A stretch of DNA of 64,000 bases from NCBI GenBank assembly GCA_900321105.1, contig OOHL01000003.1, positions 17,516-81,515 on the forward strand, in the 5' to 3' direction. The stretch is from an uncultured Pseudomonadota bacterium. GTDB taxonomy: Bacteria > Pseudomonadota > Alphaproteobacteria > Rs-D84. The number at the start of each line of letters is the position of its first letter. Within the stretch, counting starts at the first letter, position 1. Position numbers and translations under genes: made by a program. Shown here one piece after another: positions 1-64,000 of this stretch. Below the pieces are notes generated by a model. The model did not search any database and was not told the DNA's origin. It worked only from the letters and a program-made list of their open reading frames with translations.

Positions 1-1249
1 GCGTGTCACCGCATGTACCGATGAATTCAAAGCCTGTATCCAAGACGATGAAAGATGCGGCGAAGATTATTCAAAATGTATTGGATTGGATGAAAATGAT
101 ATTGCTGAACTTTGTCCTGATGATAAATTAACAGCATGTTATCATGAATATGACGGTAAAAAAGAAACAGTACGTGAAACATTGGCAAATGTTGCGAACG
201 GCATAATGTTACAGATTCATTCTGGTTTGGCAGATGCGTGCGAGAACGCAGTCAAAGAAGCGATGATAAAAACATGTGGTAATGCCGAAAATTGTAATGA
301 TTTAATAGTCGGTGACAAGGTTGGATCAAGAAGTTTGGAATTAAAGTTCTGTGAAGTTAATGATGCAAATAATATGTATGCGAATTGCAAAACAGATATC
401 AAAGAAATTATGGATAAAGAATTGGGTAAAACAATTCGTAATGCCGATTTATCAAAAACTAAAAATGACAGACATATTTATACAGGTCTGATATTGGGCG
501 ACATATTATGGAATCAAATAACCCCGTTGCCAGATTATTCCGGTGTTATTTCTGGGGATGAATATATAGAAAAAGTGAAAGACATCGTTTATATGGATGA
601 TAAAACCAAAGACAAAGTTAAAACAGAAGTCGGAGCAATAACAAATATGATAAAAAGCACTATTGCCACCGTAGAGACGGATCCGCGTGTACAATTTTGT
701 ATGACTGGTCGTCAGGTCGCAGGTCTTACTGGCGATGGTGGTTTACAACAATATATTGGCAAAGAAAATAATGCAACCTTTCCAAATATTACACAAAGTG
801 CACGTGTCGCAATTGTTAATGGTGCATTACTTGCCGCACAAAAATATTACAATAACAAATATGATGAATTGATTCAGAAAGCAATTGATGCAAATGCACA
901 ACTTCGCGCGCGTTATGCAGAAATTGATGATGCTAATTTCCATCTTGATGTTCAAGACAGCGCCCGTCAAAAATGTATGGCATTGGGTGAACGCGCTGCA
1001 TTTTCTGACAAGGTCAGTGGTCGTGGCGCCAAAAATGAAATTGTCCGTTCAGGTGGCAAAGATGATAAGTTTGTCGGTTATTCCACAGAATCTACATATA
1101 ATTTCAAACGTCAAGTCACTACAACTTTCAGTATGGATAAAATGATTTGCACAAAATGTGTGCGAACCCAAGAATGCTTTATAACAAAAAGAGATTACTG
1201 TAAAGAATGGGATGAAGAAGAAGAAACCTGTGAAGAGATAAAATATTAA
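1..1249 (+). CDS. C-terminal part of a cysteine-rich secreted protein of the paralogous family; the 5' end lies upstream of the window
   Basis: The frame is open from position 2 with no stop before the listed 86 start. The translation ...ACTDEFKACIQDDERCGEDYSKCIGLDENDIAELCPDDKLTAC aligns with CTKEIKECMQSGDRCGSDYSQCIGLDTNIIMRMCPYDKLPGC of ORF 1252-4002 and the equivalent in ORF 19857-22355. It shares the QFCMTGRQVAG motif and a Cys-rich C-terminus ending CEEIKY. Confidence 0.75.
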   Translation, partial: RVTACTDEFKACIQDDERCGEDYSKCIGLDENDIAELCPDDKLTACYHEYDGKKETVRETLANVANGIMLQIHSGLADACENAVKEAMIKTCGNAENCNDLIVGDKVGSRSLELKFCEVNDANNMYANCKTDIKEIMDKELGKTIRNADLSKTKNDRHIYTGLILGDILWNQITPLPDYSGVISGDEYIEKVKDIVYMDDKTKDKVKTEVGAITNMIKSTIATVETDPRVQFCMTGRQVAGLTGDGGLQQYIGKENNATFPNITQSARVAIVNGALLAAQKYYNNKYDELIQKAIDANAQLRARYAEIDDANFHLDVQDSARQKCMALGERAAFSDKVSGRGAKNEIVRSGGKDDKFVGYSTESTYNFKRQVTTTFSMDKMICTKCVRTQECFITKRDYCKEWDEEEETCEEIKY

Positions 1250-1251
1250 AA

Positions 1252-4002
1252 ATGAAATTGTTTTTGAAAATCTTTATCGCGATTGTTTTGATGGGTAATG
1301 TTTATCCAGCGTTTTCTGCGCGTTCTACTGTTGCGAAACAAAGTGTTGTAAGTATGGGAACAAAAATAGAAGAATCGAAAGCAACACAATCTTCACCTTG
1401 TCAGGAAAAATATGATGCATGTATGGATGCCGGTTGTATTATTGATAATGACAGTGGTGGTCGTTGTCAATGCAGTAATCAAATCAAAGATTTAAATGCA
1501 CAATTAAAACAAATTGAAAAAGATTTTAAAAAGACTGTCGATTTATCTAATGATACACTGGACAGAATCAGTGCCGGTGATATGGTAAATGAAGCATTTG
1601 ATAAATCTGGATTCAATGATGATGACGAAGACGATGAAGATTTGGAAACAGCAAGTGATTCAATCGGTGATAAATTACGCAGTGAAATGCATCAAATATG
1701 TGCTGAAAAAATCCCAGAATGTAAATCGCAATTAACACTGATTAAAAATATGTATGCGCAAAAGGTTAAATCTGATTGTGCTGCATTTGAAAACGCATTA
1801 AAACAACGTGGACGTGAAGGTCGTGCAACGTTGGCAGCGGCGGAAAAAAATGTGCGTGATGCGGCGCTTGATAAATATCAAAATGATAATAAATATGATT
1901 TGGGTCAATGCACATTAGAATTCACAAAATGTATGCAAACAACCGCAGAATGTGGAAGTGATTTCACGGGTTGTGTTTCGACTGTCGGTAAAGAAAGTAT
2001 TTATGGCGGTGTCAAAAATACTGTCGCGATACAGGGGGAAAACTCTTCTATTATAATTGCAAAATCAACAATGGAGATGTTGGAATCTAAAAAAATAATC
2101 TGCGATTCTGTATTGAATAATTGTAAAAAAGTTAAAGATGATGTTTGGGATGCGTTCCTTAAAAACGCTGCACCACAAATTAAATTGGCAGAATCAAAAT
2201 CAGAATCAAATATTCGCACATCTTGTTTGAATAATATTTCGGATTGTTTTGTGAACGCGTGTAAAGATACAATTGACGGAAATGATTCTTATGATGCGTG
2301 TTTAAGTCGTCCGGAAATGGTAAAATCTTTCTGTCGTGTTGAATTGGAACCGTGTTTGGCCGCAACCGGTGGGACATACGATAATCCAGAAAGTTCGACT
2401 TTGTGGCCAAGTATATTGGCAAAATTATCTGCGATGCGTGTTGATTCTTGTACCAAAGAAATCAAAGAATGTATGCAAAGCGGTGACAGATGTGGTTCTG
2501 ATTATTCACAATGTATCGGATTGGATACAAATATAATTATGCGTATGTGTCCGTATGATAAATTACCCGGATGTCAAAAGGTTTATGGCAAAGAACGGGT
2601 GCAGGGTGATGATATTTATGACGAAGTCGCCCAGATTATCGAAGGCACAATATTGAATATTGATAATGAAATGTTGGCAACGTGTGAAACGGCTGTGGAT
2701 AACGCGATGTCAAAGGTTTGCGGTGATACAGAAAGTTGTGCGGCATATGCATTGGGAACAAAAATCGGTGCACAATCTTTGGAATATCGTGTATGTCAAT
2801 ATTCGACAGATTCCCCAGATTCAACCAAGGGATTCAAATGGTTTGATTGTCGTCCGGACATTGAAAGTATTTCAGATTATGAATTGGGACGTAATAAAAA
2901 TGCCACATCGGAAGAATTGGGTTATGTTGCGCCATTTGCCGGTGTTATAACTGGTGTTATTAAATGGGAAAGTGTTGAAATTACAGATGACGGTATGATT
3001 GATGTCGATGCATATGTCGCCGCATTGGATAATGAAAAAGACATTGATATTACCGACCGTGACAAAGAATTAGTTCGTGACGAATTAAATCAATTACAAA
3101 ACGATATCAATCGTGTTATTAAACAGGTAGAAAGCGATAACTTTGTTCAATATTGTATAACCGGACGTCAGGTTCAGGGTGTCACAGATATGTTCAAAGA
3201 TAACAAAGTCCGTTTTCCAAAATTATCAAACACAATACGTAAGAACATAGCCAATGCCGCCCTGCAACAGGCCAAAGATAATTATTATCGTAAATACGAT
3301 AAATTGGCGGAACAAATGCAAACCGATATGGCCGCTATAAATGTCAGATTACATGAAAATCTTAAACTTAATGGTGAAGATGCTAAAAGAATTGCTGCTA
3401 GGGCAGCATGTGTTAATATTGCTTCTATAGCTGTTTTTTCTAAAGCCCCCGTTGGTCAATCATTATGGGCAAAGATTGTTATTGGAATAATAGTTGTTGC
3501 GGCAATAGTTGTGGCAACAGTATTTACGGCCGGTGCAGCAACAGGTGCTATTGCTGGTATTGCTGCTTTTTCTACAACTACTACTCTTACAACTACTGTT
3601 ACAACTTCGTTAGGCGTAATGACGTTAACCGCAACAGTTCCAACGCTTACAGGGGTAGGCAGTGTTATCGTTGCTGCCACAGCTGGGGCTGCTGCTGTGG
3701 CTGGGGTTGCGGGGGCGGCCGCCACTGCTGCACAAGCAGCGGAAGCAGAAAGACAAAATGCTGCATTTATTGATTCGCAACAAAAAAAGCAAGCAGAAAC
3801 ACATGGTGAAAATTTCTTTAGAGAATGGAATTATATGGAAAAAATTACAACCGATTTCGATGATAAAACAATGGTTTGTAAAAAATGTATTTCAAAACGT
3901 TATTGTGAACAAACAAAATGGTCCTTGTTTACCGACAGAACATGCAAAAAATGGGAAACCGACGATTTTGTCGATGAACGTTGCACCGATGTTCAATTTT
4001 AA
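1252..4002 (+). CDS. Cysteine-rich secreted/surface protein, paralogous family member (916 aa)
   Basis: N-terminal signal peptide (MKLFLKIFIAIVLMGNVYPAFSA). Carries the conserved C..KYDACMD..C...GG.C.CS motif, an acidic patch (NDDDEDDEDLE) and the CxSDFxGC, VWDAFL, CLSRPEMVKSFC, DRCGSDYSQCIGLD and QYCITGRQVQG motifs. Has a 90-aa Gly/Ala/Thr/Val hydrophobic low-complexity segment and a C-terminal CKKC..C..C..C terminus. It starts 2 bp after the preceding paralog's stop. Confidence 0.8.
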   Translation: MKLFLKIFIAIVLMGNVYPAFSARSTVAKQSVVSMGTKIEESKATQSSPCQEKYDACMDAGCIIDNDSGGRCQCSNQIKDLNAQLKQIEKDFKKTVDLSNDTLDRISAGDMVNEAFDKSGFNDDDEDDEDLETASDSIGDKLRSEMHQICAEKIPECKSQLTLIKNMYAQKVKSDCAAFENALKQRGREGRATLAAAEKNVRDAALDKYQNDNKYDLGQCTLEFTKCMQTTAECGSDFTGCVSTVGKESIYGGVKNTVAIQGENSSIIIAKSTMEMLESKKIICDSVLNNCKKVKDDVWDAFLKNAAPQIKLAESKSESNIRTSCLNNISDCFVNACKDTIDGNDSYDACLSRPEMVKSFCRVELEPCLAATGGTYDNPESSTLWPSILAKLSAMRVDSCTKEIKECMQSGDRCGSDYSQCIGLDTNIIMRMCPYDKLPGCQKVYGKERVQGDDIYDEVAQIIEGTILNIDNEMLATCETAVDNAMSKVCGDTESCAAYALGTKIGAQSLEYRVCQYSTDSPDSTKGFKWFDCRPDIESISDYELGRNKNATSEELGYVAPFAGVITGVIKWESVEITDDGMIDVDAYVAALDNEKDIDITDRDKELVRDELNQLQNDINRVIKQVESDNFVQYCITGRQVQGVTDMFKDNKVRFPKLSNTIRKNIANAALQQAKDNYYRKYDKLAEQMQTDMAAINVRLHENLKLNGEDAKRIAARAACVNIASIAVFSKAPVGQSLWAKIVIGIIVVAAIVVATVFTAGAATGAIAGIAAFSTTTTLTTTVTTSLGVMTLTATVPTLTGVGSVIVAATAGAAAVAGVAGAAATAAQAAEAERQNAAFIDSQQKKQAETHGENFFREWNYMEKITTDFDDKTMVCKKCISKRYCEQTKWSLFTDRTCKKWETDDFVDERCTDVQF

Positions 4003-4971
4003 TTAATCTAATTCATCCAATGATTTGATTACACGAACACCCATGTTTTCAAATTTGTTAATGGTGTCTTCGATGTCCATGATGTTTTGTGATTGCAGAT
4101 AAAGGACCGGTATCAAACCATTTTGTTTGCCCAGGTCAATTAAATCGTTTATTGGTGAATCAATTTGTTTGCCAGCTGCAAACCATGTGTTATTATCCAT
4201 TACCCAGAAATCACCATCGTTATGTTCGTATATAACATATTTTTCAGTTGCCACAAATTCTTTATATGTTTCGAATTCTATGTTTTTTGATGCAAAATAT
4301 TTTGTGGTGTTGTTTTCCAATGGTTTTTCTTCGGGTTCGTCATCAAAATTTATGTCTGTGAATGTTGGAATTTTTATGTTTTCTGAATCGCTTTCATCCA
4401 AAGATTCCGATATATCAAAATCTGTCGGTATATTAAATGTGTTTTCTATATCGGTGTTTTCAGATTTATCATTTTTTTCTGTGGTTGGTTTTGTGTTTTG
4501 TTTGTTATATACAGAAACAACCCCCATTAACGACATATTATTTTTTGCGCGCATATATGGAACACGCAATTCGGGCGGCATATCAGACGGATATTCAGGT
4601 TGAAGTGGTTCTTCTGATTTTTCTTCAACGATTGGTTCGGTTGGTTTTTCCACTTCTTTTTTCTTTGGTAAATATTTTGATATGAATTCAACGATTTTAT
4701 CAACAAAAGGTATCGCAATTACCAATTCTTTTTTGCGATAAATTGTTGCGGTTGTCGCAATGTATATTGGAATTGCAGTATATATCAACAACCCAAACAC
4801 AAAGCCGCCAAAACCATGCAATGTAGAATGAAAAAATTTCCACCAATAATGTGCGTTGAACATATCGAATTTAAATACAAATCGCAATATTAACCACAAT
4901 ACAAAAAAATACCAGAATGTCCATTTGGCAATAATTATGTTTGATTTAATAAATTCAATAATCTTTTTCAT
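4003..4971 (-). CDS. Hypothetical membrane protein with 2-3 N-terminal TM helices and an acidic, low-complexity C-terminal half
   Basis: 322-aa ORF with strongly hydrophobic N-terminal segments (WTFWYFFVLWLILRFVF, GFGGFVFGLLIYTAIPIYIATTA) and a D/E/S/N-rich region. No recognisable catalytic motif. Confidence 0.5.
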   Translation of the reverse strand: MKKIIEFIKSNIIIAKWTFWYFFVLWLILRFVFKFDMFNAHYWWKFFHSTLHGFGGFVFGLLIYTAIPIYIATTATIYRKKELVIAIPFVDKIVEFISKYLPKKKEVEKPTEPIVEEKSEEPLQPEYPSDMPPELRVPYMRAKNNMSLMGVVSVYNKQNTKPTTEKNDKSENTDIENTFNIPTDFDISESLDESDSENIKIPTFTDINFDDEPEEKPLENNTTKYFASKNIEFETYKEFVATEKYVIYEHNDGDFWVMDNNTWFAAGKQIDSPINDLIDLGKQNGLIPVLYLQSQNIMDIEDTINKFENMGVRVIKSLDELD

Positions 4972-5069
4972 ATTACTATTATAGACAATATAAACAATTT
5001 GTCAATATTTTTAAAACAAATATTATTTTGCATATTTTTTAAAAAAAACTTTTTTTAGGGGTCTCTGTA

Positions 5070-5078
5070 TGATATAAT
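5070..5078 (+). promoter_or_regulatory. Candidate extended -10 promoter element (TGaTATAAT) upstream of ORF 5107
   Basis: TGATATAAT lies 29 bp upstream of the ATG, followed by a GGGGGA Shine-Dalgarno at 5095-5100. The -35 is weak. Confidence 0.35.
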
Positions 5079-5106
5079 ATGTTCATAAGAATTTGGGGGA
5101 AATACT

Positions 5107-7254
5107 ATGAAAATGTTGAATTTATTTGGGAAATCAATGGTCAGTGTTGCTGTTTTGGCAACGTGTTGTGGCGCAAATGCTGCACAAAACGGTCGTGTCA
5201 GTATGATGCCGGCGGTTGATTCTGCATCAAGTGCACGTATGCCAACAATGCCGGTTGTATCTTTGAACACTATCGGAAATCCGGCGGTTCAAACAATAAG
5301 CCAACCGGTCGAGGCTACATATAATCACGAAGTTATGCCAACACCTCCGACACCACCAACCCCGGACCCAAAACCAATATCTGAATGTCCAGATGGTGGC
5401 GTGAAAAATTCAACATATACTATTTCCATGTGTATGAATGACGTCTTGCAATGCGTTAATACCGGCGCACTTCAAGGTGGTTTGAACGATTTGTTCAACG
5501 AAGATGTGCGTAATTCAATTATGGGTGGCATGAAATTATGTCAGGCTTCGGTTGATAAATGTATTTCCGACGTTCGTGTAAACTGCCGTAATGTTTATGC
5601 TGAAAGCAACGATGTGTGGCTTGATTTCAATTCCAGAATTGTTCAACCAGAATATTATAACTTTGTTTTACGTAAAACAGGTTTGACACCAAATCAGGCT
5701 GAAAATACATGCTTGTTATTGGATCGCAATACATATGGTTCATCGTTCTCTGCGGTGTCTGATACAAATGTTGTAAATACTGAATATAACAACAAGGTCG
5801 GTGCATATAACGAAGCTAACGGTGGAATTCTTTCCAAAGATAATCCACAAGGTGTCGCGGTTAATACTGTTGGATACGATGGAAATCGTGGCCATTATGC
5901 ACGTTGGGATGCGGCAAAGGCTGAATGTTTGATTCGTGTTGCGGCATATAACAAAGATAAATTGATTACAAACAGTTGGTTGTTCGGTGCCGTTGGTAAT
6001 GATAACCCGGCAGAAGTTTGGGAAAAAGCAGGTTCAACATTTACATGCAGCAAAGAATTGTTTGATTTCGATTCATTGTTGAATGATACAAAGACCGCTG
6101 CTGTTATCGCGGTTCCAGGTGGTGCTGTGTTGGGTACTGCAATTGGTGCAGCCGCCGGGGCAGGTGCTTATAAAAAGAAAGCTGCTGCTGCCGAAGAATT
6201 ATTAGATTCTTCTTATGAAGATCCTTGTACGGCTGGTGATGATCAGGGCAAACGGTATCGTCAAATATTGGGTTCAGCCATCAGGGGCAAAGAGTATTCG
6301 TTACAGGGATATCTTTGTGAAAATGTGAAGGCTAACGAAGAAAAACAAAATGTTGAATGTAAAAGTTATGATACAATCGATTCATATAATATAAGCGTAA
6401 AGCAATGTAAAGACATACATAATTTGTTTGCCAAGGCTGAATTATACAGAGCGGCGCATAAGGCATGTCAGGACAGGGTATCACCAGAAATGATTTCGCG
6501 TGTGGTTGGCAATGTTTGTGTCGAAGGTGAATATTCTTGTAAAGATGCCAGTGGTAACATCATTACAGCTGAAAATATGAAAAACAACCAGAGCTATGAT
6601 TTATATCAACAATACATAGAATATAAAAACAATTGTTCATTTAAACCGTTGTTAATGTTATTTTCGTTACAAGACCAAGATCCTTTGTGCAAAACAAACA
6701 AAGACTGTGTCTCTTATGAATACAGCAAGAAAGAATTGGTAGAATTAGACAATTTCCTGGCTGGTATAGAAAGCGTTGTTGATAAAAACGCCTTGAAAGT
6801 TGCAAAACAAATCAAAGAAAATGAAAAGTTAAGCAAAGGCAAAGAAATCGGCAAGGGTGCAGCGATTGGTTTGGCAACTGGTGCCGCCGCCGGTGGTGTT
6901 GCAACAGCAATCACAGCATTTGTAGAACGCAGCAACATTACATGTAAAGTTGGTGATGGTCTGAATTCTGTTGCATTGGGCAAGGCGCACACTATCGATT
7001 CCTTGAAAGATTTCTATGTGAAATGGAATCTGCATTTGCCAGATACAGTATCGCCAACATCTGCAGTTTCTACAAAGGCAGATTGGGAACAAGCATGCAG
7101 CCAATTCAATAACAAATTGACAGATTGTCCAAAGGTTCAAATTAACCTGAAAGACACAAATGGTAAATATACATTGGTACCATCTGCATGTAAAGTTTCT
7201 GGAAATGTTTGTATCGTAAATGATTCAGTTATGACATCAAACGGTATACAATAA
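5107..7254 (+). CDS. Secreted cysteine-rich protein of a distinct type from the main family, with a Pro/Thr linker and two Gly/Ala zipper segments
   Basis: Signal peptide (MKMLNLFGKSMVSVAVLATCCGANA). Has a PTPPTPPTPDPKP linker and about 30 Cys. Two hydrophobic G/A-rich segments are present (TAAVIAVPGGAVLGTAIGAAAGAGA and GAAIGLATGAAAGGVATAITAFV). A hairpin terminator follows. Confidence 0.7.
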   Translation: MKMLNLFGKSMVSVAVLATCCGANAAQNGRVSMMPAVDSASSARMPTMPVVSLNTIGNPAVQTISQPVEATYNHEVMPTPPTPPTPDPKPISECPDGGVKNSTYTISMCMNDVLQCVNTGALQGGLNDLFNEDVRNSIMGGMKLCQASVDKCISDVRVNCRNVYAESNDVWLDFNSRIVQPEYYNFVLRKTGLTPNQAENTCLLLDRNTYGSSFSAVSDTNVVNTEYNNKVGAYNEANGGILSKDNPQGVAVNTVGYDGNRGHYARWDAAKAECLIRVAAYNKDKLITNSWLFGAVGNDNPAEVWEKAGSTFTCSKELFDFDSLLNDTKTAAVIAVPGGAVLGTAIGAAAGAGAYKKKAAAAEELLDSSYEDPCTAGDDQGKRYRQILGSAIRGKEYSLQGYLCENVKANEEKQNVECKSYDTIDSYNISVKQCKDIHNLFAKAELYRAAHKACQDRVSPEMISRVVGNVCVEGEYSCKDASGNIITAENMKNNQSYDLYQQYIEYKNNCSFKPLLMLFSLQDQDPLCKTNKDCVSYEYSKKELVELDNFLAGIESVVDKNALKVAKQIKENEKLSKGKEIGKGAAIGLATGAAAGGVATAITAFVERSNITCKVGDGLNSVALGKAHTIDSLKDFYVKWNLHLPDTVSPTSAVSTKADWEQACSQFNNKLTDCPKVQINLKDTNGKYTLVPSACKVSGNVCIVNDSVMTSNGIQ

Positions 7255-7277
7255 GAAACAATATAACAAATTAAAAA

Positions 7278-7305
7278 GAACACCGACATTGTCGGTGTTT
7301 TTTTG
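7278..7305 (+). terminator. Rho-independent terminator after ORF 5107-7254
   Basis: The hairpin aacaccgacattgtcggtgtt is followed by a T-run. Confidence 0.7.
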
Positions 7306-7335
7306 TTTAACAAACAAGAAGAATTGAAACTGTTT

Positions 7336-8436
7336 TTATGCGGCCTTCTTCATACCTTGTTTTATATCGCGAACATATTTACGCAATTCATCAATTGGAA
7401 CCAATGTGCCATCTTTCTTTTGTGCTGACCAATAATCCCAACCATTAAAACTGACACTGTGTTGTATGCGTGCCGCCATAACATGTATGGATGCCTTGCC
7501 ATATAATGTATGCATCAATTGGCCATCGTGTGTAATCATAACGCGGTCGCCACGTGGTCCAACCAACGTTTGGCCGACATATAATAAGCCACTATCAATC
7601 AATTCGCGGAAATTAACCTTGATTGCATCGCGTTTTGGCGCGGATACTTCAATATCTGACAAATCGATTGGTGTAATTTTCTCAACACGTTCACGCGCCG
7701 CATTGACATATGTTTCTTCGCGATCAATACCGATAAATTGACGGCCTAATTCTTTTGCAGCCGCCGCAGTTGTTCCGGAACCCACAAAAGGATCCAAGAT
7801 AATATCACCTGGTTTTGTGGATGATAAAATCACGCGGCGCAATAAATCCATCGGCTTTTGTGTATTGTGCAAACTTTTTCCGTTTGCATCCTTTACACGT
7901 TCTTCGCCCAAGCATATATTTATATCCCAATCAGAACGCATCTGTTTTCCGCCGTTCAATTTTTTCATCGTTTCATAATTGAAAGTATATTTACCTGTTT
8001 TTGTCGGTGTTGCCCATATCAATGTTTCATGTGCGTTTGTAAATCGTGTCCCACGAAAATTAGGCATAGGATTTGTCTTTACCCAAACAATATCATTTAA
8101 AATCCAAAATCCCATATCTTGCAAAATAGAACCCACGCGGAATATGTTGTGATATGAACCAACAACCCACATTGCACCGGTTGGTTTTAAAATTCTTTTA
8201 CATTCACGCATCCAATCGCGTGTAAATTCATCATATTTTTCGTTAGATTCAAATGTATCCCAACTGTCACGAACTGCACGTGCAGCCGTTTGATCTTCGG
8301 GACGATAAAGCGTTTTTTCCCCCAGTTGTAAATTATACGGTGAATCTGCAAAAATTGCATCAACGGATGCATCAGGAATCTTGCGCATTATATCTATACA
8401 ATCACCGCACAAAATTTTGTTAAGGTATTTTTGCAT
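7336..8436 (-). CDS. ccrM: CcrM-type beta-class N6-adenine DNA methyltransferase, an orphan with no adjacent restriction enzyme
   Basis: N-terminal FADSPYN (DPPY-type motif IV) precedes LDPFVGSGTT (motif I). At 366 aa it includes the C-terminal extension typical of CcrM. Confidence 0.75.
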   Translation of the reverse strand: MQKYLNKILCGDCIDIMRKIPDASVDAIFADSPYNLQLGEKTLYRPEDQTAARAVRDSWDTFESNEKYDEFTRDWMRECKRILKPTGAMWVVGSYHNIFRVGSILQDMGFWILNDIVWVKTNPMPNFRGTRFTNAHETLIWATPTKTGKYTFNYETMKKLNGGKQMRSDWDINICLGEERVKDANGKSLHNTQKPMDLLRRVILSSTKPGDIILDPFVGSGTTAAAAKELGRQFIGIDREETYVNAARERVEKITPIDLSDIEVSAPKRDAIKVNFRELIDSGLLYVGQTLVGPRGDRVMITHDGQLMHTLYGKASIHVMAARIQHSVSFNGWDYWSAQKKDGTLVPIDELRKYVRDIKQGMKKAA

Positions 8437-8610
8437 TTTCTCTCGTTCCCCTGGGCTTTGTGTCCCGTTTGTTTATAGATATTTTATCATATTTTAGGGT
8501 TATAAAAAAGCCTCCATCGAATCGGTTTTGAAAAAAAACACTTGATTTTTATAAAAAAGCAATTTTTTTATGCTTTACTTATCAATGAATTTTTTCTAAT
8601 CTTAAAGATT

Positions 8611-9111
8611 ATGAGATGTCCATATTGTAATTCTACTGACAGTCGTGTGGCGGATTCGCGCCCAGATATCGAAGACGCGATTATTCGCCGTCGTCGTGTT
8701 TGCAATCAATGCGGTGCTAAATTTACTACGGTTGAACGTATTCAAATGCGCGATTTGATTGTTCGTAAAAACAGTGGAAAAACAGAACCTTTTGATCGTG
8801 ATAAATTATATCGCAGCATTAAATTGGCTTGCCGTAATCGTGATGTTAAGGACGAACAGATTGAACGTTTGGTTGCATCAATTCAACGTCGTCTTGAAAC
8901 CGAAAGCGAAGACGATATGGTGACCAGTGCGATGGTTGGACAAATGGTATCTGATTCTTTATTAAACTTGGATCCAATCGCATTTATAAGATTTGTGTCG
9001 GTATATCGTAAATTTTCCAAGGTTTCAGATTTTAAAAAAATCATAAGTCAAATTCCAGAGGCAGACGAAGATGCAATCGTTTGCGAATTACCAAAGACTT
9101 CTTTGTTCTGA
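8611..9111 (+). CDS. nrdR: Transcriptional repressor NrdR
   Basis: MRCPYCNSTDSRVADSRP zinc-ribbon N-terminus plus an ATP-cone. The listed ORF start at 8542 is an upstream extension; the true start is taken at MRCPY. Confidence 0.9.
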   Translation: MRCPYCNSTDSRVADSRPDIEDAIIRRRRVCNQCGAKFTTVERIQMRDLIVRKNSGKTEPFDRDKLYRSIKLACRNRDVKDEQIERLVASIQRRLETESEDDMVTSAMVGQMVSDSLLNLDPIAFIRFVSVYRKFSKVSDFKKIISQIPEADEDAIVCELPKTSLF

Positions 9112-9114
9112 GAT

Positions 9115-10839
9115 ATGAAAAAGATATTAACCTTTTTGTTGGCTATATTTTTTCTGGTGCCTGCATCGGCGATTGAATCTGTGGATGTATTAACGGATGA
9201 TGATGCCGCACGTTATGCACAAATATTTTTATTGCAAGACAAAGAAAAAATAGAAACAGCAAAAAAAGTCGAAGCAAAATTAACAGACAAATCTTTGATG
9301 AACGAAGTTTTATATCAAAGATATACTTCGAAAACTTATCATACACGTGGCGCAGAATTGAAATCGTGGATGGATAAATATTATGATATGCCTGGCGCAG
9401 AAAGATTATATAAAATCGCAAATATAAAACAGGCAACTGTTCGTAAACCTTTGGCACCACACATCATTACCGGCAAAGATTATATTGAAACAGCGCAATC
9501 TGAAAATTGGACTGTGAAACAATATAGTAATTCAACAACTAAAACGATTGATAAATTTAAACGCGCAATTCGTTCGGGGTCTTCAAAAAACGCACGTAAT
9601 ATATTAGAAGATAAATCTTTCAAGGCAAAAATTTCTGATGCGGATTATGGACGATTGGCGGGTCGTTTAGCGTTTTTATATTATACGAACGGCGAATATG
9701 AATTGGCGAAAAAATGGGGTTTTGTTTCATCTGATGCAAATTCAGAATATGGACTTTGGACGATGGGATTACTTTATTTCAAAGAACAAAAATATAATGA
9801 ATCACAGAAATATTTTGGACGCATTTTGGATTTAACACAAATCAACAATGCCCGCAAGACCGAGGCTGCATTTTGGGCTGGTCGTGCCGCTGATATAAAT
9901 GGCAATCGTAGTGACGCAAAAAAATATTGGAAGATTGCTGCGGCATATCCAATGTCTTTTTATGGTGCATTGGCATCGACTATGTTAGGTGATACGCCAG
10001 AATATGAATTTTTTGATCAAGAATGTTCTGATGAAGATATTGTCACTTTGCGTGAAAATAAATATGGTAAAAAGGCATTGGCTTTATTACAAGTCGGACG
10101 CAAGGACAGGGCAGAACAATATTTAAAATATCTGGTGACGGCAAAATCTTCGGATAAATTATTGCACGCTGTTAATGCCGTATCATCACTTTATGGATTG
10201 CCCCAGGTTTCTATTTTGGTATCTGGTGTTATGCGTGATCGTGGTGTATCAGAAATTAATGATGATATTATTTATTCGGCACAATATCCATTGCCTAATT
10301 GGGAACCTTTGGGTGGATGGTCTATTGACAGGGCGCTTTTGTTAGCAATCACAAAACAAGAAAGTGGTTTTAAAACAAATGCAAAATCAAATGCAGGTGC
10401 AAATGGCGTTATGCAAATTATGCCAAGTACGGCCAAAAAGGTTGCGCGTAAAAATGATATAAAAATGTCTGAAATCGATATAAATAATCCTGAACATAAT
10501 ATGTTCCTGGGGCAACAATATATTGTCGATTTATTACAACATCAACTGATTCAAAATAATATTATAAAAATGCTGGTCGCGTATAATGCAGGTATGGGGA
10601 ATCTGGTTAAATTTGAAAAAAGTTTTTCTACATCTGACCCGTTGTTATATATAGAAAGTTTTCCTGCATATGAAACACGCAATTATATAAAGCGTGTTAT
10701 GTCTAATTTGTGGCTTTATCGTGCGCGCCTTAATCAGCCGTTGACGGCATTAAAAGAACTGTCCGGTGGTTCATGGCCATATTACAACAGCGAAGACGAA
10801 TATGTGCAAAACAGAGACACAAAAAATTTGTCGTTATAA
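9115..10839 (+). CDS. slt: Soluble lytic murein transglycosylase (Slt family)
   Basis: Signal peptide and superhelical N-terminal domain. C-terminal SLT catalytic motif ITKQESGFKTNAKSNAGANGVMQIMPSTA. Confidence 0.85.
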   Translation: MKKILTFLLAIFFLVPASAIESVDVLTDDDAARYAQIFLLQDKEKIETAKKVEAKLTDKSLMNEVLYQRYTSKTYHTRGAELKSWMDKYYDMPGAERLYKIANIKQATVRKPLAPHIITGKDYIETAQSENWTVKQYSNSTTKTIDKFKRAIRSGSSKNARNILEDKSFKAKISDADYGRLAGRLAFLYYTNGEYELAKKWGFVSSDANSEYGLWTMGLLYFKEQKYNESQKYFGRILDLTQINNARKTEAAFWAGRAADINGNRSDAKKYWKIAAAYPMSFYGALASTMLGDTPEYEFFDQECSDEDIVTLRENKYGKKALALLQVGRKDRAEQYLKYLVTAKSSDKLLHAVNAVSSLYGLPQVSILVSGVMRDRGVSEINDDIIYSAQYPLPNWEPLGGWSIDRALLLAITKQESGFKTNAKSNAGANGVMQIMPSTAKKVARKNDIKMSEIDINNPEHNMFLGQQYIVDLLQHQLIQNNIIKMLVAYNAGMGNLVKFEKSFSTSDPLLYIESFPAYETRNYIKRVMSNLWLYRARLNQPLTALKELSGGSWPYYNSEDEYVQNRDTKNLSL

Positions 10840-10842
10840 ATA

Positions 10843-11478
10843 ATGAAAAGTATTCCTGATTTTTCAATTGAAAAAAATATCGGCAAAAAAATTATTGTCG
10901 GTGCAGACGAGGCTGGTCGTGGTCCATTATGTGGACCTGTTGTTGCAGGGGCTGTTGTTTTTAAAAAATATGATTTTGATGATATGCCTTTTATCAGTGA
11001 TTCAAAACAGATGTCTGAAAAACAACGTGATATCGCATACGATTGGATAACAAATAATCCAGACATAATCTGGGGTATCGGTCAATGCAGTGCAGCCGAA
11101 ATTGATGATATGAATATTTTACAAGCATCCCTTGCTGCGATGAAGCGCGCAATATGTGCGCTGGGCATTGTGCCGGATTATTGTTTAATTGATGGAAATA
11201 AAATGCCAAATGATTTAATTGGTGAACCAGTTGTCAAAGGCGATGCAAAATCTTTATCAATTTCGGCTGCATCCGTTATTGCAAAGGTCACGCGTGACAG
11301 AATCATGAAAGATTTAGCAAAAAAATATCCACAATATGATTGGGATAAAAATGCTGGCTATCCAACACAACAACATTTGCAAGCAATCGATAAATATGGT
11401 ATAAATGAACATTATAGAAAGACTTATCGTCCGGTAAAAGAAAGGATTGAAAAAAATGCCGATTCAAAATGTTCGTGA
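10843..11478 (+). CDS. rnhB: Ribonuclease HII
   Basis: GADEAGRGPLCGPVV motif. Length 211 aa. Confidence 0.9.
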   Translation: MKSIPDFSIEKNIGKKIIVGADEAGRGPLCGPVVAGAVVFKKYDFDDMPFISDSKQMSEKQRDIAYDWITNNPDIIWGIGQCSAAEIDDMNILQASLAAMKRAICALGIVPDYCLIDGNKMPNDLIGEPVVKGDAKSLSISAASVIAKVTRDRIMKDLAKKYPQYDWDKNAGYPTQQHLQAIDKYGINEHYRKTYRPVKERIEKNADSKCS

Positions 11479-12622
11479 CATAAATGTTAAATCAAAATAT
11501 GTTTTATTGCGTACAGATTTTAATGTTAAAGTTATCGATGGAAAAATAACAGATACTTTTCGCATAGACGCATCAATACCGACGATAAAGTATTTAACAA
11601 ATAGTGGTGCGCGTGTCGTGATTTGTTCGCATATGGGACGACCAAAAGGTAAATCAGAATCTGATTTGTCTTTGCGCCCAATTGCAGAATATATGAATAT
11701 CCCATTTGTGGAAGATTGTTTGAATAAAGATTTTTTATCAGATATGCACGATGGTGATGTTGTGCTTTTGGAAAACGTGCGTTTCTATATCGGTGAAGAA
11801 GAAAACGATGATTCGTTTGCAAAAAAATTATCAGAAGGTTTTGATGTATATGTAAACGATGCGTTTGCTGTATCACATCGCAGCGCCGCCAGTATTGTCG
11901 GTGTAACAAAATATTTGCAGTCTTTTGCAGGCGATTTATTGATAAAAGAAATTGAAAATATTTCGAAAGTTATGGAACGTCCAACACACCCATTGGTTGC
12001 TTTTGTTGGTGGCGGCAAAGTTTCCACAAAGATAGGCGTATTGAAAAAATTGGTTTCGATTGCTGATAAAATTGTTATTGGTGGCGCAATGGGAACAACT
12101 TTTAATTTTGCGCTGGGATTGCCTGTTGGCGATTCGTTATATGAAGAATCTATGTCAGATGTTGCGCTGGATATAATCAATTTTGCAAAACAAAATAATT
12201 GTGAAGTATTTTTGCCTTTGGATAAAGGTGTCGGAAAAGTCTTTGATAAAAATACTGAAAGAATAAATCGTGATGCAAATGATATTCATGATGATGATGT
12301 AATAATGGATGACGGTGAAAAAACAATTGCACGAAACAAAGAGTTATTACAAGATGTAAAAACTGTAATTTGGAACGGGACATTTGGTTTGGCGGAATGG
12401 GGTGAACCTTGGGGACGTGCATCGTTTGAATTGGCACGCGATTTGGCACATTTTACAAAAATGGGAAAAATAGAAACTGTCGTTGGTGGCGGCGATACAG
12501 TCGCAACATTAAATGCATGCGGCGTATTTAATGATATGACATACGTTTCAACCGGTGGCGGAGCATTTTTGGAATTTATTGAAGGTAAAGAATTACCAGG
12601 TATTGTTGCGTTGGAAAAATGA
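11447..12622 (+). CDS. pgk: Phosphoglycerate kinase
   Basis: Full-length similarity to PGK (CSHMGRPKG, VGGGKVS, GGGAFLE motifs). Overlaps the rnhB end. Confidence 0.9.
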   Translation: MKKMPIQNVRDINVKSKYVLLRTDFNVKVIDGKITDTFRIDASIPTIKYLTNSGARVVICSHMGRPKGKSESDLSLRPIAEYMNIPFVEDCLNKDFLSDMHDGDVVLLENVRFYIGEEENDDSFAKKLSEGFDVYVNDAFAVSHRSAASIVGVTKYLQSFAGDLLIKEIENISKVMERPTHPLVAFVGGGKVSTKIGVLKKLVSIADKIVIGGAMGTTFNFALGLPVGDSLYEESMSDVALDIINFAKQNNCEVFLPLDKGVGKVFDKNTERINRDANDIHDDDVIMDDGEKTIARNKELLQDVKTVIWNGTFGLAEWGEPWGRASFELARDLAHFTKMGKIETVVGGGDTVATLNACGVFNDMTYVSTGGGAFLEFIEGKELPGIVALEK

Positions 12623-12633
12623 AAGGATAAAAT

Positions 12634-12894
12634 ATGAAATATATTAAATCGGGCATTTTCACAACAGAACAGTTAAGTATTTCTGAAACAATAACAGAAA
12701 CAAACGATGTTGTTGGTATAGCAAAAGATATTATTGAAAAAATAACAAATGTTCCAGACGATGTAAAAAAGGAATTGGATTTGGCAATAAATAATTTAAA
12801 TCAGGCAAAAGATTATTTGAAACATATTAAAAATAAGTGTGATATAGCGTTGGATTATGTCCCAACAGATATCAAAGAAAAAGAATATTTGTAA
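12634..12894 (+). CDS. Small hypothetical protein (86 aa)
   Basis: ORF only. No recognisable motif. Confidence 0.3.
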   Translation: MKYIKSGIFTTEQLSISETITETNDVVGIAKDIIEKITNVPDDVKKELDLAINNLNQAKDYLKHIKNKCDIALDYVPTDIKEKEYL

Positions 12895-12895
12895 T

Positions 12896-12923
12896 CTTGA
12901 AATCCCGAAAAAAATCCTTATTT
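12896..12923 (+). promoter_or_regulatory. Candidate sigma-32 (RpoH) heat-shock promoter for clpP-clpX
   Basis: CTTGAAA-N13-CCTTATTT resembles the sigma-32 consensus CTTGAAA-N13-15-CCCCATWT. A TGaTATAAT extended -10 also lies at 12958-12966 just upstream of the clpP start. Confidence 0.5.
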
Positions 12924-12991
12924 ATTTACTATAAAATTAGCGAATCGGCTGATTGTATGATATAATTAAGCGTAAAAAAGAGGATTTTATT

Positions 12992-13573
12992 ATGTCGTTA
13001 GTACCTATTGTTATAGAAGAATCTCCAAAAGGTGAACGTTCTTTTGATATTTATTCGCGTCTTTTGCGCGACAGAATTGTTATGATTTCTGGACCAATCG
13101 ATATGGCTATGGCGAATACGGTTGTTGCACAGTTATTGTTTTTGGAATCTGAAAATCCAAATGCTGATATTTCGTTATATTTGAATACACCGGGTGGTGA
13201 AGTTAATGCCGGATGGGCAATTATGGATACAATGCAATATATTAAACCAAATGTTTCGACAATTGGTATGGGATTGGTTGCGTCAATGGGGTCTGTATTG
13301 TTGGCTGCGGGTGCCAAGGGTAAACGTTTTGTTTTACCAAATACAGAAATAATGATTCATCAACCACTTGCTGGAACCCAAGGTCAGGTTACAGATATGG
13401 AAATTCATGTTGCGAATTTTAAACGTACCAAAGAAAGATTAATTAAACAAATGGCTGGATTCACGGGTCGCAAAGAAAAAGAACTTTTTGATGCGATGGA
13501 ACGCGATAATTATATGGATGCAGAAACAGCCAAGAAATTTGGTTTGATTGATGACATTTTAATCAGAAAATAA
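12992..13573 (+). CDS. clpP: ATP-dependent Clp protease proteolytic subunit
   Basis: The true start is MSLVPIVIE after an AGAGGA Shine-Dalgarno. Catalytic-region motifs GMGLVASMGSVLLAAG and HQPL are present. Confidence 0.92.
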   Translation: MSLVPIVIEESPKGERSFDIYSRLLRDRIVMISGPIDMAMANTVVAQLLFLESENPNADISLYLNTPGGEVNAGWAIMDTMQYIKPNVSTIGMGLVASMGSVLLAAGAKGKRFVLPNTEIMIHQPLAGTQGQVTDMEIHVANFKRTKERLIKQMAGFTGRKEKELFDAMERDNYMDAETAKKFGLIDDILIRK

Positions 13574-13600
13574 TTTGTTTTTAATTCAAGGTTTATAAAA

Positions 13601-14863
13601 ATGAACGACGATAAAACAACAAATACACCCGAAAAAGCGCAACAGTTTTGCAGTTTCTGTGGAAAATCTGTGTATGAAGTGAAAAAATTGGTCAGTGGCA
13701 AAGATGTCTGCATTTGTGATGAATGTATCAATCTGTGTAATGATATTATGGCAGATGATAAAAAATCACAAATTAAACACGAATCTTCATCGTTGCCAAC
13801 ACCATCTGAAATTTATAAATTCTTGAATGAATATGTTATTGGTCAAGACAATGCAAAAAGAACATTGGCTGTGGCGGTATATAATCATTATAAACGTAAC
13901 AGTGCCGCGGTTGCTTCCAATGTAGAAATACAGAAATCCAATATTTTGATGATTGGTTCGACTGGTACTGGTAAAACTTTGTTTGCACAAACTTTGGCAC
14001 GTGTATTAGATGTGCCATTTGCGATTGCCGATGCGACAACTTTAACCGAAGCCGGTTATGTTGGTGATGACGTTGAATCTGTGTTAACACGTTTGTTGCA
14101 AAATGCTAATTTTGATGTTGAGCGCGCACAACGCGGAATTATTTATATCGATGAAATAGATAAAATTTCGCGCAAATCTGAAAACCCTTCATTGACACGC
14201 GATGTGTCTGGCGAAGGTGTTCAACAGGCTTTGTTAAAATTAATTGAAGGAACCGTTGCAAATGTTCCAGCTGGTGGGGCGGGGCGCAAACATCCTGGCG
14301 AAGCGACCGTTCAATTAGATACCAGCAAGATTTTATTTATATGTGGTGGTGCATTTGATGGTTTGAACAAAATCATTGCTGCGCGTTCTGCAGGTCGTGC
14401 TGGAATTGGTTTTGGTGCAAATGTTTCTGATAAAAAAGAACGTGAAGAAAAAGATTATTTAATTGACGTTCAATCAAGTGATTTAGTTCGCTTTGGCATT
14501 ATTCCAGAACTGATTGGTCGTTTACCAATCATCACAACTTTGCAACCTTTGGATGAAAAAGCATTGGTAAAGATTTTAACAGAACCAAAGAATGCAATTG
14601 TTAAACAATATGCGGCAATGTTGGAAATGGATGGAATAAAGTTAAATATCACCAAAGATGGTTTGACTGCTATTGCTAAAATGGCAATAGAAAGAAAAAC
14701 TGGTGCACGTGGTTTGCGTTCAATATTGGAAAAGATTTTATTAAAGCCCATGTTTGATGCACCTGATAAAAAAGATTTACAAGAAATCGTAATAGATGCA
14801 GATGTAGTAAACGGTAAAAAAGAACCAATGGAAATTTACGCAGAAACTAAAAAAGTCGCTTAA
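13601..14863 (+). CDS. clpX: ATP-dependent Clp protease ATP-binding subunit ClpX
   Basis: Zinc finger CSFCGK...CICDEC. Walker A GSTGTGKT. Confidence 0.95.
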
Positions 14864-14871
14864 TACACAAT

Positions 14872-14906
14872 AAAAAAAACGATAAAATATTTATCGTTTT
14901 TTTTTA
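14872..14906. terminator. Bidirectional hairpin terminator between clpX (+) and ORF 14904-17222 (-)
   Basis: The hairpin aacgataaaatatttatcgtt is flanked by an A-run and a T-run. Confidence 0.65.
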
Positions 14907-17222
14907 TGGTTTACAATATCCCCATAATGCACTGGAACCTGTTTTAATGTAAAAGCTGTTCAATAAATAATCACCAGTAGAATCATGAATACCATCACTG
15001 TTTTTATCTGTCCATGGAATATCAACCCATGTCCCAGATTGGTCAGAACATTCTTGTGATAAAGACAAAACCAGTTGTGTGCGAACCTTTTGCATAACTT
15101 TATCAATATCAGATAACAAAGATTCTGATACTGTATAACTTGTCTTTGACGGTCGACGACAATTCTGAAGCGCATATCTTACAAGTTGTTGATACAAAGA
15201 ACCAATGTAAGACGTCCCACATGTCATATATATATCAGAAGATGATTGCACGGGGGCTAGTTTGCCGCCATAACAAGTATAAGTTTTTGGACATTGTTTG
15301 CATTCCGTTGCACCAGTTGTTGCAAAATAAACTCCTGTGTTGTCTTCATCTGTTTCATCAAACTTATACAAATAATATCCAGGTTTACATTCCTTATATA
15401 TTTTTGTATATCCTATGGAACAATAATCTTGATATGCTGCATGTGAATACGTAGATGTTTGTGCAGTGGTTGTAATCAAAATATCGTTTTGGGAAAAAGG
15501 GTTATATGATGTTTCATTGCATATTTCAACACGTGCATATCGCGATTCCCCTGGAGCATATTTGCGACAACCATAAGGATAAGAATGTGCTGAATCACCA
15601 GTCTGGATAGCACATCTGCTTTCTACAAATGTTGTTAATAAATCATAACACGATTGTTCGATTGTCGCATCTGTGATGCCTGTCATTGCAGCAACTAATG
15701 TTGTAAGACCTTCTTCGCCACCACCATATAAATTACTGCAAGTATTTAATTTATCAGCACACATTTCTTCGGATAATTCCAATGTTTGTCCCAAGTTAAT
15801 TTTTGTATCTGTATCTGAAAAATTTTTTAATTGGTCTGATTGTTTCAGATAACATTCGTTAACAACTTTCAAACATTCATCTTTGACTGTTTTTACTCGT
15901 GCTTGTTGTCCTTGGTATATTTCGACAATTGCTTGTCGTAAGAATTCGTCCCATACATCTTCGGCATCATCACGACATAAATCCAGACTTTTTGATGCAA
16001 AATTACGTTTTTTGTTAAGCATACTTATAAATGATGTGTTTTGGCTGTTTTTTAAAACATCACCTGATAACGATAATTGGTTTTCAATCTGATAAAATTC
16101 AGGCGAATATATTGGTTGTCCAGTTGATATATTCAAATATTTACCAGAAAAATCTAAACAGTGAATATATCCATTTCCACAGGCTGAATCTGCCGTTATA
16201 TCTTTACGAACATTTGCAATACAATCATTTATGCTGGACGAATTGTGTGCATTATAATTTTCGAGACGCGCATCTTGCATTTTATGACGTGTTGATCGTA
16301 TTGATGCATTTGCATTGGTGGTTTTTGTTTGCAGATTATTTTCAAGTAAAGAGCAATCATTTTCAACGTACATGCCGTATGCAGATGCAACCATTTTCAA
16401 ATCAGATGATGCACAAGTTTCTGTGACAAGTTCTGAACATTGGGCATGTACCGCATTGAATAAAGCTTCGCCGGTAAGATTTGCAATGTCTGCACCGCCA
16501 ATCAAATTTGTTGTTGACCAAATAGATTTTATATCACCAGCAATGTCTACATTTCCCTTGGTCGATAGCGATTGAGATTTTGTATTACTAAGCACACCAG
16601 AAATATTTTTCAATGTATTTGCGCTTTCAGACGTATCCTTTTTGATCGCAGATTCACCATCTGTAGCGGATAACATCGCTTTTACTTCTTTGGATGTTTT
16701 TGATATCATGTCGATATTTAAATCTTGAAAGTCTTGTAAACTTTCTGCGGTTTGTGATAAAAGCCTTTCTTTGTTTTGTATATCTTTTAATTTTGAAGAA
16801 CAAACACATCGACGGTACGTTTCGTTTTGCGTAGCGCAAAATTGATCCATACATGTAAAATATGCATCGCGACAAGAATTATAATTTGATCCGAAAGTTC
16901 TTGTTTTTACAGTAGCGGCAGCGCGCGCCAATCTTGAAGCTTGTGTTGCAACCGCAGAACGAACAGCTTGGTGATTTTGTGTCGCACTTCGCCCGGTGAC
17001 AATCTTTGTATTTGGTGTACGTGCGGTTGTCTTTCTGGTGGTGACATCTGCAGATGCGTTACGCGATGTTATAGAACGGCTTGTATTGGTATCTGTTTTT
17101 TGTCGTGTTGATGACGATAGGCGTGATGTTGTTGGTGTTGCAGTATTCTGGGTACGCAAAGCAGCATTGACCCCGTCAACGCATAAAAACAGACCAAGCA
17201 AAACAACAAAAACCTTTCTCAT
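14904..17222 (-). CDS. Cysteine-rich secreted protein, divergent member of the paralogous family (772 aa)
   Basis: Signal peptide MRKVFVVLLGLFLCVDGVNA. Has a Thr/Ser/Arg-rich linker. SCRDAYFTCMDQFC......RRCVCSS matches the family N-terminal motif and CRDDAEDVWDEFLRQA matches the VWDxFL motif. About 35 Cys. The C-terminus differs from the other members. Confidence 0.75.
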   Translation of the reverse strand: MRKVFVVLLGLFLCVDGVNAALRTQNTATPTTSRLSSSTRQKTDTNTSRSITSRNASADVTTRKTTARTPNTKIVTGRSATQNHQAVRSAVATQASRLARAAATVKTRTFGSNYNSCRDAYFTCMDQFCATQNETYRRCVCSSKLKDIQNKERLLSQTAESLQDFQDLNIDMISKTSKEVKAMLSATDGESAIKKDTSESANTLKNISGVLSNTKSQSLSTKGNVDIAGDIKSIWSTTNLIGGADIANLTGEALFNAVHAQCSELVTETCASSDLKMVASAYGMYVENDCSLLENNLQTKTTNANASIRSTRHKMQDARLENYNAHNSSSINDCIANVRKDITADSACGNGYIHCLDFSGKYLNISTGQPIYSPEFYQIENQLSLSGDVLKNSQNTSFISMLNKKRNFASKSLDLCRDDAEDVWDEFLRQAIVEIYQGQQARVKTVKDECLKVVNECYLKQSDQLKNFSDTDTKINLGQTLELSEEMCADKLNTCSNLYGGGEEGLTTLVAAMTGITDATIEQSCYDLLTTFVESRCAIQTGDSAHSYPYGCRKYAPGESRYARVEICNETSYNPFSQNDILITTTAQTSTYSHAAYQDYCSIGYTKIYKECKPGYYLYKFDETDEDNTGVYFATTGATECKQCPKTYTCYGGKLAPVQSSSDIYMTCGTSYIGSLYQQLVRYALQNCRRPSKTSYTVSESLLSDIDKVMQKVRTQLVLSLSQECSDQSGTWVDIPWTDKNSDGIHDSTGDYLLNSFYIKTGSSALWGYCKP

Positions 17223-17291
17223 CCTGTACTTTTAAATAATAATAACAAAAATAAGATATTTTAAGCAAGGGTATTTTACAAAATTTTGAAA

Positions 17292-17316
17292 TAAAAAAAA
17301 TCCACAAAAGTGGATT
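17292..17316 (-). terminator. Rho-independent terminator downstream of infA
   Basis: On the minus strand the hairpin atccacttttgtggat is followed by a T8 run. Confidence 0.65.
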
Positions 17317-17323
17317 TGTTTCT

Positions 17324-17578
17324 TTATTGATGATTTGGTGCACCATCTGCGGTTGCATGTGTTCGTTCAACAAATGTTATACGACCTTTGTCTAAATCAT
17401 AAGGTGTCATTTCAACATGTACCTTTTCACCAACATTAACCCAAATGCGAGCCTTGCGCATTTTGCCGCACACGGTTGCCAATATCACATGTCCATTTTC
17501 AAGACGAACACGGAACATAGTGTTTGGTAACCTTTCTTCGACTGTACCTGAAAAAACAATTACATCATCTTTTGCCAT
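17324..17578 (-). CDS. infA: Translation initiation factor IF-1
   Basis: [42 protein letters not shown]... is the canonical S1-like IF-1. The listed 127-aa ORF is an upstream extension. Confidence 0.9.
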
Positions 17579-17651
17579 AAATTTAATCCTTGGTTTTTGA
17601 CCATATAATAATATTAACCATAAAATTAAAAAGCAAGACTTTTTTATATGC

Positions 17652-17680
17652 TTGCAAGGTTTAATATTTTTTGATAAAAT
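17652..17680 (+). promoter_or_regulatory. Candidate sigma-70 promoter (TTGCAA-N17-TAAAAT) for the tandem cysteine-rich genes
   Basis: The hexamers with 17-bp spacing lie about 25 bp upstream of the ATG at 17706. Confidence 0.4.
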
Positions 17681-17705
17681 AACATAAAAATGTAGGAATG
17701 TGCAC

Positions 17706-19838
17706 ATGAAAATATTGAGATTTTTACCAATTTTGTTGGTTTTGCCATCTGTCGTGTATGGGGCTTCACGTGGGGATTCAGAGATGCGTGTTGGTATAGT
17801 GCGTGGATCTCAGGCTGCTTCGCGCATATCTGTCGGGGCCGCGGAAGTAAAAGCTGTACGTGAGTCTGCAGAGAAAATACTGCAATCAAATGAAAAAGAT
17901 GGTTCTAAAAAATTACCATCTATTTCAGGATATGCGACCGAAAGTCCTGCGAGTGATTGTCGTGATGCGTATCGTGAATGTATGGATAATTTTTGTTTGT
18001 TGGACGAAAGCCAGGGTGAACGTTGTGCGTGTTCTGATAATATAGAACGTGCAAAAAGCAAAATTCAGGCTGTTCTTGATATCCAGGCAGAAGCAGACAA
18101 ATTGTATACCGAGGGTGTTGAACGTGAACAACTGGGTGCCAAGGCGCGTTTAGTTTTTGCTGATAACACCAGTACCAAGGTTTCAACTGCGAATTTCATG
18201 GCATGGTTGGGCGCCGGAGAAGAAGATGAAGAAGAAGAAGTTGGCGAAGATGTGACGATGGGTGATGATTTGTACCAAATGGCTGTTAAGTATTGTCAGG
18301 CTGAATTAGATGCTTGTGGCAGTAAGGCCGAAATGGAATCCATGCTTTATACGCGCATGATAACCCAAGATTGTAAAAATTATGATGCATATCTGGCAGA
18401 CCAGAAAGCAAATGCGGAATCCAATAAACGTATCGCAGAATCTGCGGTTCGCAAGGCACGTCTTGAAATGTTAGACACGACAAATAAATATAACCGTGGT
18501 GAATGTTTGTTGGCATATCGTTCATGTATCGCAGACAAGGGTGGTTGTGGTTCTAATTTTGAAAACTGTTTAGATGAAAAATTATTACAACGTCGTTCAA
18601 ATGCCTGTGAAAACGTGTTGGATCAATGTATGGCGGTTCGTGATTATGTTGTTAAAGATTGGGCGGCAGAATCTAAAAGTGTTTTGGCAGAAGCAGCAAA
18701 ATATGCGGATAAATATGAACGTGCAACATGTTTGGCAAAGGTGCAACTTTGTTTGGAAGAAGGGTGTTCAACATCAACAAATGCGGAATGTTTAACAGAT
18801 GTAAATGTCGCTGCTGGTGTATGTCCAATTATTACAGAATGTGACGCAAAGATACCAGGCTTCCAGGCTGTTGTAAACGATAAGTTGGGATATTTGCAAA
18901 CAAAGTTCTGTGAAAATGATGTTGATAAATGTCTGCAAGATAAGTGTGGTGTTGATTTTACGAAACCAGAATGTGTTGGTAAAAAACCGTATGAAATCGC
19001 GGCGCTTTGTCCACAGAGTATGTTCCCTTCTTGTAAGACTGCAACACAATTTGATGTGATTGTTCAGGCTGCAATCTTGCAAATGGATTATCAAATGATG
19101 CAGGGCTGTGTGAATTATTTTGGTGAACAACTGGGCAAGGTTTGTGGTACAGATATGGCGTGTTTACCAATTGATACAACTGTTGAATCTTTAATCAATT
19201 TGCCTGATACCGAAGAAGGTTTGGCAGATTTACGTAAAACGGTTGTTGCAAATTCTGATGCATCGGTCGAAGAATTCTTTAAACAATTTGAACAAGATAA
19301 AACTGTGGCTGCTTGTTCGGATTCTCAAAGTGTTGACGCGTCAAAGAAAGTAAAGGGTAAAAACACATTGGGGGTAAGTGTATTTAATACTGCAAAATTA
19401 TTGGCGAAAATGGCAGCAGAAAATCGTAATTTACGCGAACTTGATTCTAAAATTGCAGAATTGGCACGTAAAAAAGAATTAAAAGAAGCAGAACAAATTT
19501 GTTTGAAAACTTATAAACCTGAAAAACCAGATGATTCTAAAACGAATTACAGTTATATAAAAAGTGTTTCGTTTGAACCACAACTTCGTAATTGTCATGT
19601 TTGCAGATTGCAACAGGTGTGCGAAGAAGGTGGCGAATCAAAAGCATCTGCGGCATTGAAAGCTGCGGCTGGTGGTTTGTCGGCTGGCGCATCGACTGGA
19701 ACAATGATAAATGCCGGATGGGGAACCGCAATTGGTGGTATTATAGGTGCGGTTGGTGCCGGTGCATTAGGTGCGGCATCTGGTGGTAAAAAAGAATTCT
19801 GTCAAGAAATCGAATCTTGCGAAGATATAAATATGTAA
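17706..19838 (+). CDS. Cysteine-rich secreted/surface protein, paralogous family member (about 710 aa)
   Basis: Signal peptide [19 protein letters not shown]. Carries the [14 protein letters not shown]......GERCACSD motif and the acidic patch [12 protein letters not shown]. Also [20 protein letters not shown], a G/A-rich hydrophobic segment [40 protein letters not shown], and a terminus NCHVC...CEDINM. Confidence 0.8.
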
Positions 19839-19856
19839 AACTTTGGAGAAAATAAA

Positions 19857-22355
19857 ATGAAAAAAGTATTGCATTTTGGGTTGGTTTTTGGATTGTTTGC
19901 GGCTTTTGTTGGTGCGACAGATTCTTTCGCTGCGACAAAAAAAAGTTCGTCAAAAAAACAATCTGCGATTCAAGTTGGAACCAAGGTTCGTGCCAAAGTC
20001 GAAGCGACAGGAATTTATGACGAAGAATGTTATAATAAATATTTTGGTTGTATGGATCAATTCTGTATCGCAGATAATGAAAACGGCGGAACATGTATGT
20101 GCAGTGATGATGCCGCAAAATACGATGAACAGCTGGAATCAATCAAAAAAACTTTAGCAGAAGCAGAACGTATAGGTACCGAAGAAGTTGAAAGAATTCA
20201 AGCTGGTGCAAATGCAGACATCATATTCAATGGTGGTGAACGTATTTATAACGATGATGGTTCTATTGTAAAGGCTGGTGAAAAGAAGAAAGATACAATT
20301 ACATGGTCTTCTATATACGATATGGAAGATGATGAAGAATATGATGACGAATGGGCAGATATTGATTTGTCTGACAAAGTCGGCAGGGAATTATACACAT
20401 CTGCACATCAATTATGCCGTGAACAAATGCCAGATTCTTGCAACAAAGATATGACGCTTTTGACGCAAATGTATTCGCGTCAAATCATTTCTGATTGCAA
20501 GGGGTTGGCAAATTCTATTGCACAAAAGAAACAGGAAGCAGATTCTATGTTAGCAAAAGCAAGAGCTGCGGTTCGTGGTGCATTAAAGGAAAGTTTCGAA
20601 GAATCTAATAAATATGATCGTGGAACATGTATGGTTGAATATAAACATTGTATGCAAAGTGCAGATGCTTGCGGTTCTGATTGGAGTAATTGTGTATTTA
20701 CAATAGCATCCGAGAATATGCAAAACAATGAGGCAACCAGTGTTGCTGGAACAAAAGTTAGTACAGTTAACATATATGATATTACAGCATCCACAATGGA
20801 AATATTAGAATCAAAACGTTTTATCTGTGAAAAAGTTTTAGACAGTTGTGTCGCGGTTCGTGACTATGTCTGGAACGATTTCTTGCGTGAAGCAGCACCA
20901 ACAATACGATTGGCAGAACAAAATGTAGAATCACAAAAACGTCAATCTTGTTTGTCTGATATTTCGAATTGTATCCAAAAGGCATGTAAAGATGATATAG
21001 CAGGTAAGGGCGTTGACACAATGGATGCGTGCCTTGCACGTCCAAGTATGGCACGTTCATTCTGCAAGATTCAAATTGAACCATGCGAAAGAATGGAACC
21101 ACAAATTTGGGATTATGTGGTAAGTAAATTGGCGGCAATGCGCGTTGATGCATGTACCGCGGAAGTAAAAGAATGTTTTACATCCGAAGACAGATGTGGC
21201 AAAGATTTTTCAAATTGTATTGGTATGGATTTCAATTATATACACGATATCTGTCCAATTGATAAATTGGTTGTATGTAAACAAGCAAACCCAGATTTCA
21301 AAATGTCAGATTTGGATTCTATGTTGATGGGATTATATTTGAACATAGATAACAAGGCTTTGGAAAATTGTCAAAATCTGGCTGAACAAAAAATGACAGA
21401 ATTATGTGGTTCGACAACTGATTGTAATTCGTTTGCCGCCGATGAATTTATCGGGACCAGTTCCGTTAAATCACAAAAAGACGGAACGACATATCGTGTG
21501 ACCGGTATGATATCTTTCGGTTCAATTAAAATGGGTGATGCCACAGGTTCTGTAACAGATGGTGGACGCGTTTTGGCACCTGGTGAAATCGGGGTCGCTG
21601 ATTATATCAAATCGGTAAAAGCTAAAAATGTAAATGTTCCAAATGCCGAAGCAATAATCACATCTATCGAAGAAGAATTGAATAATATTGCCGGTACAAT
21701 TAACAGGACTGTATCTTTCTTGGAATCAGATCAACAAATATCTTATTGTATCAATGGGCGTGATTTATCACAAATAAACGGCAAGGGTTCAGAAAATAAC
21801 GCAACGGTTGCGCGTTTCCCTAATTTATTGAATCAATATCGTGTTATGATTGGTATGGCCGCTTTACGTAAAGCACAAGACAATTATAATAAAAAAGTTA
21901 ATGATGCGATTGCTGATGCAACCAAAAATGCATCCGCAGACGTTGCACAATATATGTGTCAAAAAATTGCAGATTCCAGAACATCACGCAGTTCGGGAAA
22001 TGAAATTGTTGAACAGACACCTTTGACAACGCCGTTCTCTATATCATACGAAGTGGGGGCTGGTTTGAATACGGCGACATTATTAAAGGGTGGGTCTGGC
22101 ACATCAAATAACACAATGGCTGGTAAATTTAAAAACAGTGGTTATCTGGGCGGTTCATCAGCATCTGGTTTAGGTGGTGTTATGAAAGATGTGACGGCAA
22201 CATTTGATCGTGAATCAAGAAATTGTCATGTTTGCACAACATTAACCACACAATCTTGTAAAACAACGGGGTCAACATCTTGGTTCCATAACAGCAGAAA
22301 CCAATCTTGTGAGACTAAGACGGCAGACCCGTATTGTGAAGATATCAAAATGTAA
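19857..22355 (+). CDS. Cysteine-rich secreted/surface protein, paralogous family member (832 aa, about 36 Cys)
   Basis: Signal peptide ending in the typical motif ECYNKYFGCMDQFC......GGTCMCSD. Acidic patch DMEDDEEYDDEWADIDLSD. Has the CGSDWSNC, VRDYVWNDFL, CLARPSMARSFC, DRCGKDFSNCIGMD, ICPIDKL and SYCINGRDLSQ motifs. Terminus NCHVC...SCK...SCE...YCEDIKM. Confidence 0.85.
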   Translation: MKKVLHFGLVFGLFAAFVGATDSFAATKKSSSKKQSAIQVGTKVRAKVEATGIYDEECYNKYFGCMDQFCIADNENGGTCMCSDDAAKYDEQLESIKKTLAEAERIGTEEVERIQAGANADIIFNGGERIYNDDGSIVKAGEKKKDTITWSSIYDMEDDEEYDDEWADIDLSDKVGRELYTSAHQLCREQMPDSCNKDMTLLTQMYSRQIISDCKGLANSIAQKKQEADSMLAKARAAVRGALKESFEESNKYDRGTCMVEYKHCMQSADACGSDWSNCVFTIASENMQNNEATSVAGTKVSTVNIYDITASTMEILESKRFICEKVLDSCVAVRDYVWNDFLREAAPTIRLAEQNVESQKRQSCLSDISNCIQKACKDDIAGKGVDTMDACLARPSMARSFCKIQIEPCERMEPQIWDYVVSKLAAMRVDACTAEVKECFTSEDRCGKDFSNCIGMDFNYIHDICPIDKLVVCKQANPDFKMSDLDSMLMGLYLNIDNKALENCQNLAEQKMTELCGSTTDCNSFAADEFIGTSSVKSQKDGTTYRVTGMISFGSIKMGDATGSVTDGGRVLAPGEIGVADYIKSVKAKNVNVPNAEAIITSIEEELNNIAGTINRTVSFLESDQQISYCINGRDLSQINGKGSENNATVARFPNLLNQYRVMIGMAALRKAQDNYNKKVNDAIADATKNASADVAQYMCQKIADSRTSRSSGNEIVEQTPLTTPFSISYEVGAGLNTATLLKGGSGTSNNTMAGKFKNSGYLGGSSASGLGGVMKDVTATFDRESRNCHVCTTLTTQSCKTTGSTSWFHNSRNQSCETKTADPYCEDIKM

Positions 22356-22357
22356 AT

Positions 22358-22386
22358 TAAACCACCCAAATGGGTGGTTTTTTATT
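22358..22386 (+). terminator. Rho-independent terminator after the tandem cysteine-rich genes
   Basis: The hairpin aaccacccaaatgggtggtt is followed by a T-run. Confidence 0.7.
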
Positions 22387-22468
22387 GGTAATCGTTCCTA
22401 GATATTTTTATCTGTCCATTTGTTATAATTAAGGCATGGAAAACAAAATAACAAATGGAGAAAAAATC

Positions 22469-22822
22469 ATGAAAAAAATATCTGTGTTGGCATTGATTGC
22501 GTTTTTACCAATTTGTTCATCTTTTACAGCAAGTGCCAAAAATATGAACAACAATATGAATAATCAACCTGCTGTTTGGTCTGTGACTGAGGTTGTATCT
22601 TTACCAGATGATACACCGGTTGTAATGCGTGGTCGTATTACAAAAAATATGGGCAACAATATTTTTGTTTTTGAAGATGCGTCTGGAACAATTATGTTGG
22701 AAATAGACGAAGCAGATTGGAATGGAAACACCGTTCGTGTCGACGATATTGTGACTGTCTATGGCAGCGTTGACAAGGGTACTAACTATACCGAAGTTGA
22801 TGTTGATTCAATTGTAAAATAA
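22469..22822 (+). CDS. Periplasmic OB-fold protein of the BOF/YgiW family
   Basis: Signal peptide. The pattern TPVVMRGRITKNMGNNIFVFEDASGTIMLEIDEADWNGNTVRVDDIVTVYG is typical of YgiW/BOF proteins of about 115 aa. Confidence 0.65.
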   Translation: MKKISVLALIAFLPICSSFTASAKNMNNNMNNQPAVWSVTEVVSLPDDTPVVMRGRITKNMGNNIFVFEDASGTIMLEIDEADWNGNTVRVDDIVTVYGSVDKGTNYTEVDVDSIVK

Positions 22823-22848
22823 AATGCCCATTTGGGCATTTTTTTTAT
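22822..22848 (+). terminator. Rho-independent terminator
   Basis: The hairpin aaatgcccatttgggcattt is followed by T8. Confidence 0.7.
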
Positions 22849-22897
22849 TGCTTTGTTCTTTTTTTTATGTGTTTTTTGTGGTATAATTTATTCCATA

Positions 22898-23884
22898 ATG
22901 AAACTGATAAAATCTTTGTTTTCAATTGCTGTTATGTTGTGCACAATTCCATCATTTGCGAATTGGCAATCAAACGGTTATTACATAAATGACAGTTATT
23001 ACAGCGATGATGGTTCCCGATTTGTTGTTGGTTTGCGCGGCGGTGTATCTTTTGCCAGTGCAAAGATGAAAAATGATGTTGGTTCTTTAGATGCAGAATA
23101 TTGGGTCAGCACAACAACAGGTCAGGTTATATCAGATTTAAGATACGATTTAGCTGGTGGTGCAGAGACTTTGCCCGATTTTGTATACGCAGGTACCGGT
23201 AATATTGGAACATTACCAGTAAAGGAAAAATTTTCGAAAACAATATTTACAGCCGGTGCCAGTGTTGGGTTTACTGTGCCTAATTATTCCCAGTGGCGTC
23301 TAGAGGCCGGATATGATTATATTTCCGAAACTAATTATAACCAGGTACCATTGTTTGAAGGTGAAATGCAATTATCTGGTGGCGTTATTGGTGATGCGGT
23401 TGCGCATGTTTCAAGTACTGGTGCGACAGCAACGATTTCAACAGACATTATTTCTGTAATGGCTTATTATGATTTTTTTGAAGGCAATCAAAAGCAATTA
23501 AATACCTTGATTCCATACGTTGGATTTGGACTTGGTTATGCCAGTTCGCGTACCACATTAAAATTAGCAGATATATATGGTGATTTGACTTTGGATTCAG
23601 ATTTACAAAATTACGGGACGATTGAAAATGATGTCTTGCAATTTGAACCGCCGACCGATAAATCTAAATATCCAACTTCAAATAACATTGCTGTAATCGG
23701 CGCGTTGGGTGTTTCGTACGGGATAAGCGAATATACTTTCTTGGATTTTAGTGCACGTCTTATGTATGTCCCAACAATTAAATGGGAATTAACAAATTCA
23801 GATGGAACACAACATCGTGAATGGTTCAGTGCAGATAATATGTTATACACCAATTTGATGGTTGGTTTGCGTTTTGAATTTTAA
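22898..23884 (+). CDS. Outer-membrane beta-barrel protein (OMP/porin-like)
   Basis: Signal peptide MKLIKSLFSIAVMLCTIPSFA. Has alternating amphipathic strands and an aromatic-rich C-terminus ending GLRFEF (terminal Phe). Confidence 0.6.
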   Translation: MKLIKSLFSIAVMLCTIPSFANWQSNGYYINDSYYSDDGSRFVVGLRGGVSFASAKMKNDVGSLDAEYWVSTTTGQVISDLRYDLAGGAETLPDFVYAGTGNIGTLPVKEKFSKTIFTAGASVGFTVPNYSQWRLEAGYDYISETNYNQVPLFEGEMQLSGGVIGDAVAHVSSTGATATISTDIISVMAYYDFFEGNQKQLNTLIPYVGFGLGYASSRTTLKLADIYGDLTLDSDLQNYGTIENDVLQFEPPTDKSKYPTSNNIAVIGALGVSYGISEYTFLDFSARLMYVPTIKWELTNSDGTQHREWFSADNMLYTNLMVGLRFEF

Positions 23885-23885
23885 T

Positions 23886-24968
23886 TTACGGTTCATTAAA
23901 TAAACGTGCCGGATCAACAGATTTATCGCCACGGCGAACTTCCAAATACATTTCATTTCTGTTTTCACTCATGCGACCTATTGGTTCGCCAGCCAAAACT
24001 TCCTGGCCAACCATTGCATCAATAGAACCCATATTTGTCATAACTGTATTATACCCATTTTTATGTGACATAATTACAACCTTGCCAAAGCCGCGGAAAG
24101 AATCTGCAAATTTTATAACACCATCTGCGGGGGCCATAACCAATGCATCACCGCGCGTGCGTATGCGCCATCCGTCAGATTTTAAACCCAATGCAGTTTT
24201 TTCACCATATCTGACGACCAATTTTCCACGAACAGGAACATTTAACTTTCGTTTAGAAAATTTGGCATCATCCGACATTTTTGAAGAGCCAACCCCGGCG
24301 GACAATTCAGAAATATTTTTAGCACGCGCCGATAATTGTTTAAGTTTATCTTGCAATGCAATTTGTTGATTTTTTAATTTTTCATTTTGTGCACTGCGTG
24401 TTTTTAATAATTTATCCAATTCTTTTTTTTCAGATGTGTATTTTTTTGCACTGCGATCCAGTTTTTCTTTTTCAATAATGCGTTTGTCATGAATTTGATC
24501 CAGTTCTTTTAATTTTTGTGTGGCATCCATTATTTGTTCGTCAAATTTATCAGATGCCGCAGCCAATATAACCGAAGTCAAAACATAATCATGCATTGTA
24601 GAAACATCAAAATTTGGATTAGATGCAATAAATAATATACTGGATGTGGCATCTGTTATGCCGTCATAACTGTGTGCCAATTCAGCATTTATTTTATCGC
24701 GCTGTTTATCCAATTCGGCGATGCGTTTTGACAAGGCGCCACGTTGTTCTTCCAAATTGCTAACTTTATCAGCAGCCTTGACCAACTGTTTTTTTGTTTG
24801 TTCGACATCTTTAGATGATGTTTTTAATTGCTGTTCAATTTTTTTGTTTTGAATTTCTGTTTCTTTTATCTGGTTTTGTATTTTTGCTAATTCATTATTT
24901 GCACCAAATGCGGGCAGGGCAATACCGCACAAAAAAGAACCGTAAAAAAGAAATCTTGATTTATACAT
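23886..24968 (-). CDS. M23 family peptidase with an N-terminal coiled coil (EnvC-like murein hydrolase activator)
   Basis: Long coiled coil. The C-terminal LytM/M23 domain GYNTVMTNMGSID...GEPIG is present. Confidence 0.75.
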   Translation of the reverse strand: MYKSRFLFYGSFLCGIALPAFGANNELAKIQNQIKETEIQNKKIEQQLKTSSKDVEQTKKQLVKAADKVSNLEEQRGALSKRIAELDKQRDKINAELAHSYDGITDATSSILFIASNPNFDVSTMHDYVLTSVILAAASDKFDEQIMDATQKLKELDQIHDKRIIEKEKLDRSAKKYTSEKKELDKLLKTRSAQNEKLKNQQIALQDKLKQLSARAKNISELSAGVGSSKMSDDAKFSKRKLNVPVRGKLVVRYGEKTALGLKSDGWRIRTRGDALVMAPADGVIKFADSFRGFGKVVIMSHKNGYNTVMTNMGSIDAMVGQEVLAGEPIGRMSENRNEMYLEVRRGDKSVDPARLFNEP

Positions 24969-25003
24969 CACGCATATTTTACCAAAATGAAGAAAAAATG
25001 TAA

Positions 25004-25984
25004 ATGTTGGATTTTTTTGTAAAATCTGTTGACAAAACAAAAAATATGTCTATAATATATAGTATGAAAACAGAAATACAGGCTCCTCATGGACGTGAAA
25101 CATATATCGCCGATTTTGGCGATGGGCTTGTTATGAAACGTCCGTTACCGGAATTTTCACAGGTCGAAAAAGATAAATGGTTGGCAAAACAACATCGAAC
25201 CAAAGATGTTATTGATGAAATTAACGCGGTCAATAACCCTGTATATAGTATTCCTTATATGTTGCACATCAAGGATGATGAATATCAATTGTTGGAAGAA
25301 CGTGCACCAGGTGTACCTTTGACTTCGGATTTATATAAAAGTTTAACTGGTCGTCAACGTTATGAAATTGTAACAAGCCTTGCGCATTTTTTGGTTGATA
25401 TGAATGAATTAAAAACTGTCAAAGAAGAAACTGTGCACAGAATGTCCAACGAATTAAAAATGCAAAAATTGCAGAATATTATCGGCAATAAAATGCCAAA
25501 ATGGTTTGATTTGGGCAGTGTGAAATATGTATCAAAAGTAATAGAGCGCGTTCATGATTTTGAATACGTAACAAGAAAAGCATGGTCGCATTGTGATTTG
25601 AATTCGGGGAATGTTTTGTATGATGCAGAAGCAAGCAGGTTGTATTTGATTGATTTTGCCGAATCAGACTACAACTTTATCTTTCGTGACATTTTTTCAC
25701 CATTGGCTGTTGATTTAGATATTTGTGAACCAATATATGAAGAATATTTCAAATTACATGATGAAGACAAATATCTTATCTATAGTCCAAACAGCCCAGA
25801 ATTACAAAACATTATGAAGTATCGTAAGATAACTGTTTTATTAAAACGTTTCACAAAAGCAGGGGATGATTTAAGACTGAATCCACAATCTGAAAAAACA
25901 AAACAGAATAATATTGAAAAGATTGAGTTTATGAAAGATTTAATAGCAAGAATACGATATATTGAAAAACAATTAACAAAATAA
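25004..25984 (+). CDS. Phosphotransferase of the APH/choline-kinase-like family
   Basis: Brenner motif SHCDLNSGNVLYD (HxDxxxxN) is followed by LIDFAESD. The true start is possibly an internal Met (MSIIYSMK / MKTEIQ). Confidence 0.6.
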   Translation: MLDFFVKSVDKTKNMSIIYSMKTEIQAPHGRETYIADFGDGLVMKRPLPEFSQVEKDKWLAKQHRTKDVIDEINAVNNPVYSIPYMLHIKDDEYQLLEERAPGVPLTSDLYKSLTGRQRYEIVTSLAHFLVDMNELKTVKEETVHRMSNELKMQKLQNIIGNKMPKWFDLGSVKYVSKVIERVHDFEYVTRKAWSHCDLNSGNVLYDAEASRLYLIDFAESDYNFIFRDIFSPLAVDLDICEPIYEEYFKLHDEDKYLIYSPNSPELQNIMKYRKITVLLKRFTKAGDDLRLNPQSEKTKQNNIEKIEFMKDLIARIRYIEKQLTK

Positions 25985-26012
25985 AAAATGCCAAAATGGC
26001 ATTTTTTATTTT
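25984..26012. terminator. Bidirectional hairpin terminator between the kinase (+) and the Fic gene (-)
   Basis: aaaaatgccaaaatggcattttt forms a hairpin. Confidence 0.65.
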
Positions 26013-26806
26013 TAACGAATTTTTGATGTTTGTAATTGCTGTATTATTTTATTTTGTGAAGAATACATCGCGCCCATCATATATTTATAATATTTTTTTG
26101 TGTCGCCTTTGGCCATATCCATAAGAGAAGATGGGTATAATTCTTTGTCTGTTTTTCTGGTAAAAGCAATTGGTCTGTATCCTTGTTCCAATAACAACCA
26201 ATTCATAACCATTCTGGCGGTACGTTTGTTGTAATCATCGAAAGGTTGTAAAACTATCATTTTATAATGTGCATCAAATGCACGAATAACAGGGTGTTTG
26301 TTGGTGCATTTGGATTCATAAATGATATTTTCCAATGCGTTTTCTATTTCCATAGGTATATTTGTTTTTCTTATTACACCGGGACGAATAAAAGTGTCGT
26401 TTATTTTGATGTTGTGTTCATTGCATATTAAATAATGAATATTGCATACTTCTTGGAATGTTAATTCCGCCTTTTTTGTTGTTTGTTCAAGAATATAATC
26501 ATATGCCAATCCCAGACCACGTGTACAGCTGTGGTCAAAATAAGGTTTTTGTTCTTTTGTTGGCATAAAAAACAATGTTTTAGGTTCTGAAAAAGATATT
26601 TCTTGGCGTAACCAATCAAAATTATTCAAACGTCTAGTACAAGAACCTGATAGCATTTTTGATATCAAAGATTTGTTTTGTTCAATGCGCGCAATAAGCC
26701 CCGGGGATGTTTCCGGATGTTTTCTTAAAGAACGATGTTTTTTATTTTTGGTCATGGATGTGCACCTTGTTTTTATATAAAATAGCACAAAAAACAAGTT
26801 TGTCAA
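26012..26806 (-). CDS. Fic/Fido domain protein with a degenerate active-site motif
   Basis: Fido-like core. The segment VLQPFDDYNKRTARMV aligns to the Fic motif HPFx[DE]GNGRxxR, with His replaced by Gln and both Gly replaced (Y and K). Confidence 0.6.
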   Translation of the reverse strand: MTNLFFVLFYIKTRCTSMTKNKKHRSLRKHPETSPGLIARIEQNKSLISKMLSGSCTRRLNNFDWLRQEISFSEPKTLFFMPTKEQKPYFDHSCTRGLGLAYDYILEQTTKKAELTFQEVCNIHYLICNEHNIKINDTFIRPGVIRKTNIPMEIENALENIIYESKCTNKHPVIRAFDAHYKMIVLQPFDDYNKRTARMVMNWLLLEQGYRPIAFTRKTDKELYPSSLMDMAKGDTKKYYKYMMGAMYSSQNKIIQQLQTSKIR

Positions 26807-26894
26807 TCTTTTGTGGAAGAAAAAACAGTTAAAAATCGTGTTGCGCTGGATTCCTTTTTTTATTATGATTTCCCAAAAAGGAAAGGATATTCAG

Positions 26895-28346
26895 ATGAAA
26901 AAATTATTGTTGGTTTTGGCATTGATAACCCCATTTGTCTGTGATGCGGCACCAAAGAAAGAAAAAAAGGAAGAACCCGTTGTTCATTTGACTGATGAAC
27001 AAATATACGATGAATTAAAAAAATTAGCCTTGGTTTTTGAAACTGCGCGCGACAAATTTGTCGAAGAAGCCGATGAACGCAAAATGCTGGAAGGTGCGAT
27101 GAATGGAATGTTGGCGGCGTTGGATCCACATTCTTCGTATTTATCTGCGGACGATTTCAAAGAATTTAATGATAAATCACACGGTGAATTTGGTGGTCTG
27201 GGAATTCAGATAACCAGTGACAAGGGCGCCATCCGTGTAATTTCACCGATTGATGATACCCCTGCGGCCAAGGCAGGAATAGAGGCTGGTGATTATATTA
27301 CGCATATTGATGGTGAACAGGTTTTTGATATGAATTTGAATCAAGCCGTAAAAAAGATGAAAGGTAAACCTGGCACAACTGTAAAATTAACCGTTGTTCA
27401 TGATGGAAATGAACCGAAAGTGATGACACTTAAACGTGCCATTATCAAAGTCAAATCTATCAAGTTCAGTGAAAAATCAGATGCCGCGGCGATGGATGAT
27501 GAAAAATTGCCAAAGATAGGTTATTTGCGTGTTTCTGATTTTGGTGCGACAACAACAAAAGAATTAAAAGATGCAATCAAAGATTTAGAAAAGAAAAATG
27601 TTGCCGGATATGTTCTTGATTTGCGTAATAATCCTGGTGGCTATTTAACTGCTGCGGTGGATATGGCGGATGCCTTTTTGGATAGTGGTGAAATTGTATC
27701 AACGCGCGGCAAGGAAAAATCAGATATTGAACGTATGTTTGCGAAATCCGGGGATTTAATAAACGGAAAACCAATTGTTGTTTTGATAAATCATGGTTCA
27801 GCATCGGCATCTGAAATTGTTGCGGGCGCATTGCAAGATAATGGTCGTGCGATTGTTATGGGTTCGCAAAGTTTCGGCAAAGGATCTGTGCAACAACAAA
27901 AACCTTTGGGTGATGGTTCGGCGATACATATAACTATTGCGCGTTATTACACGCCAAGTGGTCGTTCAATTCAAAACGAAGGTATTACGCCAGATATAGA
28001 AGTTTTGCAGAGTAAGATTGAAACAATCGAAAAAAAAGAGGCGTTGTTTACCGAGGCTACATTTAACAATTCCTTGAAAAACGATGCGTCAGATAAAAAA
28101 GATAAATCGTCCAAGAAAAAAGATCCTAAAAAATCAAGTAAATCAGATGATGACGATGACGAAGATTATCTAAGTTTGTCTGATGAAGAAAAAGATGCGC
28201 GTGATTACCAATTGCAACGTGCAATGGATATGGTGCGCGCTTTGTCAAAGGTCGGAAAAAAGAATCTGGAAAAAGTTGAAGAAGTATCAGACGAAAAATC
28301 TGACGAGAAAAAATCAGACGAAAAAAAATCTGATTCAAAAAAATAA
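26895..28346 (+). CDS. ctpA: Carboxy-terminal processing protease (S41), with an unusual low-complexity C-terminal tail
   Basis: Signal peptide and a PDZ domain. Has the S41 motif GSASASEIVAG. The C-terminal 120 aa are K/D/E/S-rich, ending SDEKSDEKKSDEKKSDSKK. Confidence 0.88.
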   Translation: MKKLLLVLALITPFVCDAAPKKEKKEEPVVHLTDEQIYDELKKLALVFETARDKFVEEADERKMLEGAMNGMLAALDPHSSYLSADDFKEFNDKSHGEFGGLGIQITSDKGAIRVISPIDDTPAAKAGIEAGDYITHIDGEQVFDMNLNQAVKKMKGKPGTTVKLTVVHDGNEPKVMTLKRAIIKVKSIKFSEKSDAAAMDDEKLPKIGYLRVSDFGATTTKELKDAIKDLEKKNVAGYVLDLRNNPGGYLTAAVDMADAFLDSGEIVSTRGKEKSDIERMFAKSGDLINGKPIVVLINHGSASASEIVAGALQDNGRAIVMGSQSFGKGSVQQQKPLGDGSAIHITIARYYTPSGRSIQNEGITPDIEVLQSKIETIEKKEALFTEATFNNSLKNDASDKKDKSSKKKDPKKSSKSDDDDDEDYLSLSDEEKDARDYQLQRAMDMVRALSKVGKKNLEKVEEVSDEKSDEKKSDEKKSDSKK

Positions 28347-28361
28347 ACTGGCGGGGAAAAG

Positions 28362-38763: not shown

Positions 38764-39309
38764 TTATCTCTCTCTCATAAAACGAGAGTATTTTGATAAT
38801 ATTTTATCTGGTGTCAATGTGGAATCCTGCTTCGTTAATTTATTTTCAATAAAATCTTTACTTATGCAAAAAAGACGTTCGCCATATAACCCAAGATCAA
38901 ATATCAAATTATAGTATTTTAATTTAGGAATTTTCACCTGTACATATGAAGTGCTTTTTTCTTCAGGAAGGAATTCTCTACAAGATATCACGATAGGTCC
39001 AACCGAAGATTTTTTAATATAATAAAAATACTCTCCGTTATGAAAAGATTCACTTTTATAACAGGCCACAGAAGCAATAAGTTTTTCTTCGCCTAATTTT
39101 TGTAACAATTCAACAAATTTTTTATAATCTGCATACTGTTTGTTGTTTGCTTGTAAAGCCAAGTCGTTTTCCAAACGACGAAAGAACCTTTCGTGCATTT
39201 TTGTCGTTTTGCTATTTAATAAGGTCATTTTGTTTCCTTTTTTGGTTTTGATTATGAATATTATTGTACGTTTTTTTTGTTTGTCAAGCATTTTGTTCGA
39301 AAATGACAA
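38764..39309 (-). CDS. Hypothetical protein (about 150-180 aa) next to the tRNA-Gln att-repeat region
   Basis: ORF only. The true start is probably the internal Met (MTLLNS...). No recognisable motif. Confidence 0.35.
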   Translation of the reverse strand: MSFSNKMLDKQKKRTIIFIIKTKKGNKMTLLNSKTTKMHERFFRRLENDLALQANNKQYADYKKFVELLQKLGEEKLIASVACYKSESFHNGEYFYYIKKSSVGPIVISCREFLPEEKSTSYVQVKIPKLKYYNLIFDLGLYGERLFCISKDFIENKLTKQDSTLTPDKILSKYSRFMRER

Positions 39310-39401
39310 TTTTTTGATATTTTCTAAAACTCAACTTTCGAACTCGGTGTAAATGTTAGAAACCAAAATAAAAACCGCTCTGAAGGACATTTTGTTAACT
39401 A

Positions 39402-39886
39402 TGGTTGGGGCAGCTGTGTCCTCAATACACAATAAATAAAATCAAAAAAATTTCGTGAACTTCAATTTTTGAAAATTTTTCTAATTGTGTATTTTCGTAT
39501 ACGCCATGCGCTGCGCTCTGGCGGATCCATCTGCCCCTTGGATACACAAGGGTGTTTTGATTTTTATTCTGGTTGGGGCAGCTGATTCCCTCGGCTATGC
39601 CTGCGGGTCAACCGTAACGATTTTGCTATACTGCGTTTGCAAAATCTACTTGTTGTCGAACCTTTGGTTCTCATCTCATTACCCAAAAAACAAAAATGAA
39701 ACCCGTCTATTTGACGGGTTTAATTTTTGGTTGGGGCAGCTGTGTCCTCAATACACAATAATAAAAATCACAAAAATTTCGTGAACTTCAATTTTTGAAA
39801 ATTTTTCTAATTGTGTATTTTCGTATACGCCATGCGCTGCGCTCTGGCGGATCCATCTGCCCCTTGGATATTTGATTTTTATTCTG
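39402..39886. repeat. Direct repeats derived from the tRNA-Gln 3' end: two ~160-bp near-identical units plus a third partial copy
   Basis: tggttggggcagctg (the reverse complement of the tRNA 3' end CAGCTGCCCCAACCA) occurs at 39402, 39569, 39729 and 39885. The units starting at 39402 and 39729 are near-identical for about 160 bp (tgtcctcaatacacaat...ctggcggatccatctgccccttggata). The copy at 39569 keeps about 22 nt of tRNA-derived sequence. Confidence 0.8.
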
Positions 39887-39958
39887 GTTGGGGCAGCTGG
39901 ATTCGAACCAACACTAGCGGAGTCAGAGTCCGATGTTCTACCATTAAACTATGCCCCA
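39885..39958 (-). tRNA. tRNA-Gln (anticodon CUG)
   Basis: The reverse complement TGGGGCATAGTTTAATGGTAGAACATCGGACTCTGACTCCGCTAGTGTTGGTTCGAATCCAGCTGCCCCAACCA folds as a cloverleaf. The acceptor pairs TGGGGCA/TGCCCCA. The D-arm reads GTTT-AATGGTA-GAAC. The anticodon loop CTCTGAC carries CTG. The T-arm reads GTTGG-TTCGAAT-CCAGC, and an encoded CCA is present. Confidence 0.8.
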
Positions 39959-40101
39959 ATATTGTCCCAGCAATTATATATAATATATTTTATTTTTCAA
40001 ATAAATAATTTTCATAATATGATTTTATTCATATATAAAAAACTTGCTTAAAATTTTTTAATGTTCTAGGCTTTATGTATGAAAGAAAAAGGAGAGCTCT
40101 C

Positions 40102-43100
40102 ATGAAACAATCAAAAACAGTATTAAAAGAATTAACCGCGGCATATCGCGCTGTTTTACGTCATGGTATTTTGTGCAACGCAATTGCTTTGGGTTTGGTC
40201 GCGATGCCAGCATTAGCGGGGGCTCCGAATACAAGTGGTGTTGCGTGGGTCTTTGGTGATGTGGTTATTCCTGCGGGACAACCGATTGATAATATGGCGT
40301 TCGGTGGTCGCCGTATGAGTGCGCATGGGCAAGACGGTAAATACAGAAATGATTTTCCTGATTATAGATTAGAAGGACGCTCTTTTGAAGTGCTGGGTGG
40401 CGATGCATATGTTGGACCTGTGACATTGACATTGCGGGAATTAACAGATGCCGATACCCCAAAATATAATTATCAATGGAATGATGGTAATGGTGATATT
40501 GAAACAGATATAGATTTGGCAGAATGGGCAGGTATTGAATGGGGTGATGATCAGGCAACTGTATATGGAAAATTGGCTGCAAAAATTAATACTCCGGGTA
40601 ATTATGATAATGCATATGATACAACAGGTGGTGTTTTATTATTTGCACAACGTGATTCAAGTAAAGAAGCTGGGCTCCTTAAATTTACAGATACAGATGC
40701 TGTAATTGATGGTGCGACGGTAAATGCAACTAACATAGAAGTCAATGGCGGTTCGATGACATTCGTAAAACAAGATCCATCGTCTTTGTCTGGGGCAACA
40801 CGTTGGTATACCAATGCAGAAAACATTAGTTCTGATGGTATTACAACATTAAATGCAGATACAATCAATATTGATGGTTCTTTGGTGCGTGTAAATGCTG
40901 ACGCAGAATTAACAATGATGGCAAATAACATTGTAATAACAGGTGAAAGTACAGCAAGCGAAGAAGATCAGTATAATCCAAGTAGATATTTAGTTCGCGC
41001 CGATGGTGAAAATTCTGTTCTTAATATAGGTACGGCTGAACATCCGGTAGACTCTATTGATATCAGACACACTGGCTATGATGCTCGTGCATTCACACTT
41101 TGGGAAGATACAGAAGCAAATATTTATGGAAAATCTATAAATATAGAAGGTTATTCTTATGGTGTTACAGCATGGCCAACATTGGGCGAAACAAGTGCCA
41201 CACTTAATATTGTCGGTGATGATATTAATATCGCTTCTTCAAATGGTCATGGAATGCTTAGTGAAGAGGGTGCAGATGTTTCTGTTAGAGGAAAAACAGT
41301 TGCTTTCTCTGGCGGGGTCGATGCCTTGCAAGCAAGTGATTCTGGAACAATACATGTTATCGCAGATAATTTGACAGTGGCAGGCTATGATGGAATTTTA
41401 GCTAATTATAAAAAAGGTCAAATAACGATAGAAACGACGGGCGATGTCAATGTAACCGCTGAAGATTCTGCTATTCATGCTGGTTTTGGTACCGCTGATG
41501 TAACAAAAGCAAAGGCTGATACAAGTTTTGTAGACATAAGGGCAAAAAATATTAATTTGACCGCCACAGAAACTGGTATTGAAGCGATGAGTAATGGTTG
41601 GATTGATTTGGATGGTAATTTAACAGTCAATGCTAAAAATGCTATTTTGGCACGTGGATATGCAACTGTTAATGTTAATGAATCCAGAGAAAACACAGTT
41701 AAATTAAATGGTGATGTTAACTTTAATTTTTATTCTAATCCTGGCTCGTCCGGTAATTCTGGTTCTGTGATAGATGCTTATGTTAATGTTAATTTAGCAA
41801 ATGCGCAATCATATTGGACTGGAAATACAGTTGTAGATTATCTGTATGGAACCAGACCGGAAGATAGATATTTAGAAGTTAATAATTTTAATTTGTCTTT
41901 GTCAAATGGTGCTGTGTGGAATGCAACAAAAATTACAGATACTAATGAAACAATTATTGACGAAGAGACGCAGGCAGAACGCACAACAGGTAAATACTAT
42001 ACCGCTTTGAACAATCTTAATATCAACGAAGGTACTGTGAATATTGCAGACACAACACGTGGAATCGTTGTCGAAAATGCAACAATCGCTGATGCTACAT
42101 TTAATGGTGGCGATTTGAATATCGGTGCAATGACTTTGACATCTGGCACAAACACATTTAATAACAATGTTAAGGGTGTGGATGCTGCCAGCGTATTGAC
42201 CGTTAATTCTGGCGCAACAATGAACATCGGTACAAATAATGTTGATGTTAATACAATCGCATTAAATGGTGATATGTTGGCGACATTGCGTGAAGGTGAT
42301 GCACAAATCACAGCCGGTACATTTACTGGAAATGGTACTTTGAAATTAACAATGGCACAGGCCGGGACATATAAAGTGTTCGGCGATAAATCTTTTGCAA
42401 ACATTGCATGGGACGAAAGTGGTTTAACAACATCCAGTCCAATCTATAATTTGACTTGGAATGGTGGCGATGTGACCGCAACCCGTAAGACAGCAGCACA
42501 AGTTGCAGAAGATAATAATTTGACAGAAGAATCAGGATCGTTTGTTTCTAATTTGACAGATTCGTCTTCTGATAAATTGAAAGAATTATCGGTTGCATTG
42601 CAGGAAAAATTAGCGGCTGGCGATACAGAATCTGTTGAACATGCAACACGGGCTGTTCATCCTGAAAAAGAATCTGTTGTGCAATCTGTATCAACATCTG
42701 TTCAAAATACAGTTGTGAATTTGGCTTCGTCCCGTATGGTTATGCCAACTGCAGGTCGTGCCGGTGGTGATGTTAAATTAACATCTGGCGGTATGTGGGT
42801 CCAAGGTTTATATAACAAATCTAAACATGCAGATGCGTTCAGTGGTTATACACGTGGAATCGCAGCTGGTTTAGATGGTACACTTAACAAAGTTTGGACA
42901 ATCGGTGCAGGTTATTCGTTCGCTCACTCTAATATTGGTGGAACCGCACGTGATACAGAAATCGATTCAAATACTTTCTTCATGTACGGACAATATAAGC
43001 CGTCCAATTGGTATTTGAATGCGGTTGCAAATTATACTTGGTCTGATTATTCCGAAAAAGGAACAATTTTGGACAATATGCCAATATTCGCAGATTATAA

Positions 43101-43557
43101 TGTGGATTCATTTGGTGGTAATATCGCAACTGGATATGATTTCGATAATGGTATAACACCTGAACTTGGATTGCGTTATATCCATGTATCTGCAGATGAT
43201 TATACAAATTCATATGGTGTGAAAACCCATTTGGATGATTCAGATTATATGACTGGTATCTTGGGTGCAAGATATACATTTAATATCGTTGCAAACAAAT
43301 ATACAACATTTATGCCACAATTGCATGCCGCGGCCAAATATGATTTGTTGTCTGACAAAAATGTCGCAACAGTCACAATGCCAGGAATCAATTCATACGT
43401 GATGGATAATGAACGTTTGAATCGTTTCGGCGGTGAATTTGGTATCGGTTTGGGTGTAAAGTATGGAAATCTGGACATGTCTTTGAACTATGACATTGAT
43501 GTCCGCAAAGACTATACATCACAAACAGGTATGTTGAAATTCAGAGCAAACTTCTAA
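40102..43557 (+). CDS. Autotransporter (type Va secretion) with a large beta-helical passenger and a C-terminal beta-barrel
   Basis: Extended signal peptide MKQSKTVLKELTAAYRAVLRHGILCNAIALGLVAMPALAGA. The passenger is rich in repetitive N/G/T/V beta-helix-like motifs. The C-terminal ~280 aa show alternating aromatic residues and end in RANF. A strong Shine-Dalgarno AAGGAGAG precedes the start. Confidence 0.8.
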   Translation: MKQSKTVLKELTAAYRAVLRHGILCNAIALGLVAMPALAGAPNTSGVAWVFGDVVIPAGQPIDNMAFGGRRMSAHGQDGKYRNDFPDYRLEGRSFEVLGGDAYVGPVTLTLRELTDADTPKYNYQWNDGNGDIETDIDLAEWAGIEWGDDQATVYGKLAAKINTPGNYDNAYDTTGGVLLFAQRDSSKEAGLLKFTDTDAVIDGATVNATNIEVNGGSMTFVKQDPSSLSGATRWYTNAENISSDGITTLNADTINIDGSLVRVNADAELTMMANNIVITGESTASEEDQYNPSRYLVRADGENSVLNIGTAEHPVDSIDIRHTGYDARAFTLWEDTEANIYGKSINIEGYSYGVTAWPTLGETSATLNIVGDDINIASSNGHGMLSEEGADVSVRGKTVAFSGGVDALQASDSGTIHVIADNLTVAGYDGILANYKKGQITIETTGDVNVTAEDSAIHAGFGTADVTKAKADTSFVDIRAKNINLTATETGIEAMSNGWIDLDGNLTVNAKNAILARGYATVNVNESRENTVKLNGDVNFNFYSNPGSSGNSGSVIDAYVNVNLANAQSYWTGNTVVDYLYGTRPEDRYLEVNNFNLSLSNGAVWNATKITDTNETIIDEETQAERTTGKYYTALNNLNINEGTVNIADTTRGIVVENATIADATFNGGDLNIGAMTLTSGTNTFNNNVKGVDAASVLTVNSGATMNIGTNNVDVNTIALNGDMLATLREGDAQITAGTFTGNGTLKLTMAQAGTYKVFGDKSFANIAWDESGLTTSSPIYNLTWNGGDVTATRKTAAQVAEDNNLTEESGSFVSNLTDSSSDKLKELSVALQEKLAAGDTESVEHATRAVHPEKESVVQSVSTSVQNTVVNLASSRMVMPTAGRAGGDVKLTSGGMWVQGLYNKSKHADAFSGYTRGIAAGLDGTLNKVWTIGAGYSFAHSNIGGTARDTEIDSNTFFMYGQYKPSNWYLNAVANYTWSDYSEKGTILDNMPIFADYNVDSFGGNIATGYDFDNGITPELGLRYIHVSADDYTNSYGVKTHLDDSDYMTGILGARYTFNIVANKYTTFMPQLHAAAKYDLLSDKNVATVTMPGINSYVMDNERLNRFGGEFGIGLGVKYGNLDMSLNYDIDVRKDYTSQTGMLKFRANF

Positions 43558-43575
43558 TCTGAATATTACGGAAGA

Positions 43576-43606
43576 GAAAACGGTCGCAATCGCGACCGTT
43601 TTTTAT
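43576..43606. terminator. Bidirectional terminator between the autotransporter (+) and ORF 43603-45063 (-)
   Basis: aaaacggtcgcaatcgcgaccgtttttt forms a hairpin with a T-run. Confidence 0.7.
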
Positions 43607-45063
43607 CTGGTTTTTGAAATATTTTGTAAATTGTTGTTGGCCAAATAATTATCGGTTATCAGTTTTTTTATTTCCGGACTTAAATGTTCAATTGTTTTCA
43701 TCATTTCTTTGGCCTGGTATTTACAATAACGCTTCAAAGTTATATCAAGATTTTTATCAAAATTTTGGATGCCTTCGTATTCGCCAAAATCTTGTTCATA
43801 ATATCTTTTGTAATAATCTGCAAAGTCTTCTTCAAATATTGCATATATTTGGTCTTCTGATATTGGGTGTCTTTCAATTATTGGTTTCGCAAATAAAAGA
43901 AATATTCTTTTGCCATAAAATGAACGGGTACGCGAATCTATGATATCTTGTAATTCTTGGGGCGTTGTTGCGTGTTGAATATCTTCATCAAGAATACTAA
44001 ACCATGCATAAATATCTTCCATACGGGCATAAATAGAATTACTGTGACCTTTGTTGGAAGCGGTCGCTCGCTTGATACCTGTATTATATGCCGTATCAGC
44101 AGCACGCTCAAGAACTTTGCCGGCATCAAATGTTTGTGTAATTTCCCGGAATCCCATACGTTCAATCGTCATATGCGTTGCCATTTGACGAACAAAATGT
44201 GTTAACATTTGATATCTTGTTTCTGCCATTAGGCCAGACAAAAAAGATTGTTTATCTTTTGCTGATTCATATGCCGCTTTCATTTTTCCAGAATAATCGT
44301 GTTCTAACAAAGATGTTATTTGATGTTGTTGCAGATTCCCAGATAACATATCATCATAAATTTTTCTGTCTTGTGGGGTCATTAATGTCAAGATTTCATT
44401 GATTTCATCATCTGTGTAATTGTCAGATTTATAAATCGTTTCATTGTTTTTAATTTGAAACAAATGTCCATCTGGAACAGAACCTGGATGAACAATTCTT
44501 GCAGATTTTGGTAATTTTAAGCCACTGTCTGCATCTGGTGAAAAATATGTGTCCACCGCAGAAAAACCAACAGGTTTCCCATTTTCTTGAACTGTGTCAT
44601 GATAAGGGGTTAATATAATAATCGGTCTGTCATCCCAATTGCCGCCAATATGAGCCTGTACAACATGGTTTAATGTAAAATGAACCGTTGCCCGTGGCGC
44701 AGACCAATTCCGTGCCATTGCGGTCGTTTGCATACGATTGTTTTTCGGCATATAATTTGTTGCATGAACCAAAAGCCAATTATCAGGATTGGAAATATAA
44801 TCAGATTGTTCTTCTTCGTTAAAAGGTTTTTCTGGTTCTTGGAATTTTATATCAAATGATGGGTTAAAAATGCGTTGCAATCCTGTTGTGCCACCAAATT
44901 TGTATTGTGTATCCCGGTCAATACCCAATTCGCGTAATTTATCACGCACCCGTTCTTTCAAAGTTTTTTCAACAACAGGCCCGGTATTCTCTTGCTTTCT
45001 TTTTAATAAATTATTGATTGCGTTTAGAAATAAATCTCTTTTTGTGGTCATAATAATTTCCAT
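43603..45063 (-). CDS. Orphan hypothetical protein (486 aa) with no signal peptide
   Basis: Long ORF with ordinary codon usage. No recognisable motif. Confidence 0.5.
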   Translation of the reverse strand: MEIIMTTKRDLFLNAINNLLKRKQENTGPVVEKTLKERVRDKLRELGIDRDTQYKFGGTTGLQRIFNPSFDIKFQEPEKPFNEEEQSDYISNPDNWLLVHATNYMPKNNRMQTTAMARNWSAPRATVHFTLNHVVQAHIGGNWDDRPIIILTPYHDTVQENGKPVGFSAVDTYFSPDADSGLKLPKSARIVHPGSVPDGHLFQIKNNETIYKSDNYTDDEINEILTLMTPQDRKIYDDMLSGNLQQHQITSLLEHDYSGKMKAAYESAKDKQSFLSGLMAETRYQMLTHFVRQMATHMTIERMGFREITQTFDAGKVLERAADTAYNTGIKRATASNKGHSNSIYARMEDIYAWFSILDEDIQHATTPQELQDIIDSRTRSFYGKRIFLLFAKPIIERHPISEDQIYAIFEEDFADYYKRYYEQDFGEYEGIQNFDKNLDITLKRYCKYQAKEMMKTIEHLSPEIKKLITDNYLANNNLQNISKTR

Positions 45064-45100
45064 TGCATGGAATTATACCATAAAAACAGGGCGTTTACTA

Positions 45101-45859
45101 TTATTTTTTGCGTGCGTGCTTTTTGTAATCTGTCGCGTTAAGACCGCTTTGAATTTCCGGTAAATTAAATTCTGCATCCATTTCATGTAATTGTTTTTGC
45201 ATCGATTGTTCAATTTCAATGCGCTTTTTTTCAAATTCTGCACCACGTAATTTTGGGTCTATATAAATAGGTTCCCCAATGCGACATGATATTGTTCCAA
45301 ATAAACGTGGAATCATAAATTTATCCCACCTGTCCATATAAATTGGTTTAGAACACGAAAAACAGCATGTGACAATCGGTGCGCCTGTCATGCGTGCGAA
45401 ATAAAGCGCGCCATCCTGGATATGCAGGGAAGGGCCAGATGGTCCATCAACAGGAACACACATTGACATATTTGTTTTGCGCATAACACGAACGCCTTCG
45501 CGTAAAACTGCAACGGCACCGTCTGATGTTGAACCGTAAATTGCGCGCAATCCAAAAAGCCTTTGCAGACGTGCCATCATTCGACCGTCTTCGTGACGTG
45601 ATGCAACGCAATATGATTTTATGCGCGCACTTGCAACCACAGGTGATAACATTGCGCAGCGTCCATGAAAGAATACGAATACCACTGGCTTTTTACGATA
45701 ATTTTTTAAGGATTTTGTGTTTGTGAACTTATGGCGCGATGTCAGGTATATAAACCATGTTAATCCCGCCAAAAATGTCACCAAGACCCACTGAATAATG
45801 TCATTACGCAATATGGGTTGCCAAAATTTCTTCCAAATTTTCCTAAATAACTTAGTCAT
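45101..45859 (-). CDS. DUF374 family putative lysophospholipid acyltransferase
   Basis: N-terminal TM helix, then the FFHGR...DGP pattern typical of DUF374 proteins linked to the lipid A pathway. The start is taken at the internal MTKLFRK. Confidence 0.55.
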   Translation of the reverse strand: MTKLFRKIWKKFWQPILRNDIIQWVLVTFLAGLTWFIYLTSRHKFTNTKSLKNYRKKPVVFVFFHGRCAMLSPVVASARIKSYCVASRHEDGRMMARLQRLFGLRAIYGSTSDGAVAVLREGVRVMRKTNMSMCVPVDGPSGPSLHIQDGALYFARMTGAPIVTCCFSCSKPIYMDRWDKFMIPRLFGTISCRIGEPIYIDPKLRGAEFEKKRIEIEQSMQKQLHEMDAEFNLPEIQSGLNATDYKKHARKK

Positions 45860-45960
45860 AATTACTAATTTTATCAATAAAAGCGATAATTTGCAAATTT
45901 TTACATATGTATTGACAAAATAATTTTTTATACTATATTTACAGTAGTGGGGGTGCAGAT

Positions 45961-46692
45961 ATGCAAACGAAACAAGAAACAAAAGATATTAAAATAGTCC
46001 CAATTTTTGACCAAATGGCAAATCCGAAGATTTGGTCTGATTTTACGCGTTTAGAAATGTTGTGTGATACGGTTAAATATGGTTATCGTACAGGTGATGA
46101 TGACAGAAATCGTATCTTTGCCAGTCATATGTATGATTGGACACATGAAAGATATAATTTTGCTTTTGTTGCATACGATGAAAAAGCAATGGTTGGTTTT
46201 GCCAATGGATTCTTGGAAAATCGGTCCGAAATGTATTTGCGTAATTTATATGTAGATCCACAATATAATGGTTTAGGTATCGGGAAAAGACTATTGGAAC
46301 AAAGCGAACGTACTGCTAATTTAATTGTGCCAAGCATGTCAGTTATATCATTAAATGGTGCAATAAGTTTTTATGAAGGTCGTGGATACGAAAGTCCTGA
46401 TAATCGTTATATGTTAAAAAAATTACCACACAATATAGTTGGTGTTGTCCCTGTGTTTAAAAATATGTTGGGTGGTATGCGTGCAAAAATGATGGCACCT
46501 TATGATAAACAAGCGGTCAGACAATGTGTAAATCAACCGGTATTTGTTTATGTCACGGCTGATCGTGAAATTGATGCGGTCGGTATTCGTATGCCAGATA
46601 AAGAAATCAAAATCTGGACCAATGAACATAAACACGGCATGGTTGACTTTTATAAAAATCAATTATTAAAAGCATTTGAAAAAGTAAAATAA
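45961..46692 (+). CDS. GNAT family N-acetyltransferase domain protein
   Basis: The acetyl-CoA-binding-like segment RNLYVDPQYNGLGIGKRLLE is present. Confidence 0.55.
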   Translation: MQTKQETKDIKIVPIFDQMANPKIWSDFTRLEMLCDTVKYGYRTGDDDRNRIFASHMYDWTHERYNFAFVAYDEKAMVGFANGFLENRSEMYLRNLYVDPQYNGLGIGKRLLEQSERTANLIVPSMSVISLNGAISFYEGRGYESPDNRYMLKKLPHNIVGVVPVFKNMLGGMRAKMMAPYDKQAVRQCVNQPVFVYVTADREIDAVGIRMPDKEIKIWTNEHKHGMVDFYKNQLLKAFEKVK

Positions 46693-46725
46693 AAAAACAC
46701 CGCCAATTTGGCGGTGTTTTTTTTC
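46692..46725. terminator. Bidirectional terminator between the GNAT gene (+) and groEL (-)
   Basis: aacaccgccaatttggcggtgtt forms a hairpin with a T9 run. Confidence 0.75.
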
Positions 46726-48339
46726 TTACATCATTCCTGGCATCTGTGGTGATGATGTCGATGTTTTTTCTTCTGGGATTTCAGACATTACTGCGCCGGT
46801 TGTTAATAATACACCAGCGGTTGAAGCCGCCGCTGTGATTGCTGTTTTAACAACTTTTGCTGGGTCAATAATTCCAGATTTCATCATGTCAACATATTCA
46901 CCAGTTTGTGCGTTATATCCAAAATTATAGTCACGGTTTTCCATAATCTTGCCAACAACAATTTCACCAGACACACCTGCGTTTTCTGCGATTTGCATAC
47001 ATGGTGAAATGATTGCACGACGGACGATATCAATACCGACATTTTGGTCTTGATTTGTACCGGTCAGATCTTTCAAAGATTCAACTGCGCGAACCAATGC
47101 TACACCACCACCGGCAACAATGCCTTCGGCAACGGCTGCACGTGTGGCCGCCAATGCGTCATCTACGCGGTCTTTCTTTTCTTTAACCTCTACTTCGGTC
47201 ATGCCGCCGACATGAATAACTGCGACACCGCCAACCAATTTAGCTAAACGTTCTGCCAGTTTTTCGCGGTCATATTCACTGGTTGTGTCTTTAAGAGCTT
47301 TGCGGATTTCATCAGCACGTGCCTTGATTGCATCGCTGTCGCCATCGCCGTTTACCAATAATGTTTTATCTTTGGAAACGACCACGCGTTTTGCACCACC
47401 AAGGACAGATTGATTGATATTTTCAAATGTCATACCCATATCATCAGATATAACAGTTGCACCAGTCACAATCGCAATATCTTTCAACATTTCTTTGCGG
47501 CGATCACCAAATCCAGGTGCCTTTACCGCGCAAACTTTCAATCCGCCACGCAGACGGTTCAAAACCAATGTTGCCAATGCTTCGGATTCAACATCTTCGG
47601 CAATAATTAATAATGGACGACCAGATTGTGCGATTGGTTCCAATATAGGAAGCAATGCCTGCAATCCTGTGATTTTCTTTTCAGAAACCAAAATTGCTGC
47701 ATTTTCCAATTCTGCCAACATTTTTTCGCTGTTTGTGACGAAATAGGGTGACATAAAGCCTTGATCAAATTGCATACCTTCGACCACATCGATTTCTGTA
47801 TCCAACCCCTTTGCTTCTTGAACAGTGATAACACCTTCTTTTCCAACGCGTTCCATAGCGTCCGCAATTTTTTGTCCGATGTCGGCATCACTGTTTGCAG
47901 AAATTGTTGCAACCTGGGCGATTTCGGATGAATCTTTGACAGGACGTGCATGTTTTTCAATGTCTTTTACAACCGCGTCAACAGCGATATCAATACCGCG
48001 TTTTACATCCATTGGATTCATGCCAGCCGCGATAACACGACGACCCTCTTTGAAAATATTTTGTGCAAGAACAGTTGCAGTTGTTGTTCCGTCACCAGCA
48101 CTGTCCCCGGCGCGTTTTGCAACTTCTTGAATCATTTTTGCACCGATATTTTCGGAATTATCTTTTAATGATACTTCTTTGGCAACCGTCACACCGTCTT
48201 TTGTTGCGATTGGTGCACCGTATGCGCGTTCAATTACGACTGTGCGTCCCTTTGGACCCATAGTGATTTTGACAGCATTTGCCAATTTATCGACACCAGC
48301 TGCCAGTTTATCGGTATTAAATACAATATCTTTTGCCAT
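46726..48339 (-). CDS. groL: Chaperonin GroEL
   Basis: [10 protein letters not shown]... C-terminal tail GMM. Confidence 0.97.
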
Positions 48340-48353
48340 GATTTAATTCCTTT

Positions 48354-48638
48354 TTATAAAATTCCAAGTATATCGGATTCTTTGATTAAAACATAATCAA
48401 TTCCGTCAATTTTAACTTCATTTGCGCTGGATGCCCATTTTGCAAATAATACAACATCGTCTTTTTTTACAGACATAGGTATCTTTTGACCGTCATCATA
48501 AATGCCGTCACCGACCGCGACTACGCGTCCACGTGAAGGTTTTTCTTTCGCATTATCTGGGATAATAATTCCACCAGCGGTTTTATTTTCTTCTTCAATT
48601 CTTTGTAATAAAACATAGTTATGCAATGGTTTAAACAT
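48354..48638 (-). CDS. groS: Co-chaperonin GroES
   Basis: [28 protein letters not shown]... Confidence 0.95.
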
Positions 48639-48664
48639 ATAAACACTCCTTTGCTATGCGTGAA

Positions 48665-48692
48665 ATATAGTGCAAAAAAATCGTATTTCAAG
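48665..48692 (-). promoter_or_regulatory. Candidate sigma-32 promoter for groESL (CTTGAAA-N13-CACTATAT on the minus strand)
   Basis: The reverse complement reads ggCTTGAAAtacgatttttttgCACTATATtt. No CIRCE inverted repeat is evident. Confidence 0.45.
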
Positions 48693-48743
48693 CCTTGATT
48701 TTAAGTTTGTTTTAAGTGTATTATTCTTTAAAGGAATAAAAAA

Positions 48744-49028
48744 ATGGCAAACAATTTACAAAATATAAATCAACCACAATCAAATGATGGCCTTAAGGTA
48801 TTAAACGGTTGTTTAACATCATTGCTTTTGGTTATTTTGATTGCTCTTGCTGGGAACGAATTAAAACGCTCTAATATAAGATTGCAACAGGACAAAACAC
48901 AATTTGAACATAAACAAGACAGGACGGTTGTTAAAACATCTGTTGAACAAGATACCCTGAAAATAGGCTCTTATCAAAAAACTTATATGCCTTTATTAAG
49001 ACAAATACAAAGACAAAAAGGAAATTGA
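48744..49028 (+). CDS. Small hypothetical protein with one TM segment
   Basis: ORF only. Hydrophobic stretch LTSLLLVILIALAG. Confidence 0.3.
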   Translation: MANNLQNINQPQSNDGLKVLNGCLTSLLLVILIALAGNELKRSNIRLQQDKTQFEHKQDRTVVKTSVEQDTLKIGSYQKTYMPLLRQIQRQKGN

Positions 49029-49029
49029 T

Positions 49030-49377
49030 ATGTATAACAAAGATAATGTGTTTGCAAAAATTTTGCGCGGGGAAATCCCAAACAAAACGGTTTACAGTGA
49101 CGATAATGTTTTGGCTTTTTATGATGTTGCGCCAAGGGCAAAGGTTCATGTTCTGGTAATACCACGTGGGGAATATACTGATATTTTTGATTTTACACAA
49201 AATGCCCCGGTTGAATTACAGGTGGCTTTTTGGCGTGGTGTTCGTAATACCGTTGAAAAACTAGGACTGCGCGATAATTTCAGAACTGTCGCCAATACTG
49301 GTCGCGGGGCAGGTCAATCGGTTATGCATTTCCACATACATATTATGAGCGATGAAAGATTTGTCGAAGAATTTTAA
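49030..49377 (+). CDS. HIT family hydrolase (HinT-like)
   Basis: Histidine triad HFHIHIM. Confidence 0.85.
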   Translation: MYNKDNVFAKILRGEIPNKTVYSDDNVLAFYDVAPRAKVHVLVIPRGEYTDIFDFTQNAPVELQVAFWRGVRNTVEKLGLRDNFRTVANTGRGAGQSVMHFHIHIMSDERFVEEF

Positions 49378-49582
49378 TATACGTGTCACACCACATTCTA
49401 AACAAAATAAAGTTGTTGAAAGTGATGGTGTTTTGCGCGTTTATACAACCGTTGCACCTGAAAATGGACACGCAAATTCCGCTGTTATCGAATTGTTGTC
49501 CGAATATTTAAATGTTCCAAAATCAAGAATCAAGATTTTGCGCGGACTAACAGGACGTGATAAGGTCGTCACCGTTGATTAA
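49352..49582 (+). CDS. DUF167 (YggU) family protein
   Basis: ...GHANSAVIELLSEYL...SRIKILRGLTGRDKVV. Confidence 0.6.
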   Translation: MKDLSKNFNIRVTPHSKQNKVVESDGVLRVYTTVAPENGHANSAVIELLSEYLNVPKSRIKILRGLTGRDKVVTVD

Positions 49583-50119
49583 GCGTTTAATTAAATCTTC
49601 GGGTGTGTTAACAACATGTAAATTATAGGCATCTGCGTTTGGCATAAATCCTGAATTTTGCATGTGTGTCATAACATGACCGAATATTTCCCAATATTTT
49701 GCAGTATTCATCATATAAATAGGTTTGCAGGATTCGCCAACCTGTTGTTTAGTCATAATATCAGTCATTTCGTCCAATGTTCCAATACCACCAGGTAAAA
49801 TTACAAACGCATCAGATAATTCATACATTTCTTCTTTGCGTGCGGATAATCCATCAACAACCTTAACATCAATTTCTGCGTGTGCAGGTTCTTGCAAGGA
49901 CACAACATGTGTTGTTGAAATACCAATAACATTTCCGCCGTTTTCCAATGCCGCACTGGCAACCGTACCCATCAATCCAACGTTTCCACCACCAAAAACA
50001 AGGGTTATTTTGTTGCGTGCCAATAATTCGCCGATACGGCGTGCATCGCGTGCATATTCCGGGTTGTTTCCAAATTGATGACCACAATAAACAGCTACAG
50101 ATTTTATTTTTCCGTTCAT
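49547..50119 (-). CDS. LOG family cytokinin riboside 5'-monophosphate phosphoribohydrolase-like protein (TIGR00730)
   Basis: LVFGGGNVGLMG and PGGIGTLDE motifs. Confidence 0.8.
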   Translation of the reverse strand: MNGKIKSVAVYCGHQFGNNPEYARDARRIGELLARNKITLVFGGGNVGLMGTVASAALENGGNVIGISTTHVVSLQEPAHAEIDVKVVDGLSARKEEMYELSDAFVILPGGIGTLDEMTDIMTKQQVGESCKPIYMMNTAKYWEIFGHVMTHMQNSGFMPNADAYNLHVVNTPEDLIKRLINGDDLITSC

Positions 50120-50169
50120 TTTTTCTTTTTCCTTTATTTTTTGAAATTATACCATAAAATAAGTCTGTT

Positions 50170-51138
50170 ATGAATCAAAAGTTTATGGATTTTATTGATA
50201 AATACAAAAACTCTAAAATGGCCATCGCGGTCAGCGGTGGTGTTGATTCTGTGTGTTTGCTTTATTGGATGCACGAAGTTGGCGCAGATATCGTTTGCTT
50301 GCACGTTAATCATAAATTGCGACCAGAGGCAGATACAGAAACAGAATATGTTAAAGATACGTGTAAACAATTAAACATCCCATGTCATATTTTTTATTGG
50401 ATGGACGAAAAACCAAAAAAAGGATTGGAAGCTGCTGCGCGTGAAGCACGCTATAAAATGATGACAGATTTTTGTTATGAAAATGGGATTGAATACCTTT
50501 TGACTGCACATCAAAGTGATGATCAAATTGAAACGTTTTTGATGAATCTTTCGCGGGGCAGTGGTCTTTATGGTTTGGCTGCAATGTTGCCAGAATCGGT
50601 TCGATATGGTATAAAAATCTTGCGTCCTTTGTTAAATGTATCGCGCGATGAAATTAAAAAATATTGTGATGATAACAATATCAAATATTTCACAGATTCT
50701 ATGAACAGCGATGATCATTATACGCGTGTAAAAATTCGCAAAAACAGACATCTTTTAAATGATGATCTAGGAATCAGTGACGCGCGACTTTTATTGGCAA
50801 TTCACAATCTGTCGCGAACACGTGAATGGATGGACAAATATATTGATGCACGCGTTGAAATGGTAATTCGTTCGTGGGGTGCATTGTTTGCGGAATCTTT
50901 TTTGTTTGACGAAGCCGAAGAAATTAGATTAAAGTTTTTGGGAACTTTGATTCAAAGAATAGGTGGGGATGTTTATCCAGTGCGCTTGAATTCTTTGCAA
51001 AATGCACTATCTAGACTACAAGGTGACACTAAATTTACACTGGGACATTGCACAATTCGCAGATTAAATGGCCGAATCTTGATTGTTCCCGAAGGAAAAA
51101 GAACAAGTTTTAGGAAACGACATGAAAAACGAAAATAA
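50170..51138 (+). CDS. tilS: tRNA(Ile)-lysidine synthetase
   Basis: PP-loop SGGVDS. Sits immediately upstream of ftsH. Confidence 0.85.
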   Translation: MNQKFMDFIDKYKNSKMAIAVSGGVDSVCLLYWMHEVGADIVCLHVNHKLRPEADTETEYVKDTCKQLNIPCHIFYWMDEKPKKGLEAAAREARYKMMTDFCYENGIEYLLTAHQSDDQIETFLMNLSRGSGLYGLAAMLPESVRYGIKILRPLLNVSRDEIKKYCDDNNIKYFTDSMNSDDHYTRVKIRKNRHLLNDDLGISDARLLLAIHNLSRTREWMDKYIDARVEMVIRSWGALFAESFLFDEAEEIRLKFLGTLIQRIGGDVYPVRLNSLQNALSRLQGDTKFTLGHCTIRRLNGRILIVPEGKRTSFRKRHEKRK

Positions 51139-51139
51139 T

Positions 51140-53026
51140 ATGAAAAATAATATAAATAATATGTTTAAAAAGAAAGACGGTTCAAAATTTTATTTAATCG
51201 CATTTGTTGTTTTGTTTATCGCATTGATTGCGCGCGTGATTTTCGTTGGTGTGCAAAATACACAAATCAATAATGGCACCGAAATAAAGGCACCGATTGA
51301 ATTGTCTTTTTCTGATGTGTTGCGTCGTGCAAATGATATTAAAACAATGGAAATTCACAAAGATGATGTCGCAACTGGAACGATGAAAGATGGGACGCCA
51401 TATCGTGCAACGATAACTTATAATCCTGAATTATTGGAAAAGATTTCCAAAAATGGTGCGACAGTTTCTATTAATAACAGTGATTCAATGTGGGATGGTG
51501 TTGCGAAATGGTTGCCAATTTTAGTCAGTGCTCTTTTCTTAATCTGGTTGCTGCGTTTAATGCGCGGTGGCAGTAATGGTGGCGGTATCACACGCAGTTT
51601 GATTGGTCAAAATCCAACTAAAATTACAACCGGGAAAACCAAGACCACATTTAAAGATGTTGCCGGTATAGATACCGAAAAACAAGAATTGATGGAAGTT
51701 GTAGAATTCTTGAAAAACAAAGAAAAATTTAAGGCACTTGGTGCGCGTATTCCACGTGGTATTTTGTTATCTGGTGAACCTGGAACTGGTAAAACATTAT
51801 TGGCGCGCGCCGTTGCAGGCGAAGCGAACGTTCCGTTCTTTGCTACATCTGGCAGTGATTTTTCGGGTATCATCGTTGGTTTGGGCGTTGCAAAAATCAA
51901 AGAAATTTTTGAATTGGCAAAACGTAATGCACCATGTATTTTATTTATTGATGAAATTGATGCAATTGGTCAAAGCCGCAGTAAACATTCACTTAATGAT
52001 AATGACCGTGAACAAACTTTGAATCAGTTGCTGATTGAAATGGATGGTTTTGCAAATGATACAGGTGTAATTGTAATTGCTGCGACAAATCGTCCAGATA
52101 TGCTGGACAAGGCTTTGTTGCGTCCGGGACGTTTTGACAGACAAATCAATATTGATTTACCAAACTTGGAAGGACGTCGTGATATTTTGGAATTACATGC
52201 AAAAAAATTTAAAATCGCAGACAATCTTTCTTTGATGGATGTTGCACGTGGAACAACCGGATTTTCAGGGGCAGATTTGGAAAACCTGTTGAACGAAGCC
52301 GCGTTGCATGCGGTGCGTTCTGACCACAAGGTTGTTGAAAAAAGCGATATAGAAGAGGCGCGCGATAAAATTTTGATGGGACCAAAAAAGAACCGTAAAA
52401 TCCGCCCAGAAGATATTAAATTAACCGCGTATCACGAAGCTGGTCATGCGTTTGTAAGTGTCCATTACAGTGACATCACAGACCCTATACATAAGGCGAC
52501 AATTATCCCACGTGGCATGGCATTGGGTATGGTGCAACATTTGCCAGTTGATGACAAAGTATCAATGACAATCGAAGAAGTTCGTGCGAATTTGGCGATT
52601 GATTTGGCTGGTCGTGCATCCGAAGAAGTATTCTTTGGTAAAAACAAAATTACGACCGGTGCGGCATCCGATATTGAAATGGCAACACGTTTGGCACGCA
52701 GATCTATTACAATGGCGGGTTTGTCTGAAAAAATAGGTATGGTTGCTGTTAACCAGGCCAACACATTTGGTCAGAAAATTGCGCTGGAAAATGCATCTGA
52801 AAAAACAGCCGAAGCAGTTGATGCCGAAATTCGTTCTTGGTTAGATAACGCATATAAAGATGCCAAGAATTTAGTGTCTAAAAACAAATCCACTGTTGAA
52901 AAAATAGCAAAGGCCTTGTTGGATAAAGAAACATTGTCTGGCGAAGAAATTCGTGAAATTGTTTTGGGTAAAAAAGCGGTTGCTAAAAAGAAAGCAACAG
53001 CCAAAAAATCAAATGCAAAAAAATAA
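51140..53026 (+). CDS. ftsH: ATP-dependent zinc metalloprotease FtsH
   Basis: Walker A GEPGTGKT. Zinc site HEAGHA. An in-frame ATG at 51122 overlapping tilS is an alternative start. Confidence 0.93.
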   Translation: MKNNINNMFKKKDGSKFYLIAFVVLFIALIARVIFVGVQNTQINNGTEIKAPIELSFSDVLRRANDIKTMEIHKDDVATGTMKDGTPYRATITYNPELLEKISKNGATVSINNSDSMWDGVAKWLPILVSALFLIWLLRLMRGGSNGGGITRSLIGQNPTKITTGKTKTTFKDVAGIDTEKQELMEVVEFLKNKEKFKALGARIPRGILLSGEPGTGKTLLARAVAGEANVPFFATSGSDFSGIIVGLGVAKIKEIFELAKRNAPCILFIDEIDAIGQSRSKHSLNDNDREQTLNQLLIEMDGFANDTGVIVIAATNRPDMLDKALLRPGRFDRQINIDLPNLEGRRDILELHAKKFKIADNLSLMDVARGTTGFSGADLENLLNEAALHAVRSDHKVVEKSDIEEARDKILMGPKKNRKIRPEDIKLTAYHEAGHAFVSVHYSDITDPIHKATIIPRGMALGMVQHLPVDDKVSMTIEEVRANLAIDLAGRASEEVFFGKNKITTGAASDIEMATRLARRSITMAGLSEKIGMVAVNQANTFGQKIALENASEKTAEAVDAEIRSWLDNAYKDAKNLVSKNKSTVEKIAKALLDKETLSGEEIREIVLGKKAVAKKKATAKKSNAKK

Positions 53027-53657
53027 TGAAGTAAAATTTGAAATATTGCAAATGCCACCACGAAATACAGATTCGTTGCTGGTAAGTGTCGGAATGGATG
53101 CTGTTATTTTTGACCCTTGGGGTAAAGCAAAAGATTGGGAAAAAGTGTTGCTTGATCGCGGATTAAGATTGCGTGGTATATATGCAACACATGGACATCC
53201 AGACCATATATCTGCGGCACCGGCACTTGCGCGGGCGTTTAATGTAGATTGGTTTTTAAATGCAAATGATAATTATTTAATTGGTTGGGGAAATGAATTA
53301 TTGGATATGTTCGGCATACCGCATATTCATGATAATTATAAAAAGCCAATAAATATATCTGCTGGTTCTGTTGAAATATTGCCTGGTATAAAAATGGAAA
53401 TAATGGAAAGTCCTGGACATACACCTGGCGGTCTGATGTTTTATTTTCCAAAGTATAAAATTTTAATGGTTGGCGATACTTTATTCCAAGAAAGTTATGG
53501 AAATACGACATTTCCTGGCGGCGATGAAAATCAGATATATGAATCTATTCATAATTTATATGAAATGGATTTAGATGATGAAACATATGTTGTTCATGGG
53601 CATGGTATGGATACCACAATTGGATGGCTGAAAAAACATAATCCGTATTTTAAATAG
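53013..53657 (+). CDS. MBL-fold metallo-hydrolase
   Basis: THGHPDH motif. The start is taken at MQKNNEV, overlapping the ftsH end. Confidence 0.65.
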   Translation: MQKNNEVKFEILQMPPRNTDSLLVSVGMDAVIFDPWGKAKDWEKVLLDRGLRLRGIYATHGHPDHISAAPALARAFNVDWFLNANDNYLIGWGNELLDMFGIPHIHDNYKKPINISAGSVEILPGIKMEIMESPGHTPGGLMFYFPKYKILMVGDTLFQESYGNTTFPGGDENQIYESIHNLYEMDLDDETYVVHGHGMDTTIGWLKKHNPYFK

Positions 53658-54411
53658 AAAAAACCAAAACGCGATTTATACCTGACAAATCTTTATCAGC
53701 ACGTTCAAATTTCCAATTATTTTTTGCAAAAATTTTTTTCACATGAATCATTTGTCCTGCACCAATTTCCAGATATATTTTCCCATTTTCTTTTAACAGT
53801 TTTTTCGCATTTTTTGCAATCTGTTCATAAGCCAACAATCCGTCGCTTTTTGCGTAAAGTGCGATTTTTGGATCAAATGTCGCGCCTTTATTTACACGGG
53901 AATCACCATATTTTATATATGGTGGATTTGAAACAATAATATCAAATTTTACATTTGATTTAAATTTTGCAAAATCAGAATGTTTTAATTCAATTGGCAA
54001 TTTTAATTTCTTGATATTTTTTCGTGCAACACGCAATGCGCCGCGTGATTTATCAATCGCAACGCCCGATACGTTTGGTATGTTTTTACACAGTGCACAT
54101 ATTATGCAACCGGTTCCGGTTCCCATATCCAAAATATAACGTGGAAGGTTTGTATCACAATCTTTTATCACGGATTCAACCAATGTTTCGGTATCTGGGC
54201 GCGGATCCAGTGTATATTTATTCGTATAAAATTCAATTCCATAAAACCATTTTGAATGAATTATTTTTGCAACTGGCATACCATGTTTTAATAAATGTGC
54301 GTAATACAAGGCACGTAAAAAAGAAATCTTTGGGTGTTTTTGCGTGATAATTCTGGCGATATGAGCATCGCTTGATTTCTGTAAAATTGTGAACGCTTGA
54401 TTTATATTCAT
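53650..54411 (-). CDS. prmC: Release factor glutamine methyltransferase PrmC (HemK)
   Basis: NPPY motif (VSNPPYI). SAM motif LDMGTGTGCI. Confidence 0.85.
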   Translation of the reverse strand: MNINQAFTILQKSSDAHIARIITQKHPKISFLRALYYAHLLKHGMPVAKIIHSKWFYGIEFYTNKYTLDPRPDTETLVESVIKDCDTNLPRYILDMGTGTGCIICALCKNIPNVSGVAIDKSRGALRVARKNIKKLKLPIELKHSDFAKFKSNVKFDIIVSNPPYIKYGDSRVNKGATFDPKIALYAKSDGLLAYEQIAKNAKKLLKENGKIYLEIGAGQMIHVKKIFAKNNWKFERADKDLSGINRVLVFSI

Positions 54412-55773
54412 ATTTTTATTATAATGGCGCTTATGAAAAAAGCAAAAATTATTATTAAAAAGATGACTACCGGGTTGGTAAAATCTTGTAAAAAAATCGG
54501 CAATATGAAAATTGAAACATTGTCGCGTATTATTTTATATATCGCATTATTTATGGTTGTTTTGGCGGCTGGCGTTATTTGTTTTTACAAGCCTGCACGT
54601 GATGCGGTGTTTTCAAGTGAAACACACACTGTTGTTGCGGTGAAATCTGGTGATACACTCTCGAAAATCCTGGGCGAAAATGGGTTTTCAATGCGTGATA
54701 TTGACATAATTTCAAAGAATTTAAAGAAAGATGCAGACTTTACAACATTGCGCGCTGGACGTGACAGAATTGATTTTGTTCGCAGCAATGAAAACGCACC
54801 AATTTCAAAAATAGTTATCGAAAATGGTCCATGGAACAGAATTGAAATTGATTGTGGAACACCCGATACATGGCAATGTCAGAAAATAGAAATTGAACGT
54901 GATACGCGCGTTTCTTATAAAGAGGGCGAAATCGCCAGTGGCAGCAGTTTTTACCTTTCCGCCATGGATGCCGGCATTCCCGAAGGAATTATATTAGATG
55001 TTTATGATTTGCTTGCTTTTGAAATGGATTTTGAACGTGATATTCGTGCAGGACAAAAATTCTATGTTTTGTACGAAGAAAATTTTGCATCTGATAAAAA
55101 GGTTGATAATGGACATGTTTTGGCAGTGTCGTTTGATGCGTTGCGTGGAAACGTTCAAATGTATCGCTATGTAAAACCTGATGGTAAATCTGGGTATTAT
55201 GATGAAAAGGGCAATGGTGCGATTAAGTCGTTGAAGCGCACCCCAATCAATAATGCCAAGGTCACATCCAGTTTTTCCAAAGGGCGCAAACATCCGGTAC
55301 TTGGATTTACACGTGCGCACAAGGGTGTTGATTTCCGTGCGCCAACCGGAACACCAATTCCAGCCGCCGGGGCAGGTCGTGTAATCGCAAAAAGTTTTAA
55401 CCGCGGCCATGGTAATTTTGTAAAAATACGTCACAATGGCACATTTGAAACTTTGTATGCACATTTGTCTAAATTTGCCAAAGGTGTCAATGTTGGAACC
55501 GTTGTTCGCCAGGGACAGATTATCGGTTATGCCGGGTCAACAGGTCTTTCAACCGGACCACATTTACATTACGAAGTTATCAAAAATGGCGTTCATGTAA
55601 ATCCGTTAACTGTGAAATTACCTGCGATTGATAATTTGGATGCAAATAACAAAAAATTGTTTATGGAACAAAAAGCCAAAGTTGATGCAACAATTGAATC
55701 TTTGAAATTAAATCCAAAGCAAATTATTAGATCAGATATAGATGATAAAAAGATTAATAAAAATTCAAAATAA
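54397..55773 (+). CDS. M23 family metallopeptidase (membrane anchored)
   Basis: N-terminal TM. M23 motifs HKGVDF and GSTGLSTGPHLHYEV. Confidence 0.8.
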   Translation: MIYIHIFIIMALMKKAKIIIKKMTTGLVKSCKKIGNMKIETLSRIILYIALFMVVLAAGVICFYKPARDAVFSSETHTVVAVKSGDTLSKILGENGFSMRDIDIISKNLKKDADFTTLRAGRDRIDFVRSNENAPISKIVIENGPWNRIEIDCGTPDTWQCQKIEIERDTRVSYKEGEIASGSSFYLSAMDAGIPEGIILDVYDLLAFEMDFERDIRAGQKFYVLYEENFASDKKVDNGHVLAVSFDALRGNVQMYRYVKPDGKSGYYDEKGNGAIKSLKRTPINNAKVTSSFSKGRKHPVLGFTRAHKGVDFRAPTGTPIPAAGAGRVIAKSFNRGHGNFVKIRHNGTFETLYAHLSKFAKGVNVGTVVRQGQIIGYAGSTGLSTGPHLHYEVIKNGVHVNPLTVKLPAIDNLDANNKKLFMEQKAKVDATIESLKLNPKQIIRSDIDDKKINKNSK

Positions 55774-55806
55774 AAAACACCCAAAACGGGTGTTTTTATT
55801 TTTTTG
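55772..55806. terminator. Bidirectional terminator
   Basis: aacacccaaaacgggtgtt forms a hairpin flanked by an A-run and a T-run. Confidence 0.7.
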
Positions 55807-56002
55807 CACCGATAAACAATGCGAATATCCAACCGATAAAAGACCAACCGAACATCCATGACCCCATACGTGCGCGCATGCGGTCGTATTTGGATTTATC
55901 GTTTGCCGCCGCCAGATATGCGGGCGTCAAAACAATAATTGCAAATATTGCAACAACAATCACATATTTTATAATTAACAAAATGTCATTTACCGATAAC
56001 AT
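55796..56002 (-). CDS. Small membrane protein (68 aa, 2 TM)
   Basis: Hydrophobic ORF immediately upstream of eno on the same strand. Confidence 0.35.
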   Translation of the reverse strand: MLSVNDILLIIKYVIVVAIFAIIVLTPAYLAAANDKSKYDRMRARMGSWMFGWSFIGWIFALFIGAKK

Positions 56003-57265
56003 TTAAATTCCATATTTTGCATTGTTTCCTAATTCTTCTTCGATACGGATTAATTGGTTGTATTTTGCCATGCGGTCTGTGCGTGACATGGAACCTGTTT
56101 TTATTTGGCCCGCGTTTGTTGCAACCGCTAAATCTGCAATTGTGGTATCTTCGGTTTCGCCACTGCGATGTGAAATAATTACACCGTAATTTGCATCCTT
56201 TGCCATTTTAATCGCAGTCAATGTTTCAGTCAAAGAACCAATTTGATTCACTTTGATTAAAATTGCATTTGCAGCACCGTTTTCAATACCTTTCTTTAAC
56301 CGAATCGGATTTGTGACAAATAAATCATCACCAACTAATTGACATTTTCCACCAATTTCATCTGTCATTTTTTTCCAAGATTCCCAATCTTCTTCGGCCA
56401 GACCATCTTCGATAGAAATCACAGGATATTTTGAAATCAATTCCTTGTAGAATTCAATCATTTCATCTGATGTTTTTGTTGCGCCTTCGAAATGATAAAT
56501 TCCATCTTTATAAAATTCAGAAGATGCAACATCCAAACCAATTGATATTTCGCGACCTGGTTCATAGCCCGCATCGCGTATTGCTGCAATAATTGTATCA
56601 AGTGCTTCGACACATGTATTAAAGTTTGGTGCAAATCCACCTTCGTCACCAACATTTGTTGAATGATGTGATTTTTTCAAAATGGATTTCAAATGATGAA
56701 AAACTTCAGACCCCATACGAATCGCATCGACTTCATTTTTTGCACCATTTGGAATAATCATAAATTCCTGGGCATCCAGACCATTATCTGCATGTGCACC
56801 GCCATTTATAATATTCATCATTGGTCGGGGCAGGGTATCTGGATTTTCATTTCCGAAAATATTCGCAATATGTTTATAAAGTGGAATTTTTTGCGCATTT
56901 GCCGCAGCATGTGCGATTGCCAGCGATACAGACAAGATTGCATTTGCACCCAGTTTTTCTTTGTTTGGTGTGCCGTCCAATTCTAACATTTTATTATCAA
57001 TTTCTGATTGTTTTAATGCATCCATACCAATAATTACTGGTGCAATAATTTCATTTACATTTTTGACGGCTGTTAATACTGATTTCCCCATATAAGATTT
57101 GCCGGCGTCTCTTAATTCTAATGCCTCGAAAGAACCGGTAGATGCGCCAGATGGAACAGATGCACGACCAAACGCGCCACCATTTAACCAGACATCACAT
57201 TCAACTGTTGGATTGCCACGGGAATCCATAATTTGACGCGCAAAAACCTTTTCAATTGTGAACAT
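56003..57265 (-). CDS. eno: Enolase
   Basis: [25 protein letters not shown]... Confidence 0.95.
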
Positions 57266-57285
57266 TTTTTCTTCCTTTTTCCATA

Positions 57286-58017
57286 CTACATAGTGAAATT
57301 TTCGCCCAGATAAACTTTTTTAACCATTTCGTCTTTGACGATTTCGTCGGTTGTTCCGTGTTTCAAAATTTTTCCATCGTGCAATACATAACTGCGGTCG
57401 GTAATGCCCAATGTTTCACGAACATTATGGTCTGTAATAATAACACCCAATCCACGATGTTTCAATTGTGATACTAATTCACGAATTTCGTTCACTGCGA
57501 TTGGGTCAATTCCTGCAAATGGTTCGTCCAACAAAATAAATTTAGGATCGTTTGCCAATGCACGTGCAATTTCAACACGACGACGTTCGCCGCCCGATAA
57601 AGCTGTCGCAGGGCTTTTACGTAAAAACGCAATTGAAAATTCATCCAAAAGTGCGTTTAATTTTTCTTCGCGTTTGGCGCGATTCGGTTCAACTATTTCA
57701 AGAATTGCCATAATATTATCTTCGACAGAAAGACCACGAAACACGCTGTTTTCCTGGGGCAGATAGCCAATGTGCAAACGTGAACGTTGATAAAAAGGCA
57801 AATGTGTGATATCTTGAGAATTTAAAAATATTTGTCCGCTTGTCGCTGCTAATTGTCCAGTGATACAATAAAATGCGGTTGTTTTTCCAGCACCATTTGG
57901 ACCCAACAATCCAACCGATTCGCCTTGGTTTGCGATTAAAGATATGTCGCGCAAAACAACACGTTTCCCATAATTTTTTGACAAGTGTTCAACACGTAAT
58001 ACTGATTGTTTTATCAT
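57286..58017 (-). CDS. lptB: LPS export ABC transporter ATP-binding protein LptB
   Basis: Walker [13 protein letters not shown] signature [15 protein letters not shown]. Confidence 0.9.
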
Positions 58018-58493
58018 AATTGTATCACCATTTCATCTGTTAATATTTTATCACCGTTGCTGGAATTAACACGAACATTTTTATACAGGGTTAATTCTTT
58101 GTTCTTTACATTAAATTGGCCGCGTTTTGCAGAAACACGATCTGTCACTTTTTTGTTATTTTGCATTCTGGTAATCACTCCAGATGGTTTTTCCAGAAAA
58201 ATTATATCAGGTTTATCGTATTTTTTGCGACCAGATTCTGCATTTATTTTAAAAGGGTTGCCATCTTTATCTGTGCCTACAAAAGACGCATTCGTCATTT
58301 TAAATTGATTCGTTACAACATCGCGCATATTTATAGCCGTTATCGGTGTCCACAAAATTTGCTTTGTTAATAATGATGCAGCAACCAAAACGGCAACCAT
58401 AACCAAACCCCATCCGGTAAAGAAAAACTGCCAAAGACGGGTAAGGCGTTTGTGTTTCGATATGATTATAAAATTGCGTTGATTATTTTGCAT
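58014..58493 (-). CDS. lptC: LPS export protein LptC (membrane-anchored)
   Basis: N-terminal signal-anchor (KHKRLTRLWQFFFTGWGLVMVAVLVAASLL) plus a beta-jellyroll-sized periplasmic domain. It overlaps lptB by 4 bp. There is no lptA between them. Confidence 0.6.
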   Translation of the reverse strand: MQNNQRNFIIISKHKRLTRLWQFFFTGWGLVMVAVLVAASLLTKQILWTPITAINMRDVVTNQFKMTNASFVGTDKDGNPFKINAESGRKKYDKPDIIFLEKPSGVITRMQNNKKVTDRVSAKRGQFNVKNKELTLYKNVRVNSSNGDKILTDEMVIQL

Positions 58494-58582
58494 GTCACCA
58501 GTGTAGCGATTTATAAATAAAAATGCAATTTTTATATTTATATAATCTTTTTTTTGTGATATAATATAAGCCAAAGAGAGAG

Positions 58583-59368
58583 ATGAAAAAGCTGTTATCT
58601 ATCTTTGTTATCACAATGTGTGCCTTGACTTCTGTGTCTCAGGCGGCTGTTAACATTAAAAAAGCAGCACCAGTTGCAACCAAGAAAACAGAAGCTATGG
58701 AATCTGCAACCAGTCTTTTACCAACGGTTATTGGTTTGGTAAGTAGCGTAAAATCATTAAACGCGCAACAACAACAATTAAGCGCGGATTGTGCGCCAAC
58801 CTATGATGAGCTAAATACGGTTAATGATTTGGTTAAAGAATGGGCAAAATTGGGCGAAACAACCGCTGCATCTGCGGCAAGTGGTTTGGGTAATCAATGT
58901 ACAAGTTATCAGGCATTTATGGATTTGGCAGATGATGATGAAAGTTGTTACGAAGCCTTTACATCAGAATCGTCTGACAAGGATACTATTTGGGAAAATT
59001 TTCCAAAAGCCACTTCTGCAAAAATCTGTGAAGATGGCAGCAGTAAAAATTGTAAAAATGTATCCAATATATATGACATCTTTGGAAAGCTTCCGTTCAC
59101 GGATGCTGATTATACAAAATCCGAAATAAAAAAAGTTGCTGCGTTAAAAGAAAAAGCAACACGTTGTGCGCCGGCAAAGATTGCTGCGGCAAAGCGTGAA
59201 TTATATGGTGGTTTTTTAACCCAAACACTTAGCAGTGTAGGTCAATCAACAGGTGCTGCTGGAACTGCATCAGTCTTGGAAGCAGTGTCGTCAATGGGTG
59301 GCAGTGGGGATATAAAATCTATGTTGCCGTCACTTGGTTCAATGGCAACTCAGATGTTCGATAAATAA
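58583..59368 (+). CDS. Secreted hypothetical protein (261 aa, 8 Cys)
   Basis: Signal peptide MKKLLSIFVITMCALTSVSQA. Terminator downstream. Confidence 0.5.
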   Translation: MKKLLSIFVITMCALTSVSQAAVNIKKAAPVATKKTEAMESATSLLPTVIGLVSSVKSLNAQQQQLSADCAPTYDELNTVNDLVKEWAKLGETTAASAASGLGNQCTSYQAFMDLADDDESCYEAFTSESSDKDTIWENFPKATSAKICEDGSSKNCKNVSNIYDIFGKLPFTDADYTKSEIKKVAALKEKATRCAPAKIAAAKRELYGGFLTQTLSSVGQSTGAAGTASVLEAVSSMGGSGDIKSMLPSLGSMATQMFDK

Positions 59369-59383
59369 AAGATAAAAAATTAA

Positions 59384-59410
59384 AAAAGCACACGAAAGTG
59401 TGCTTTTTCT
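59384..59410 (+). terminator. Rho-independent terminator
   Basis: aaagcacacgaaagtgtgcttt forms a hairpin with a T-run. Confidence 0.7.
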
Positions 59411-59474
59411 CTTTACTCAATTTTGAAAAAAAGGTATAATTAATCTGATATTAATCAAGGGAAAGGAATTACAA

Positions 59475-60863
59475 ATGAAAAATAAGTATTATGTATCAAC
59501 ATTATCTTTGGTTGCTTGTATCGCATTGACAGGATGTGCCGGGACCAGAAATGACGCACAAAATGCGGAATATGATATGCCTGCGGTTGAATATGTTGAA
59601 AATTTAAATGTTAATGATGCACCGCATCAAGATTCCTTTTTAAATCAATTGGCAATGAATTACAGATCTTATGCAATTTATAATGCCAGAACCAGTGGTT
59701 ATCCAGATATTGCCGAACTGTTTGCACAAAAGGCCATCGGGGCATTTTCTGGTGAAACACCTTTCCCAGAATCTTTGGATAATTGGCAGATTAGAAACGA
59801 AAGCGAAAGATTTGAAATATATACTGCATATAATAAGTTAATGGATGAATTAAGGGATGATGCCACGCAATTGCAACCACAACTTGCCGCCGAAGCACAG
59901 GCAAAATTTGATTGTTGGATTTCTGCTGCGGCCAGTGGACAGAATGCCACTGCACAAGAATGCAAGGCGCGTTTTGAATCAAGTTTGCAAACATTAACAG
60001 ATTGTGCAAATGGCAAAGTTATTGCCCCAACACATGTTAAATCTGAAAATCTGACTCCGCAGGTTGCAGAAGAAAAATATTATCCAGAAACACGTCGTTT
60101 GAACGCAATGTCTGGAACGTCACGTTCACGCGAAGGGGTTGTTATTGTTAATAATGTAAACATTCCTGGAAATTTGATTCAACCTGTGCCTGTGACACAA
60201 CAACCATCAATGATATTTAATCAAAATATTTATGGTGGCGAAGAAAACGCAACTGCGGGTGACGATGTAATAAATGCCAATGGTTTGGATGATAATTATG
60301 TATCAAGGGATGAATTCGTTGATATGATGATGGCTATGCGTGCCGAATTGGCGGCGATAAATGCTCGTTTGGATGAAATGGGTAATGGGGACAAGACTGT
60401 TATCAAAGTTCAACAGATTCCGCTTGAACCAAAACAACATGTTATGGAAGAAGTGTTCGAAATCCACTTTGATTTTGACAAGGCCAGAATTAAACCAGAA
60501 TACGAAGATGTAATCAGAAAATTAGCTGCTACAACCCAGGCTAACAAAAATGTGAAAGTTTCGGTTGTTGGGCATACTGATACAGCCGGTTCCAGTTCTT
60601 ATAACTATGCACTTGGTGGTCGCAGGGCAGAAGCTGTTCAAAAAATGTTGATTGAATACGGTATTCCGTCTGCACAGATTATTGCCGTGTCCGCCGGTGA
60701 AGAAGATTTGAAAGTTCAAACACCAAACAATACACCAAATGCGGAAAATCGTCGTGTTCGTGTTGTAAAAGAAGTTCATTATACAGAACCTGCACCACAA
60801 GTGGCACCAATCGTTGTTGAAGAGTATTCTGAAACAGATGAAGATTGTGTTGAATGCAAATAA
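59475..60863 (+). CDS. OmpA-family lipoprotein (Pal-like C-terminal peptidoglycan-binding domain)
   Basis: Lipobox LTGCAG. C-terminal OmpA domain (VVGHTDTAGSSSYNYALGGRRAEAV). The ~300-aa N-terminal region is of unknown function. Confidence 0.8.
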   Translation: MKNKYYVSTLSLVACIALTGCAGTRNDAQNAEYDMPAVEYVENLNVNDAPHQDSFLNQLAMNYRSYAIYNARTSGYPDIAELFAQKAIGAFSGETPFPESLDNWQIRNESERFEIYTAYNKLMDELRDDATQLQPQLAAEAQAKFDCWISAAASGQNATAQECKARFESSLQTLTDCANGKVIAPTHVKSENLTPQVAEEKYYPETRRLNAMSGTSRSREGVVIVNNVNIPGNLIQPVPVTQQPSMIFNQNIYGGEENATAGDDVINANGLDDNYVSRDEFVDMMMAMRAELAAINARLDEMGNGDKTVIKVQQIPLEPKQHVMEEVFEIHFDFDKARIKPEYEDVIRKLAATTQANKNVKVSVVGHTDTAGSSSYNYALGGRRAEAVQKMLIEYGIPSAQIIAVSAGEEDLKVQTPNNTPNAENRRVRVVKEVHYTEPAPQVAPIVVEEYSETDEDCVECK

Positions 60864-60928
60864 CAAGGTGTGTTGCAATGAAAATTAAAAAAGAAGTAGA
60901 TGAATAAAGAATATTGACAAAAATACGC

Positions 60929-60957
60929 TTGACAAAAAAATTTGTTTAGTGTATTAT
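60929..60957 (+). promoter_or_regulatory. Sigma-70-like promoter TTGACA-N17-TATTAT
   Basis: Perfect -35, 17-bp spacer and a good -10. It lies upstream of a small K/A-rich ORF (start 60998). Confidence 0.5.
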
Positions 60958-60997
60958 GTCCGTAATTGATAGAGAGAAAAGCGCAAAAGGTATAAAA

Positions 60998-61144
60998 ATG
61001 GCGAAGCAAGACTCTTTTAAAAAAGCAGCGGAAAACGCAAAAACTGCGGGTTTCAAGAAAGCTGTGGCAAAGATTGATTCCAGACGAACAGTGAATTTGA
61101 TGGAACAATTTAATGCTCGTAATATGTTTGAAAAGGCTGCCTAA
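60998..61144 (+). CDS. Small Lys/Ala-rich hypothetical protein (48 aa)
   Basis: ORF downstream of a good promoter. The listed ORF start at 60956 lies inside the promoter. Confidence 0.3.
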   Translation: MAKQDSFKKAAENAKTAGFKKAVAKIDSRRTVNLMEQFNARNMFEKAA

Positions 61145-61182
61145 ATAATCTGGCGATTCGGTTGGGGCGGTGTTTTAGCCCC

Positions 61183-61211
61183 TTGACTTTTACCTCTTTT
61201 TCCCCTATAAT
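61183..61211 (+). promoter_or_regulatory. Sigma-70 promoter TTGACT-N17-TATAAT upstream of rho
   Basis: Consensus-like hexamers with 17-bp spacing give a ~55-nt leader before the rho start at 61269. Confidence 0.55.
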
Positions 61212-61268
61212 AAACTTATCAAAAGCAGCGAAGTTCTTCGTTTGCGATTTCCACAAAAAGGTTTTTTT

Positions 61269-62537
61269 ATGCATGTAAATGAATTAAAGACAAAGTCTCC
61301 TCAACAATTGTTGAAGATGGCTGAAGATATGGGGATTGAAAATCCTTCCCAATTAAATGTTCAACAATTGCGTTTCGCGGTTATGCGTGTTTATGCCGCC
61401 GATAAATCAATCGTTCTTATTGGTGATGGCGTTTTGGAACGTATGCCAGATGGTTTTGGTTTCTTGCGTGCCCCGGAAAGTAATTATTTGGCGGGACCTG
61501 ATGATTTGTATGTATCGCCAAATTTGATTAAAAAATATGGTCTTAAAACAGGTGACTATGTCGAAGGTCAAATTCAGGCACCACAAAATGAATCTGAACG
61601 TTATTTCGCATTGGAAACAATTGAACGTGTAAATGGGGATGATCCGGAAAAATTGCGCCATCGTATTTCTTTTGATGATATGACACCGCTTTATCCAGAT
61701 GAAAAATTGCAAATGGAAGTGCCAGATGATACAGACAAAGGTCGCAATTTATCCGCACGTGTTATTGATTTGATTTCACCAACGGGTAAAGGGCAACGTT
61801 CACTGATTGTTGCACCACCAAGAACTGGTAAAACAGTCATGTTGCAAAATATTGCACATTCAATTGCAACTAATTATCCAGATGTTAAATTGATAGTTCT
61901 TTTGATTGATGAACGTCCAGAAGAAGTTACGGATATGCAACGCAGTGTTCGTGGCGAAGTTATTTCATCAACATTCGATGAACCAGCAACACGTCATATT
62001 CAGGTCGCAGAAATGGTAATTGAAAAAGCCAAGCGTTTGGTCGAAGCAGGTCAAGATGTTGTTATCTTGTTGGATTCTATTACACGTTTGGGACGTGCGT
62101 ATAATACGGTTGTCCCATCCAGTGGCAAGGTTTTAACCGGTGGTGTTGATGCGTATGCGTTGCAACGTCCAAAACGTTTCTTTGGTGCCGCCCGTAATAT
62201 CGAAGGCGGTGGTTCGTTGACTATTATCGCAACCGCTTTGATTGATACAGGTTCAAAGATGGATGAAGTTGTTTTCGAAGAATTCAAAGGAACAGGTAAC
62301 AGTGAAATCATCTTAGACAGAAAATTGTCTGACAAGCGTGTGTATCCTGCGATTGATATTACTAAATCCGGAACCCGCAAAGAAGATTTATTGGTATCCA
62401 AAGATACATTATCAAAAATGTATGTTTTGCGTCGTATAATAAACCCAATGGGAACATTGGAAGCAATGGAATTTTTGTTGGATAAATTACGATTGACCAA
62501 AACAAACGATGATTTCTTTAATTCGATGAATCAATAA
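61269..62537 (+). CDS. rho: Transcription termination factor Rho
   Basis: [15 protein letters not shown]... Cold-shock-like RNA-binding domain and the ATPase motif PPRTGKT. Confidence 0.95.
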
Positions 62538-62567
62538 AAAGTCCGCCAATATGGCGGATTTTTTTAA
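62537..62567 (+). terminator. Rho-independent terminator after rho
   Basis: aaagtccgccaatatggcggattttttt. Confidence 0.75.
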
Positions 62568-62732
62568 AAGGTGATGATATGAATAAATTATATATGGTTA
62601 TTATAGTTGGCGCGGTTTGCGCCGTTTTTTATTTTTATGGAATAAATGTAGGAAACTCGAAATGCACAATACAAAATTTCCAAGAACAAATAGATTTAAC
62701 AAAACAAAATCAAACAAAAGAAAGGATATTAA

Positions 62733-62918
62733 ATGAAACAGTATATAAAACTGGTGTGGCTGATATTCGTCGCATCTTGCGCGATAAATACTCAATCAAG
62801 GAATAGGGCAATTTGTGATTGTGAAATAATTTATGGGCATGCACACGATTGGGAAAACATCAGTGATGATTTGGCACGCAATATTTATAAACACAATTTA
62901 AAGTGTGAAAAAAACTAG
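62733..62918 (+). CDS. Small putative lipoprotein (61 aa)
   Basis: Lipobox-like LIFVASC. It overlaps the also-small ORF 62579-62806, which has an N-terminal TM segment, in another frame. Both are uncertain. Confidence 0.25.
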   Translation: MKQYIKLVWLIFVASCAINTQSRNRAICDCEIIYGHAHDWENISDDLARNIYKHNLKCEKN

Positions 62919-63748
62919 TCAAAAGTTTTTGCAACAATGCCAATCAATTCACGAACAACATTTTCGCTTTGTTTGTCACCAGAAACAGCCCATTCAACAA
63001 ATTCAAAATTTATTGCATCGCTAAATTCCGCAACAAAGGCGCGCGCAAAATCAAGTGATAATCCATTTGGTTCTGGAACCCAGACATCTTTGAAATATTT
63101 TTCATCAATTCCGTCAAAATCGAAAGAAACAACAAATTTTCTGTTACCAATTCTGTTGTGAACTTCTTTGAATGCAGCTTTCCAATCAGATTCATTTTGT
63201 AATTGGGAAGGTGCGCGATAAAATATATTATTATCTTTGACATATTGTATTTCGGATGGTTCAAATGAACGTGATCCAAAATAAAATAAATTTTCTTTTT
63301 TCAATACAGGTTTTTTTATTGGCAATGATAACCAACGCGCATCACCTTCGCCCAAAAGGTGTCTGACATTTGTTCCGTGTGGCGCACCAGATGCTTCGGC
63401 TTTGGAAGATTCTGGTGTATGAATATCCAGATGTGCATCAAAATATACTAAACAAATATCTTCGTCTGGGTATTGGTCTGCGATTGCAGAAAAATGCGAA
63501 AAATTAACACTGTGGTCACCACCAATAAAAATATGTTTTTCATTTGGTGTATTTGGATATATCAATTTGTGCATATTAAATGTATCGCCAAAACGATCGG
63601 TATTGTCCACAACGGGCGGTGTAATAATTTTCCAATCTGCCATTGGAAACATTTTTTGAACGGCATGTGGGGCCAGTGCAGGTCCAACATTATCCATTAA
63701 CTTTGCCGTAGCACCGCGGCTATATTCAACGCCAAGGAATTTTATCAT
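62915..63748 (-). CDS. Arginase/agmatinase/formiminoglutamase family hydrolase
   Basis: Mn-binding motifs GGDHS and DAHLD. 277 aa. Confidence 0.7.
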   Translation of the reverse strand: MIKFLGVEYSRGATAKLMDNVGPALAPHAVQKMFPMADWKIITPPVVDNTDRFGDTFNMHKLIYPNTPNEKHIFIGGDHSVNFSHFSAIADQYPDEDICLVYFDAHLDIHTPESSKAEASGAPHGTNVRHLLGEGDARWLSLPIKKPVLKKENLFYFGSRSFEPSEIQYVKDNNIFYRAPSQLQNESDWKAAFKEVHNRIGNRKFVVSFDFDGIDEKYFKDVWVPEPNGLSLDFARAFVAEFSDAINFEFVEWAVSGDKQSENVVRELIGIVAKTFD

Positions 63749-63749
63749 T

Positions 63750-64000
63750 GATAGCTCTCTATTACACTTTCGGCTGCATCTTGTATTTTTTGCAGACTTT
63801 TTTCATAAGTTTCACAATCGCGTGCAATCTCAGATTTATATGCATCGCGCAAATTCGAAGCCATATAATAGCAACCACGTAAATGTTGAACACAATATTG
63901 ATGTCCGGTATTAAATGCGTTTTGTCCACGAACACGACTTTGAGTATCTGCCCATTCAATATTAAGTGCATTATCTATGTTAACCCATGGATTATCACCA
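63750..64000 (-). CDS. Partial ORF (C-terminal ~83 aa) of an unknown protein; its stop overlaps the start of the arginase-family gene (ATGA)
   Basis: Open frame on the minus strand, ...CVQHLRGCYYMASNLRDAYKSEIARDCETYEKSLQKIQDAAESVIESYQ*. It is truncated by the window edge. Confidence 0.4.

Follow-up and report, generated by a model that had tools for sequence, protein, structure and literature searches.

What are the large cysteine-rich proteins encoded in this 64,000-nucleotide stretch of DNA (the window), do they constitute one family, and what might they do in the cell? The DNA comes from Candidatus Enterousia, a gut bacterium of the alphaproteobacterial order Rs-D84 with genomes of ~0.75 to 1.0 Mb. 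Six ORFs, labeled A, B, C, D, E, and F, were confirmed (Table 1) and were compared all against all by BLASTP with SEG masking and composition-based statistics. Similarity survived masking and correction for A, B, D, E, and F, with E values of 2e-117 (B-F), 3e-50 (A-B), 3e-47 (E-F), 4e-28 (B-E), 1e-26 (A-F), 2e-20 (B-D), 7e-18 (D-F), and 2e-8 (D-E). D, the most divergent member, was joined to the others by profile-profile comparison (hhalign probability of 99.8%; E of 2e-29; 334 columns), and alignments among members are collinear across 330 to 730 residues. On the basis of these alignments, A, B, D, E, and F are true homologs. The preliminary description had counted six paralogs in the window, and this holds for these five but not for C, which gave no BLASTP match below an E value of 0.4, no match to the family hidden Markov model (HMM), and an hhalign probability of 1.4% when its own family was compared with the other. 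The true sixth paralog, Z (1,017 amino acids [aa], 41 Cys; HMM E value of 3e-159), lies just upstream of the window; Z and full-length A (848 aa, 40 Cys) were read from metagenome contigs L082 to L084, which are 100% identical to the window. The organism thus carries the family in at least six copies. A reading in which no real family exists, the resemblance being produced by cysteine content and compositional bias, fits only C, which is like the others in composition and overall architecture alone. It is already refuted for the five members inside the window, since E values reach the 1e-117 level despite masking and correction, the alignments are long and collinear, the profile-profile probability is high, and hundreds of orthologs are conserved; its probability is close to nil.

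Table 1. Coordinates of the genes and sequence features discussed in the text
Feature	Position (nt)	Strand	Description
A	2-1249	+	Partial: C-terminal 415 aa, 18 Cys, clipped by window edge
B	1252-4002	+	916 aa, 38 Cys; starts 2 nt past A stop codon
Predicted signal peptide of B	1252-1317	+	aa 1-22, ...PAFS/ARS; from hydrophobicity scan and direct sequence reading
Mature-start motif of B	1318-1371	+	ARxxVAKQxVVxxGTK(I/V), conserved
First cysteine motif in B	1399-1476	+	C-x6-CMD-x2-C-x9-C-x-CS; in all six true members
Four-cysteine module of B, copy 1	1900-1983	+	aa 217-244, C-x6-C-x6-CG-x-D-[FY]-x2-C
Four-cysteine module of B, copy 2	2440-2523	+	aa 397-424; inside most conserved part of B
Hydrophobic Gly/Ala/Thr-rich region of B	3445-3726	+	aa 732-825; at least 2 transmembrane-length segments
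Small C-terminal beta domain of B (predicted)	3802-3999	+	aa 851-916, 5 Cys, pLDDT 85-89
322-aa membrane protein gene	4003-4971	-	Between B-type and C-type genes; family unassigned
Candidate promoter of 322-aa gene	5005-4978	-	12/12 sigma-70-like
C	5107-7254	+	715 aa, 26 Cys
D	14904-17222	-	772 aa, 30 Cys
E	17706-19838	+	710 aa, 36 Cys; terminus CEDINM
Gly-zipper-like segment of E	19722-19784	+	aa 673-693, inserted into C-terminal cysteine motif
F	19857-22355	+	832 aa, 36 Cys; soluble type; terminus CEDIKM; 18 nt downstream of E
Terminator-like hairpin	22359-22380	+	9-bp stem, then T run; closes E-F unit

Several features first proposed for the whole family proved to be distributed unevenly among its members. 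The motifs read from the proteins occur literally in B and F, and a relaxed form of the first is shared by each of the six true members but is missing from C. The terminus C-E-[ED]-I-[KN]-[YM] is present in A (CEEIKY), E, and F but not in B, which ends in CTDVQF, and the terminal residue is Phe in 113 of 118 B-type homologs. Hydrophobic Gly/Ala-rich segments near the C terminus are strong in B and weak in E and are not a family-wide feature; A and D have no internal hydrophobic segment. D shares only an N-terminal region with the family (~aa 114 to 495; nt 15738 to 16883), its C-terminal half having no counterpart in the others. The framework of B is collinear and nonrepetitive except for one 28-aa module that is present twice (hhalign probability of 94.7%; E of 6e-8) and that also forms DNA repeat family D1. 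Lineage-specific expansion, as first suggested, applies to the Z-A-B tandem group, the copy number of which differs between lineages, but not to the D-type and E-type genes, which are separate subfamilies of long standing whose orthologs are readily recognized in distant genomes. DNA comparison of the copies gave no sign of recent gene conversion, similarity being limited to motif-coding stretches of 25 to 105 nt at 62 to 80% identity.

The family comprises 983 representatives at 50% identity, and all of the named ones come from gut Alphaproteobacteria. A scan of species-representative genomes returned 462 related stretches, and among the 80 matches listed, nearly all were labeled gut Alphaproteobacteria, Enterousia, or "Rickettsiales" metagenome-assembled genomes. 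Searches of Pfam, NCBIfam, PDB sequences, and PDB folds returned no significant match. The family is thus unlike any described one and, judged by these searches, is confined to the order Rs-D84, including Candidatus Enterousia. It evolves faster than its gene neighbors: compared with locus L001, its members show 42 to 77% identity, whereas the neighboring CcrM, NrdR, lytic transglycosylase, and ClpP show 93 to 98%.

A signal-like hydrophobic N terminus was detected by hydrophobicity scan in all six members and is present in about 88 to 98% of full-length homologs. Together with the BLASTP and profile homology, this bears out the earlier description of a real multicopy family of cysteine-rich proteins that are probably exported. 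The signal peptide of B is read as the signal-peptidase-I type, and a relative of the motif at its mature start, ARAGxxQxV, occurs in three copies in Z; in D, Cys13 within the signal peptide is invariant. Cysteines make up 3.9 to 5.3% of the proteins. Conservation is 97% or higher for every one of the 38 cysteines in B, against an overall identity of ~40%, and 28 are invariant in 47 sequences that are 22 to 39% identical to B. The mature B-type count is 38 in 78 of 119 homologs, and B-type counts are even. The cysteines that do vary are gained and lost in pairs: both were present, both absent, or discordant in 107, 19, and 0 cases for Cys337/350; in 121, 5, and 0 for Cys325/368; in 59, 65, and 2 for Cys515/533; and in 33, 91, and 2 for Cys879/911. 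The covarying pairs sit on adjacent helices or strands in the AlphaFold model, and their joint gain and loss points to disulfides. Mature counts of the D-type (31 or 29) and C-type (21) proteins are mostly odd, so that some of their cysteines lie outside any intramolecular pair.

The cysteines might instead bind metals such as zinc or iron or serve in redox or thiol buffering. Members of the lineage are reported to be anaerobes without respiratory chains (PMC12306168), which makes the oxidative formation of so many disulfides harder to account for; a scan for thioredoxin motifs in ~1 Mb of DNA, a biased sample, found nothing. A metal or redox role would suit the high cysteine content in such an anaerobe, the C-x2-C motif within the C-terminal domain, and the free thiols left by the odd D-type and C-type counts. 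However, gain and loss occur in twos, adjacent in sequence and in the predicted structure, rather than in fours, and the dominant C-x6-C spacing is not known as a metal-cluster motif. The motifs also come without His or Asp partners, no metal-binding Pfam match was found, the proteins appear to be exported, and B-type counts are even, which makes metal or redox chemistry a very improbable role for these cysteines.

In the AlphaFold model (mean pLDDT of 72.8), B is predicted to consist mostly of long helices, including two of 58 and 74 residues, with a small, confident C-terminal beta domain. The low global confidence (pTM of 0.45) leaves the rod shape and domain packing uncertain. Of 118 B-type homologs, 111 carry an internal hydrophobic segment, compared with 0 of 120 D-type homologs and 23 of 113 family representatives, and B is therefore read as a membrane-anchored subtype, its hydrophobic region being read as a membrane hairpin, where AlphaFold confidence is low. 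The C-terminal beta domain of B is also detected in A and F, and the homology of this cysteine domain with that of these soluble proteins would put this domain and the N-terminal part together on one side of the membrane, so that the number of membrane passes should be even.

The same segments raise the possibility of a membrane-active, pore-forming, or fusion-like function, in which rods would insert Gly/Ala-rich segments into a target or partner membrane and tandem paralogs would act jointly, like multicomponent alpha-helical pore-forming toxins or viral class I fusion proteins. Class I fusion proteins use a C-x6-C disulfide to close their chain-reversal loop, and retroviral gamma-type Env proteins carry a CX6CC motif; here, several C-x6-C pairs span helix breaks in the model. 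Gly/Ala-rich stretches occur in B and E (and in C), and each set places one anchored or hydrophobic paralog beside soluble ones. These parallels are offset by the hydrophobic region itself, which is absent from most family members and in B has the lowest conservation and the most gaps of any part of the protein. Foldseek gave no significant match to a toxin or fusion protein (best E value of 1.3; SmhB, 8.3), and the position of the genes amid housekeeping genes, with order-wide conservation, fits a core cell component better. We regard a pore-forming or fusion-like function as improbable.

The gene neighborhood is itself conserved. C, which has two hydrophobic segments of Gly-zipper-like character (aa 330 to 352 and 587 to 605), belongs to a separate family of cysteine-rich, probably exported proteins, and in 53 of 81 foreign loci a C-type gene adjoins a B-type gene. 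The 322-aa protein encoded between them, which runs from N-terminal transmembrane helices through an acidic linker to a C-terminal domain of ~110 aa, is a conserved neighbor in 54 of the 81, and the order B, 322-aa gene, C is kept in 53 to 54. Within the window, the tandem genes are tightly spaced (Table 1), multicopy tandem arrays are found across the 81 loci, and D-type and E-type genes adjoin B-type genes in L081 and L033. In other Rs-D84 genomes, the C-type gene is followed by one for a protein of ~630 to 780 aa with 30 to 37 Cys and Gly-zipper segments, which resembles the OmpA/Pal-like peptidoglycan-binding protein of the window. The window also encodes an autotransporter, LptB, and LptC, which together with the OmpA/Pal-like protein indicate a cell with two membranes. 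A close relative encodes a nearby cysteine-rich protein with eukaryote-like Ephrin_rec_like/TNFR-type repeats.

From the signal peptides, the paired cysteines, the hydrophobic anchor of one subtype, and the gene neighborhood, we infer a role in the envelope or at the surface. Our tentative preference, which we hold as a real possibility short of an even chance, is a Sec-exported, disulfide-stapled helical envelope scaffold anchored by the B subtype. These large acidic proteins would be exported through the Sec pathway and would fold outside the cytoplasm into elongated, mainly alpha-helical rods with ~14 to 19 intramolecular disulfides, the frequent C-x6-C spacing placing cysteines on one helix face or across a helix break. 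The paralogs may then assemble into a multicomponent structural scaffold in the periplasm or outer membrane, which the B-type member would tether to the membrane by its hydrophobic hairpin with both flanking domains outside; the unrelated protein C and the 322-aa membrane protein, encoded beside B, would be its partners. Extracytoplasmic scaffold proteins typically change fast while their cysteines stay fixed. Rapid evolution and an acidic pI (4.7 to 5.9), however, suit a surface adhesin just as well.

As surface adhesins or partner-interaction fibrils, the proteins would be displayed on the cell and attach to host mucus or to bacterial or protist partner cells that the metabolically dependent Enterousia needs, and the lineage has a reduced genome without standard transporters and a suggested partner dependence (PMC12306168). 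A multicopy family with copy numbers that differ by lineage, a predicted elongated helical shape, divergence far exceeding that of neighboring housekeeping genes with the cysteines kept, and the repeat protein near the family in a close relative would all agree with such a role. On the other hand, the proteins have no attached outer membrane translocation device, Pfam gave no anchor domain of the autotransporter or YadA type, and no dedicated secretion genes were seen in the conserved neighborhood. The B-type hairpin resembles an alpha-helical membrane anchor rather than an outer membrane barrel, and each subtype has stable orthologs instead of hypervariable cassettes. An adhesin function is therefore unlikely, although it retains appreciable weight.

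The scaffold reading invites comparison with several known envelope systems. The Gly/Ala-rich, hairpin-like segments of B, E, and C resemble those of glycine-zipper envelope lipoproteins of the SlyB/Pcp, YiaD, and Rickettsia 17-kDa antigen type, and proteins with such segments in related genomes also resemble an OmpA/Pal-like peptidoglycan-binding protein. Subthreshold Pfam matches were obtained to YbgS (E value of 0.003), Bacteriocin_IIc (0.076), and, for one C homolog, Gly-zipper_YMGG (0.022). However, B, E, and C have no conserved lipobox, and those lipoproteins are small, whereas the Enterousia proteins are 700 to 1,000 aa long with large cysteine-rich domains. The Helicobacter Hcp proteins (Sel1-like repeat family) are secreted and helical, as predicted for the Enterousia family, and fixed short-spaced cysteine pairs bridge their helix pairs. 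The Enterousia proteins are 3 to 4 times larger, with C-x6-C spacing instead of the Hcp pattern and helices of 58 to 74 residues instead of short Sel1-like repeat hairpins, and none of 47 family members matched Sel1 or TPR in Pfam.

In the middle repeat of Helicobacter pylori CagY, alpha-helical modules carry regular cysteine pairs that are modeled as intrachain disulfides joining consecutive helices (PMC10706595). Both would thus be envelope proteins of helical modules with regularly spaced cysteine pairs, the envelope placement of the Enterousia family being putative. CagY, with its short tandem repeats of two cysteines each, is the VirB10-type component of a type IV secretion system, whereas the Enterousia family lacks a VirB10 domain, lies outside any type IV secretion locus, and has a framework that, save for the duplicated module, is not repetitive; no sequence match between them was found.

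Like the Enterousia family, the chlamydial OmcB/OmcA complex (COMC) belongs to a host-associated bacterium that has two membranes and whose genome is reduced, and each involves several large exported cysteine-rich proteins. OmcB is a beta-rich repeat protein, whereas the Enterousia family is predicted to be mainly alpha-helical, and the two share no sequence or domain similarity, with no Pfam match to Chlam_OMP6 or DUF11 in the Enterousia family. Intermolecular cross-linking and developmental redox switching belong to the Chlamydia side of the comparison, and Enterousia, by contrast, retains rod-shape and peptidoglycan genes. The comparison is thus an analogy only, between a disulfide-stabilized envelope structure that is established in Chlamydia (PMC6752827, PMC13082905) and one that is proposed here for Enterousia.

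All six ORFs that the preliminary description listed as paralogs are present at the positions it reported, and five of them, A, B, D, E, and F, are joined by homology. In pairwise BLASTP comparisons with low-complexity masking and composition correction, B matches F with an E value of 2e-117 and A with 3e-50, followed by the pairs E-F (3e-47), B-E (4e-28), A-F (1e-26), B-D (2e-20), D-F (7e-18), and D-E (2e-8). The membership of D, which diverges most from the others, is confirmed by an hhalign comparison of a 92-sequence B-type alignment with a 29-sequence D-type alignment (99.8% probability, E value of 2e-29, 334 columns); the common part is confined to about aa 114 to 495, the C-terminal half of D being unrelated to the other members. 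The collinear cysteine framework, which starts with C-x6-CMD-x2-C-x9-C-x-CS and includes the four-cysteine modules, is found in A, B, E, and F and in the N-terminal region of D. The motifs originally reported are literal in B and F, and the first of them, in relaxed form, is shared by all the true members and absent from C. C has no BLASTP match below an E value of 0.4, is not matched by the family HMM, and gives only 1.4% when its 38-sequence profile is aligned with the family profile by hhalign; it is deleted from the list of six, to which an upstream paralog, Z, is added. The other 42 kb of the window contain no further copies. One cysteine-containing protein encoded there is not related to the family and has no Pfam match; it has a signal-like N terminus, SQEQQ repeated eight times, and a long coiled coil at the C-terminal end.

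Three metagenome contigs match the window with 100% identity across overlaps of 8.5 to 17 kb, and they give the upstream order rplQ, Z, full-length A, and B. Z belongs to the family with an HMM E value of 3e-159, and full-length A has 848 aa and 40 cysteines. Since these contigs show Z and the complete A, the true layout is a tandem triple (Z-A-B), an opposite-strand singleton (D), and a tandem pair (E-F). The gap is 2 nt between A and B and 18 nt between E and F, and a terminator-like hairpin lies 3' of F. The IF-1 match of the infA ORF is confined to residues 46 to 112, so its start is probably internal and its 2-nt overlap with the start of E not real. In L001, a locus from a close relative, another eukaryote-like cysteine-rich exported protein, with Ephrin_rec_like/TNFR-like repeats (Pfam E value of 3e-18), is encoded nearby, upstream of rpoA and rplQ. 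Across 81 foreign loci, one to four family copies occur in about 15 kb, usually in tandem. The six paralogs and C amount to about 17.4 kb of coding sequence, and near 2% of a minimal genome of 0.75 to 1.0 Mb is spent on these proteins without known relatives.

Features of the cysteine-rich family, its neighbors, and compared loci (window coordinates unless a locus is named)
Feature	Position (strand)	Length (aa)	Cysteines	Remarks
A	2-1249	415	18	partial
B	1252-4002	916	38	
322-aa membrane protein	4003-4971 (-)	322		N-terminal transmembrane helices, acidic low-complexity linker, ~110-aa C-terminal domain
Promoter of 322-aa protein gene	5005-4978			sigma-70-like, perfect 12/12
C	5107-7254	715	26	separate family
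D	14904-17222 (-)	772	30	
Cys13 of D	17184-17186 (-)			context L-F-L-C
infA ORF	17324-17707 (-)	127 (as listed)		
E	17706-19838	710	36	
F	19857-22355	832	36	
Fic-domain protein	26012-26806 (-)			
Pyruvate:ferredoxin oxidoreductase	28362-31859 (+)			
Protein with SQEQQ repeat	35841-37808 (+)	655	20	unrelated to family
Autotransporter	40075-43557 (+)	1160		
OmpA/Pal-like peptidoglycan-binding domain protein	59475-60863 (+)	462		
Z	L084 431-3484	1017	41	
Protein after C-type gene	L026 12294-14627 (-)			
Protein after C-type gene	L017 12382-14676 (-)			
Protein after C-type gene	L063 12729-14621 (-)			
Ephrin_rec_like/TNFR-like protein	L001 103-2028 (+)	641		

A profile search of 1.84 billion representatives recovered 983 family proteins at an E value of ≤1e-3, 832 at 1e-10, and 316 at 1e-30. 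The only names that homologs bear are Candidatus Enterousia and "MAG: Alphaproteobacteria bacterium"; the samples came from the rumen and from the gut of horses, chickens, and humans. In addition, a scan of 185,579 species-representative genomes gave 462 related stretches, and among the 80 matches listed, all carry alphaproteobacterial or Enterousia labels except two, apparently from mis-binned contigs. The six window proteins have no Pfam family above the cutoff, and no family recurs among 47 diverse members. Weak matches to YbgS, Apolipoprotein, Snf7, Dynamin-like_hel_bact, Bacteriocin_IIc, and DUF2664 are all below the cutoffs and fall on coiled-coil or low-complexity stretches, and they were therefore treated as noise. 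NCBIfam has no match to the family, and PDB sequence-profile searches with the main, C, and D families were all negative, those with the main and D families giving nothing below an E value of 0.49. The fold comparison with the PDB also gave no significant match, a negative that is weaker than that at the sequence level because the global confidence of the model is modest (pTM of 0.45). The family is thus real, sizeable, and confined to one lineage, and it is undescribed at the levels of sequence and, for folds compared with the PDB, of structure. The newness concerns the protein family and its fold; the functional class may be a known one.

Enterousia is a member of the uncultured order Rs-D84. 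Its reported genomes measure 0.75 to 1.0 Mb and have no TCA cycle, respiratory chain, or standard transporters, and it has been suggested to live in dependence on a partner (PMC12306168). The genes near the family in the window encode CcrM, NrdR, a lytic transglycosylase, RNase HII, Pgk, ClpP, ClpX, and IF-1. The window also codes for an autotransporter, LptB, LptC, an OmpA/Pal-like protein, and a pyruvate:ferredoxin oxidoreductase, which together point to a two-membraned anaerobe. The autotransporter carries the Pfam Autotransporter beta-domain (E value of 5e-33), which demonstrates an outer membrane and a BAM-dependent route for surface display, and the oxidoreductase supports anaerobic metabolism. 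A Fic-domain protein is encoded in the same region.

D-type and E-type proteins form clearly separate orthologous groups, with best-to-second bit-score ratios of 7.9 and 3.2, whereas the Z, A, and B types merge in distant genomes (ratios of 1.2 to 1.6) and vary in copy number. The lineage-specific expansion first proposed thus holds for the tandem duplication of Z, A, and B and does not extend to the D and E types, which are ancient; the picture suggested by the sequences is one of ancient subfamilies with lineage-specific tandem duplication. Gene conversion between the tandem copies, for which a check had been called for, left no sign of recent events in the DNA comparison: there is no long identical DNA, and similarity is limited to motif-coding stretches of 25 to 105 nt with 62 to 80% identity. 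In comparison with L001, A, B, and C show 74%, 77%, and 69% identity, and CcrM, NrdR, the lytic transglycosylase, and ClpP show 94%, 93%, 94%, and 98%. Z changes much faster than its tandem partners A and B, with 42% identity to its L001 ortholog. A rapidly changing framework with fixed cysteines is the usual signature of extracytoplasmic proteins. Such fast evolution, like the lifestyle of the organism, also fits the surface display of these proteins as adhesins for a host or partner cell, the main rival reading, which we consider rather unlikely, as no route for them across the outer membrane is visible.

The cysteines are the most constant feature of the family. Each of the 38 cysteines in B is conserved to at least 97% among 92 sequences with a mean identity of about 40%, and 28 are invariant across 47 sequences that are 22 to 39% identical to B. 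In a 126-sequence family-wide alignment, the presence or absence of the few variable cysteines is coupled in pairs (B numbering): 337/350 (both present in 107, both absent in 19, and discordant in 0), 325/368 (121, 5, and 0), 515/533 (59, 65, and 2), and 879/911 (33, 91, and 2). The patterns of 515/533 and 879/911 are scattered over the score-ranked alignment rows, which may be read as repeated events. Partner cysteines lie on neighboring helices or strands in the AlphaFold model. Z lacks both C407 and C433 and D lacks both C227 and C284, topologically parallel cases in which the second cysteine of a homologous four-cysteine module was lost with a downstream one. This pairwise gain and loss argues for disulfides and against four-ligand metal clusters, and a metal or redox role for the cysteines is accordingly scarcely probable. 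Mature B-type proteins most often have exactly 38 cysteines; the counts are odd in D-type (mostly 31 or 29) and C-type (mostly 21) proteins, which leaves one free or intermolecular cysteine. No candidate Dsb-type thioredoxin motifs were found in the window and 84 loci, a small and biased DNA sample.

Every member has a hydrophobic, signal-like stretch at its N terminus, with A-x-A-type sites after it, and the mature proteins are acidic (pI of 4.7 to 5.9). The motif ARxxVAKQxVVxxGTKV is conserved directly after the signal peptide in A and B, and Z has three copies of a related N-terminal motif, ARAGxxQxV. Inside the signal peptide of D-type proteins lies an invariant cysteine whose context, L-F-L-C, may represent an atypical lipobox, and a comparable L-S-L-C is present in Z. 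The commonest cysteine spacing is C-x6-C, one heptad. A 28-residue four-cysteine module occurs twice in B (aa 217 to 244 and 397 to 424; hhalign, 94.7%, E value of 6e-8) and is also seen at the DNA level as a repeat family. In the AlphaFold model of B (mean pLDDT of 72.8), long helices predominate, for example, of 58 and 74 residues, with a beta-rich segment at aa 511 to 567 and a confident five-stranded domain with five cysteines at aa 851 to 916. Conservation in B is highest at aa 280 to 440 and lowest in the acidic patch and the hydrophobic region. The C-terminal cysteine motif of E is interrupted by a Gly-zipper-like segment.

An internal hydrophobic segment of transmembrane length is present in 111 of 118 B-type proteins, in none of 120 D-type proteins, and in only 23 of 113 family representatives. 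The cysteine-rich C-terminal domain that follows it in B is homologous to that of the soluble paralogs A and F and so should lie on the same membrane side as the rest of B; we infer a hairpin anchor, with both flanking parts on one side. The B-type gene is followed by that of the 322-aa membrane protein in 54 of 81 foreign loci, between the B-type and C-type genes, and is accompanied downstream by a C-type gene in 53 of 81. The 322-aa protein has no match in Pfam, NCBIfam, or the PDB. C represents a conserved family of its own (754 matches), whose very conserved N-terminal domain contains the invariant motifs YARWDA and GLTPxQAENTC and which also has two Gly-zipper-like segments; its low-confidence AlphaFold model (pLDDT of 62.6) gave no fold match with Foldseek. 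In L081 and L033, the B-type gene is adjoined by D-type and E-type genes. The gene after the C-type one in L026, L017, and L063 encodes a protein of about 630 to 780 aa with 30 to 37 cysteines, two Gly-zipper segments, and, as read by eye, a CarboxypepD_reg-like N terminus; the L026 and L017 versions show BLASTP similarity to the OmpA/Pal-like protein of the window.

Tentatively, and with somewhat less than even confidence, we propose that the Sec route would export these proteins, that disulfides would staple them as helical rods, and that the rods would jointly build an envelope scaffold, held to the membrane by the B-type hairpin and associated with C and the 322-aa protein. The envelope role that we infer is plausible, if unproven. 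It is highly improbable that the family, C, and the 322-aa protein form a cell-to-cell contact apparatus that docks on a partner membrane and breaches or fuses with it for metabolites; disulfide-locked helical rods would there project Gly/Ala-rich fusion-peptide-like segments, and, if this were true, about 100 structural disulfides across these proteins would have to be made by an unrecognized oxidative-folding pathway in a strict anaerobe that has no respiratory chain. Since a strongly reduced genome keeps only what is needed, the six paralogs and C probably have a central part in envelope construction or in the encounter with a partner. A real disulfide scaffold would pose the puzzle of how so many cysteines are oxidized in an anaerobe that has no respiratory chain. 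For Enterousia and the Rs-D84 order as a whole, which are widespread Alphaproteobacteria of the gut and uncultured, the family offers a clean lineage marker, a new fold family for structural work, and candidate surface antigens or handles by which the cells could be enriched from gut samples.

The family differs from most of the known systems that it recalls. Trimeric autotransporter adhesins end in a YadA-type anchor of one helix and four amphipathic beta strands with an aromatic last residue. The model of B has a C-terminal helix and five strands, and Phe is the last residue in 113 of 118 B-type homologs; only this terminal Phe fits. No YadA_anchor Pfam match was obtained, and the composition is wrong for such an anchor or a BAM beta-signal, the C-terminal strands being highly charged and containing cysteines, features that a lipid-facing barrel could not have. 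Glycine-zipper outer-membrane lipoproteins have a lipobox and a Gly-zipper domain above the Pfam threshold. Such matches in the family are subthreshold; B and E have no lipobox, and the D type has its invariant Cys13 in the atypical context L-F-L-C. A membrane-active or fusion-like role is decidedly improbable, as the fold comparison with the PDB gave no significant similarity to alpha-helical pore-forming toxins or class I viral fusion proteins. The Hcp/Sel1-like proteins of Helicobacter consist of Sel1 repeat units (PF08238) with one disulfide bridge each, and Pfam finds no such repeat in the six window proteins or the 47 diverse members. OmcB of the chlamydial cysteine-rich outer membrane complex (COMC), to which the preliminary description had drawn an analogy, is marked by the Pfam domain Chlam_OMP6 and DUF11 repeats, and no domain of this type was found in the six window proteins (E value of ≤1) or the 47 diverse members (E value of ≤0.01). 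The hallmark of the COMC is intermolecular disulfide cross-linking into a detergent-insoluble envelope complex; the odd cysteine counts of D-type and C-type proteins are compatible with such cross-linking and are not evidence for it. [quoted passage not shown] Although the domain and fold searches for membership with the chlamydial complex, CagY, and Hcp all failed, these three are the closest functional analogues, and the likeness would concern a possible working mode rather than ancestry. Should the disulfide scaffold prove real, it would make this, after Chlamydia and independently of it, the second reduced-genome bacterium to depend on an envelope of cysteine-rich proteins.

Follow-up and report, generated by a model that had tools for sequence, protein, structure and literature searches.

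Two adjacent genes, A (g2) and B (g3), encode cysteine-rich exported proteins of a previously undescribed family, and we consider it quite probable that they form a translationally coupled operon of disulfide-rich paralogs, in which a soluble A and a membrane-anchored B would build a common complex. The genes lie at the start of a 64-kb stretch of DNA (the window, meaning the whole of the sequence analysed) from an uncultured gut alphaproteobacterium of the order Rs-D84.

Genes A and B are intact paralogs

Frame 2 is open from nucleotide 2 to the TAA at 1247–1249 (416 codons), and in DNA of 36% GC an open frame of this length, taken with the alignment E-values given below, is far beyond chance. 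The initial annotation was right to place the stop codon of gene A at these positions and the ATG of gene B at 1252. The features of the region are as follows.

Upstream of A on contig L081: g1, a third paralog, 1,017 aa, with a signal peptide; separate transcription unit
2–1249, + strand: 3' part of gene A (g2), 415 codons plus TAA, 1,248 nt (ORF scan, contig L081)
2–346, + strand: A, Cys module, second copy, beginning CTDEFKACIQDDERCGEDYSKC (Cx6Cx6Cx6C); aligns to B residues 396–510; module repeat supported by hhalign (probability 95.5%)
1031–1246, + strand: A, C-terminal beta domain, fragment residues 344–415, 5 Cys, ending ...CEEIKY (AF2); homologous to B residues 859–916
1250–1251, + strand: A–B spacer 'aa', 2 nt, without a Shine-Dalgarno site; the junction reads TAA-aa-ATG
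1252–4002, + strand: gene B (g3), complete, 916 aa, 38 Cys (ORF; the exact protein is also on L081)
1252–1317, + strand: B, signal peptide MKLFLKIFIAIVLMGNVYPAFS, cleaved before AR; hydrophobic segment at residues 3–23
1897–2781, + strand: B, two tandem Cys modules, residues 216–395 and 396–510, each starting Cx6Cx6Cx6C (hhalign)
3445–3723, + strand: B, hydrophobic insertion with membrane-like segments at residues 732–771 and 799–824 and a Thr-rich linker between them (hydropathy)
3802–3999, + strand: B, C-terminal beta domain, residues 851–916, 5 Cys, ending ...CTDVQF (AF2 pLDDT 83–89)
3975–3995, + strand: weak terminator-like hairpin in the last codons of B (consensus match only)
4003–4971, − strand: convergent gene abutting the stop codon of B

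An independent public contig, L081, is identical to window positions 1–8538 (0 mismatches) and adds 5.5 kb upstream. It had been proposed that the N-terminus of gene A, and possibly further copies, lie outside the window, and both are present on L081: the gene A frame reaches an ATG 433 codons upstream, 1,298 nt before window nucleotide 1 (L081:4215), and g1 lies upstream of it. The complete gene A product is 848 aa; its ATG is directly preceded by the ribosome-binding site GAGAGAGAG, a strong Shine-Dalgarno site, and the full-length ORF begins with the putative signal peptide MRRLFTLSFCVCVLLQMNAFA, cleaved before AR. The initial annotation had also reasoned that an in-frame stop immediately upstream, leaving no signal peptide, would make A a pseudogene fragment; the extension revealed no such stop and a signal peptide is present; A is an intact gene. 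Both genes are under purifying selection, with dN/dS values against orthologs of 0.12–0.21 for gene A and values of 0.14–0.15 for gene B, as compared to 0.15 for PGK.

The paralogy of A and B first noticed in the window holds over their full length, where they share 39% identity across 793 columns (E 3e-164). The 415-residue A fragment aligns with B residues 396–737 (34% identity, E 6e-54), and its last ~50 residues also align. All 38 of the 38 cysteines of mature A and B are aligned, giving an even-numbered framework, and sequences this divergent offer recombination no long stretches of identity. In a tree, g1, g2 and g3 each form a clean orthologous group and g2 is sister to g3, and by alignment and phylogeny A and B are each other's closest paralogs in this uncharacterised family.

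The Cys module is repeated within B (hhalign probability 95.5%, E 1.5e-8). The AF2 model of A is confident in the C-terminal beta domain (pLDDT ~88–95), and the model of B has a helix at residues 738–760 followed by disorder. The hydrophobic hairpin of B is placed near the C-terminus, after the stalk helix and not in a head domain, and corresponds to a gap in the alignment with A, which does not have it. A terminal motif, C-x-[DT]-x-Q-F, is conserved throughout the family, including the C-terminus of B.

A and B as a probable bicistronic operon

Genes A and B are both on the + strand and only 2 nt apart. A terminator (ACCGCCCGGATGGGCGGT followed by T8, L081:4113–4130) is located between g1 and A, and g1 is therefore a separate transcription unit. 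An extended -10 motif, TGATATAAT, is positioned 28 nt upstream of the gene A ATG. The promoter marker TGNTATAAT occurs 12 times as compared to 5.3 expected, with nine copies just upstream of gene starts, and none is present in window positions 1–4002. No terminator was found in this interval or between A and B, and promoter-like sites are not in excess; the promoter and terminator signals around A and B are consensus-level evidence. A generic sigma-70 two-hexamer scan was uninformative, returning fewer matches than shuffled sequence.

In 16 related loci the g2–g3 junction is 1–3 nt, and the same layout of terminator, promoter and Shine-Dalgarno site precedes g2; adjacency is conserved in ~30 tandem family pairs in all, across genomes. 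The order of elements (g1 terminator, extended -10 promoter, Shine-Dalgarno site, A, 2 nt, B) strongly supports a single transcription unit, and the operonic co-expression suggested at the outset thus gains support from signals that lie upstream of A only and from the conserved junction. Two junctions between unrelated housekeeping genes in this genome, NrdR–SLT and SLT–RNase HII, are also tight (2–3 nt), so that spacing alone is no proof of a functional link.

Because the spacer before B contains no Shine-Dalgarno site and the B ATG follows the A stop codon by 2 nt, we infer termination-reinitiation: B would probably be translated for the most part by ribosomes that finish A and then re-initiate, and this would couple the amounts of the two proteins. 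The operon is thus probably bicistronic and translationally coupled, judging from its sequence. Other genes have GGAG or GGGG 6–10 nt upstream of their starts; GAAGAGAT, ~13–20 nt upstream of the B ATG, could be a weak internal Shine-Dalgarno site. The junction RNA fold is not more stable than shuffled sequences (z = -1.4), and a hairpin hiding the start codon of B was rejected, there being only a weak A-U hairpin.

A family of cysteine-rich exported proteins

Three further paralogs are present in the window.

14904–17222, − strand: D, distant paralog, 772 aa, signal peptide, 30 Cys
17700–19838, + strand: E, paralog, 712 aa, signal peptide, conserved glycine-zipper-like segment near the C-terminus
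19857–22355, + strand: F, paralog, 832 aa, signal peptide, 33% identical to B, without a hydrophobic segment

Gene F starts 18 nt after E and has its own Shine-Dalgarno site. Together the five family genes occupy 17% of the window. A Cys-rich neighbor at 5107–7254 was considered as a distant member and rejected by both BLAST and hhalign (probability 0.5%).

Signal peptides with a positive n-region, a hydrophobic core and an A-x-[AS] site were called by hydropathy and by eye in A, B, g1, D, E and F, with the cleavage site of B placed by eye using the -3/-1 rule. The family proteins are mostly helical and predicted to be Sec-exported, and combine two Cys modules with a beta subdomain, a stalk helix and a beta domain at the C-terminus. 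More than 30 cysteines are invariant among 57 homologs.

All of the homologs are from Candidatus Enterousia and other uncultured gut Alphaproteobacteria of the order Rs-D84 with genomes of less than 1 Mb. These bacteria are respiration-less gut anaerobes, and the organism studied here has the peptidoglycan enzymes SLT and M23. In many relatives the A–B locus holds just one family gene, with or without an anchor, and two relatives carry premature stops in family genes (L013 in g3 and L014 in g2). One relative encodes a VSP-like Ephrin_rec_like protein nearby.

In searches of Pfam and NCBIfam none of A, B, g1, D, E, F or 36 diverse members scored above the curated cut-offs, and a sequence-profile search of the PDB returned only coiled-coil and low-complexity noise. 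A cluster look-up gave no names for the distant representatives. Foldseek gave no match at E <=0.001, with the B model compared to PDB and viral structures and the A model to PDB; faint resemblances to levivirus coat, pilin, a SAM-methyltransferase cap and Smh/MakE toxins were rejected because of low probability and TM-score. Literature searches covering Enterousia, Rs-D84 and the cysteine-rich proteins of epibionts with reduced genomes found nothing about these proteins. The family is new and uncharacterized, and is confined to an uncultured gut lineage.

A proposed pairing of soluble and anchored partners

In ~30 tandem pairs the upstream copy is without a hydrophobic segment and the downstream copy has one, with L031 as the exception. 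The E–F pair also has exactly one anchor-bearing member, in the reverse order to A–B. This pattern suggests a soluble-plus-anchored envelope complex. The cysteines of A and B would form ~19 disulfides in each protein outside of the cytoplasm; A is presumably soluble, and B would be held in a membrane by a two-pass hydrophobic hairpin that follows its long stalk helix and precedes the C-terminal beta domain. Both proteins may act jointly in an envelope or surface complex with a structural or adhesive role. Single-gene loci in many relatives indicate that a partner is not universally required.

A partner-dependent lifestyle has been proposed for these bacteria (PMC12306168). Reduced genomes keep what they need, and the family is therefore a strong candidate for the surface or envelope machinery of such a lifestyle. 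We offer as an unlikely but specific extension that the proteins might build a hitherto undescribed, disulfide-stabilized helical structure of the envelope or surface, confined to Rs-D84/Enterousia, in which anchored B and E tether or display soluble A and F, forming a coat or attachment apparatus for contact with a partner cell or host mucus. About one-sixth of the window codes for large exported proteins that have a rigid 38-cysteine framework and neither an annotated domain nor a detected structural relative. The recurrence of one anchored and one soluble paralog offers a specific model that can be tested. A further question is how ~19 disulfides per protein would be formed in an anaerobe that lacks a respiratory chain.

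Alternative explanations

A simpler account is that A and B are co-transcribed through genome compactness alone and are independent or redundant paralogs, such as surface variants diversified by duplication, with neither a complex nor a fixed stoichiometry. The 3-nt junctions between unrelated genes nearby are consistent with this, as are the single family genes at the locus in many related genomes and the expansion of the family to five genes in 17% of the window. However, compactness does not readily explain why the soluble-upstream, anchored-downstream arrangement persists across deep divergence in ~30 pairs with one exception (and reversed in E–F), or why the g2–g3 pair keeps its 1–3 nt junction in 16 loci while g1 is set apart by a terminator, and we regard this account as somewhat unlikely. 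A reading of the upstream ORF as the remnant of a decaying pseudogene, or as a silent cassette donating variation to B, is extremely improbable. Truncation of A by the window edge and the premature stops in L013 g3 and L014 g2 might have suggested decay, but on the identical contig A is full length with a promoter, Shine-Dalgarno site and signal peptide, and it retains all 38 cysteines and dN/dS values of 0.12–0.21; nor does its 39% identity to B, lacking long identical tracts, suit a donor for recombination.

g1, A and B are helical paralogs in tandem of which only one has a hydrophobic hairpin, and this also recalls a multi-part helical pore-forming toxin made of all three, similar to the tripartite ClyA-type Ahl, Smh and Nhe systems, whose paralogs are in tandem with the hairpin in only some. 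SmhA, SmhB and MakE do appear in the Foldseek lists, but with values characteristic of noise (E 2.5–7, probability 0.01–0.03), and none of the 36 members matches a toxin family in Pfam. The proteins are moreover 2–3 times larger with 38 conserved cysteines, the hairpin is near the C-terminus after the stalk helix rather than in a head domain, and g1 is transcribed separately, making this interpretation very unlikely.

Comparison with known systems

The gene arrangement of A and B is itself ordinary, and it is the protein family that is unusual. As in textbook bicistronic operons coupled by termination-reinitiation, whose stop and start codons are closely spaced or overlap, the genes are on the same strand with the stop and start codons 2 nt apart and no Shine-Dalgarno site in the spacer, and with one promoter and Shine-Dalgarno site before the first gene; 16 genomes share the conserved junction. 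The A–B cistrons differ in being paralogs and not different subunits. A, B and g1 resemble AhlABC, SmhABC and NheABC of the ClyA family as tandem helical paralogs with a hairpin only in some, but have no sequence or significant fold similarity to them, and differ in size, cysteine content and hairpin position.

The VSP and HCMP types of Giardia are multigene cysteine-rich surface proteins of gut parasites with CXXC repeats. They share with this family its expansion, a signal peptide, ~4% Cys, a gut habitat rich in proteases and, in some members, a C-terminal membrane anchor. However, the Enterousia family is bacterial, with Cx6C in helices rather than CXXC repeats, and its orthologs are conserved (dN/dS about 0.15) instead of hypervariable, with no sign of switching.

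OmcA and OmcB of the chlamydiae, encoded by neighboring genes of a host-dependent diderm with a reduced genome, are cysteine-rich envelope proteins that are exported and thought to act via disulfide bonding. The Enterousia proteins are likewise cysteine-rich, exported and encoded by adjacent genes in a reduced genome, but have no sequence relation to them (no Pfam match) and are predicted to consist mainly of long helices, with a Cys framework that is fixed and intramolecular; the organism studied here differs further in having the peptidoglycan enzymes.

The Hcp proteins of Helicobacter, with Sel1-like repeats, are a secreted, helical, disulfide-stapled paralog family. Both groups are secreted helical paralog families of host-associated proteobacteria, with the disulfides predicted in the case described here. 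No Sel1- or TPR-type Pfam match was found in 36 family members, and the architecture is different, the Enterousia proteins having the arrangement of Cys modules, stalk helix and beta domains described above.

The A–B junction and its upstream extension

The initial annotation had placed at the left edge of the window a tandem pair of paralogs separated by 2 bp, the first cut by the window edge, and both the coordinates and the paralogy are confirmed. The pair and the other family members in the window are:

2–1249, + strand: gene A (group g2), 3' part
1252–4002, + strand: gene B (group g3), complete
14904–17222, − strand: gene D
17700–19838: gene E, in tandem with F
19857–22355: gene F, 18 nt after E, with its own Shine-Dalgarno site

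The reading frame of A (frame 2) is open from nucleotide 2 to a TAA at 1247–1249 (416 codons), and two bases (1250–1251) separate it from the ATG of B at 1252, which opens a frame for 916 aa extending to 4002. The 415-residue A fragment aligns with B residues 396–737 (34% identity, E = 6e-54), and its final ~50 residues are also alignable to B.

Using the exact B protein sequence we retrieved a 14,050 nt ENA contig, L081, which matches window positions 1–8538 with zero mismatches (its nucleotide 5513 is window nucleotide 1) and extends upstream. On this contig A is a complete gene (4215–6761, 848 aa) whose N-terminus, MRRLFTLSFCVCVLLQMNAFA/ARSAV, is a typical signal peptide, and the full-length product is 39% identical to B across 793 columns (E = 3e-164). 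A is therefore not a fragment with an upstream stop and no signal peptide, the outcome that would have marked it as a pseudogene. The suspicion that further copies lie beyond the window was well founded, as a third paralogous gene, g1, encoding a 1,017-aa protein that has a signal peptide, is present upstream of A and is itself preceded by rplQ.

A and B are both intact paralogs, neither of them decaying. The dN/dS ratios are 0.12–0.21 for A, 0.14–0.15 for B, and 0.15 for PGK (orthologs of 74–78% protein identity, with dS near saturation), and 38/38 cysteines align between mature A and B. In a neighbour-joining tree g1, g2, and g3 form three clean orthologous groups with g2 sister to g3, indicating that the A/B duplication is older than the divergence of the clade. 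Two orthologs from related MAGs are interrupted, a g3 gene in which a Glu codon is replaced by TAA (L013:10001–12718) and a g2 gene with an early TAG 268 nt before the usual end (L014:3741–6343); they may be genuine pseudogenes or reflect errors in assembly.

Transcription and translation signals

The 112 nt intergenic region between g1 and A contains three signals on L081:

g1–A region: strong intrinsic terminator, formed by ACCGCCCGGATGGGCGGT and a T8 tract after it
28 nt 5' of the A ATG: promoter motif TGATATAAT
immediately 5' of the A ATG: GAGAGAGAG

Twelve copies of the extended −10 motif TGNTATAAT are present in the window (examples at 5070, 12958, 22421, 32326, 34801, 45072, 50146, and 58557), where 5.3 would be expected and 0/100 shuffles reached 12; nine of the twelve lie immediately 5' of gene starts. 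It seems to be the chief recognisable promoter element of this genome, and no copy is present within 1–4002. Between A and B no terminator-like sites were found, nor is there any surplus of promoter-like sites. In 16 related loci a terminator, a promoter, and GGAGAGAG precede g2, and the g2–g3 gap is 1–3 nt. From these signals and the conserved layout we conclude that g1 is probably a separate transcription unit and that A and B form a putative bicistronic operon, as the initial annotation had proposed.

The A–B spacer contains no Shine-Dalgarno site, unlike most other genes in the window, including F, which have GGAG/GGGG 6–10 nt upstream; B is thus most likely translated by ribosomes terminating on A. 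Two caveats are that GAAGAGAT in the last codons of A could function as a Shine-Dalgarno site of low strength and that the RNA fold at the junction is unremarkable.

A cysteine-rich protein family

Searching 1.84 billion cluster representatives with a profile recovered 971 family members at E ≤0.001. No member tested has a Pfam or NCBIfam match above threshold, and a search of PDB sequences with the family profile returned noise only. The five family genes in the window (A, B, D, E, and F) occupy 17% of its bases and have a conspicuous cysteine content of 3.9–5.1%; more than 30 cysteines are invariant in a 57-homolog alignment. A module starting Cx6Cx6Cx6C is present twice in B, at residues 216–395 and 396–510 (hhalign 95.5%, E = 1.5e-8). 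A and B are proteins of the exported type that share a conserved cysteine framework, in which some 19 disulfides may form outside the cytoplasm. The AlphaFold model of B (pLDDT 70) comprises, from N- to C-terminus:

long helices
~510–570: small beta subdomain
656–729: 74-residue helix
738–760: membrane-like helix
disordered Thr/Ala/Gly-rich stretch
851–915: C-terminal beta domain, well predicted

B contains an insertion of ~120 residues, absent from A, that follows the stalk helix, precedes the C-terminal beta domain, and bears two hydrophobic segments (732–771 and 799–824). Because A has the same C-terminal domain and no membrane segment, this domain must lie on the ectodomain side of the membrane, and B would then cross it an even number of times, as a predicted hairpin. 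In about 30 tandem pairs from related genomes a hydrophobic segment is present in the downstream copy and none in the upstream copy, the exception being L031, where both have one; C-x-[DT]-x-Q-F is the terminal motif of both copies. L020, L021, L026, L031, L068, and L070 have a conserved D/E/F cluster. Near their C-terminus all seven E orthologs share a conserved segment resembling a glycine zipper (PGWGTAIGG[VIL][VI]G...), and none was found in the F orthologs, such that each tandem pair consists of one anchor-bearing and one anchor-less paralog.

Two other cysteine-containing exported proteins were noted. A 715-aa protein at 5107–7254 (signal peptide, 26 Cys, Gly/Ala-rich hydrophobic stretches, no Pfam match) is kept beside B in 51 loci; compared with the A/B family by hhalign, it scored a probability of 0.5% and represents a different family. 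In a close relative, a gene upstream of rpoA-rplQ (L001:103–2028) encodes a protein of 641 aa (9.5% Cys) that has Ephrin_rec_like repeats (E = 3e-18) and resembles Giardia VSP or furin-like repeats, a second type of cysteine-rich exported protein in the lineage.

Organism and other genes in the window

All homologs of B are unnamed or "hypothetical" proteins of uncultured Alphaproteobacteria from the gut, among them Candidatus Enterousia merdequi. When one genome per species was scanned, 430 relatives were recovered; nearly all of the best 80 belong to Enterousia or to uncultured alpha-/proteobacterial MAGs of ruminant, horse, chicken, and human origin, two being labelled Rickettsiales and one Muribaculaceae. 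Enterousia belongs to the order Rs-D84; published analyses of MAGs report genomes below 1 Mb that lack the TCA cycle and respiratory chain and encode few transporters, and a partner-dependent lifestyle has been proposed from them (PMC12306168). The remaining gene content, including CcrM, NrdR, SLT, RNase HII, PGK, ClpP/ClpX, PFOR, GroEL, FtsH, enolase, and an autotransporter, fits this picture. Other features are:

4003–4971, − strand: cysteine-free 322-aa protein bearing membrane helices at its N-terminus and an acidic linker
26012–26806, − strand: Fic-domain protein
28362–31859: pyruvate:ferredoxin oxidoreductase, consistent with anaerobic metabolism
34933–37808: hypothetical proteins of 302 and 655 aa, both with a signal peptide, encoded by genes that overlap by 1 nt; no Pfam match, the larger with a weak coiled-coil-type match only
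40075–43557: 1,160-aa autotransporter, indicating an outer membrane and a beta-barrel assembly route

The 322-aa protein is conserved in 53 loci. The stop codon of its gene abuts that of B with 0 nt between these convergent genes; their counterparts in L001 are 343 nt apart.

Discussion

On the sequence signals A and B make up a single transcription unit, and their junction is conserved. We propose that B would be translated by coupling to termination on A, and that a soluble A and a B tethered by its hairpin anchor may cooperate as an envelope or surface complex. The chief alternative is that genome compaction alone accounts for the pairing, which would then lack functional meaning. Junctions of 2–3 nt also connect unrelated housekeeping genes (NrdR-SLT-RNase HII), and such close spacing of unrelated genes is usual in this genome; at 8542–12622 the genes for NrdR, an SLT lytic transglycosylase, RNase HII, and PGK are arranged in succession with 3-nt gaps or overlaps. 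The toxin, pseudogene, and variation-cassette readings of the pair are backed by little or no evidence, and the dN/dS values argue against decay.

The arrangement is that of an ordinary operon of tandem duplicates, probably translationally coupled, and is itself little surprising; the interest lies in an uncharacterised, lineage-restricted, and structurally unmatched family. None of the family-membership tests run for the A/B family gave a positive result. In function, the closest analogies are with sets of cysteine-rich envelope or surface proteins in other host-associated organisms (chlamydial OmcA/B, Giardia VSP-type families, and Helicobacter Hcp), none of which is homologous to the A/B family.

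Follow-up and report, generated by a model that had tools for sequence, protein, structure and literature searches.

A charge-free, hypervariable segment as the probable membrane-anchoring loop of a cysteine-rich protein from gut Alphaproteobacteria

A cysteine-rich protein of an uncultured Pseudomonadota bacterium contains a run of 89 residues that carries no charge. We favour, with modest confidence, the reading that this segment is a membrane-anchoring hydrophobic loop or hairpin in a secreted, Cys-rich, helical protein, with both of its flanks extracytoplasmic. The gene lies at positions 1252..4002 (+) of a 64,000-nt stretch of DNA (GCA_900321105.1 OOHL01000003.1:17516-81515), which we call the window. 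An ORF scan and translation give a product of 916 aa. The low-complexity peptide that the initial annotation quoted from this protein is found in the translation exactly as claimed.

According to the ORF, its translation and its homologs, 1252-4002 encodes a secreted or membrane protein with 38 conserved Cys. It starts with a signal peptide, MKLFLKIFIAIVLMGNVYPAFSA (1252..1320, +), read from the sequence, where the N-terminal hydrophobic peak reaches KD 1.92. The signal peptide looks like an SPase I type, and no lipobox Cys was seen when MKLFLKIFIAIVLMGNVYPAFSA was read. It is kept in the ortholog P0001; for the homologs P0388 and P0389 some gene callers place the start at Met14. The ectodomain that follows (1321..3435, +) is mostly alpha-helical and has 33 conserved Cys, identified as invariant alignment columns; many of them are spaced i,i+7. 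The AF2 model of the protein has a mean pLDDT of 72.5 and long helices in the ectodomain. Immediately before the segment is a conserved juxtamembrane motif, FSKAPVGQSLWAK (3436..3474, +), which forms a net-positive N-flank (K+R 1.9 vs D+E 0.4 per 12 aa) and whose DNA is almost invariant across five lineages. On the other side, the C-flank and a linker helix, EAERQNAAFIDSQQKKQAETHG (3742..3801, +; AF2 helix 822-844), are net-acidic (K+R 1.3 vs D+E 2.55). The protein ends with a beta domain (3802..3999, +) of five strands (AF2 strands 851-915, pLDDT 78-94) that includes a CxxC motif, five invariant Cys (C876, C879, C885, C898 and C911) and the terminal residues CTDVQF. In 75 of the 114 full-length homologs every one of the 38 Cys is conserved, with 33 before, 0 within and 5 after the hydrophobic module. 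The adjacent gene 4003-4971 (-) encodes a Cys-free protein of 322 aa with a hydrophobic N-terminal region. It was considered as an explanation of export, but Pfam and PDB searches with it returned no match and were uninformative.

The charge-free run comprises aa 742-830 (nt 3475-3741), including 26 Ala, 19 Thr, 14 Val, 10 Gly and 8 Ile. Given that D, E, K and R make up 29% of the remainder of the protein, 89 uncharged residues in a row have a probability of ~6e-14. The Shannon entropy of the run is 2.79 bits vs 3.92 +/- 0.14 bits for 15,395 89-aa windows from 46 large ORFs of the window. It is both the entropy minimum and the G/A/T/V maximum (0.78) among these ORFs, so the earlier description of a hydrophobic low-complexity G/A/T/V segment was correct. 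Of 121 aligned sequences (the query and 120 homologs), 102 have an uncharged stretch of 40 aa or more, and the longest uncharged run elsewhere in these proteins has 25 aa, vs 89. The pooled charge-free runs consist of Ala (30%), Gly (16%), Val (12%), Thr (11%), Ile (9%), Ser (7%) and Leu (5.5%), with zero D/E/K/R. Over as much as 149 aa, D/E/K/R are excluded fully and N/Q/P nearly so.

The segment opens with a strong, conserved transmembrane helix, TM1 (IVIGIIVVAAIVVATVFTAGA, aa 742-762, 3475..3537, +), supported by hydropathy, insertion energy and conservation. At aa 742-760 its KD is 2.94 and its summed Hessa dGapp is -3.0, which means favourable insertion. The proposal of a membrane-type hydrophobic element is thereby confirmed for one strong helix; every hydrophobic window after TM1 has a positive summed dGapp. 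TM1 identity is 65-91% in most orthologs (58-91% for the ectodomain). A glycine zipper, G761-x3-G765-x3-G769 (3532..3558, +), is visible in the translation as a continuation of TM1, i.e., a GxxxG or small-xxx-small ladder is present on a hydrophobic helix, and the pattern VFT[AC]GA..G recurs among orthologs. The suggested glycine zipper is thus real as a motif directly after the TM helix, but it does not extend to known families: the isolated modules of 1252-4002, 17706-19838 and 5107-7254 had no Pfam glycine-zipper match at E <= 10, and the whole proteins had no hit to PF05433, PF13488, PF13441 or PF13436 at E <= 1. At the strain level, five TM1 variants spread over ~21 nt match lineage L002. 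They may represent a recombination import from L002, which is suggestive only; part of the 44-nt exact match is conserved in all lineages.

Beyond TM1 the run continues as a hypervariable low-complexity arm (aa 763-830, 3538..3741, +), likewise free of charges and delineated by alignment, composition, insertion energy and the AF2 model. It includes a Thr-rich stretch (aa 773-800, 3568..3651, +) and a putative return arm rich in Ala, Gly and Val (aa 801-829, 3652..3738, +). Arm identity is 6-33% in all orthologs except P0001 from the same cluster (87%), compared with 58-91% for the ectodomain, and the length of the arm after TM1 ranges from 8 to 121 aa across orthologs. At 80-90% identity in the remainder of the protein, the arm reaches 10-30%. 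A comparison of segment lengths, as the initial annotation had proposed, was rewarding: the spacing between the conserved anchors flanking the segment varies from 44 to 200 aa across relatives, and a near-identical strain has a 4-aa deletion within the segment. The arm keeps its composition, but neither its sequence nor its length. A compact module of ~40-45 aa with conserved length and sequence is not what the 1252-4002 orthogroup contains. We attribute the extreme variability of the arm to a constraint on composition only, which would leave room for free drift, slippage and possibly recombination. The earlier remark that such repeats are recombinogenic did not hold, since repeats themselves were not found: TRF detected no more than two 12-nt units, each in 2.2 copies, in 3300-3900, and no long or flanking direct repeats were found in this region. 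A frameshift origin of the variability was ruled out, as a product of the other frames would be rich in Cys, Tyr, Asn, Gly, Ser and Arg and would differ greatly in composition from the segment.

The relatives of 1252-4002 in the window help to place the C-terminal domain. At least five family copies are present, all inside the first ~22 kb. The gene 17706..19838 (+) is a true paralog (hhalign probability 99.9%), and its Gly-rich module (aa 646-691, nt 19641-19778) lies between Cys3 and Cys4 of the C-terminal domain. The same location of a hydrophobic module inside the tail domain is observed in P0229, P0264, P0226 and P0230. This module is compact, of the ~40-45-aa kind. Across 120 orthologs its sequence is conserved and its length does not change: the tail measures 89 aa at every length percentile up to the 75th and 90 aa at the 95th. 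The AF2 model places a helical module between strands 629-641 and 697-709, with pLDDT 84 in the last block. Other paralogs have no hydrophobic module. The tandem paralog 86..1249 (+), cut by the window start (BLASTP E 1e-39; its full-length ortholog in L080 has 848 aa), has the same Cys-rich tail. So does 19857..22355 (+), which is 33% identical (BLASTP E 2e-119); in it a polar Gly/Ser/Thr linker replaces the module, and no KD peak beyond the signal peptide was found. A more distant paralog, 14904..17222 (-), encodes 772 aa with 30 Cys and is also devoid of the module (BLASTP E 4e-21). The same Cys tail without the module, together with a signal peptide or an ectodomain, occurs in P0051, P0067, P0119, P0125, P0128 and P0131.

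Of the two genes previously named as paralogs with shorter counterparts of the segment, only 17706-19838 is one. The other, 5107..7254 (+), was rejected as a paralog (hhalign probability 0.3%): it belongs to a separate Cys-rich family without detectable homology and has two conserved ~24-aa Gly-zipper-like segments of fixed length in its orthologs (aa 328-355, nt 6088-6171, and aa 583-607, nt 6853-6927, both +). Its ortholog P0454 is the sole one with a precomputed PF13441 hit. Nor are the counterparts equivalent, as the modules of both genes are fixed and conserved, in contrast to the hypervariable segment of 1252-4002.

We propose the following topology. The N-terminal signal peptide would direct the 730-aa ectodomain across the inner membrane, and TM1 with its GxxxGxxxG extension would then stop transfer and enter the bilayer. 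The charge-free Ala/Gly/Thr/Val arm would turn round, with aa ~801-829, where its hydrophobicity is highest, as the return arm, so that the ectodomain would share the extracytoplasmic side with the acidic linker and the beta domain of five Cys. The protein would then be held by a helical hairpin or a re-entrant loop, and not by a simple single pass through the membrane. TM1 alone would be constrained in sequence; elsewhere any uncharged residue that is small or hydrophobic would do.

Several observations are consistent with this arrangement. In the module-less paralogs 86-1249 and 19857-22355 and the six homologs listed above, which carry the same tail, that tail must be extracytoplasmic. The numbers of Cys before and after the module, 33 and 5, are both odd; therefore, full pairing requires a disulfide across the module, an argument that presumes disulfides, while Rs-D84, the order to which the family's hosts appear to belong, reportedly has no respiratory chains (PMC12306168). 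In sequence, the short orthologs P0014, P0021 and P0027 look like clean hairpins, with a VP-AP-or-WTNTFH turn between two helices. Of 59 best second hydrophobic windows, 34 lie at the C-terminal end of the arm, vs ~20% expected. Acidic residues (D or E) supply the first charge after the module in 67 of 94 homologs (71%), and such an acidic flank, unlike the K/R-rich cytoplasmic flank expected of a stop-transfer helix, favours the hairpin, as does the predicted insertion of a module between tail Cys3 and Cys4 in 17706-19838 and others. The weak i,i+4 periodicity of small residues (z 5.7), with no lag-2 signal, points the same way. The hairpin is weakened by the marginal hydrophobicity of the return arm: in 19-aa windows the summed dGapp of the arm of our protein is +2.7 to +6, values at which a translocon may fail to insert it. 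K and R are also missing from the putative cytoplasmic loop, an unusual trait in an inner-membrane hairpin. The AF2 model speaks against it as well, with pLDDT <50 over aa 762-821 and TM1 drawn as short strands.

A simple single-pass (type I) anchor, in which TM1 alone spans the inner membrane and the arm and the 5-Cys tail are cytoplasmic, the tail perhaps binding metal via CxxC, is a serious but unlikely alternative. It agrees with the favourable insertion energy found in TM1 only, with the CxxC itself and with the distant members P0249, P0259, P0248, P0256 and P0234, in which a low-complexity arm and a strong TM are followed by a short K/R-initiated tail at the end of the protein. Judged from their sequences, these members look single-pass, and topology within the family may differ. 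For 1252-4002 the same reading meets several difficulties. Instead of a positive cytoplasmic flank, TM1 is followed by 68 aa without charge and then by an acidic flank. Paralogs and homologs that bear a signal peptide but no TM at all have the same tail, the 33 | 5 Cys parity speaks against it, short orthologs have two clear hydrophobic helices, and a charge-free Ala/Gly/Val/Ile stretch of 60-150 aa is unlike a soluble cytoplasmic linker. Resemblance to type I stop-transfer anchors is partial: what they share is a signal peptide ahead of a large exported domain, and a single helix of strong hydrophobicity close to the C-terminus, but here 60-130 more uncharged residues replace the basic flank, and a conserved Cys-rich domain follows, which the module-less paralogs place outside the cytoplasm.

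It is quite improbable, in our estimate, that the module stays shielded or soluble during export and inserts afterwards as a hairpin from the aqueous side, either into the cell's own outer membrane, like the glycine-zipper lipoproteins SlyB and YfgH, or into the membrane of a partner cell, like the hairpins of colicins or alpha-pore-forming toxins. Zero charges are what an unaided bilayer crossing needs, module-less paralogs are presumably soluble, and an outer membrane is indicated by genes in the window (an autotransporter, LptC, an LptB-like protein and OmpA). Rs-D84 bacteria are predicted to be partner-dependent (PMC12306168), and outer-membrane glycine-zipper transmembrane domains have precedent (bioRxiv 10.64898/2025.12.22.696046). 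On the other hand, judging by translocon behaviour, TM1 (dGapp about -3) is expected to stop transfer through Sec and to stay in the inner membrane, the lipobox is absent, and no likeness to toxins or glycine-zipper families was found (Foldseek best E 1.1, SmhB E 5.3, no Pfam match). We give little credence to the extension of this idea, in which a self-inserting charge-free hairpin would plant the disulfide-stapled helical family in the outer or partner-cell membrane as part of a contact or uptake apparatus of the transporter-poor, partner-dependent Rs-D84 bacteria, instead of being a passive anchor. If it were true, the hypervariable arm and the strain-level mosaic would reflect diversifying pressure at the partner interface.

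That the segment is not embedded in a membrane at all, but serves as an envelope spacer, flexible or self-associating in the manner of silk, elastin or amyloid, or as a Thr-rich glycosylated stalk, we regard as highly improbable. AF2 confidence is low here, the Thr-rich tract is present, V, I and T, which favour beta strands, are abundant, and hypervariable length is typical of spacers. Still, the first 20-30 residues, about a third of the segment, form a conserved classic TM helix, and charged residues are excluded over far too long a distance for this reading. Tandem repeats and i,i+2 periodicity were both absent from the segment, and lag-2 (beta) autocorrelation was not positive in 86 low-complexity arms, and the suggestion of an amyloid or silk-like element finds no support. 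In the same arms small residues have an i,i+4 autocorrelation of +0.064 (z 5.7 vs shuffles), a weak signal whose z is inflated by relatedness.

The local rise in GC content is a by-product of the amino acids used. The region 3430-3775 had been described as a GC-rich island of >60% GC. Its GC is 48% vs 37.4% in the window and 36.9% in the remainder of the gene; the figure is right only for ~86 nt (3660..3745, +; 67%), the sole such stretch, which encodes AAATAGAAAVAGVAGAAATAAQAA. There GC1, GC2 and GC3 are 0.86, 0.76 and 0.41, and the observed GC is 67.8% vs 65.6 +/- 2.8% expected from amino acids and codon usage. In the whole segment GC1 and GC2 are 0.61 and 0.66, and GC3 is 0.258 vs 0.262 in the remainder of the gene. 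When the amino acids are kept and their codons are re-drawn according to the usage of this gene, 53.2 +/- 1.6% GC is predicted vs 50.9% observed. An island beyond amino-acid composition thus does not exist. Despite a local peak of 0.53 in 200-nt windows against a background of ~0.35, a horizontally acquired GC-rich insert is almost certainly the wrong explanation and was rejected on GC3, the more so as amino acids and the gene's own codon usage predict the GC, the segment is in frame and recurs in most aligned sequences, and flanking repeats were not found.

The GCN, GGN, ACN and GTN codons are responsible both for the GC rise and for two overlapping ORFs, which had been reported as spurious antisense ORFs. 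Both exist, and both are spurious because they lie inside a gene with >1,200 homologs and have low-complexity translations, but only one is antisense. The ORF 3456..3725 (-), an 89-aa A/V/T/P-rich mirror of the segment, stays open because the GC-rich low-complexity DNA has no stop codons. The ORF 3465..3773 (+) is on the sense strand in another frame (1252 mod 3 = 1, 3465 mod 3 = 0), and its 102-aa translation, rich in Cys, Tyr, Asn, Gly, Ser and Arg, looks non-protein-like.

Known systems provide partial parallels for the hairpin that we favour. Glycine-zipper 2TM outer-membrane lipoproteins (SlyB, YfgH, YiaD, Pcp and the Rickettsia 17-kDa antigen) have an uncharged Gly/Ala-rich hydrophobic hairpin with GxxxG motifs, which anchors a periplasm-facing domain with both ends on the same membrane side, as proposed for 1252-4002. 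The closest to them are the modules of 17706-19838 and 5107-7254, with fixed lengths of ~24-45 aa and conserved GxxxG ladders. In contrast, the 1252-4002 segment has an Ile/Val-rich TM start, one GxxxGxxxG and a hypervariable arm of 8-121 aa, there is neither a lipobox nor an HMM match, and the carrier is a 900-aa Cys-rich helical protein instead of a small lipoprotein. The hairpins of pore-forming colicins, ClyA-family toxins and tripartite alpha-pore-forming toxins are charge-free over 35-50+ residues, rich in Ala, Gly, Val, Ile and Leu, and form a loop in a polar, largely helical protein. Our segment would likewise be a charge-free loop within a polar helical protein with both ends on one membrane side. 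It differs from them by hypervariable length (up to 149 aa), a TM1 hydrophobic enough for Sec capture and no sequence or fold likeness (best Foldseek E 1.1, SmhB E 5.3); no hit to Pfam Colicin or HBL was found with 1252-4002. The family is not known to be toxic. Chlamydial OmcB and OmcA and Giardia VSPs are Cys-rich surface or envelope families of host-dependent microbes. By analogy, the present family is multi-paralog, lineage-restricted, Cys-rich and exported, in an organism predicted to depend on a partner, and some members would be anchored by a C-terminal hydrophobic element. Its fold is long-helical with i,i+7 Cys, unlike OmcB/OmcA and VSPs, and general Pfam, NCBIfam and PDB searches detected no homology to them.

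More than 1,231 homologs of 1252-4002 were found, all named "hypothetical". A search of 1.84 billion proteins gave 954 representatives at the 50% identity level, and 449 stretches in GTDB species genomes were confirmed by tblastn. Among the matches listed (79 loci) nearly all are titled Alphaproteobacteria, proteobacterium or Ca. Enterousia MAGs. The family appears to be found only in MAGs of gut Alphaproteobacteria (Candidatus Enterousia, order Rs-D84), for which related genomes of <1 Mb are reported. The protein had no Pfam or NCBIfam hit above cutoff and no PDB sequence or fold match; a PDB profile search returned keratin only (E 0.15). No paper linking Rs-D84 with cysteine-rich proteins was found in the literature, and papers on Enterousia cover metabolism only.

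As a membrane anchor with the GC content that its amino acids dictate, the GC-rich low-complexity stretch is thus largely explained. The remaining interest is in its carrier, a large unannotated family with 38 invariant Cys and no Pfam or PDB relatives found, encoded by gut Alphaproteobacteria with reduced genomes that are thought to live off other cells and that lack standard transporters (PMC12306168). If the hairpin topology is true, the return arm would be a natural example of low sequence information, one that preserves its composition but neither a particular sequence nor a set length. The family has acquired hydrophobic loops at two distinct positions, and members with and without loops coexist. 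From the sequences, the presence or absence of a loop has the look of a natural means of switching between an anchored and a released protein.

The 89-residue charge-free run (aa 742-830, nt 3475-3741) lies in an intact open reading frame of 916 aa on the plus strand (1252-4002), which contains the peptide quoted in the initial annotation. Its main constituents are A26, T19, V14, G10 and I8. Given a D/E/K/R content of 29% across the remaining protein, 89 consecutive uncharged residues have a probability of ~6e-14. Among 15,395 windows of 89 aa from 46 large ORFs of the window, the segment has the lowest entropy (2.79 bits vs 3.92 ± 0.14) and the highest G/A/T/V share (0.78 vs 0.28 ± 0.08).

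The encoding DNA had been described as a GC-rich island of more than 60% GC. GC content does rise locally, to 48% in 3430-3775 compared with 37.4% in the window and 36.9% in the rest of the gene, but it exceeds 60% only in 3660-3745 (67%). The rise is confined to codon positions 1 and 2 (0.61/0.66 inside the segment vs 0.46/0.375 outside), while GC3 is 0.258 vs 0.262 elsewhere in the gene. When codons for the same amino acids were redrawn from the gene's own usage, the simulated GC content was 53.2 ± 1.6%, compared with 50.9% observed. Thus the segment DNA is not a compositional island, and a foreign or specially evolving stretch is ruled out by the unchanged GC3 and by the codon simulation. 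Both overlapping ORFs reported as antisense exist, but only 3456-3725 is antisense; 3465-3773 reads the sense strand in a different frame. They have low-complexity translations and lie within a strongly conserved gene. TRF and repeat searches found no genuine tandem repeats in the segment DNA, contrary to the idea that it is a recombinogenic repeat.

Hydropathy scans reveal a single unambiguous transmembrane helix, IVIGIIVVAAIVVATVFTA (TM1, aa 742-760; KD 2.94, summed Hessa dGapp -3.0), which is directly continued by G761-x3-G765-x3-G769. The low-complexity arm that follows is only marginally hydrophobic: its 19-residue windows score +2.7 to +6, with aa 804-822 as the best of them. In a comparison of 120 homologs, conservation of TM1 and of the FSKAPVGQSLWAK motif ahead of it is similar to that of the Cys-rich ectodomain (65-91% identity in most orthologs), while arm identity is 6-33%, including in orthologs with an ectodomain identity of 80-90%. 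The anticipated variation in length was found across relatives, with 44 to 200 aa separating the conserved anchors ARxACVN and THGE. The arm nevertheless keeps its composition (A30, G16, V12, T11, I9, S7 and L5.5%), lacking D/E/K/R entirely and N/Q/P almost entirely. The charge-free run has a median length of 60 aa and reaches 149 aa at most; elsewhere in these proteins such runs do not exceed 25 aa. A weak i,i+4 periodicity of small residues (z 5.7 vs shuffles), in the absence of any lag-2 signal, is consistent with helices and not strands. The segment joins a classic Ile/Val-rich transmembrane helix to a free-running arm devoid of charge. Ahead of TM1, the PVGQSLWAK codons (27 nt, 3448-3474) are near-invariant, including silent sites, at the orthologous loci L001, L002, L003 and L080; the flanks of these lineages are just ~73-79% identical.

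Variation between strains was assessed in one pair, the window gene and its homolog P0389 at locus L080; for TM1 and the arm, the stretches compared are window 3472-3660 and L080 5182-5360. The 726 codons (2,178 nt) of the ectodomain contain 16 nucleotide differences (13 synonymous and two non-synonymous codons) and no indel. The 23 codons (69 nt) of TM1 contain 14 (six synonymous and five non-synonymous codons), also with no indel, and the 68 codons of the arm contain 12 (three synonymous and seven non-synonymous codons) together with a 12-nt deletion. Synonymous changes too are clustered in TM1. Five TM1 variants are shared with lineage L002, whose flank is just 73% identical; a 44-nt exact match to L002 is partly a stretch conserved in all lineages. 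In this single strain pair, the pattern points either to recombination over a short tract or to a local hotspot together with weakened constraint.

We lean towards a membrane hairpin anchor with both ends of the module on one extracytoplasmic side, a reading that several independent lines of evidence favour and to which we give somewhat better than even chances. A polar linker replaces the module in 86-1249, 19857-22355, P0051, P0067, P0119, P0125, P0128 and P0131, which keep the ectodomain and the C-terminal Cys tail; the tail of these module-less proteins is exported, which favours a same-side hairpin. In 75 of 114 full-length homologs the 38 conserved cysteines are split 33/0/5 around the module. 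Since 33 and 5 are odd, one disulfide must span the module, provided that all cysteines are disulfide-bonded, which presumes a disulfide-forming system in the host. A charge-free run of at least 30 aa occurs in 37 of 146 family representatives (about a quarter), a few of these runs being polar. Hydrophobic modules occupy two sites, either ahead of the tail domain, as in 1252-4002, or between tail Cys3 and Cys4, as in 17706-19838, P0229, P0264, P0226 and P0230. The AF2 model of 17706-19838 places a helical low-confidence module (residues 646-691) between strands 629-641 (with Cys630, 633 and 639) and 697-709 (with Cys699 and 705; pLDDT 84). These strands probably pair, so that the module would be an excursion from a beta hairpin. 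The shortest orthologs of 1252-4002 can be read as two helices joined by a tight turn (VP, AP or WTNTFH), and in 34 of 59 cases the strongest second hydrophobic window closes the arm on its C-terminal side. Several points speak against the hairpin: the return arm of the 1252-4002 protein is weakly hydrophobic, K/R are absent from the presumed cytoplasmic loop, the parity argument depends on disulfide formation, and some distant members have a single-pass look.

A single-pass anchor, with the tail in the cytoplasm, appears unlikely. The distant members P0249, P0259, P0248, P0256 and P0234, in which K/R directly follow the last helix and the Cys motif is degenerate, do have a genuinely single-pass appearance. 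However, acidic residues outweigh basic ones in the flank after the module (K+R 1.3 vs D+E 2.55 per 12 aa), with D or E as the first charged residue in 67 of 94 homologs; this is unlike the cytoplasmic side of a stop-transfer helix and counts in favour of the hairpin. There are hints that topology varies between subfamilies. The same five distant members and P0229 have a reversed module, in which a long Ala/Gly/Thr arm precedes a strong transmembrane helix opening with a conserved P-[VI]-[VA]-G-W; members whose tail starts with K/R have a degenerate terminal Cys motif, and those with an acidic tail keep C-x5-6-C-x-D-I-Q-M. We consider it quite improbable that the hairpin inserts only after translocation, and a spacer outside the membrane more improbable still.

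The shorter counterparts described in 17706-19838 and 5107-7254 turned out not to be equivalent to the 1252-4002 segment, since in their orthologs length is fixed and sequence conserved. Among 120 orthologs of 17706-19838, the Gly-rich module hardly varies in sequence, and the tail measures 89 aa from the 0th to the 75th length percentile and 90 at the 95th. Orthologs of 5107-7254 have two conserved segments of ~24 aa and constant length. Both genes had also been called paralogs of 1252-4002: this holds for 17706-19838 (plus strand, hhalign probability 99.9%) but not for 5107-7254, whose relation is undetectable (0.3%). Their modules look like true glycine zippers. No module matched the Pfam glycine-zipper models, even at E ≤ 10; in precomputed annotation a single 5107-7254 ortholog carries a PF13441 match. 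The 5107-7254 protein belongs to a separate unannotated Cys-rich secreted family (at least 754 homologs). Lysines flank both of its glycine-zipper-like segments, around which the conserved cysteines are split 9/6/5. Its N-terminus (...VLATCCGANA) is a candidate lipobox whose two cysteines are conserved in just 17-30% of orthologs. The start of 17706-19838 in the initial annotation agrees with the 100% identical P0267 (710 aa, ATG 17706); a mechanical ORF begins at GTG 17700.

The 1252-4002 protein consists of a signal peptide lacking a lipobox, an ectodomain of ~710 aa with 33 conserved cysteines, many spaced i,i+7, the hydrophobic module, an acidic linker and a C-terminal domain of 65 aa with five invariant cysteines ending in CTDVQF. 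The public cluster mate P0388 differs from it only in the called start. Gene callers dispute this start (1252-1293): P0388 and P0389 are called from Met14, a choice that would cost the signal peptide, and the longer start yields a canonical signal peptide conserved in P0001. The AF2 model (110-sequence alignment, mean pLDDT 72.5) has long helices and a confident five-strand C-terminal sheet (pLDDT 78-94), with residues 762-821 below 50. The protein matched nothing in Pfam, NCBIfam or PDB sequences, and a Foldseek search of PDB folds gave no match (best E 1.1). All 38 cysteines (codons within 1399-3987) are conserved across ~110 homologs. Exactly seven residues separate 12 of the 37 successive pairs, e.g., C220, C227, C234, C241 and C400, C407, C414, C421. 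The resulting i,i+7 "cysteine ladder", lined up along one face of long predicted helices, is unusual; it is also present in paralogs 17706-19838 and 19857-22355 and has no counterpart in Pfam or PDB.

The family is of considerable size yet taxonomically narrow. It numbers over 1,231 homologs; a set of 1.84 billion proteins contains 954 of its representatives at the 50% identity level, and 449 stretches were confirmed in the genomes of GTDB species. By title, almost every one of the 79 listed loci is from uncultured gut or rumen Alphaproteobacteria, proteobacteria or Candidatus Enterousia; two are labelled Bacteroides or Muribaculaceae. At least five Cys-rich members lie within 22 kb (86-22355), with two tandem pairs separated by 2 and 18 nt. 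Besides 1252-4002 and 17706-19838 these are 86-1249 (plus strand, cut by the window start), 14904-17222 (minus strand) and 19857-22355 (plus strand, 33% identical to 1252-4002). At L080 the tandem array reaches further upstream (genes of 953 and 848 aa). The conserved neighbour at 4003-4971 (minus strand), adjacent in L080 too, encodes 322 aa with no cysteine, a hydrophobic N-terminal region with possible membrane helices and an acidic low-complexity middle; Pfam and PDB gave no match. The window also encodes markers of an outer membrane and of LPS, namely an autotransporter of 1,160 aa (40075-43557, beta domain E 5e-33), LptC with an LptB-like ABC ATPase (57286-58574) and an OmpA-family protein (59475-60863); the organism is therefore diderm. 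ORFs without Pfam matches in 34933-39309 and 43603-45063, one of 655 aa with 18 cysteines (35841-37808), may be additional lineage-specific envelope proteins.

The nearest described analogues of the segment are the charge-free helical hairpins of colicins and alpha-pore-forming toxins and, in outer-membrane lipoproteins such as SlyB and YfgH, the glycine-zipper 2TM domains. The segment falls outside both groups, having no HMM match, lipobox, fold similarity or fixed length. As initially described it is mostly explained, and on balance it seems to work like a hydrophobic hairpin anchor. Rs-D84 bacteria are reported to have genomes below 1 Mb, no respiration, few transporters and a predicted dependence on partner cells (PMC12306168). 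At least five family copies in 22 kb are a heavy investment for a lineage with such genomes. The family is more interesting than the segment: it is unannotated, multi-copy, rich in i,i+7 cysteines and lineage-restricted, and it occurs in a symbiont with predicted partner dependence.

What the first reader, a model, noticed from the sequence alone, without database searches (positions are those of the whole stretch)
21990..22355. Conserved cysteine-rich C-terminal terminus C-E-[DE]-I-[KN]-x shared by four paralogs; a possible sorting or metal-binding module
Four independent proteins end with CxxC followed by two or three spaced cysteines and a near-identical last hexapeptide. Examples are NCHVCTTLTTQSCKTTG...[31 protein letters not shown]...[24 protein letters not shown]...CKKWETDDFVDERCTDVQF and ICTKCVRTQECFITKRDYCKEWDEEEETCEEIKY. 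The element always follows the Gly/Ala hydrophobic segment, and it is well conserved although the paralogs are divergent elsewhere. This suggests a functional C-terminal module, for example a zinc knuckle on the cytoplasmic side of a TM anchor, or a secretion/sorting tag.
Basis: seen in the sequence. Interest (0 to 1): 0.65.

Follow-up and report, generated by a model that had tools for sequence, protein, structure and literature searches.

The report
Cysteine-stapled C-terminal domain, uncharacterised family
The conserved cysteine-rich ending is real, but it is most likely the last small, probably disulfide-stapled domain of one uncharacterised family of large exported proteins found only in genome-reduced gut Alphaproteobacteria, not a cytoplasmic zinc knuckle or a general sorting tag.

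Summary
The four quoted termini exist: A 1082-1249, B 3811-4002, D 19551-19838 and E 22179-22355. Each has five cysteines (C-x2-C-x5/7-C-x7..60-C-x5..14-C) and ends five residues after the last one in C-[ET]-[DE]-[IV]-x-[MFY].

They are not independent. A, B, D and E, plus tail-less C (14904-17222, minus strand), are full-length paralogs with Sec signal peptides, about 36 mostly invariant cysteines and no Pfam, NCBIfam or PDB match. More than 1000 homologs were found, all from uncultured gut and rumen Alphaproteobacteria (Candidatus Enterousia, order Rs-D84).

- 348 of 360 homologs end exactly at this position.
- A tail profile searched against 1.84 billion proteins found only this family.
- C2 and C5 are lost together in 10 variants, from at least three independent events. 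C1, C3 and C4 are never lost.
- 89% of full-length members have an even cysteine count.
- AlphaFold predicts a four-stranded sheet.
- In D, the Gly/Ala segment sits inside the module as a low-confidence helical hairpin. A and E have no hydrophobic segment.

Best reading: an extracytoplasmic, disulfide-stapled beta domain whose variable C3-C4 loop may contact a membrane or partner. The tail is no better conserved than the protein body. The family is new and its function is unknown. Interest is moderate.

The parts
19857..22355 (+). Gene E, 832 aa. A Sec-exported, 36-Cys, mostly helical protein. The finding's coordinates are its last 121 codons.
   Evidence: ORF. A 100% identical protein, P0001, exists in public assemblies. 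AlphaFold2 model has pLDDT 74.8. No Pfam, NCBIfam or PDB hit.
22179..22352 (+). C-terminal module of E (residues 775-832). Predicted strands are 775-784, 789-804, 815-822 and 826-831. Cys codons start at 22224, 22233, 22257, 22308 and 22335. It ends CEDIKM.
   Evidence: All five Cys are invariant.
17706..19838 (+). Gene D, 710 aa from the ATG at 17706 (the ORF list starts at a GTG at 17700). It lies 18 bp upstream of E with no terminator-like site between them, so the two are probably co-transcribed.
   Evidence: (ortholog P0121 is 710 aa).
19551..19835 (+). C-terminal module of D. Predicted strands are 616-624 and 629-641, followed by the insertion, then strand 697-709. Cys codons start at 19593, 19602, 19620, 19800 and 19818. 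It ends CEDINM.
19629..19793 (+). A 55-residue Gly/Ala-rich hydrophobic insertion between Cys3 and Cys4 of D ([16 protein letters not shown]...[26 protein letters not shown]). It is predicted as a helical hairpin at low confidence.
   Evidence: Tail alignment. Conserved in D orthologs. AlphaFold2 helices 646-666, 672-681 and 688-691 have pLDDT below 50. No Pfam glycine-zipper hit.
1252..4002 (+). Gene B, 916 aa, 38 Cys. It lies 2 bp downstream of A.
3442..3741 (+). Hydrophobic Ala/Gly/Thr/Val-rich region of B (residues 731-830), upstream of its tail. It has a 35-40 aa strongly hydrophobic core and is not followed by basic residues.
   Evidence: Hydropathy analysis, and the same feature in B homologs.
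3811..3999 (+). C-terminal module of B (WNYMEKITTDF...CKKC...CTDVQF). Cys codons start at 3877, 3886, 3904, 3943 and 3982.
2..1249 (+). Gene A. Its 5' end is cut by the window start. A-type tails occur on full-length proteins of about 850 aa elsewhere (for example P0440, 852 aa).
1082..1246 (+). C-terminal module of A (ends CEEIKY). Cys codons start at 1148, 1157, 1175, 1199 and 1229. No hydrophobic segment precedes it.
14904..17222 (-). Gene C, 772 aa. A fifth paralog that shares the N-terminal Cys framework but lacks the tail and ends WGYCKP. The arrangement C(-), infA(-), D(+), E(+) is conserved.
   Evidence: BLASTP to B, D and E. Synteny in 80 of 80 related loci, with infA present in 77.
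22359..22380 (+). Terminator-like hairpin plus T-run, directly after the stop codon of E.
   Evidence: consensus scan only.

Best explanation
The element is the C-terminal domain, about 55-60 residues, of a lineage-specific family of large (about 700-1000 aa) proteins. These proteins are Sec-exported, mostly alpha-helical and very cysteine-rich.

The domain is a small four-stranded beta sheet:
- beta1 = [WY]-N-[YF]-x-E-x-[IV]-T-[ST]-x-F
- beta2 carries C1-x2-C2 and C3
- beta3 carries C4
- beta4 = C5-[ET]-[DE]-[IV]-x-[MFY]-COOH

I propose that it folds outside the cytoplasm and is stapled by disulfides. C2-C5 follows from co-loss of the two residues. C3-C4 is suggested only by the predicted strand register. 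C1 would then pair with a cysteine in the body, or with another chain.

The conserved last hexapeptide is simply the final beta strand. Its two hydrophobic side chains, at the last and third-from-last positions, would point to one face of the sheet.

The C3-C4 loop at the tip of the beta2-beta3 hairpin is the variable, functional part. It is 7-60 residues long, usually net positive and carries paired hydrophobic residues. In D it has expanded into a roughly 55-residue Gly/Ala-rich helical hairpin. The most likely role of the domain is to dock the protein onto a membrane leaflet or an envelope partner.

What is shown and what is inferred:
- Shown: conservation, family restriction, the Cys co-loss pattern, the even Cys counts, and the position of the insertion inside the module.
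- Predicted by AlphaFold2, at low confidence over the D insertion: the sheet and the helical hairpin.
- Inferred: the disulfides other than C2-C5, the compartment, and the membrane or partner docking.
For: Exported and oxidised:
- Signal peptides are present on B, C, D and E.
- E and A have no hydrophobic segment beyond the signal peptide.
- About 44 columns are invariant Cys across 142 sequences, including all five tail Cys.
- 237 of 266 full-length members have an even Cys count, mostly 36 or 38. An even-number Cys bias in exported proteins is an accepted indicator of disulfide formation (PMC2823432).

C2-C5 pairing:
- Of 495 tails, 478 have all five Cys. Ten lack C2 and C5 together, two lack C2 only, and none lacks C1, C3 or C4.
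- The co-losses fall into at least three separate lineages. P0415 and P0426 are each 60% identical to a five-Cys tail but at most 48% identical to any other C2/C5-less tail.
- Full-length members lacking C2 and C5 have 36 Cys, where many related B-like members have 38.

Fold:
- AlphaFold2 predicts strands 775-784, 789-804, 815-822 and 826-831 in E. Ten-residue block pLDDT is 83-88 over most of the strands and 60-63 over residues 801-820, which include the C3-C4 loop, C3 and C4.
- In D the same sheet closes around a helical insertion.

One family only:
- The tail profile found 140 hits among 1.84 billion representative proteins, nearly all at the extreme C-terminus.
- 62 of the 66 hits of at least 200 aa also match the body profile. 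The other four are two spurious repeat proteins, one family fragment and one read-through chimera.

Loop properties:
- The C3-C4 loop has mean net charge +1.7, and 93% of loops carry paired large hydrophobic residues.
- The segment from C4 to the end is net negative in 94% of tails.

Constraint: 348 of 360 homologs end exactly five residues after C5.
Against: - No model coordinates were available, so no Cys-Cys distance could be read. Only C2-C5 has sequence support.
- The organisms are anaerobes reported to lack respiratory chains (PMC12306168). No Dsb-type oxidase was seen in this 64-kb window. How about 18 disulfides per protein would form is therefore unexplained.
- B-type proteins have a strongly hydrophobic segment of 35-40 aa before the tail. 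If that segment crosses the inner membrane once, the B tail would be cytoplasmic.
- The membrane-docking role of the loop rests on composition only. The Gly/Ala insertion matches no Pfam glycine-zipper family and is modelled with pLDDT below 50.
- The odd number of Cys in the tail is also compatible with an intermolecular bond or a metal site.
Confidence: 0.55

Rival explanations
1. C-terminal recognition signal. The free, strictly positioned hydrophobic terminus (hydrophobic, any residue, hydrophobic, then the free carboxyl) is read by an envelope factor. Candidates are a PDZ-domain protease or chaperone (Ctp or DegP type), or the BAM/TAM machinery. The signal would serve targeting, quality control or processing. 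This can coexist with the disulfide-stapled fold.
For: - 348 of 360 homologs end exactly five residues after C5, and the last residue is always M, F, Y or L.
- The third-from-last residue is usually I, V, L or T.
- Classical outer-membrane proteins in the same window also end in an aromatic residue: RFEF and FRANF.
- A PDZ-containing S41 protease (Ctp) is encoded at 26811-28346.
Against: - The module is confined to one family, and no dedicated sorting enzyme is adjacent.
- Ctp is a housekeeping gene and lies within 10 kb in only 19 of 80 syntenic loci.
- About 3% of homologs carry extensions of 1-30 residues after the motif.
- The last strand is six residues long, is preceded by acidic residues and is predicted as part of a small sheet, not a membrane-spanning barrel strand.
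- No Pfam or NCBIfam sorting-signal model matched.
Confidence: 0.15
2. Oligomerisation module. Because the tail has an odd number of cysteines, one of C1, C3 or C4 forms an intermolecular disulfide. This would link two copies, or two different paralogs (the genes occur as tandem pairs A-B and D-E), into a covalent envelope lattice. The C-terminal cystine-knot domains of mucins and von Willebrand factor work this way.
For: - Five invariant Cys per tail, and C2-C5 accounts for only two of them.
- The paralogs are encoded as tightly linked pairs, with gaps of 2 bp and 18 bp.
- The C, D, E gene arrangement is conserved in 80 of 80 loci.
Against: - Total Cys counts are even in 89% of members. Fully intramolecular pairing, with one tail Cys bonded to a body Cys, is therefore the simpler reading.
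- An intermolecular bond would leave a second unpaired Cys in the body.
- No multimer prediction could be run.
Confidence: 0.15
3. Metal-binding site. Either the reader's cytoplasmic zinc knuckle behind a TM anchor, or a periplasmic Cys3 metal site formed by C1, C3 and C4.
For: - The tail has a CxxC on a beta hairpin plus spaced Cys.
- C1, C3 and C4 are never lost.
- His follows C1 in the E and D types.
- The tail profile gives weak, non-significant hits to the eL40 zinc ribbon, E = 0.06-0.7.
- B-type proteins have a hydrophobic segment before the tail.
Against: - Signal peptides are present, and A and E have no TM segment, so those tails are exported.
- In D the hydrophobic segment lies inside the module.
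- There is only one CxxC, and its second Cys co-varies with C5 rather than with C1.
- The His after C1 is not conserved in the B type, where the motif reads CKKC, CEKC, CQKC or CTKC.
- There are no basic residues after the hydrophobic region of B.
- No zinc-ribbon or zinc-knuckle family matched in Pfam.
- Even Cys parity fits disulfides.
Confidence: 0.08

Closest known systems
Small disulfide-stapled C-terminal domains of large secreted cysteine-rich proteins, such as the C-terminal cystine-knot (CTCK) domain of mucins and von Willebrand factor. This comparison is from general knowledge and was not tested here.
   Same: - A short, beta-rich, Cys-dense domain at the extreme C-terminus of a long exported, Cys-rich protein.
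- An odd Cys count in the domain.
   Different: - No sequence or fold match to anything solved: nothing in PDB by profile or by Foldseek at E below 1.
- Five Cys rather than eleven.
- Bacterial origin.
- Dimerisation has not been shown.
Tripartite C-terminal sorting signals: LPXTG/sortase, PEP-CTERM/exosortase, GlyGly-CTERM/rhombosortase and MYXO-CTERM.
   Same: - A conserved motif at the extreme C-terminus of exported proteins.
- Present on several paralogs in one genome.
- In B it lies near a hydrophobic segment.
   Different: - The order is reversed or the segment is absent. The hydrophobic segment comes before the motif in B, sits inside it in D, and is missing in A and E.
- The terminus is acidic, not basic.
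- The motif occurs on one family only.
- No NCBIfam or Pfam model matched, and no sorting enzyme is adjacent.
C-terminal beta-signal of outer-membrane beta-barrel proteins.
   Same: - The terminal residue is hydrophobic or aromatic, with a hydrophobic residue two positions before it.
- It is almost always the true C-terminus.
   Different: - The strand is six residues long and acidic.
- It is preceded by Cys and predicted as part of a four-stranded soluble sheet after a largely helical protein.
- Genuine outer-membrane proteins in the window end in RFEF and FRANF.
Glycine-zipper membrane hairpins of small outer-membrane lipoproteins (SlyB/Pcp, Rickettsia 17-kDa antigen type). This comparison is from general knowledge.
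   Same: - The D insertion ([24 protein letters not shown]) and the B segment (VFTAGAATGAIAGIAAF) are Gly/Ala-rich with GxxxG-like spacing.
- The D insertion is predicted as two helices.
   Different: - No Pfam glycine-zipper family matched, even at E = 10.
- Model confidence over the insertion is below 50.
- Here the hairpin is a loop insertion in a Cys-stapled sheet, not a lipoprotein domain.
Giardia variant-specific surface proteins (CXXC-rich ectodomain, TM helix, invariant CRGKA tail). This is an analogy from general knowledge.
   Same: A multi-paralog, Cys-rich exported family with a near-invariant C-terminal pentapeptide or hexapeptide.
   Different: - Eukaryotic, with a cytoplasmic tail behind a single TM helix.
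- Here orthologs are highly conserved, so there is no sign of antigenic variation.
- The tail is part of an exported beta domain.

Membership tests
Tripartite C-terminal sorting signals (LPXTG, PEP-CTERM, GlyGly-CTERM, MYXO-CTERM and similar) | A signature motif, followed by a TM helix, followed by a basic cluster at the extreme C-terminus. | tested here: not met
   The tails end in an acidic strand plus one hydrophobic residue. No TM segment follows the motif. NCBIfam and Pfam gave no sorting-signal hit at E up to 1.
Tripartite C-terminal sorting signals | The tag occurs on several unrelated proteins of a genome, together with a dedicated sorting enzyme. | tested here: not met
   The tail profile searched against 1.84 billion proteins hit only this family. 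Neighbouring genes are housekeeping genes.
Zinc ribbon / zinc knuckle | Four metal ligands, usually as two CxxC or CxxH knuckles, that are conserved or lost together. | tested here: not met
   There is one CxxC only. C2 is lost together with C5 while C1, C3 and C4 stay. There is no Pfam zinc-finger hit. The eL40 hits are not significant.
Zinc ribbon / zinc knuckle | Located in the reducing cytoplasm. | tested here: inconclusive
   Signal peptides, and the absence of a TM segment in A and E, argue for export. The insertion sits inside the module in D. The B-type hydrophobic segment leaves a formal possibility. No experimental topology exists.
Zinc ribbon / zinc knuckle | Stoichiometric metal binding. 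| not testable with these tools
   This needs metal analysis of purified protein.
Outer-membrane protein beta-signal / beta-barrel | A C-terminal membrane-spanning amphipathic strand of a beta barrel that ends in an aromatic residue. | tested here: not met
   AlphaFold2 gives a four-stranded sheet after a helical protein. The last strand is six residues long. There is no OMP or autotransporter Pfam hit, unlike ORF 40075-43557.
Glycine-zipper families (Gly-zipper_Omp, Rick_17kDa_Anti and similar) | Match to the family profile. | tested here: not met
   Pfam scans of the D insertion and of the B hydrophobic region at E up to 10 listed no glycine-zipper family.
Thioredoxin-like redox CxxC | A CxxC whose two Cys form the redox pair at the N-terminus of a helix in a thioredoxin fold. 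| tested here: not met
   The CxxC lies in a predicted beta strand. C2 co-varies with C5, not with C1. There is no thioredoxin Pfam hit.
Exported disulfide-bonded protein (general class) | A signal peptide, an even-number Cys bias, and Cys lost in pairs. | tested here: met
   The principle is from PMC2823432.
Exported disulfide-bonded protein (general class) | The genome encodes a periplasmic disulfide oxidase (DsbA/DsbB, VKOR or similar). | not tested
   Only this 64-kb window could be read, and none was seen in it. The order is reported to lack respiratory chains.

The most novel reading that the evidence does not exclude
The five paralogs may be the building blocks of a so far undescribed, disulfide-cross-linked envelope or cell-contact structure. 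The hosts are genome-reduced, probably partner-dependent gut Alphaproteobacteria (order Rs-D84). In this reading the Cys-stapled C-terminal domain is a new type of membrane foot. Its beta2-beta3 loop ranges from a short hydrophobic or basic tip to a full Gly/Ala helical hairpin, and inserts into the bacterium's own outer membrane or a partner's membrane.
Probability: 0.15. Interest if true: 0.7.

Novelty: new variant of a known kind. Interest (0 to 1): 0.4.

Why it matters
Candidatus Enterousia and its order Rs-D84 are widespread in rumen, horse, chicken and human guts. Their genomes are below about 1 Mb with very limited metabolism, and they may depend on partner cells (PMC12306168).

The window alone holds five paralogs of this family, about 12 kb in total. 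That is more than 1% of such a genome. Their orthologs and gene order are strongly conserved, yet they have no annotation, no Pfam family and no structural relative.

Three results give concrete starting points for finding out what these proteins do at the cell surface:
- the domain layout of the family
- the C2-C5 pairing
- the unusual placement of a hydrophobic hairpin inside the C-terminal domain

The practical lesson for the scan is that the conserved tail is the end of a homologous domain, not a portable tag.

Tried and rejected
- Pfam and NCBIfam scans of all five paralogs gave no family above threshold.
- PDB sequence-profile searches found nothing with the full-length profile. The tail profile gave only non-significant eL40 hits.
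- A Foldseek search of the E model against PDB found nothing at E below 1. The top rows were levivirus coat proteins and secretin or CapZ fragments at E of 1.6 or more, treated as noise.
- A Pfam scan of the Gly/Ala insertion of D and the hydrophobic region of B found no glycine-zipper family.
- Profile-profile comparison of the family with two other unannotated Cys-containing secreted ORFs (5107-7254 and 35841-37808) gave probability 2%, so they are not related.
- A heme-binding CxxCH site was rejected. The motif is C-H-x-C with no following His, and the His is not conserved in the B type.
- A link to the nearby Ctp PDZ protease was rejected as a specific association. Ctp lies within 10 kb in only 19 of 80 loci.
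- The literature has nothing on these proteins.
- Model coordinates were not obtainable, so the disulfide map beyond C2-C5 could not be read.
Full report
**What is at the coordinates.** Positions 21990-22355 are the last 121 codons and the stop codon of an 832-codon ORF, gene E (19857-22355, + strand).
- D, 17706-19838, ends CEDINM.
- B, 1252-4002, ends CTDVQF.
- A, 2-1249, is cut by the window start and ends CEEIKY.

Each tail has exactly five cysteines, arranged C1-x2-C2-x5/7-C3-x7..60-C4-x5..14-C5-x5-COOH. Only these 4 of 351 stop-to-stop segments of at least 60 aa in the window fit that pattern.

**The four proteins are paralogs, not independent proteins.**
- BLASTP aligns them over most of their length: B-E 33% over 730 aa, D-E 27% over 469 aa, A-B 34% over 358 aa. 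A fifth paralog, C (14904-17222, minus strand), shares the N-terminal part but ends WGYCKP without the tail.
- B, C, D and E start with Sec-type signal peptides. They contain 30-38 cysteines each.
- None has a Pfam or NCBIfam match or a PDB relative by sequence profile.
- In a 142-sequence full-length alignment about 44 columns are invariant cysteines, including all five tail cysteines (E C790, C793, C801, C818, C827).
- The tail is not better conserved than the body. Mean top-residue frequency is 0.445 in the tail and 0.462 in the body. E-B identity is 30% in the tail and 36% in the body. The tail stands out to the eye only because it follows a poorly conserved, gap-rich linker (E residues about 701-780).

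**Distribution.**
- Each of B, D and E retrieves more than 1000 homologs.
- A scan of one genome per species found at least 564 encoding loci. Among the 80 loci kept, all but one mislabelled bin are titled as uncultured Alphaproteobacteria or proteobacteria. They come from rumen, horse, chicken and human gut, and many are named Candidatus Enterousia.
- This genus belongs to order Rs-D84. Its genomes are below about 1 Mb, lack respiratory chains, and the organisms may be partner-dependent (PMC12306168).
- The gene order C(-), infA(-), D(+), E(+) is kept in 80 of 80 loci, with infA present in 77, down to about 59% identity.
- D and E are 18 bp apart with no terminator-like site between them, and a terminator-like hairpin follows E. 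A and B are 2 bp apart.

It is not. 348 of 360 homologs, at about 35-100% identity to their query (most B homologs about 40%), end exactly five residues after C5. The last residue is M in the E and D types, F in the B type, and occasionally Y or L. About 3% carry short C-terminal extensions.

**Is it a portable tag?** I built a 72-sequence alignment of the tail and searched it as a profile against 1.84 billion representative proteins.
- There were 140 hits, almost all at the extreme C-terminus of the hit.
- Of the 66 hits of at least 200 aa, 62 also match a profile of the family body. The other four are two spurious repeat proteins, one family fragment and one read-through chimera.
- The shorter hits are gene fragments from the family's linker or hydrophobic regions.

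The module therefore occurs only on this family, which argues against a generic sorting tag.

**Cytoplasmic zinc knuckle or exported disulfide domain?** Five observations point to the exported, disulfide-bonded reading.
1. A and E have no hydrophobic segment after the signal peptide. Their tails share the compartment of the exported body.
2. In D the Gly/Ala hydrophobic stretch is not before the module. It is inserted between C3 and C4, and this is conserved in D orthologs. AlphaFold2 predicts strands 616-624 and 629-641, then three helices (pLDDT below 50), then strand 697-709. Both ends of the insertion must lie on the same side.
3. Among 495 tails, 478 have all five cysteines. Ten have lost C2 and C5 together, two have lost C2 only, and none has lost C1, C3 or C4. 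The co-losses come from at least three lineages. Full-length members without C2 and C5 have 36 cysteines, where many related B-like members have 38. Pairwise loss is the signature of a disulfide.
4. 237 of 266 full-length members (89%) have an even number of cysteines after the signal peptide. Such a bias is an accepted indicator of disulfide formation in exported proteins (PMC2823432).
5. The hydrophobic region of B is not followed by basic residues. A stop-transfer anchor with a cytoplasmic tail would normally have them.

**Fold.**
- The AlphaFold2 model of E (pLDDT 74.8) is mainly long helices.
- It ends in four strands at 775-784, 789-804, 815-822 and 826-831. Ten-residue block pLDDT is 83-88 over most of the strands and 60-63 over residues 801-820, which contain the C3-C4 loop as well as C3 and C4 themselves.
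- The conserved hexapeptide is the last strand.
- Foldseek against PDB gave nothing at E below 1. The other fold libraries were unavailable.
- From the strand register, C3 and C4 would face each other across the beta2-beta3 hairpin. C1 would then pair with a body cysteine or with another chain.

**Where the variation lies.**
- The C3-C4 loop is 7-60 residues long. It is net positive on average (+1.7) and carries paired large hydrophobic residues in 93% of distinct tails, for example SWFH, PLFG, FLGIG or the K-rich KVKGTKVKKKN.
- The segment from C4 to the end is net negative in 94% of tails.
- D's 55-residue Gly/Ala hairpin is the extreme form of this loop.
- I therefore propose that the loop is a contact surface for a membrane or partner. 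This rests on composition only, and no Pfam glycine-zipper family matches.

**Caveats.**
- The disulfide map beyond C2-C5 is not established.
- These anaerobes reportedly lack respiratory chains, and I could not check their genomes for Dsb-type oxidases. None is in this window.
- B-type proteins have a strongly hydrophobic segment of 35-40 aa before the tail. A single membrane pass cannot be formally excluded there.
- Recognition of the free hydrophobic C-terminus by an envelope factor, and an intermolecular disulfide through the odd cysteine, both remain possible. Neither conflicts with the fold.

**Verdict.**
- The interpretation as a conserved functional module holds. The specific proposals do not: cytoplasmic zinc knuckle behind a TM anchor, and generic sorting tag.
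- What is there is the probably disulfide-stapled C-terminal beta domain of a new, unannotated family. The family is lineage-specific and makes up more than 1% of a reduced genome.
- The function of the family is unknown. The most likely role of the tail is a structural cap and docking foot in the cell envelope.

Noticed in passing
window 5107-7254 (+), 34933-35841 (+), 35841-37808 (+), 58583-59368 (+): Four further ORFs start with a signal-peptide-like N-terminus, contain cysteines (715 aa with 26 Cys; 302 aa; 655 aa with 18 Cys; 261 aa) and have no Pfam match. Two of them were compared with the family profile by hhalign and gave probability 2%. They are therefore separate unknown exported proteins.
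   Followed up: partly
window 14904-22355, and loci L001-L080: The divergent gene arrangement C(-), infA(-), D(+), E(+) is conserved in 80 of 80 related loci, down to about 59% protein identity. Downstream genes (BOF protein, OMP, M23 peptidase, Ctp) are kept only among the closer relatives.
   Followed up: yes
window 25004-25984 (+) and 26012-26806 (-): An APH/choline-kinase-like ORF and a Fic-domain ORF sit between the M23 peptidase and Ctp. They are present in only 11 and 7 of 80 syntenic loci, so this is a variable insert in otherwise conserved surroundings.
   Followed up: no
protein P0489: A 287-aa metagenomic protein starts with the tail module. It has Lys in place of the terminal Met and stop (CKEVKK...), and continues into a different Cys-rich sequence. 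It is probably a read-through or an assembly chimera.
   Followed up: no
window 22832-23884 (+) and 40075-43557 (+): A 350-aa ORF with no Pfam match ends in RFEF, like a classical outer-membrane protein. A 1160-aa autotransporter (PF03797) ends in FRANF. Together with LptB/LptC (57286-58574, minus strand) and an OmpA-family protein (59475-60863), they indicate a diderm envelope with LPS.
   Followed up: partly
window 22359-22380: A perfect 9-bp stem hairpin with flanking T/A runs lies directly after the stop of gene E. It scores as terminator-like on both strands.
   Followed up: no
E-type homologs, aligned to window 22260-22307: The C3-C4 loop of E orthologs falls into distinct subtypes: SWFHN, ILFFD/FLGIG, and a lysine-rich KVKGTKVKKKN. 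The rest of the tail stays constant across them. This suggests lineage-specific tuning of one loop.
   Followed up: partly
window 7336-8436 (-): An N6/N4 DNA methyltransferase with a C-terminal RAMA domain (CcrM-like). No adjacent restriction enzyme was noticed.
   Followed up: no
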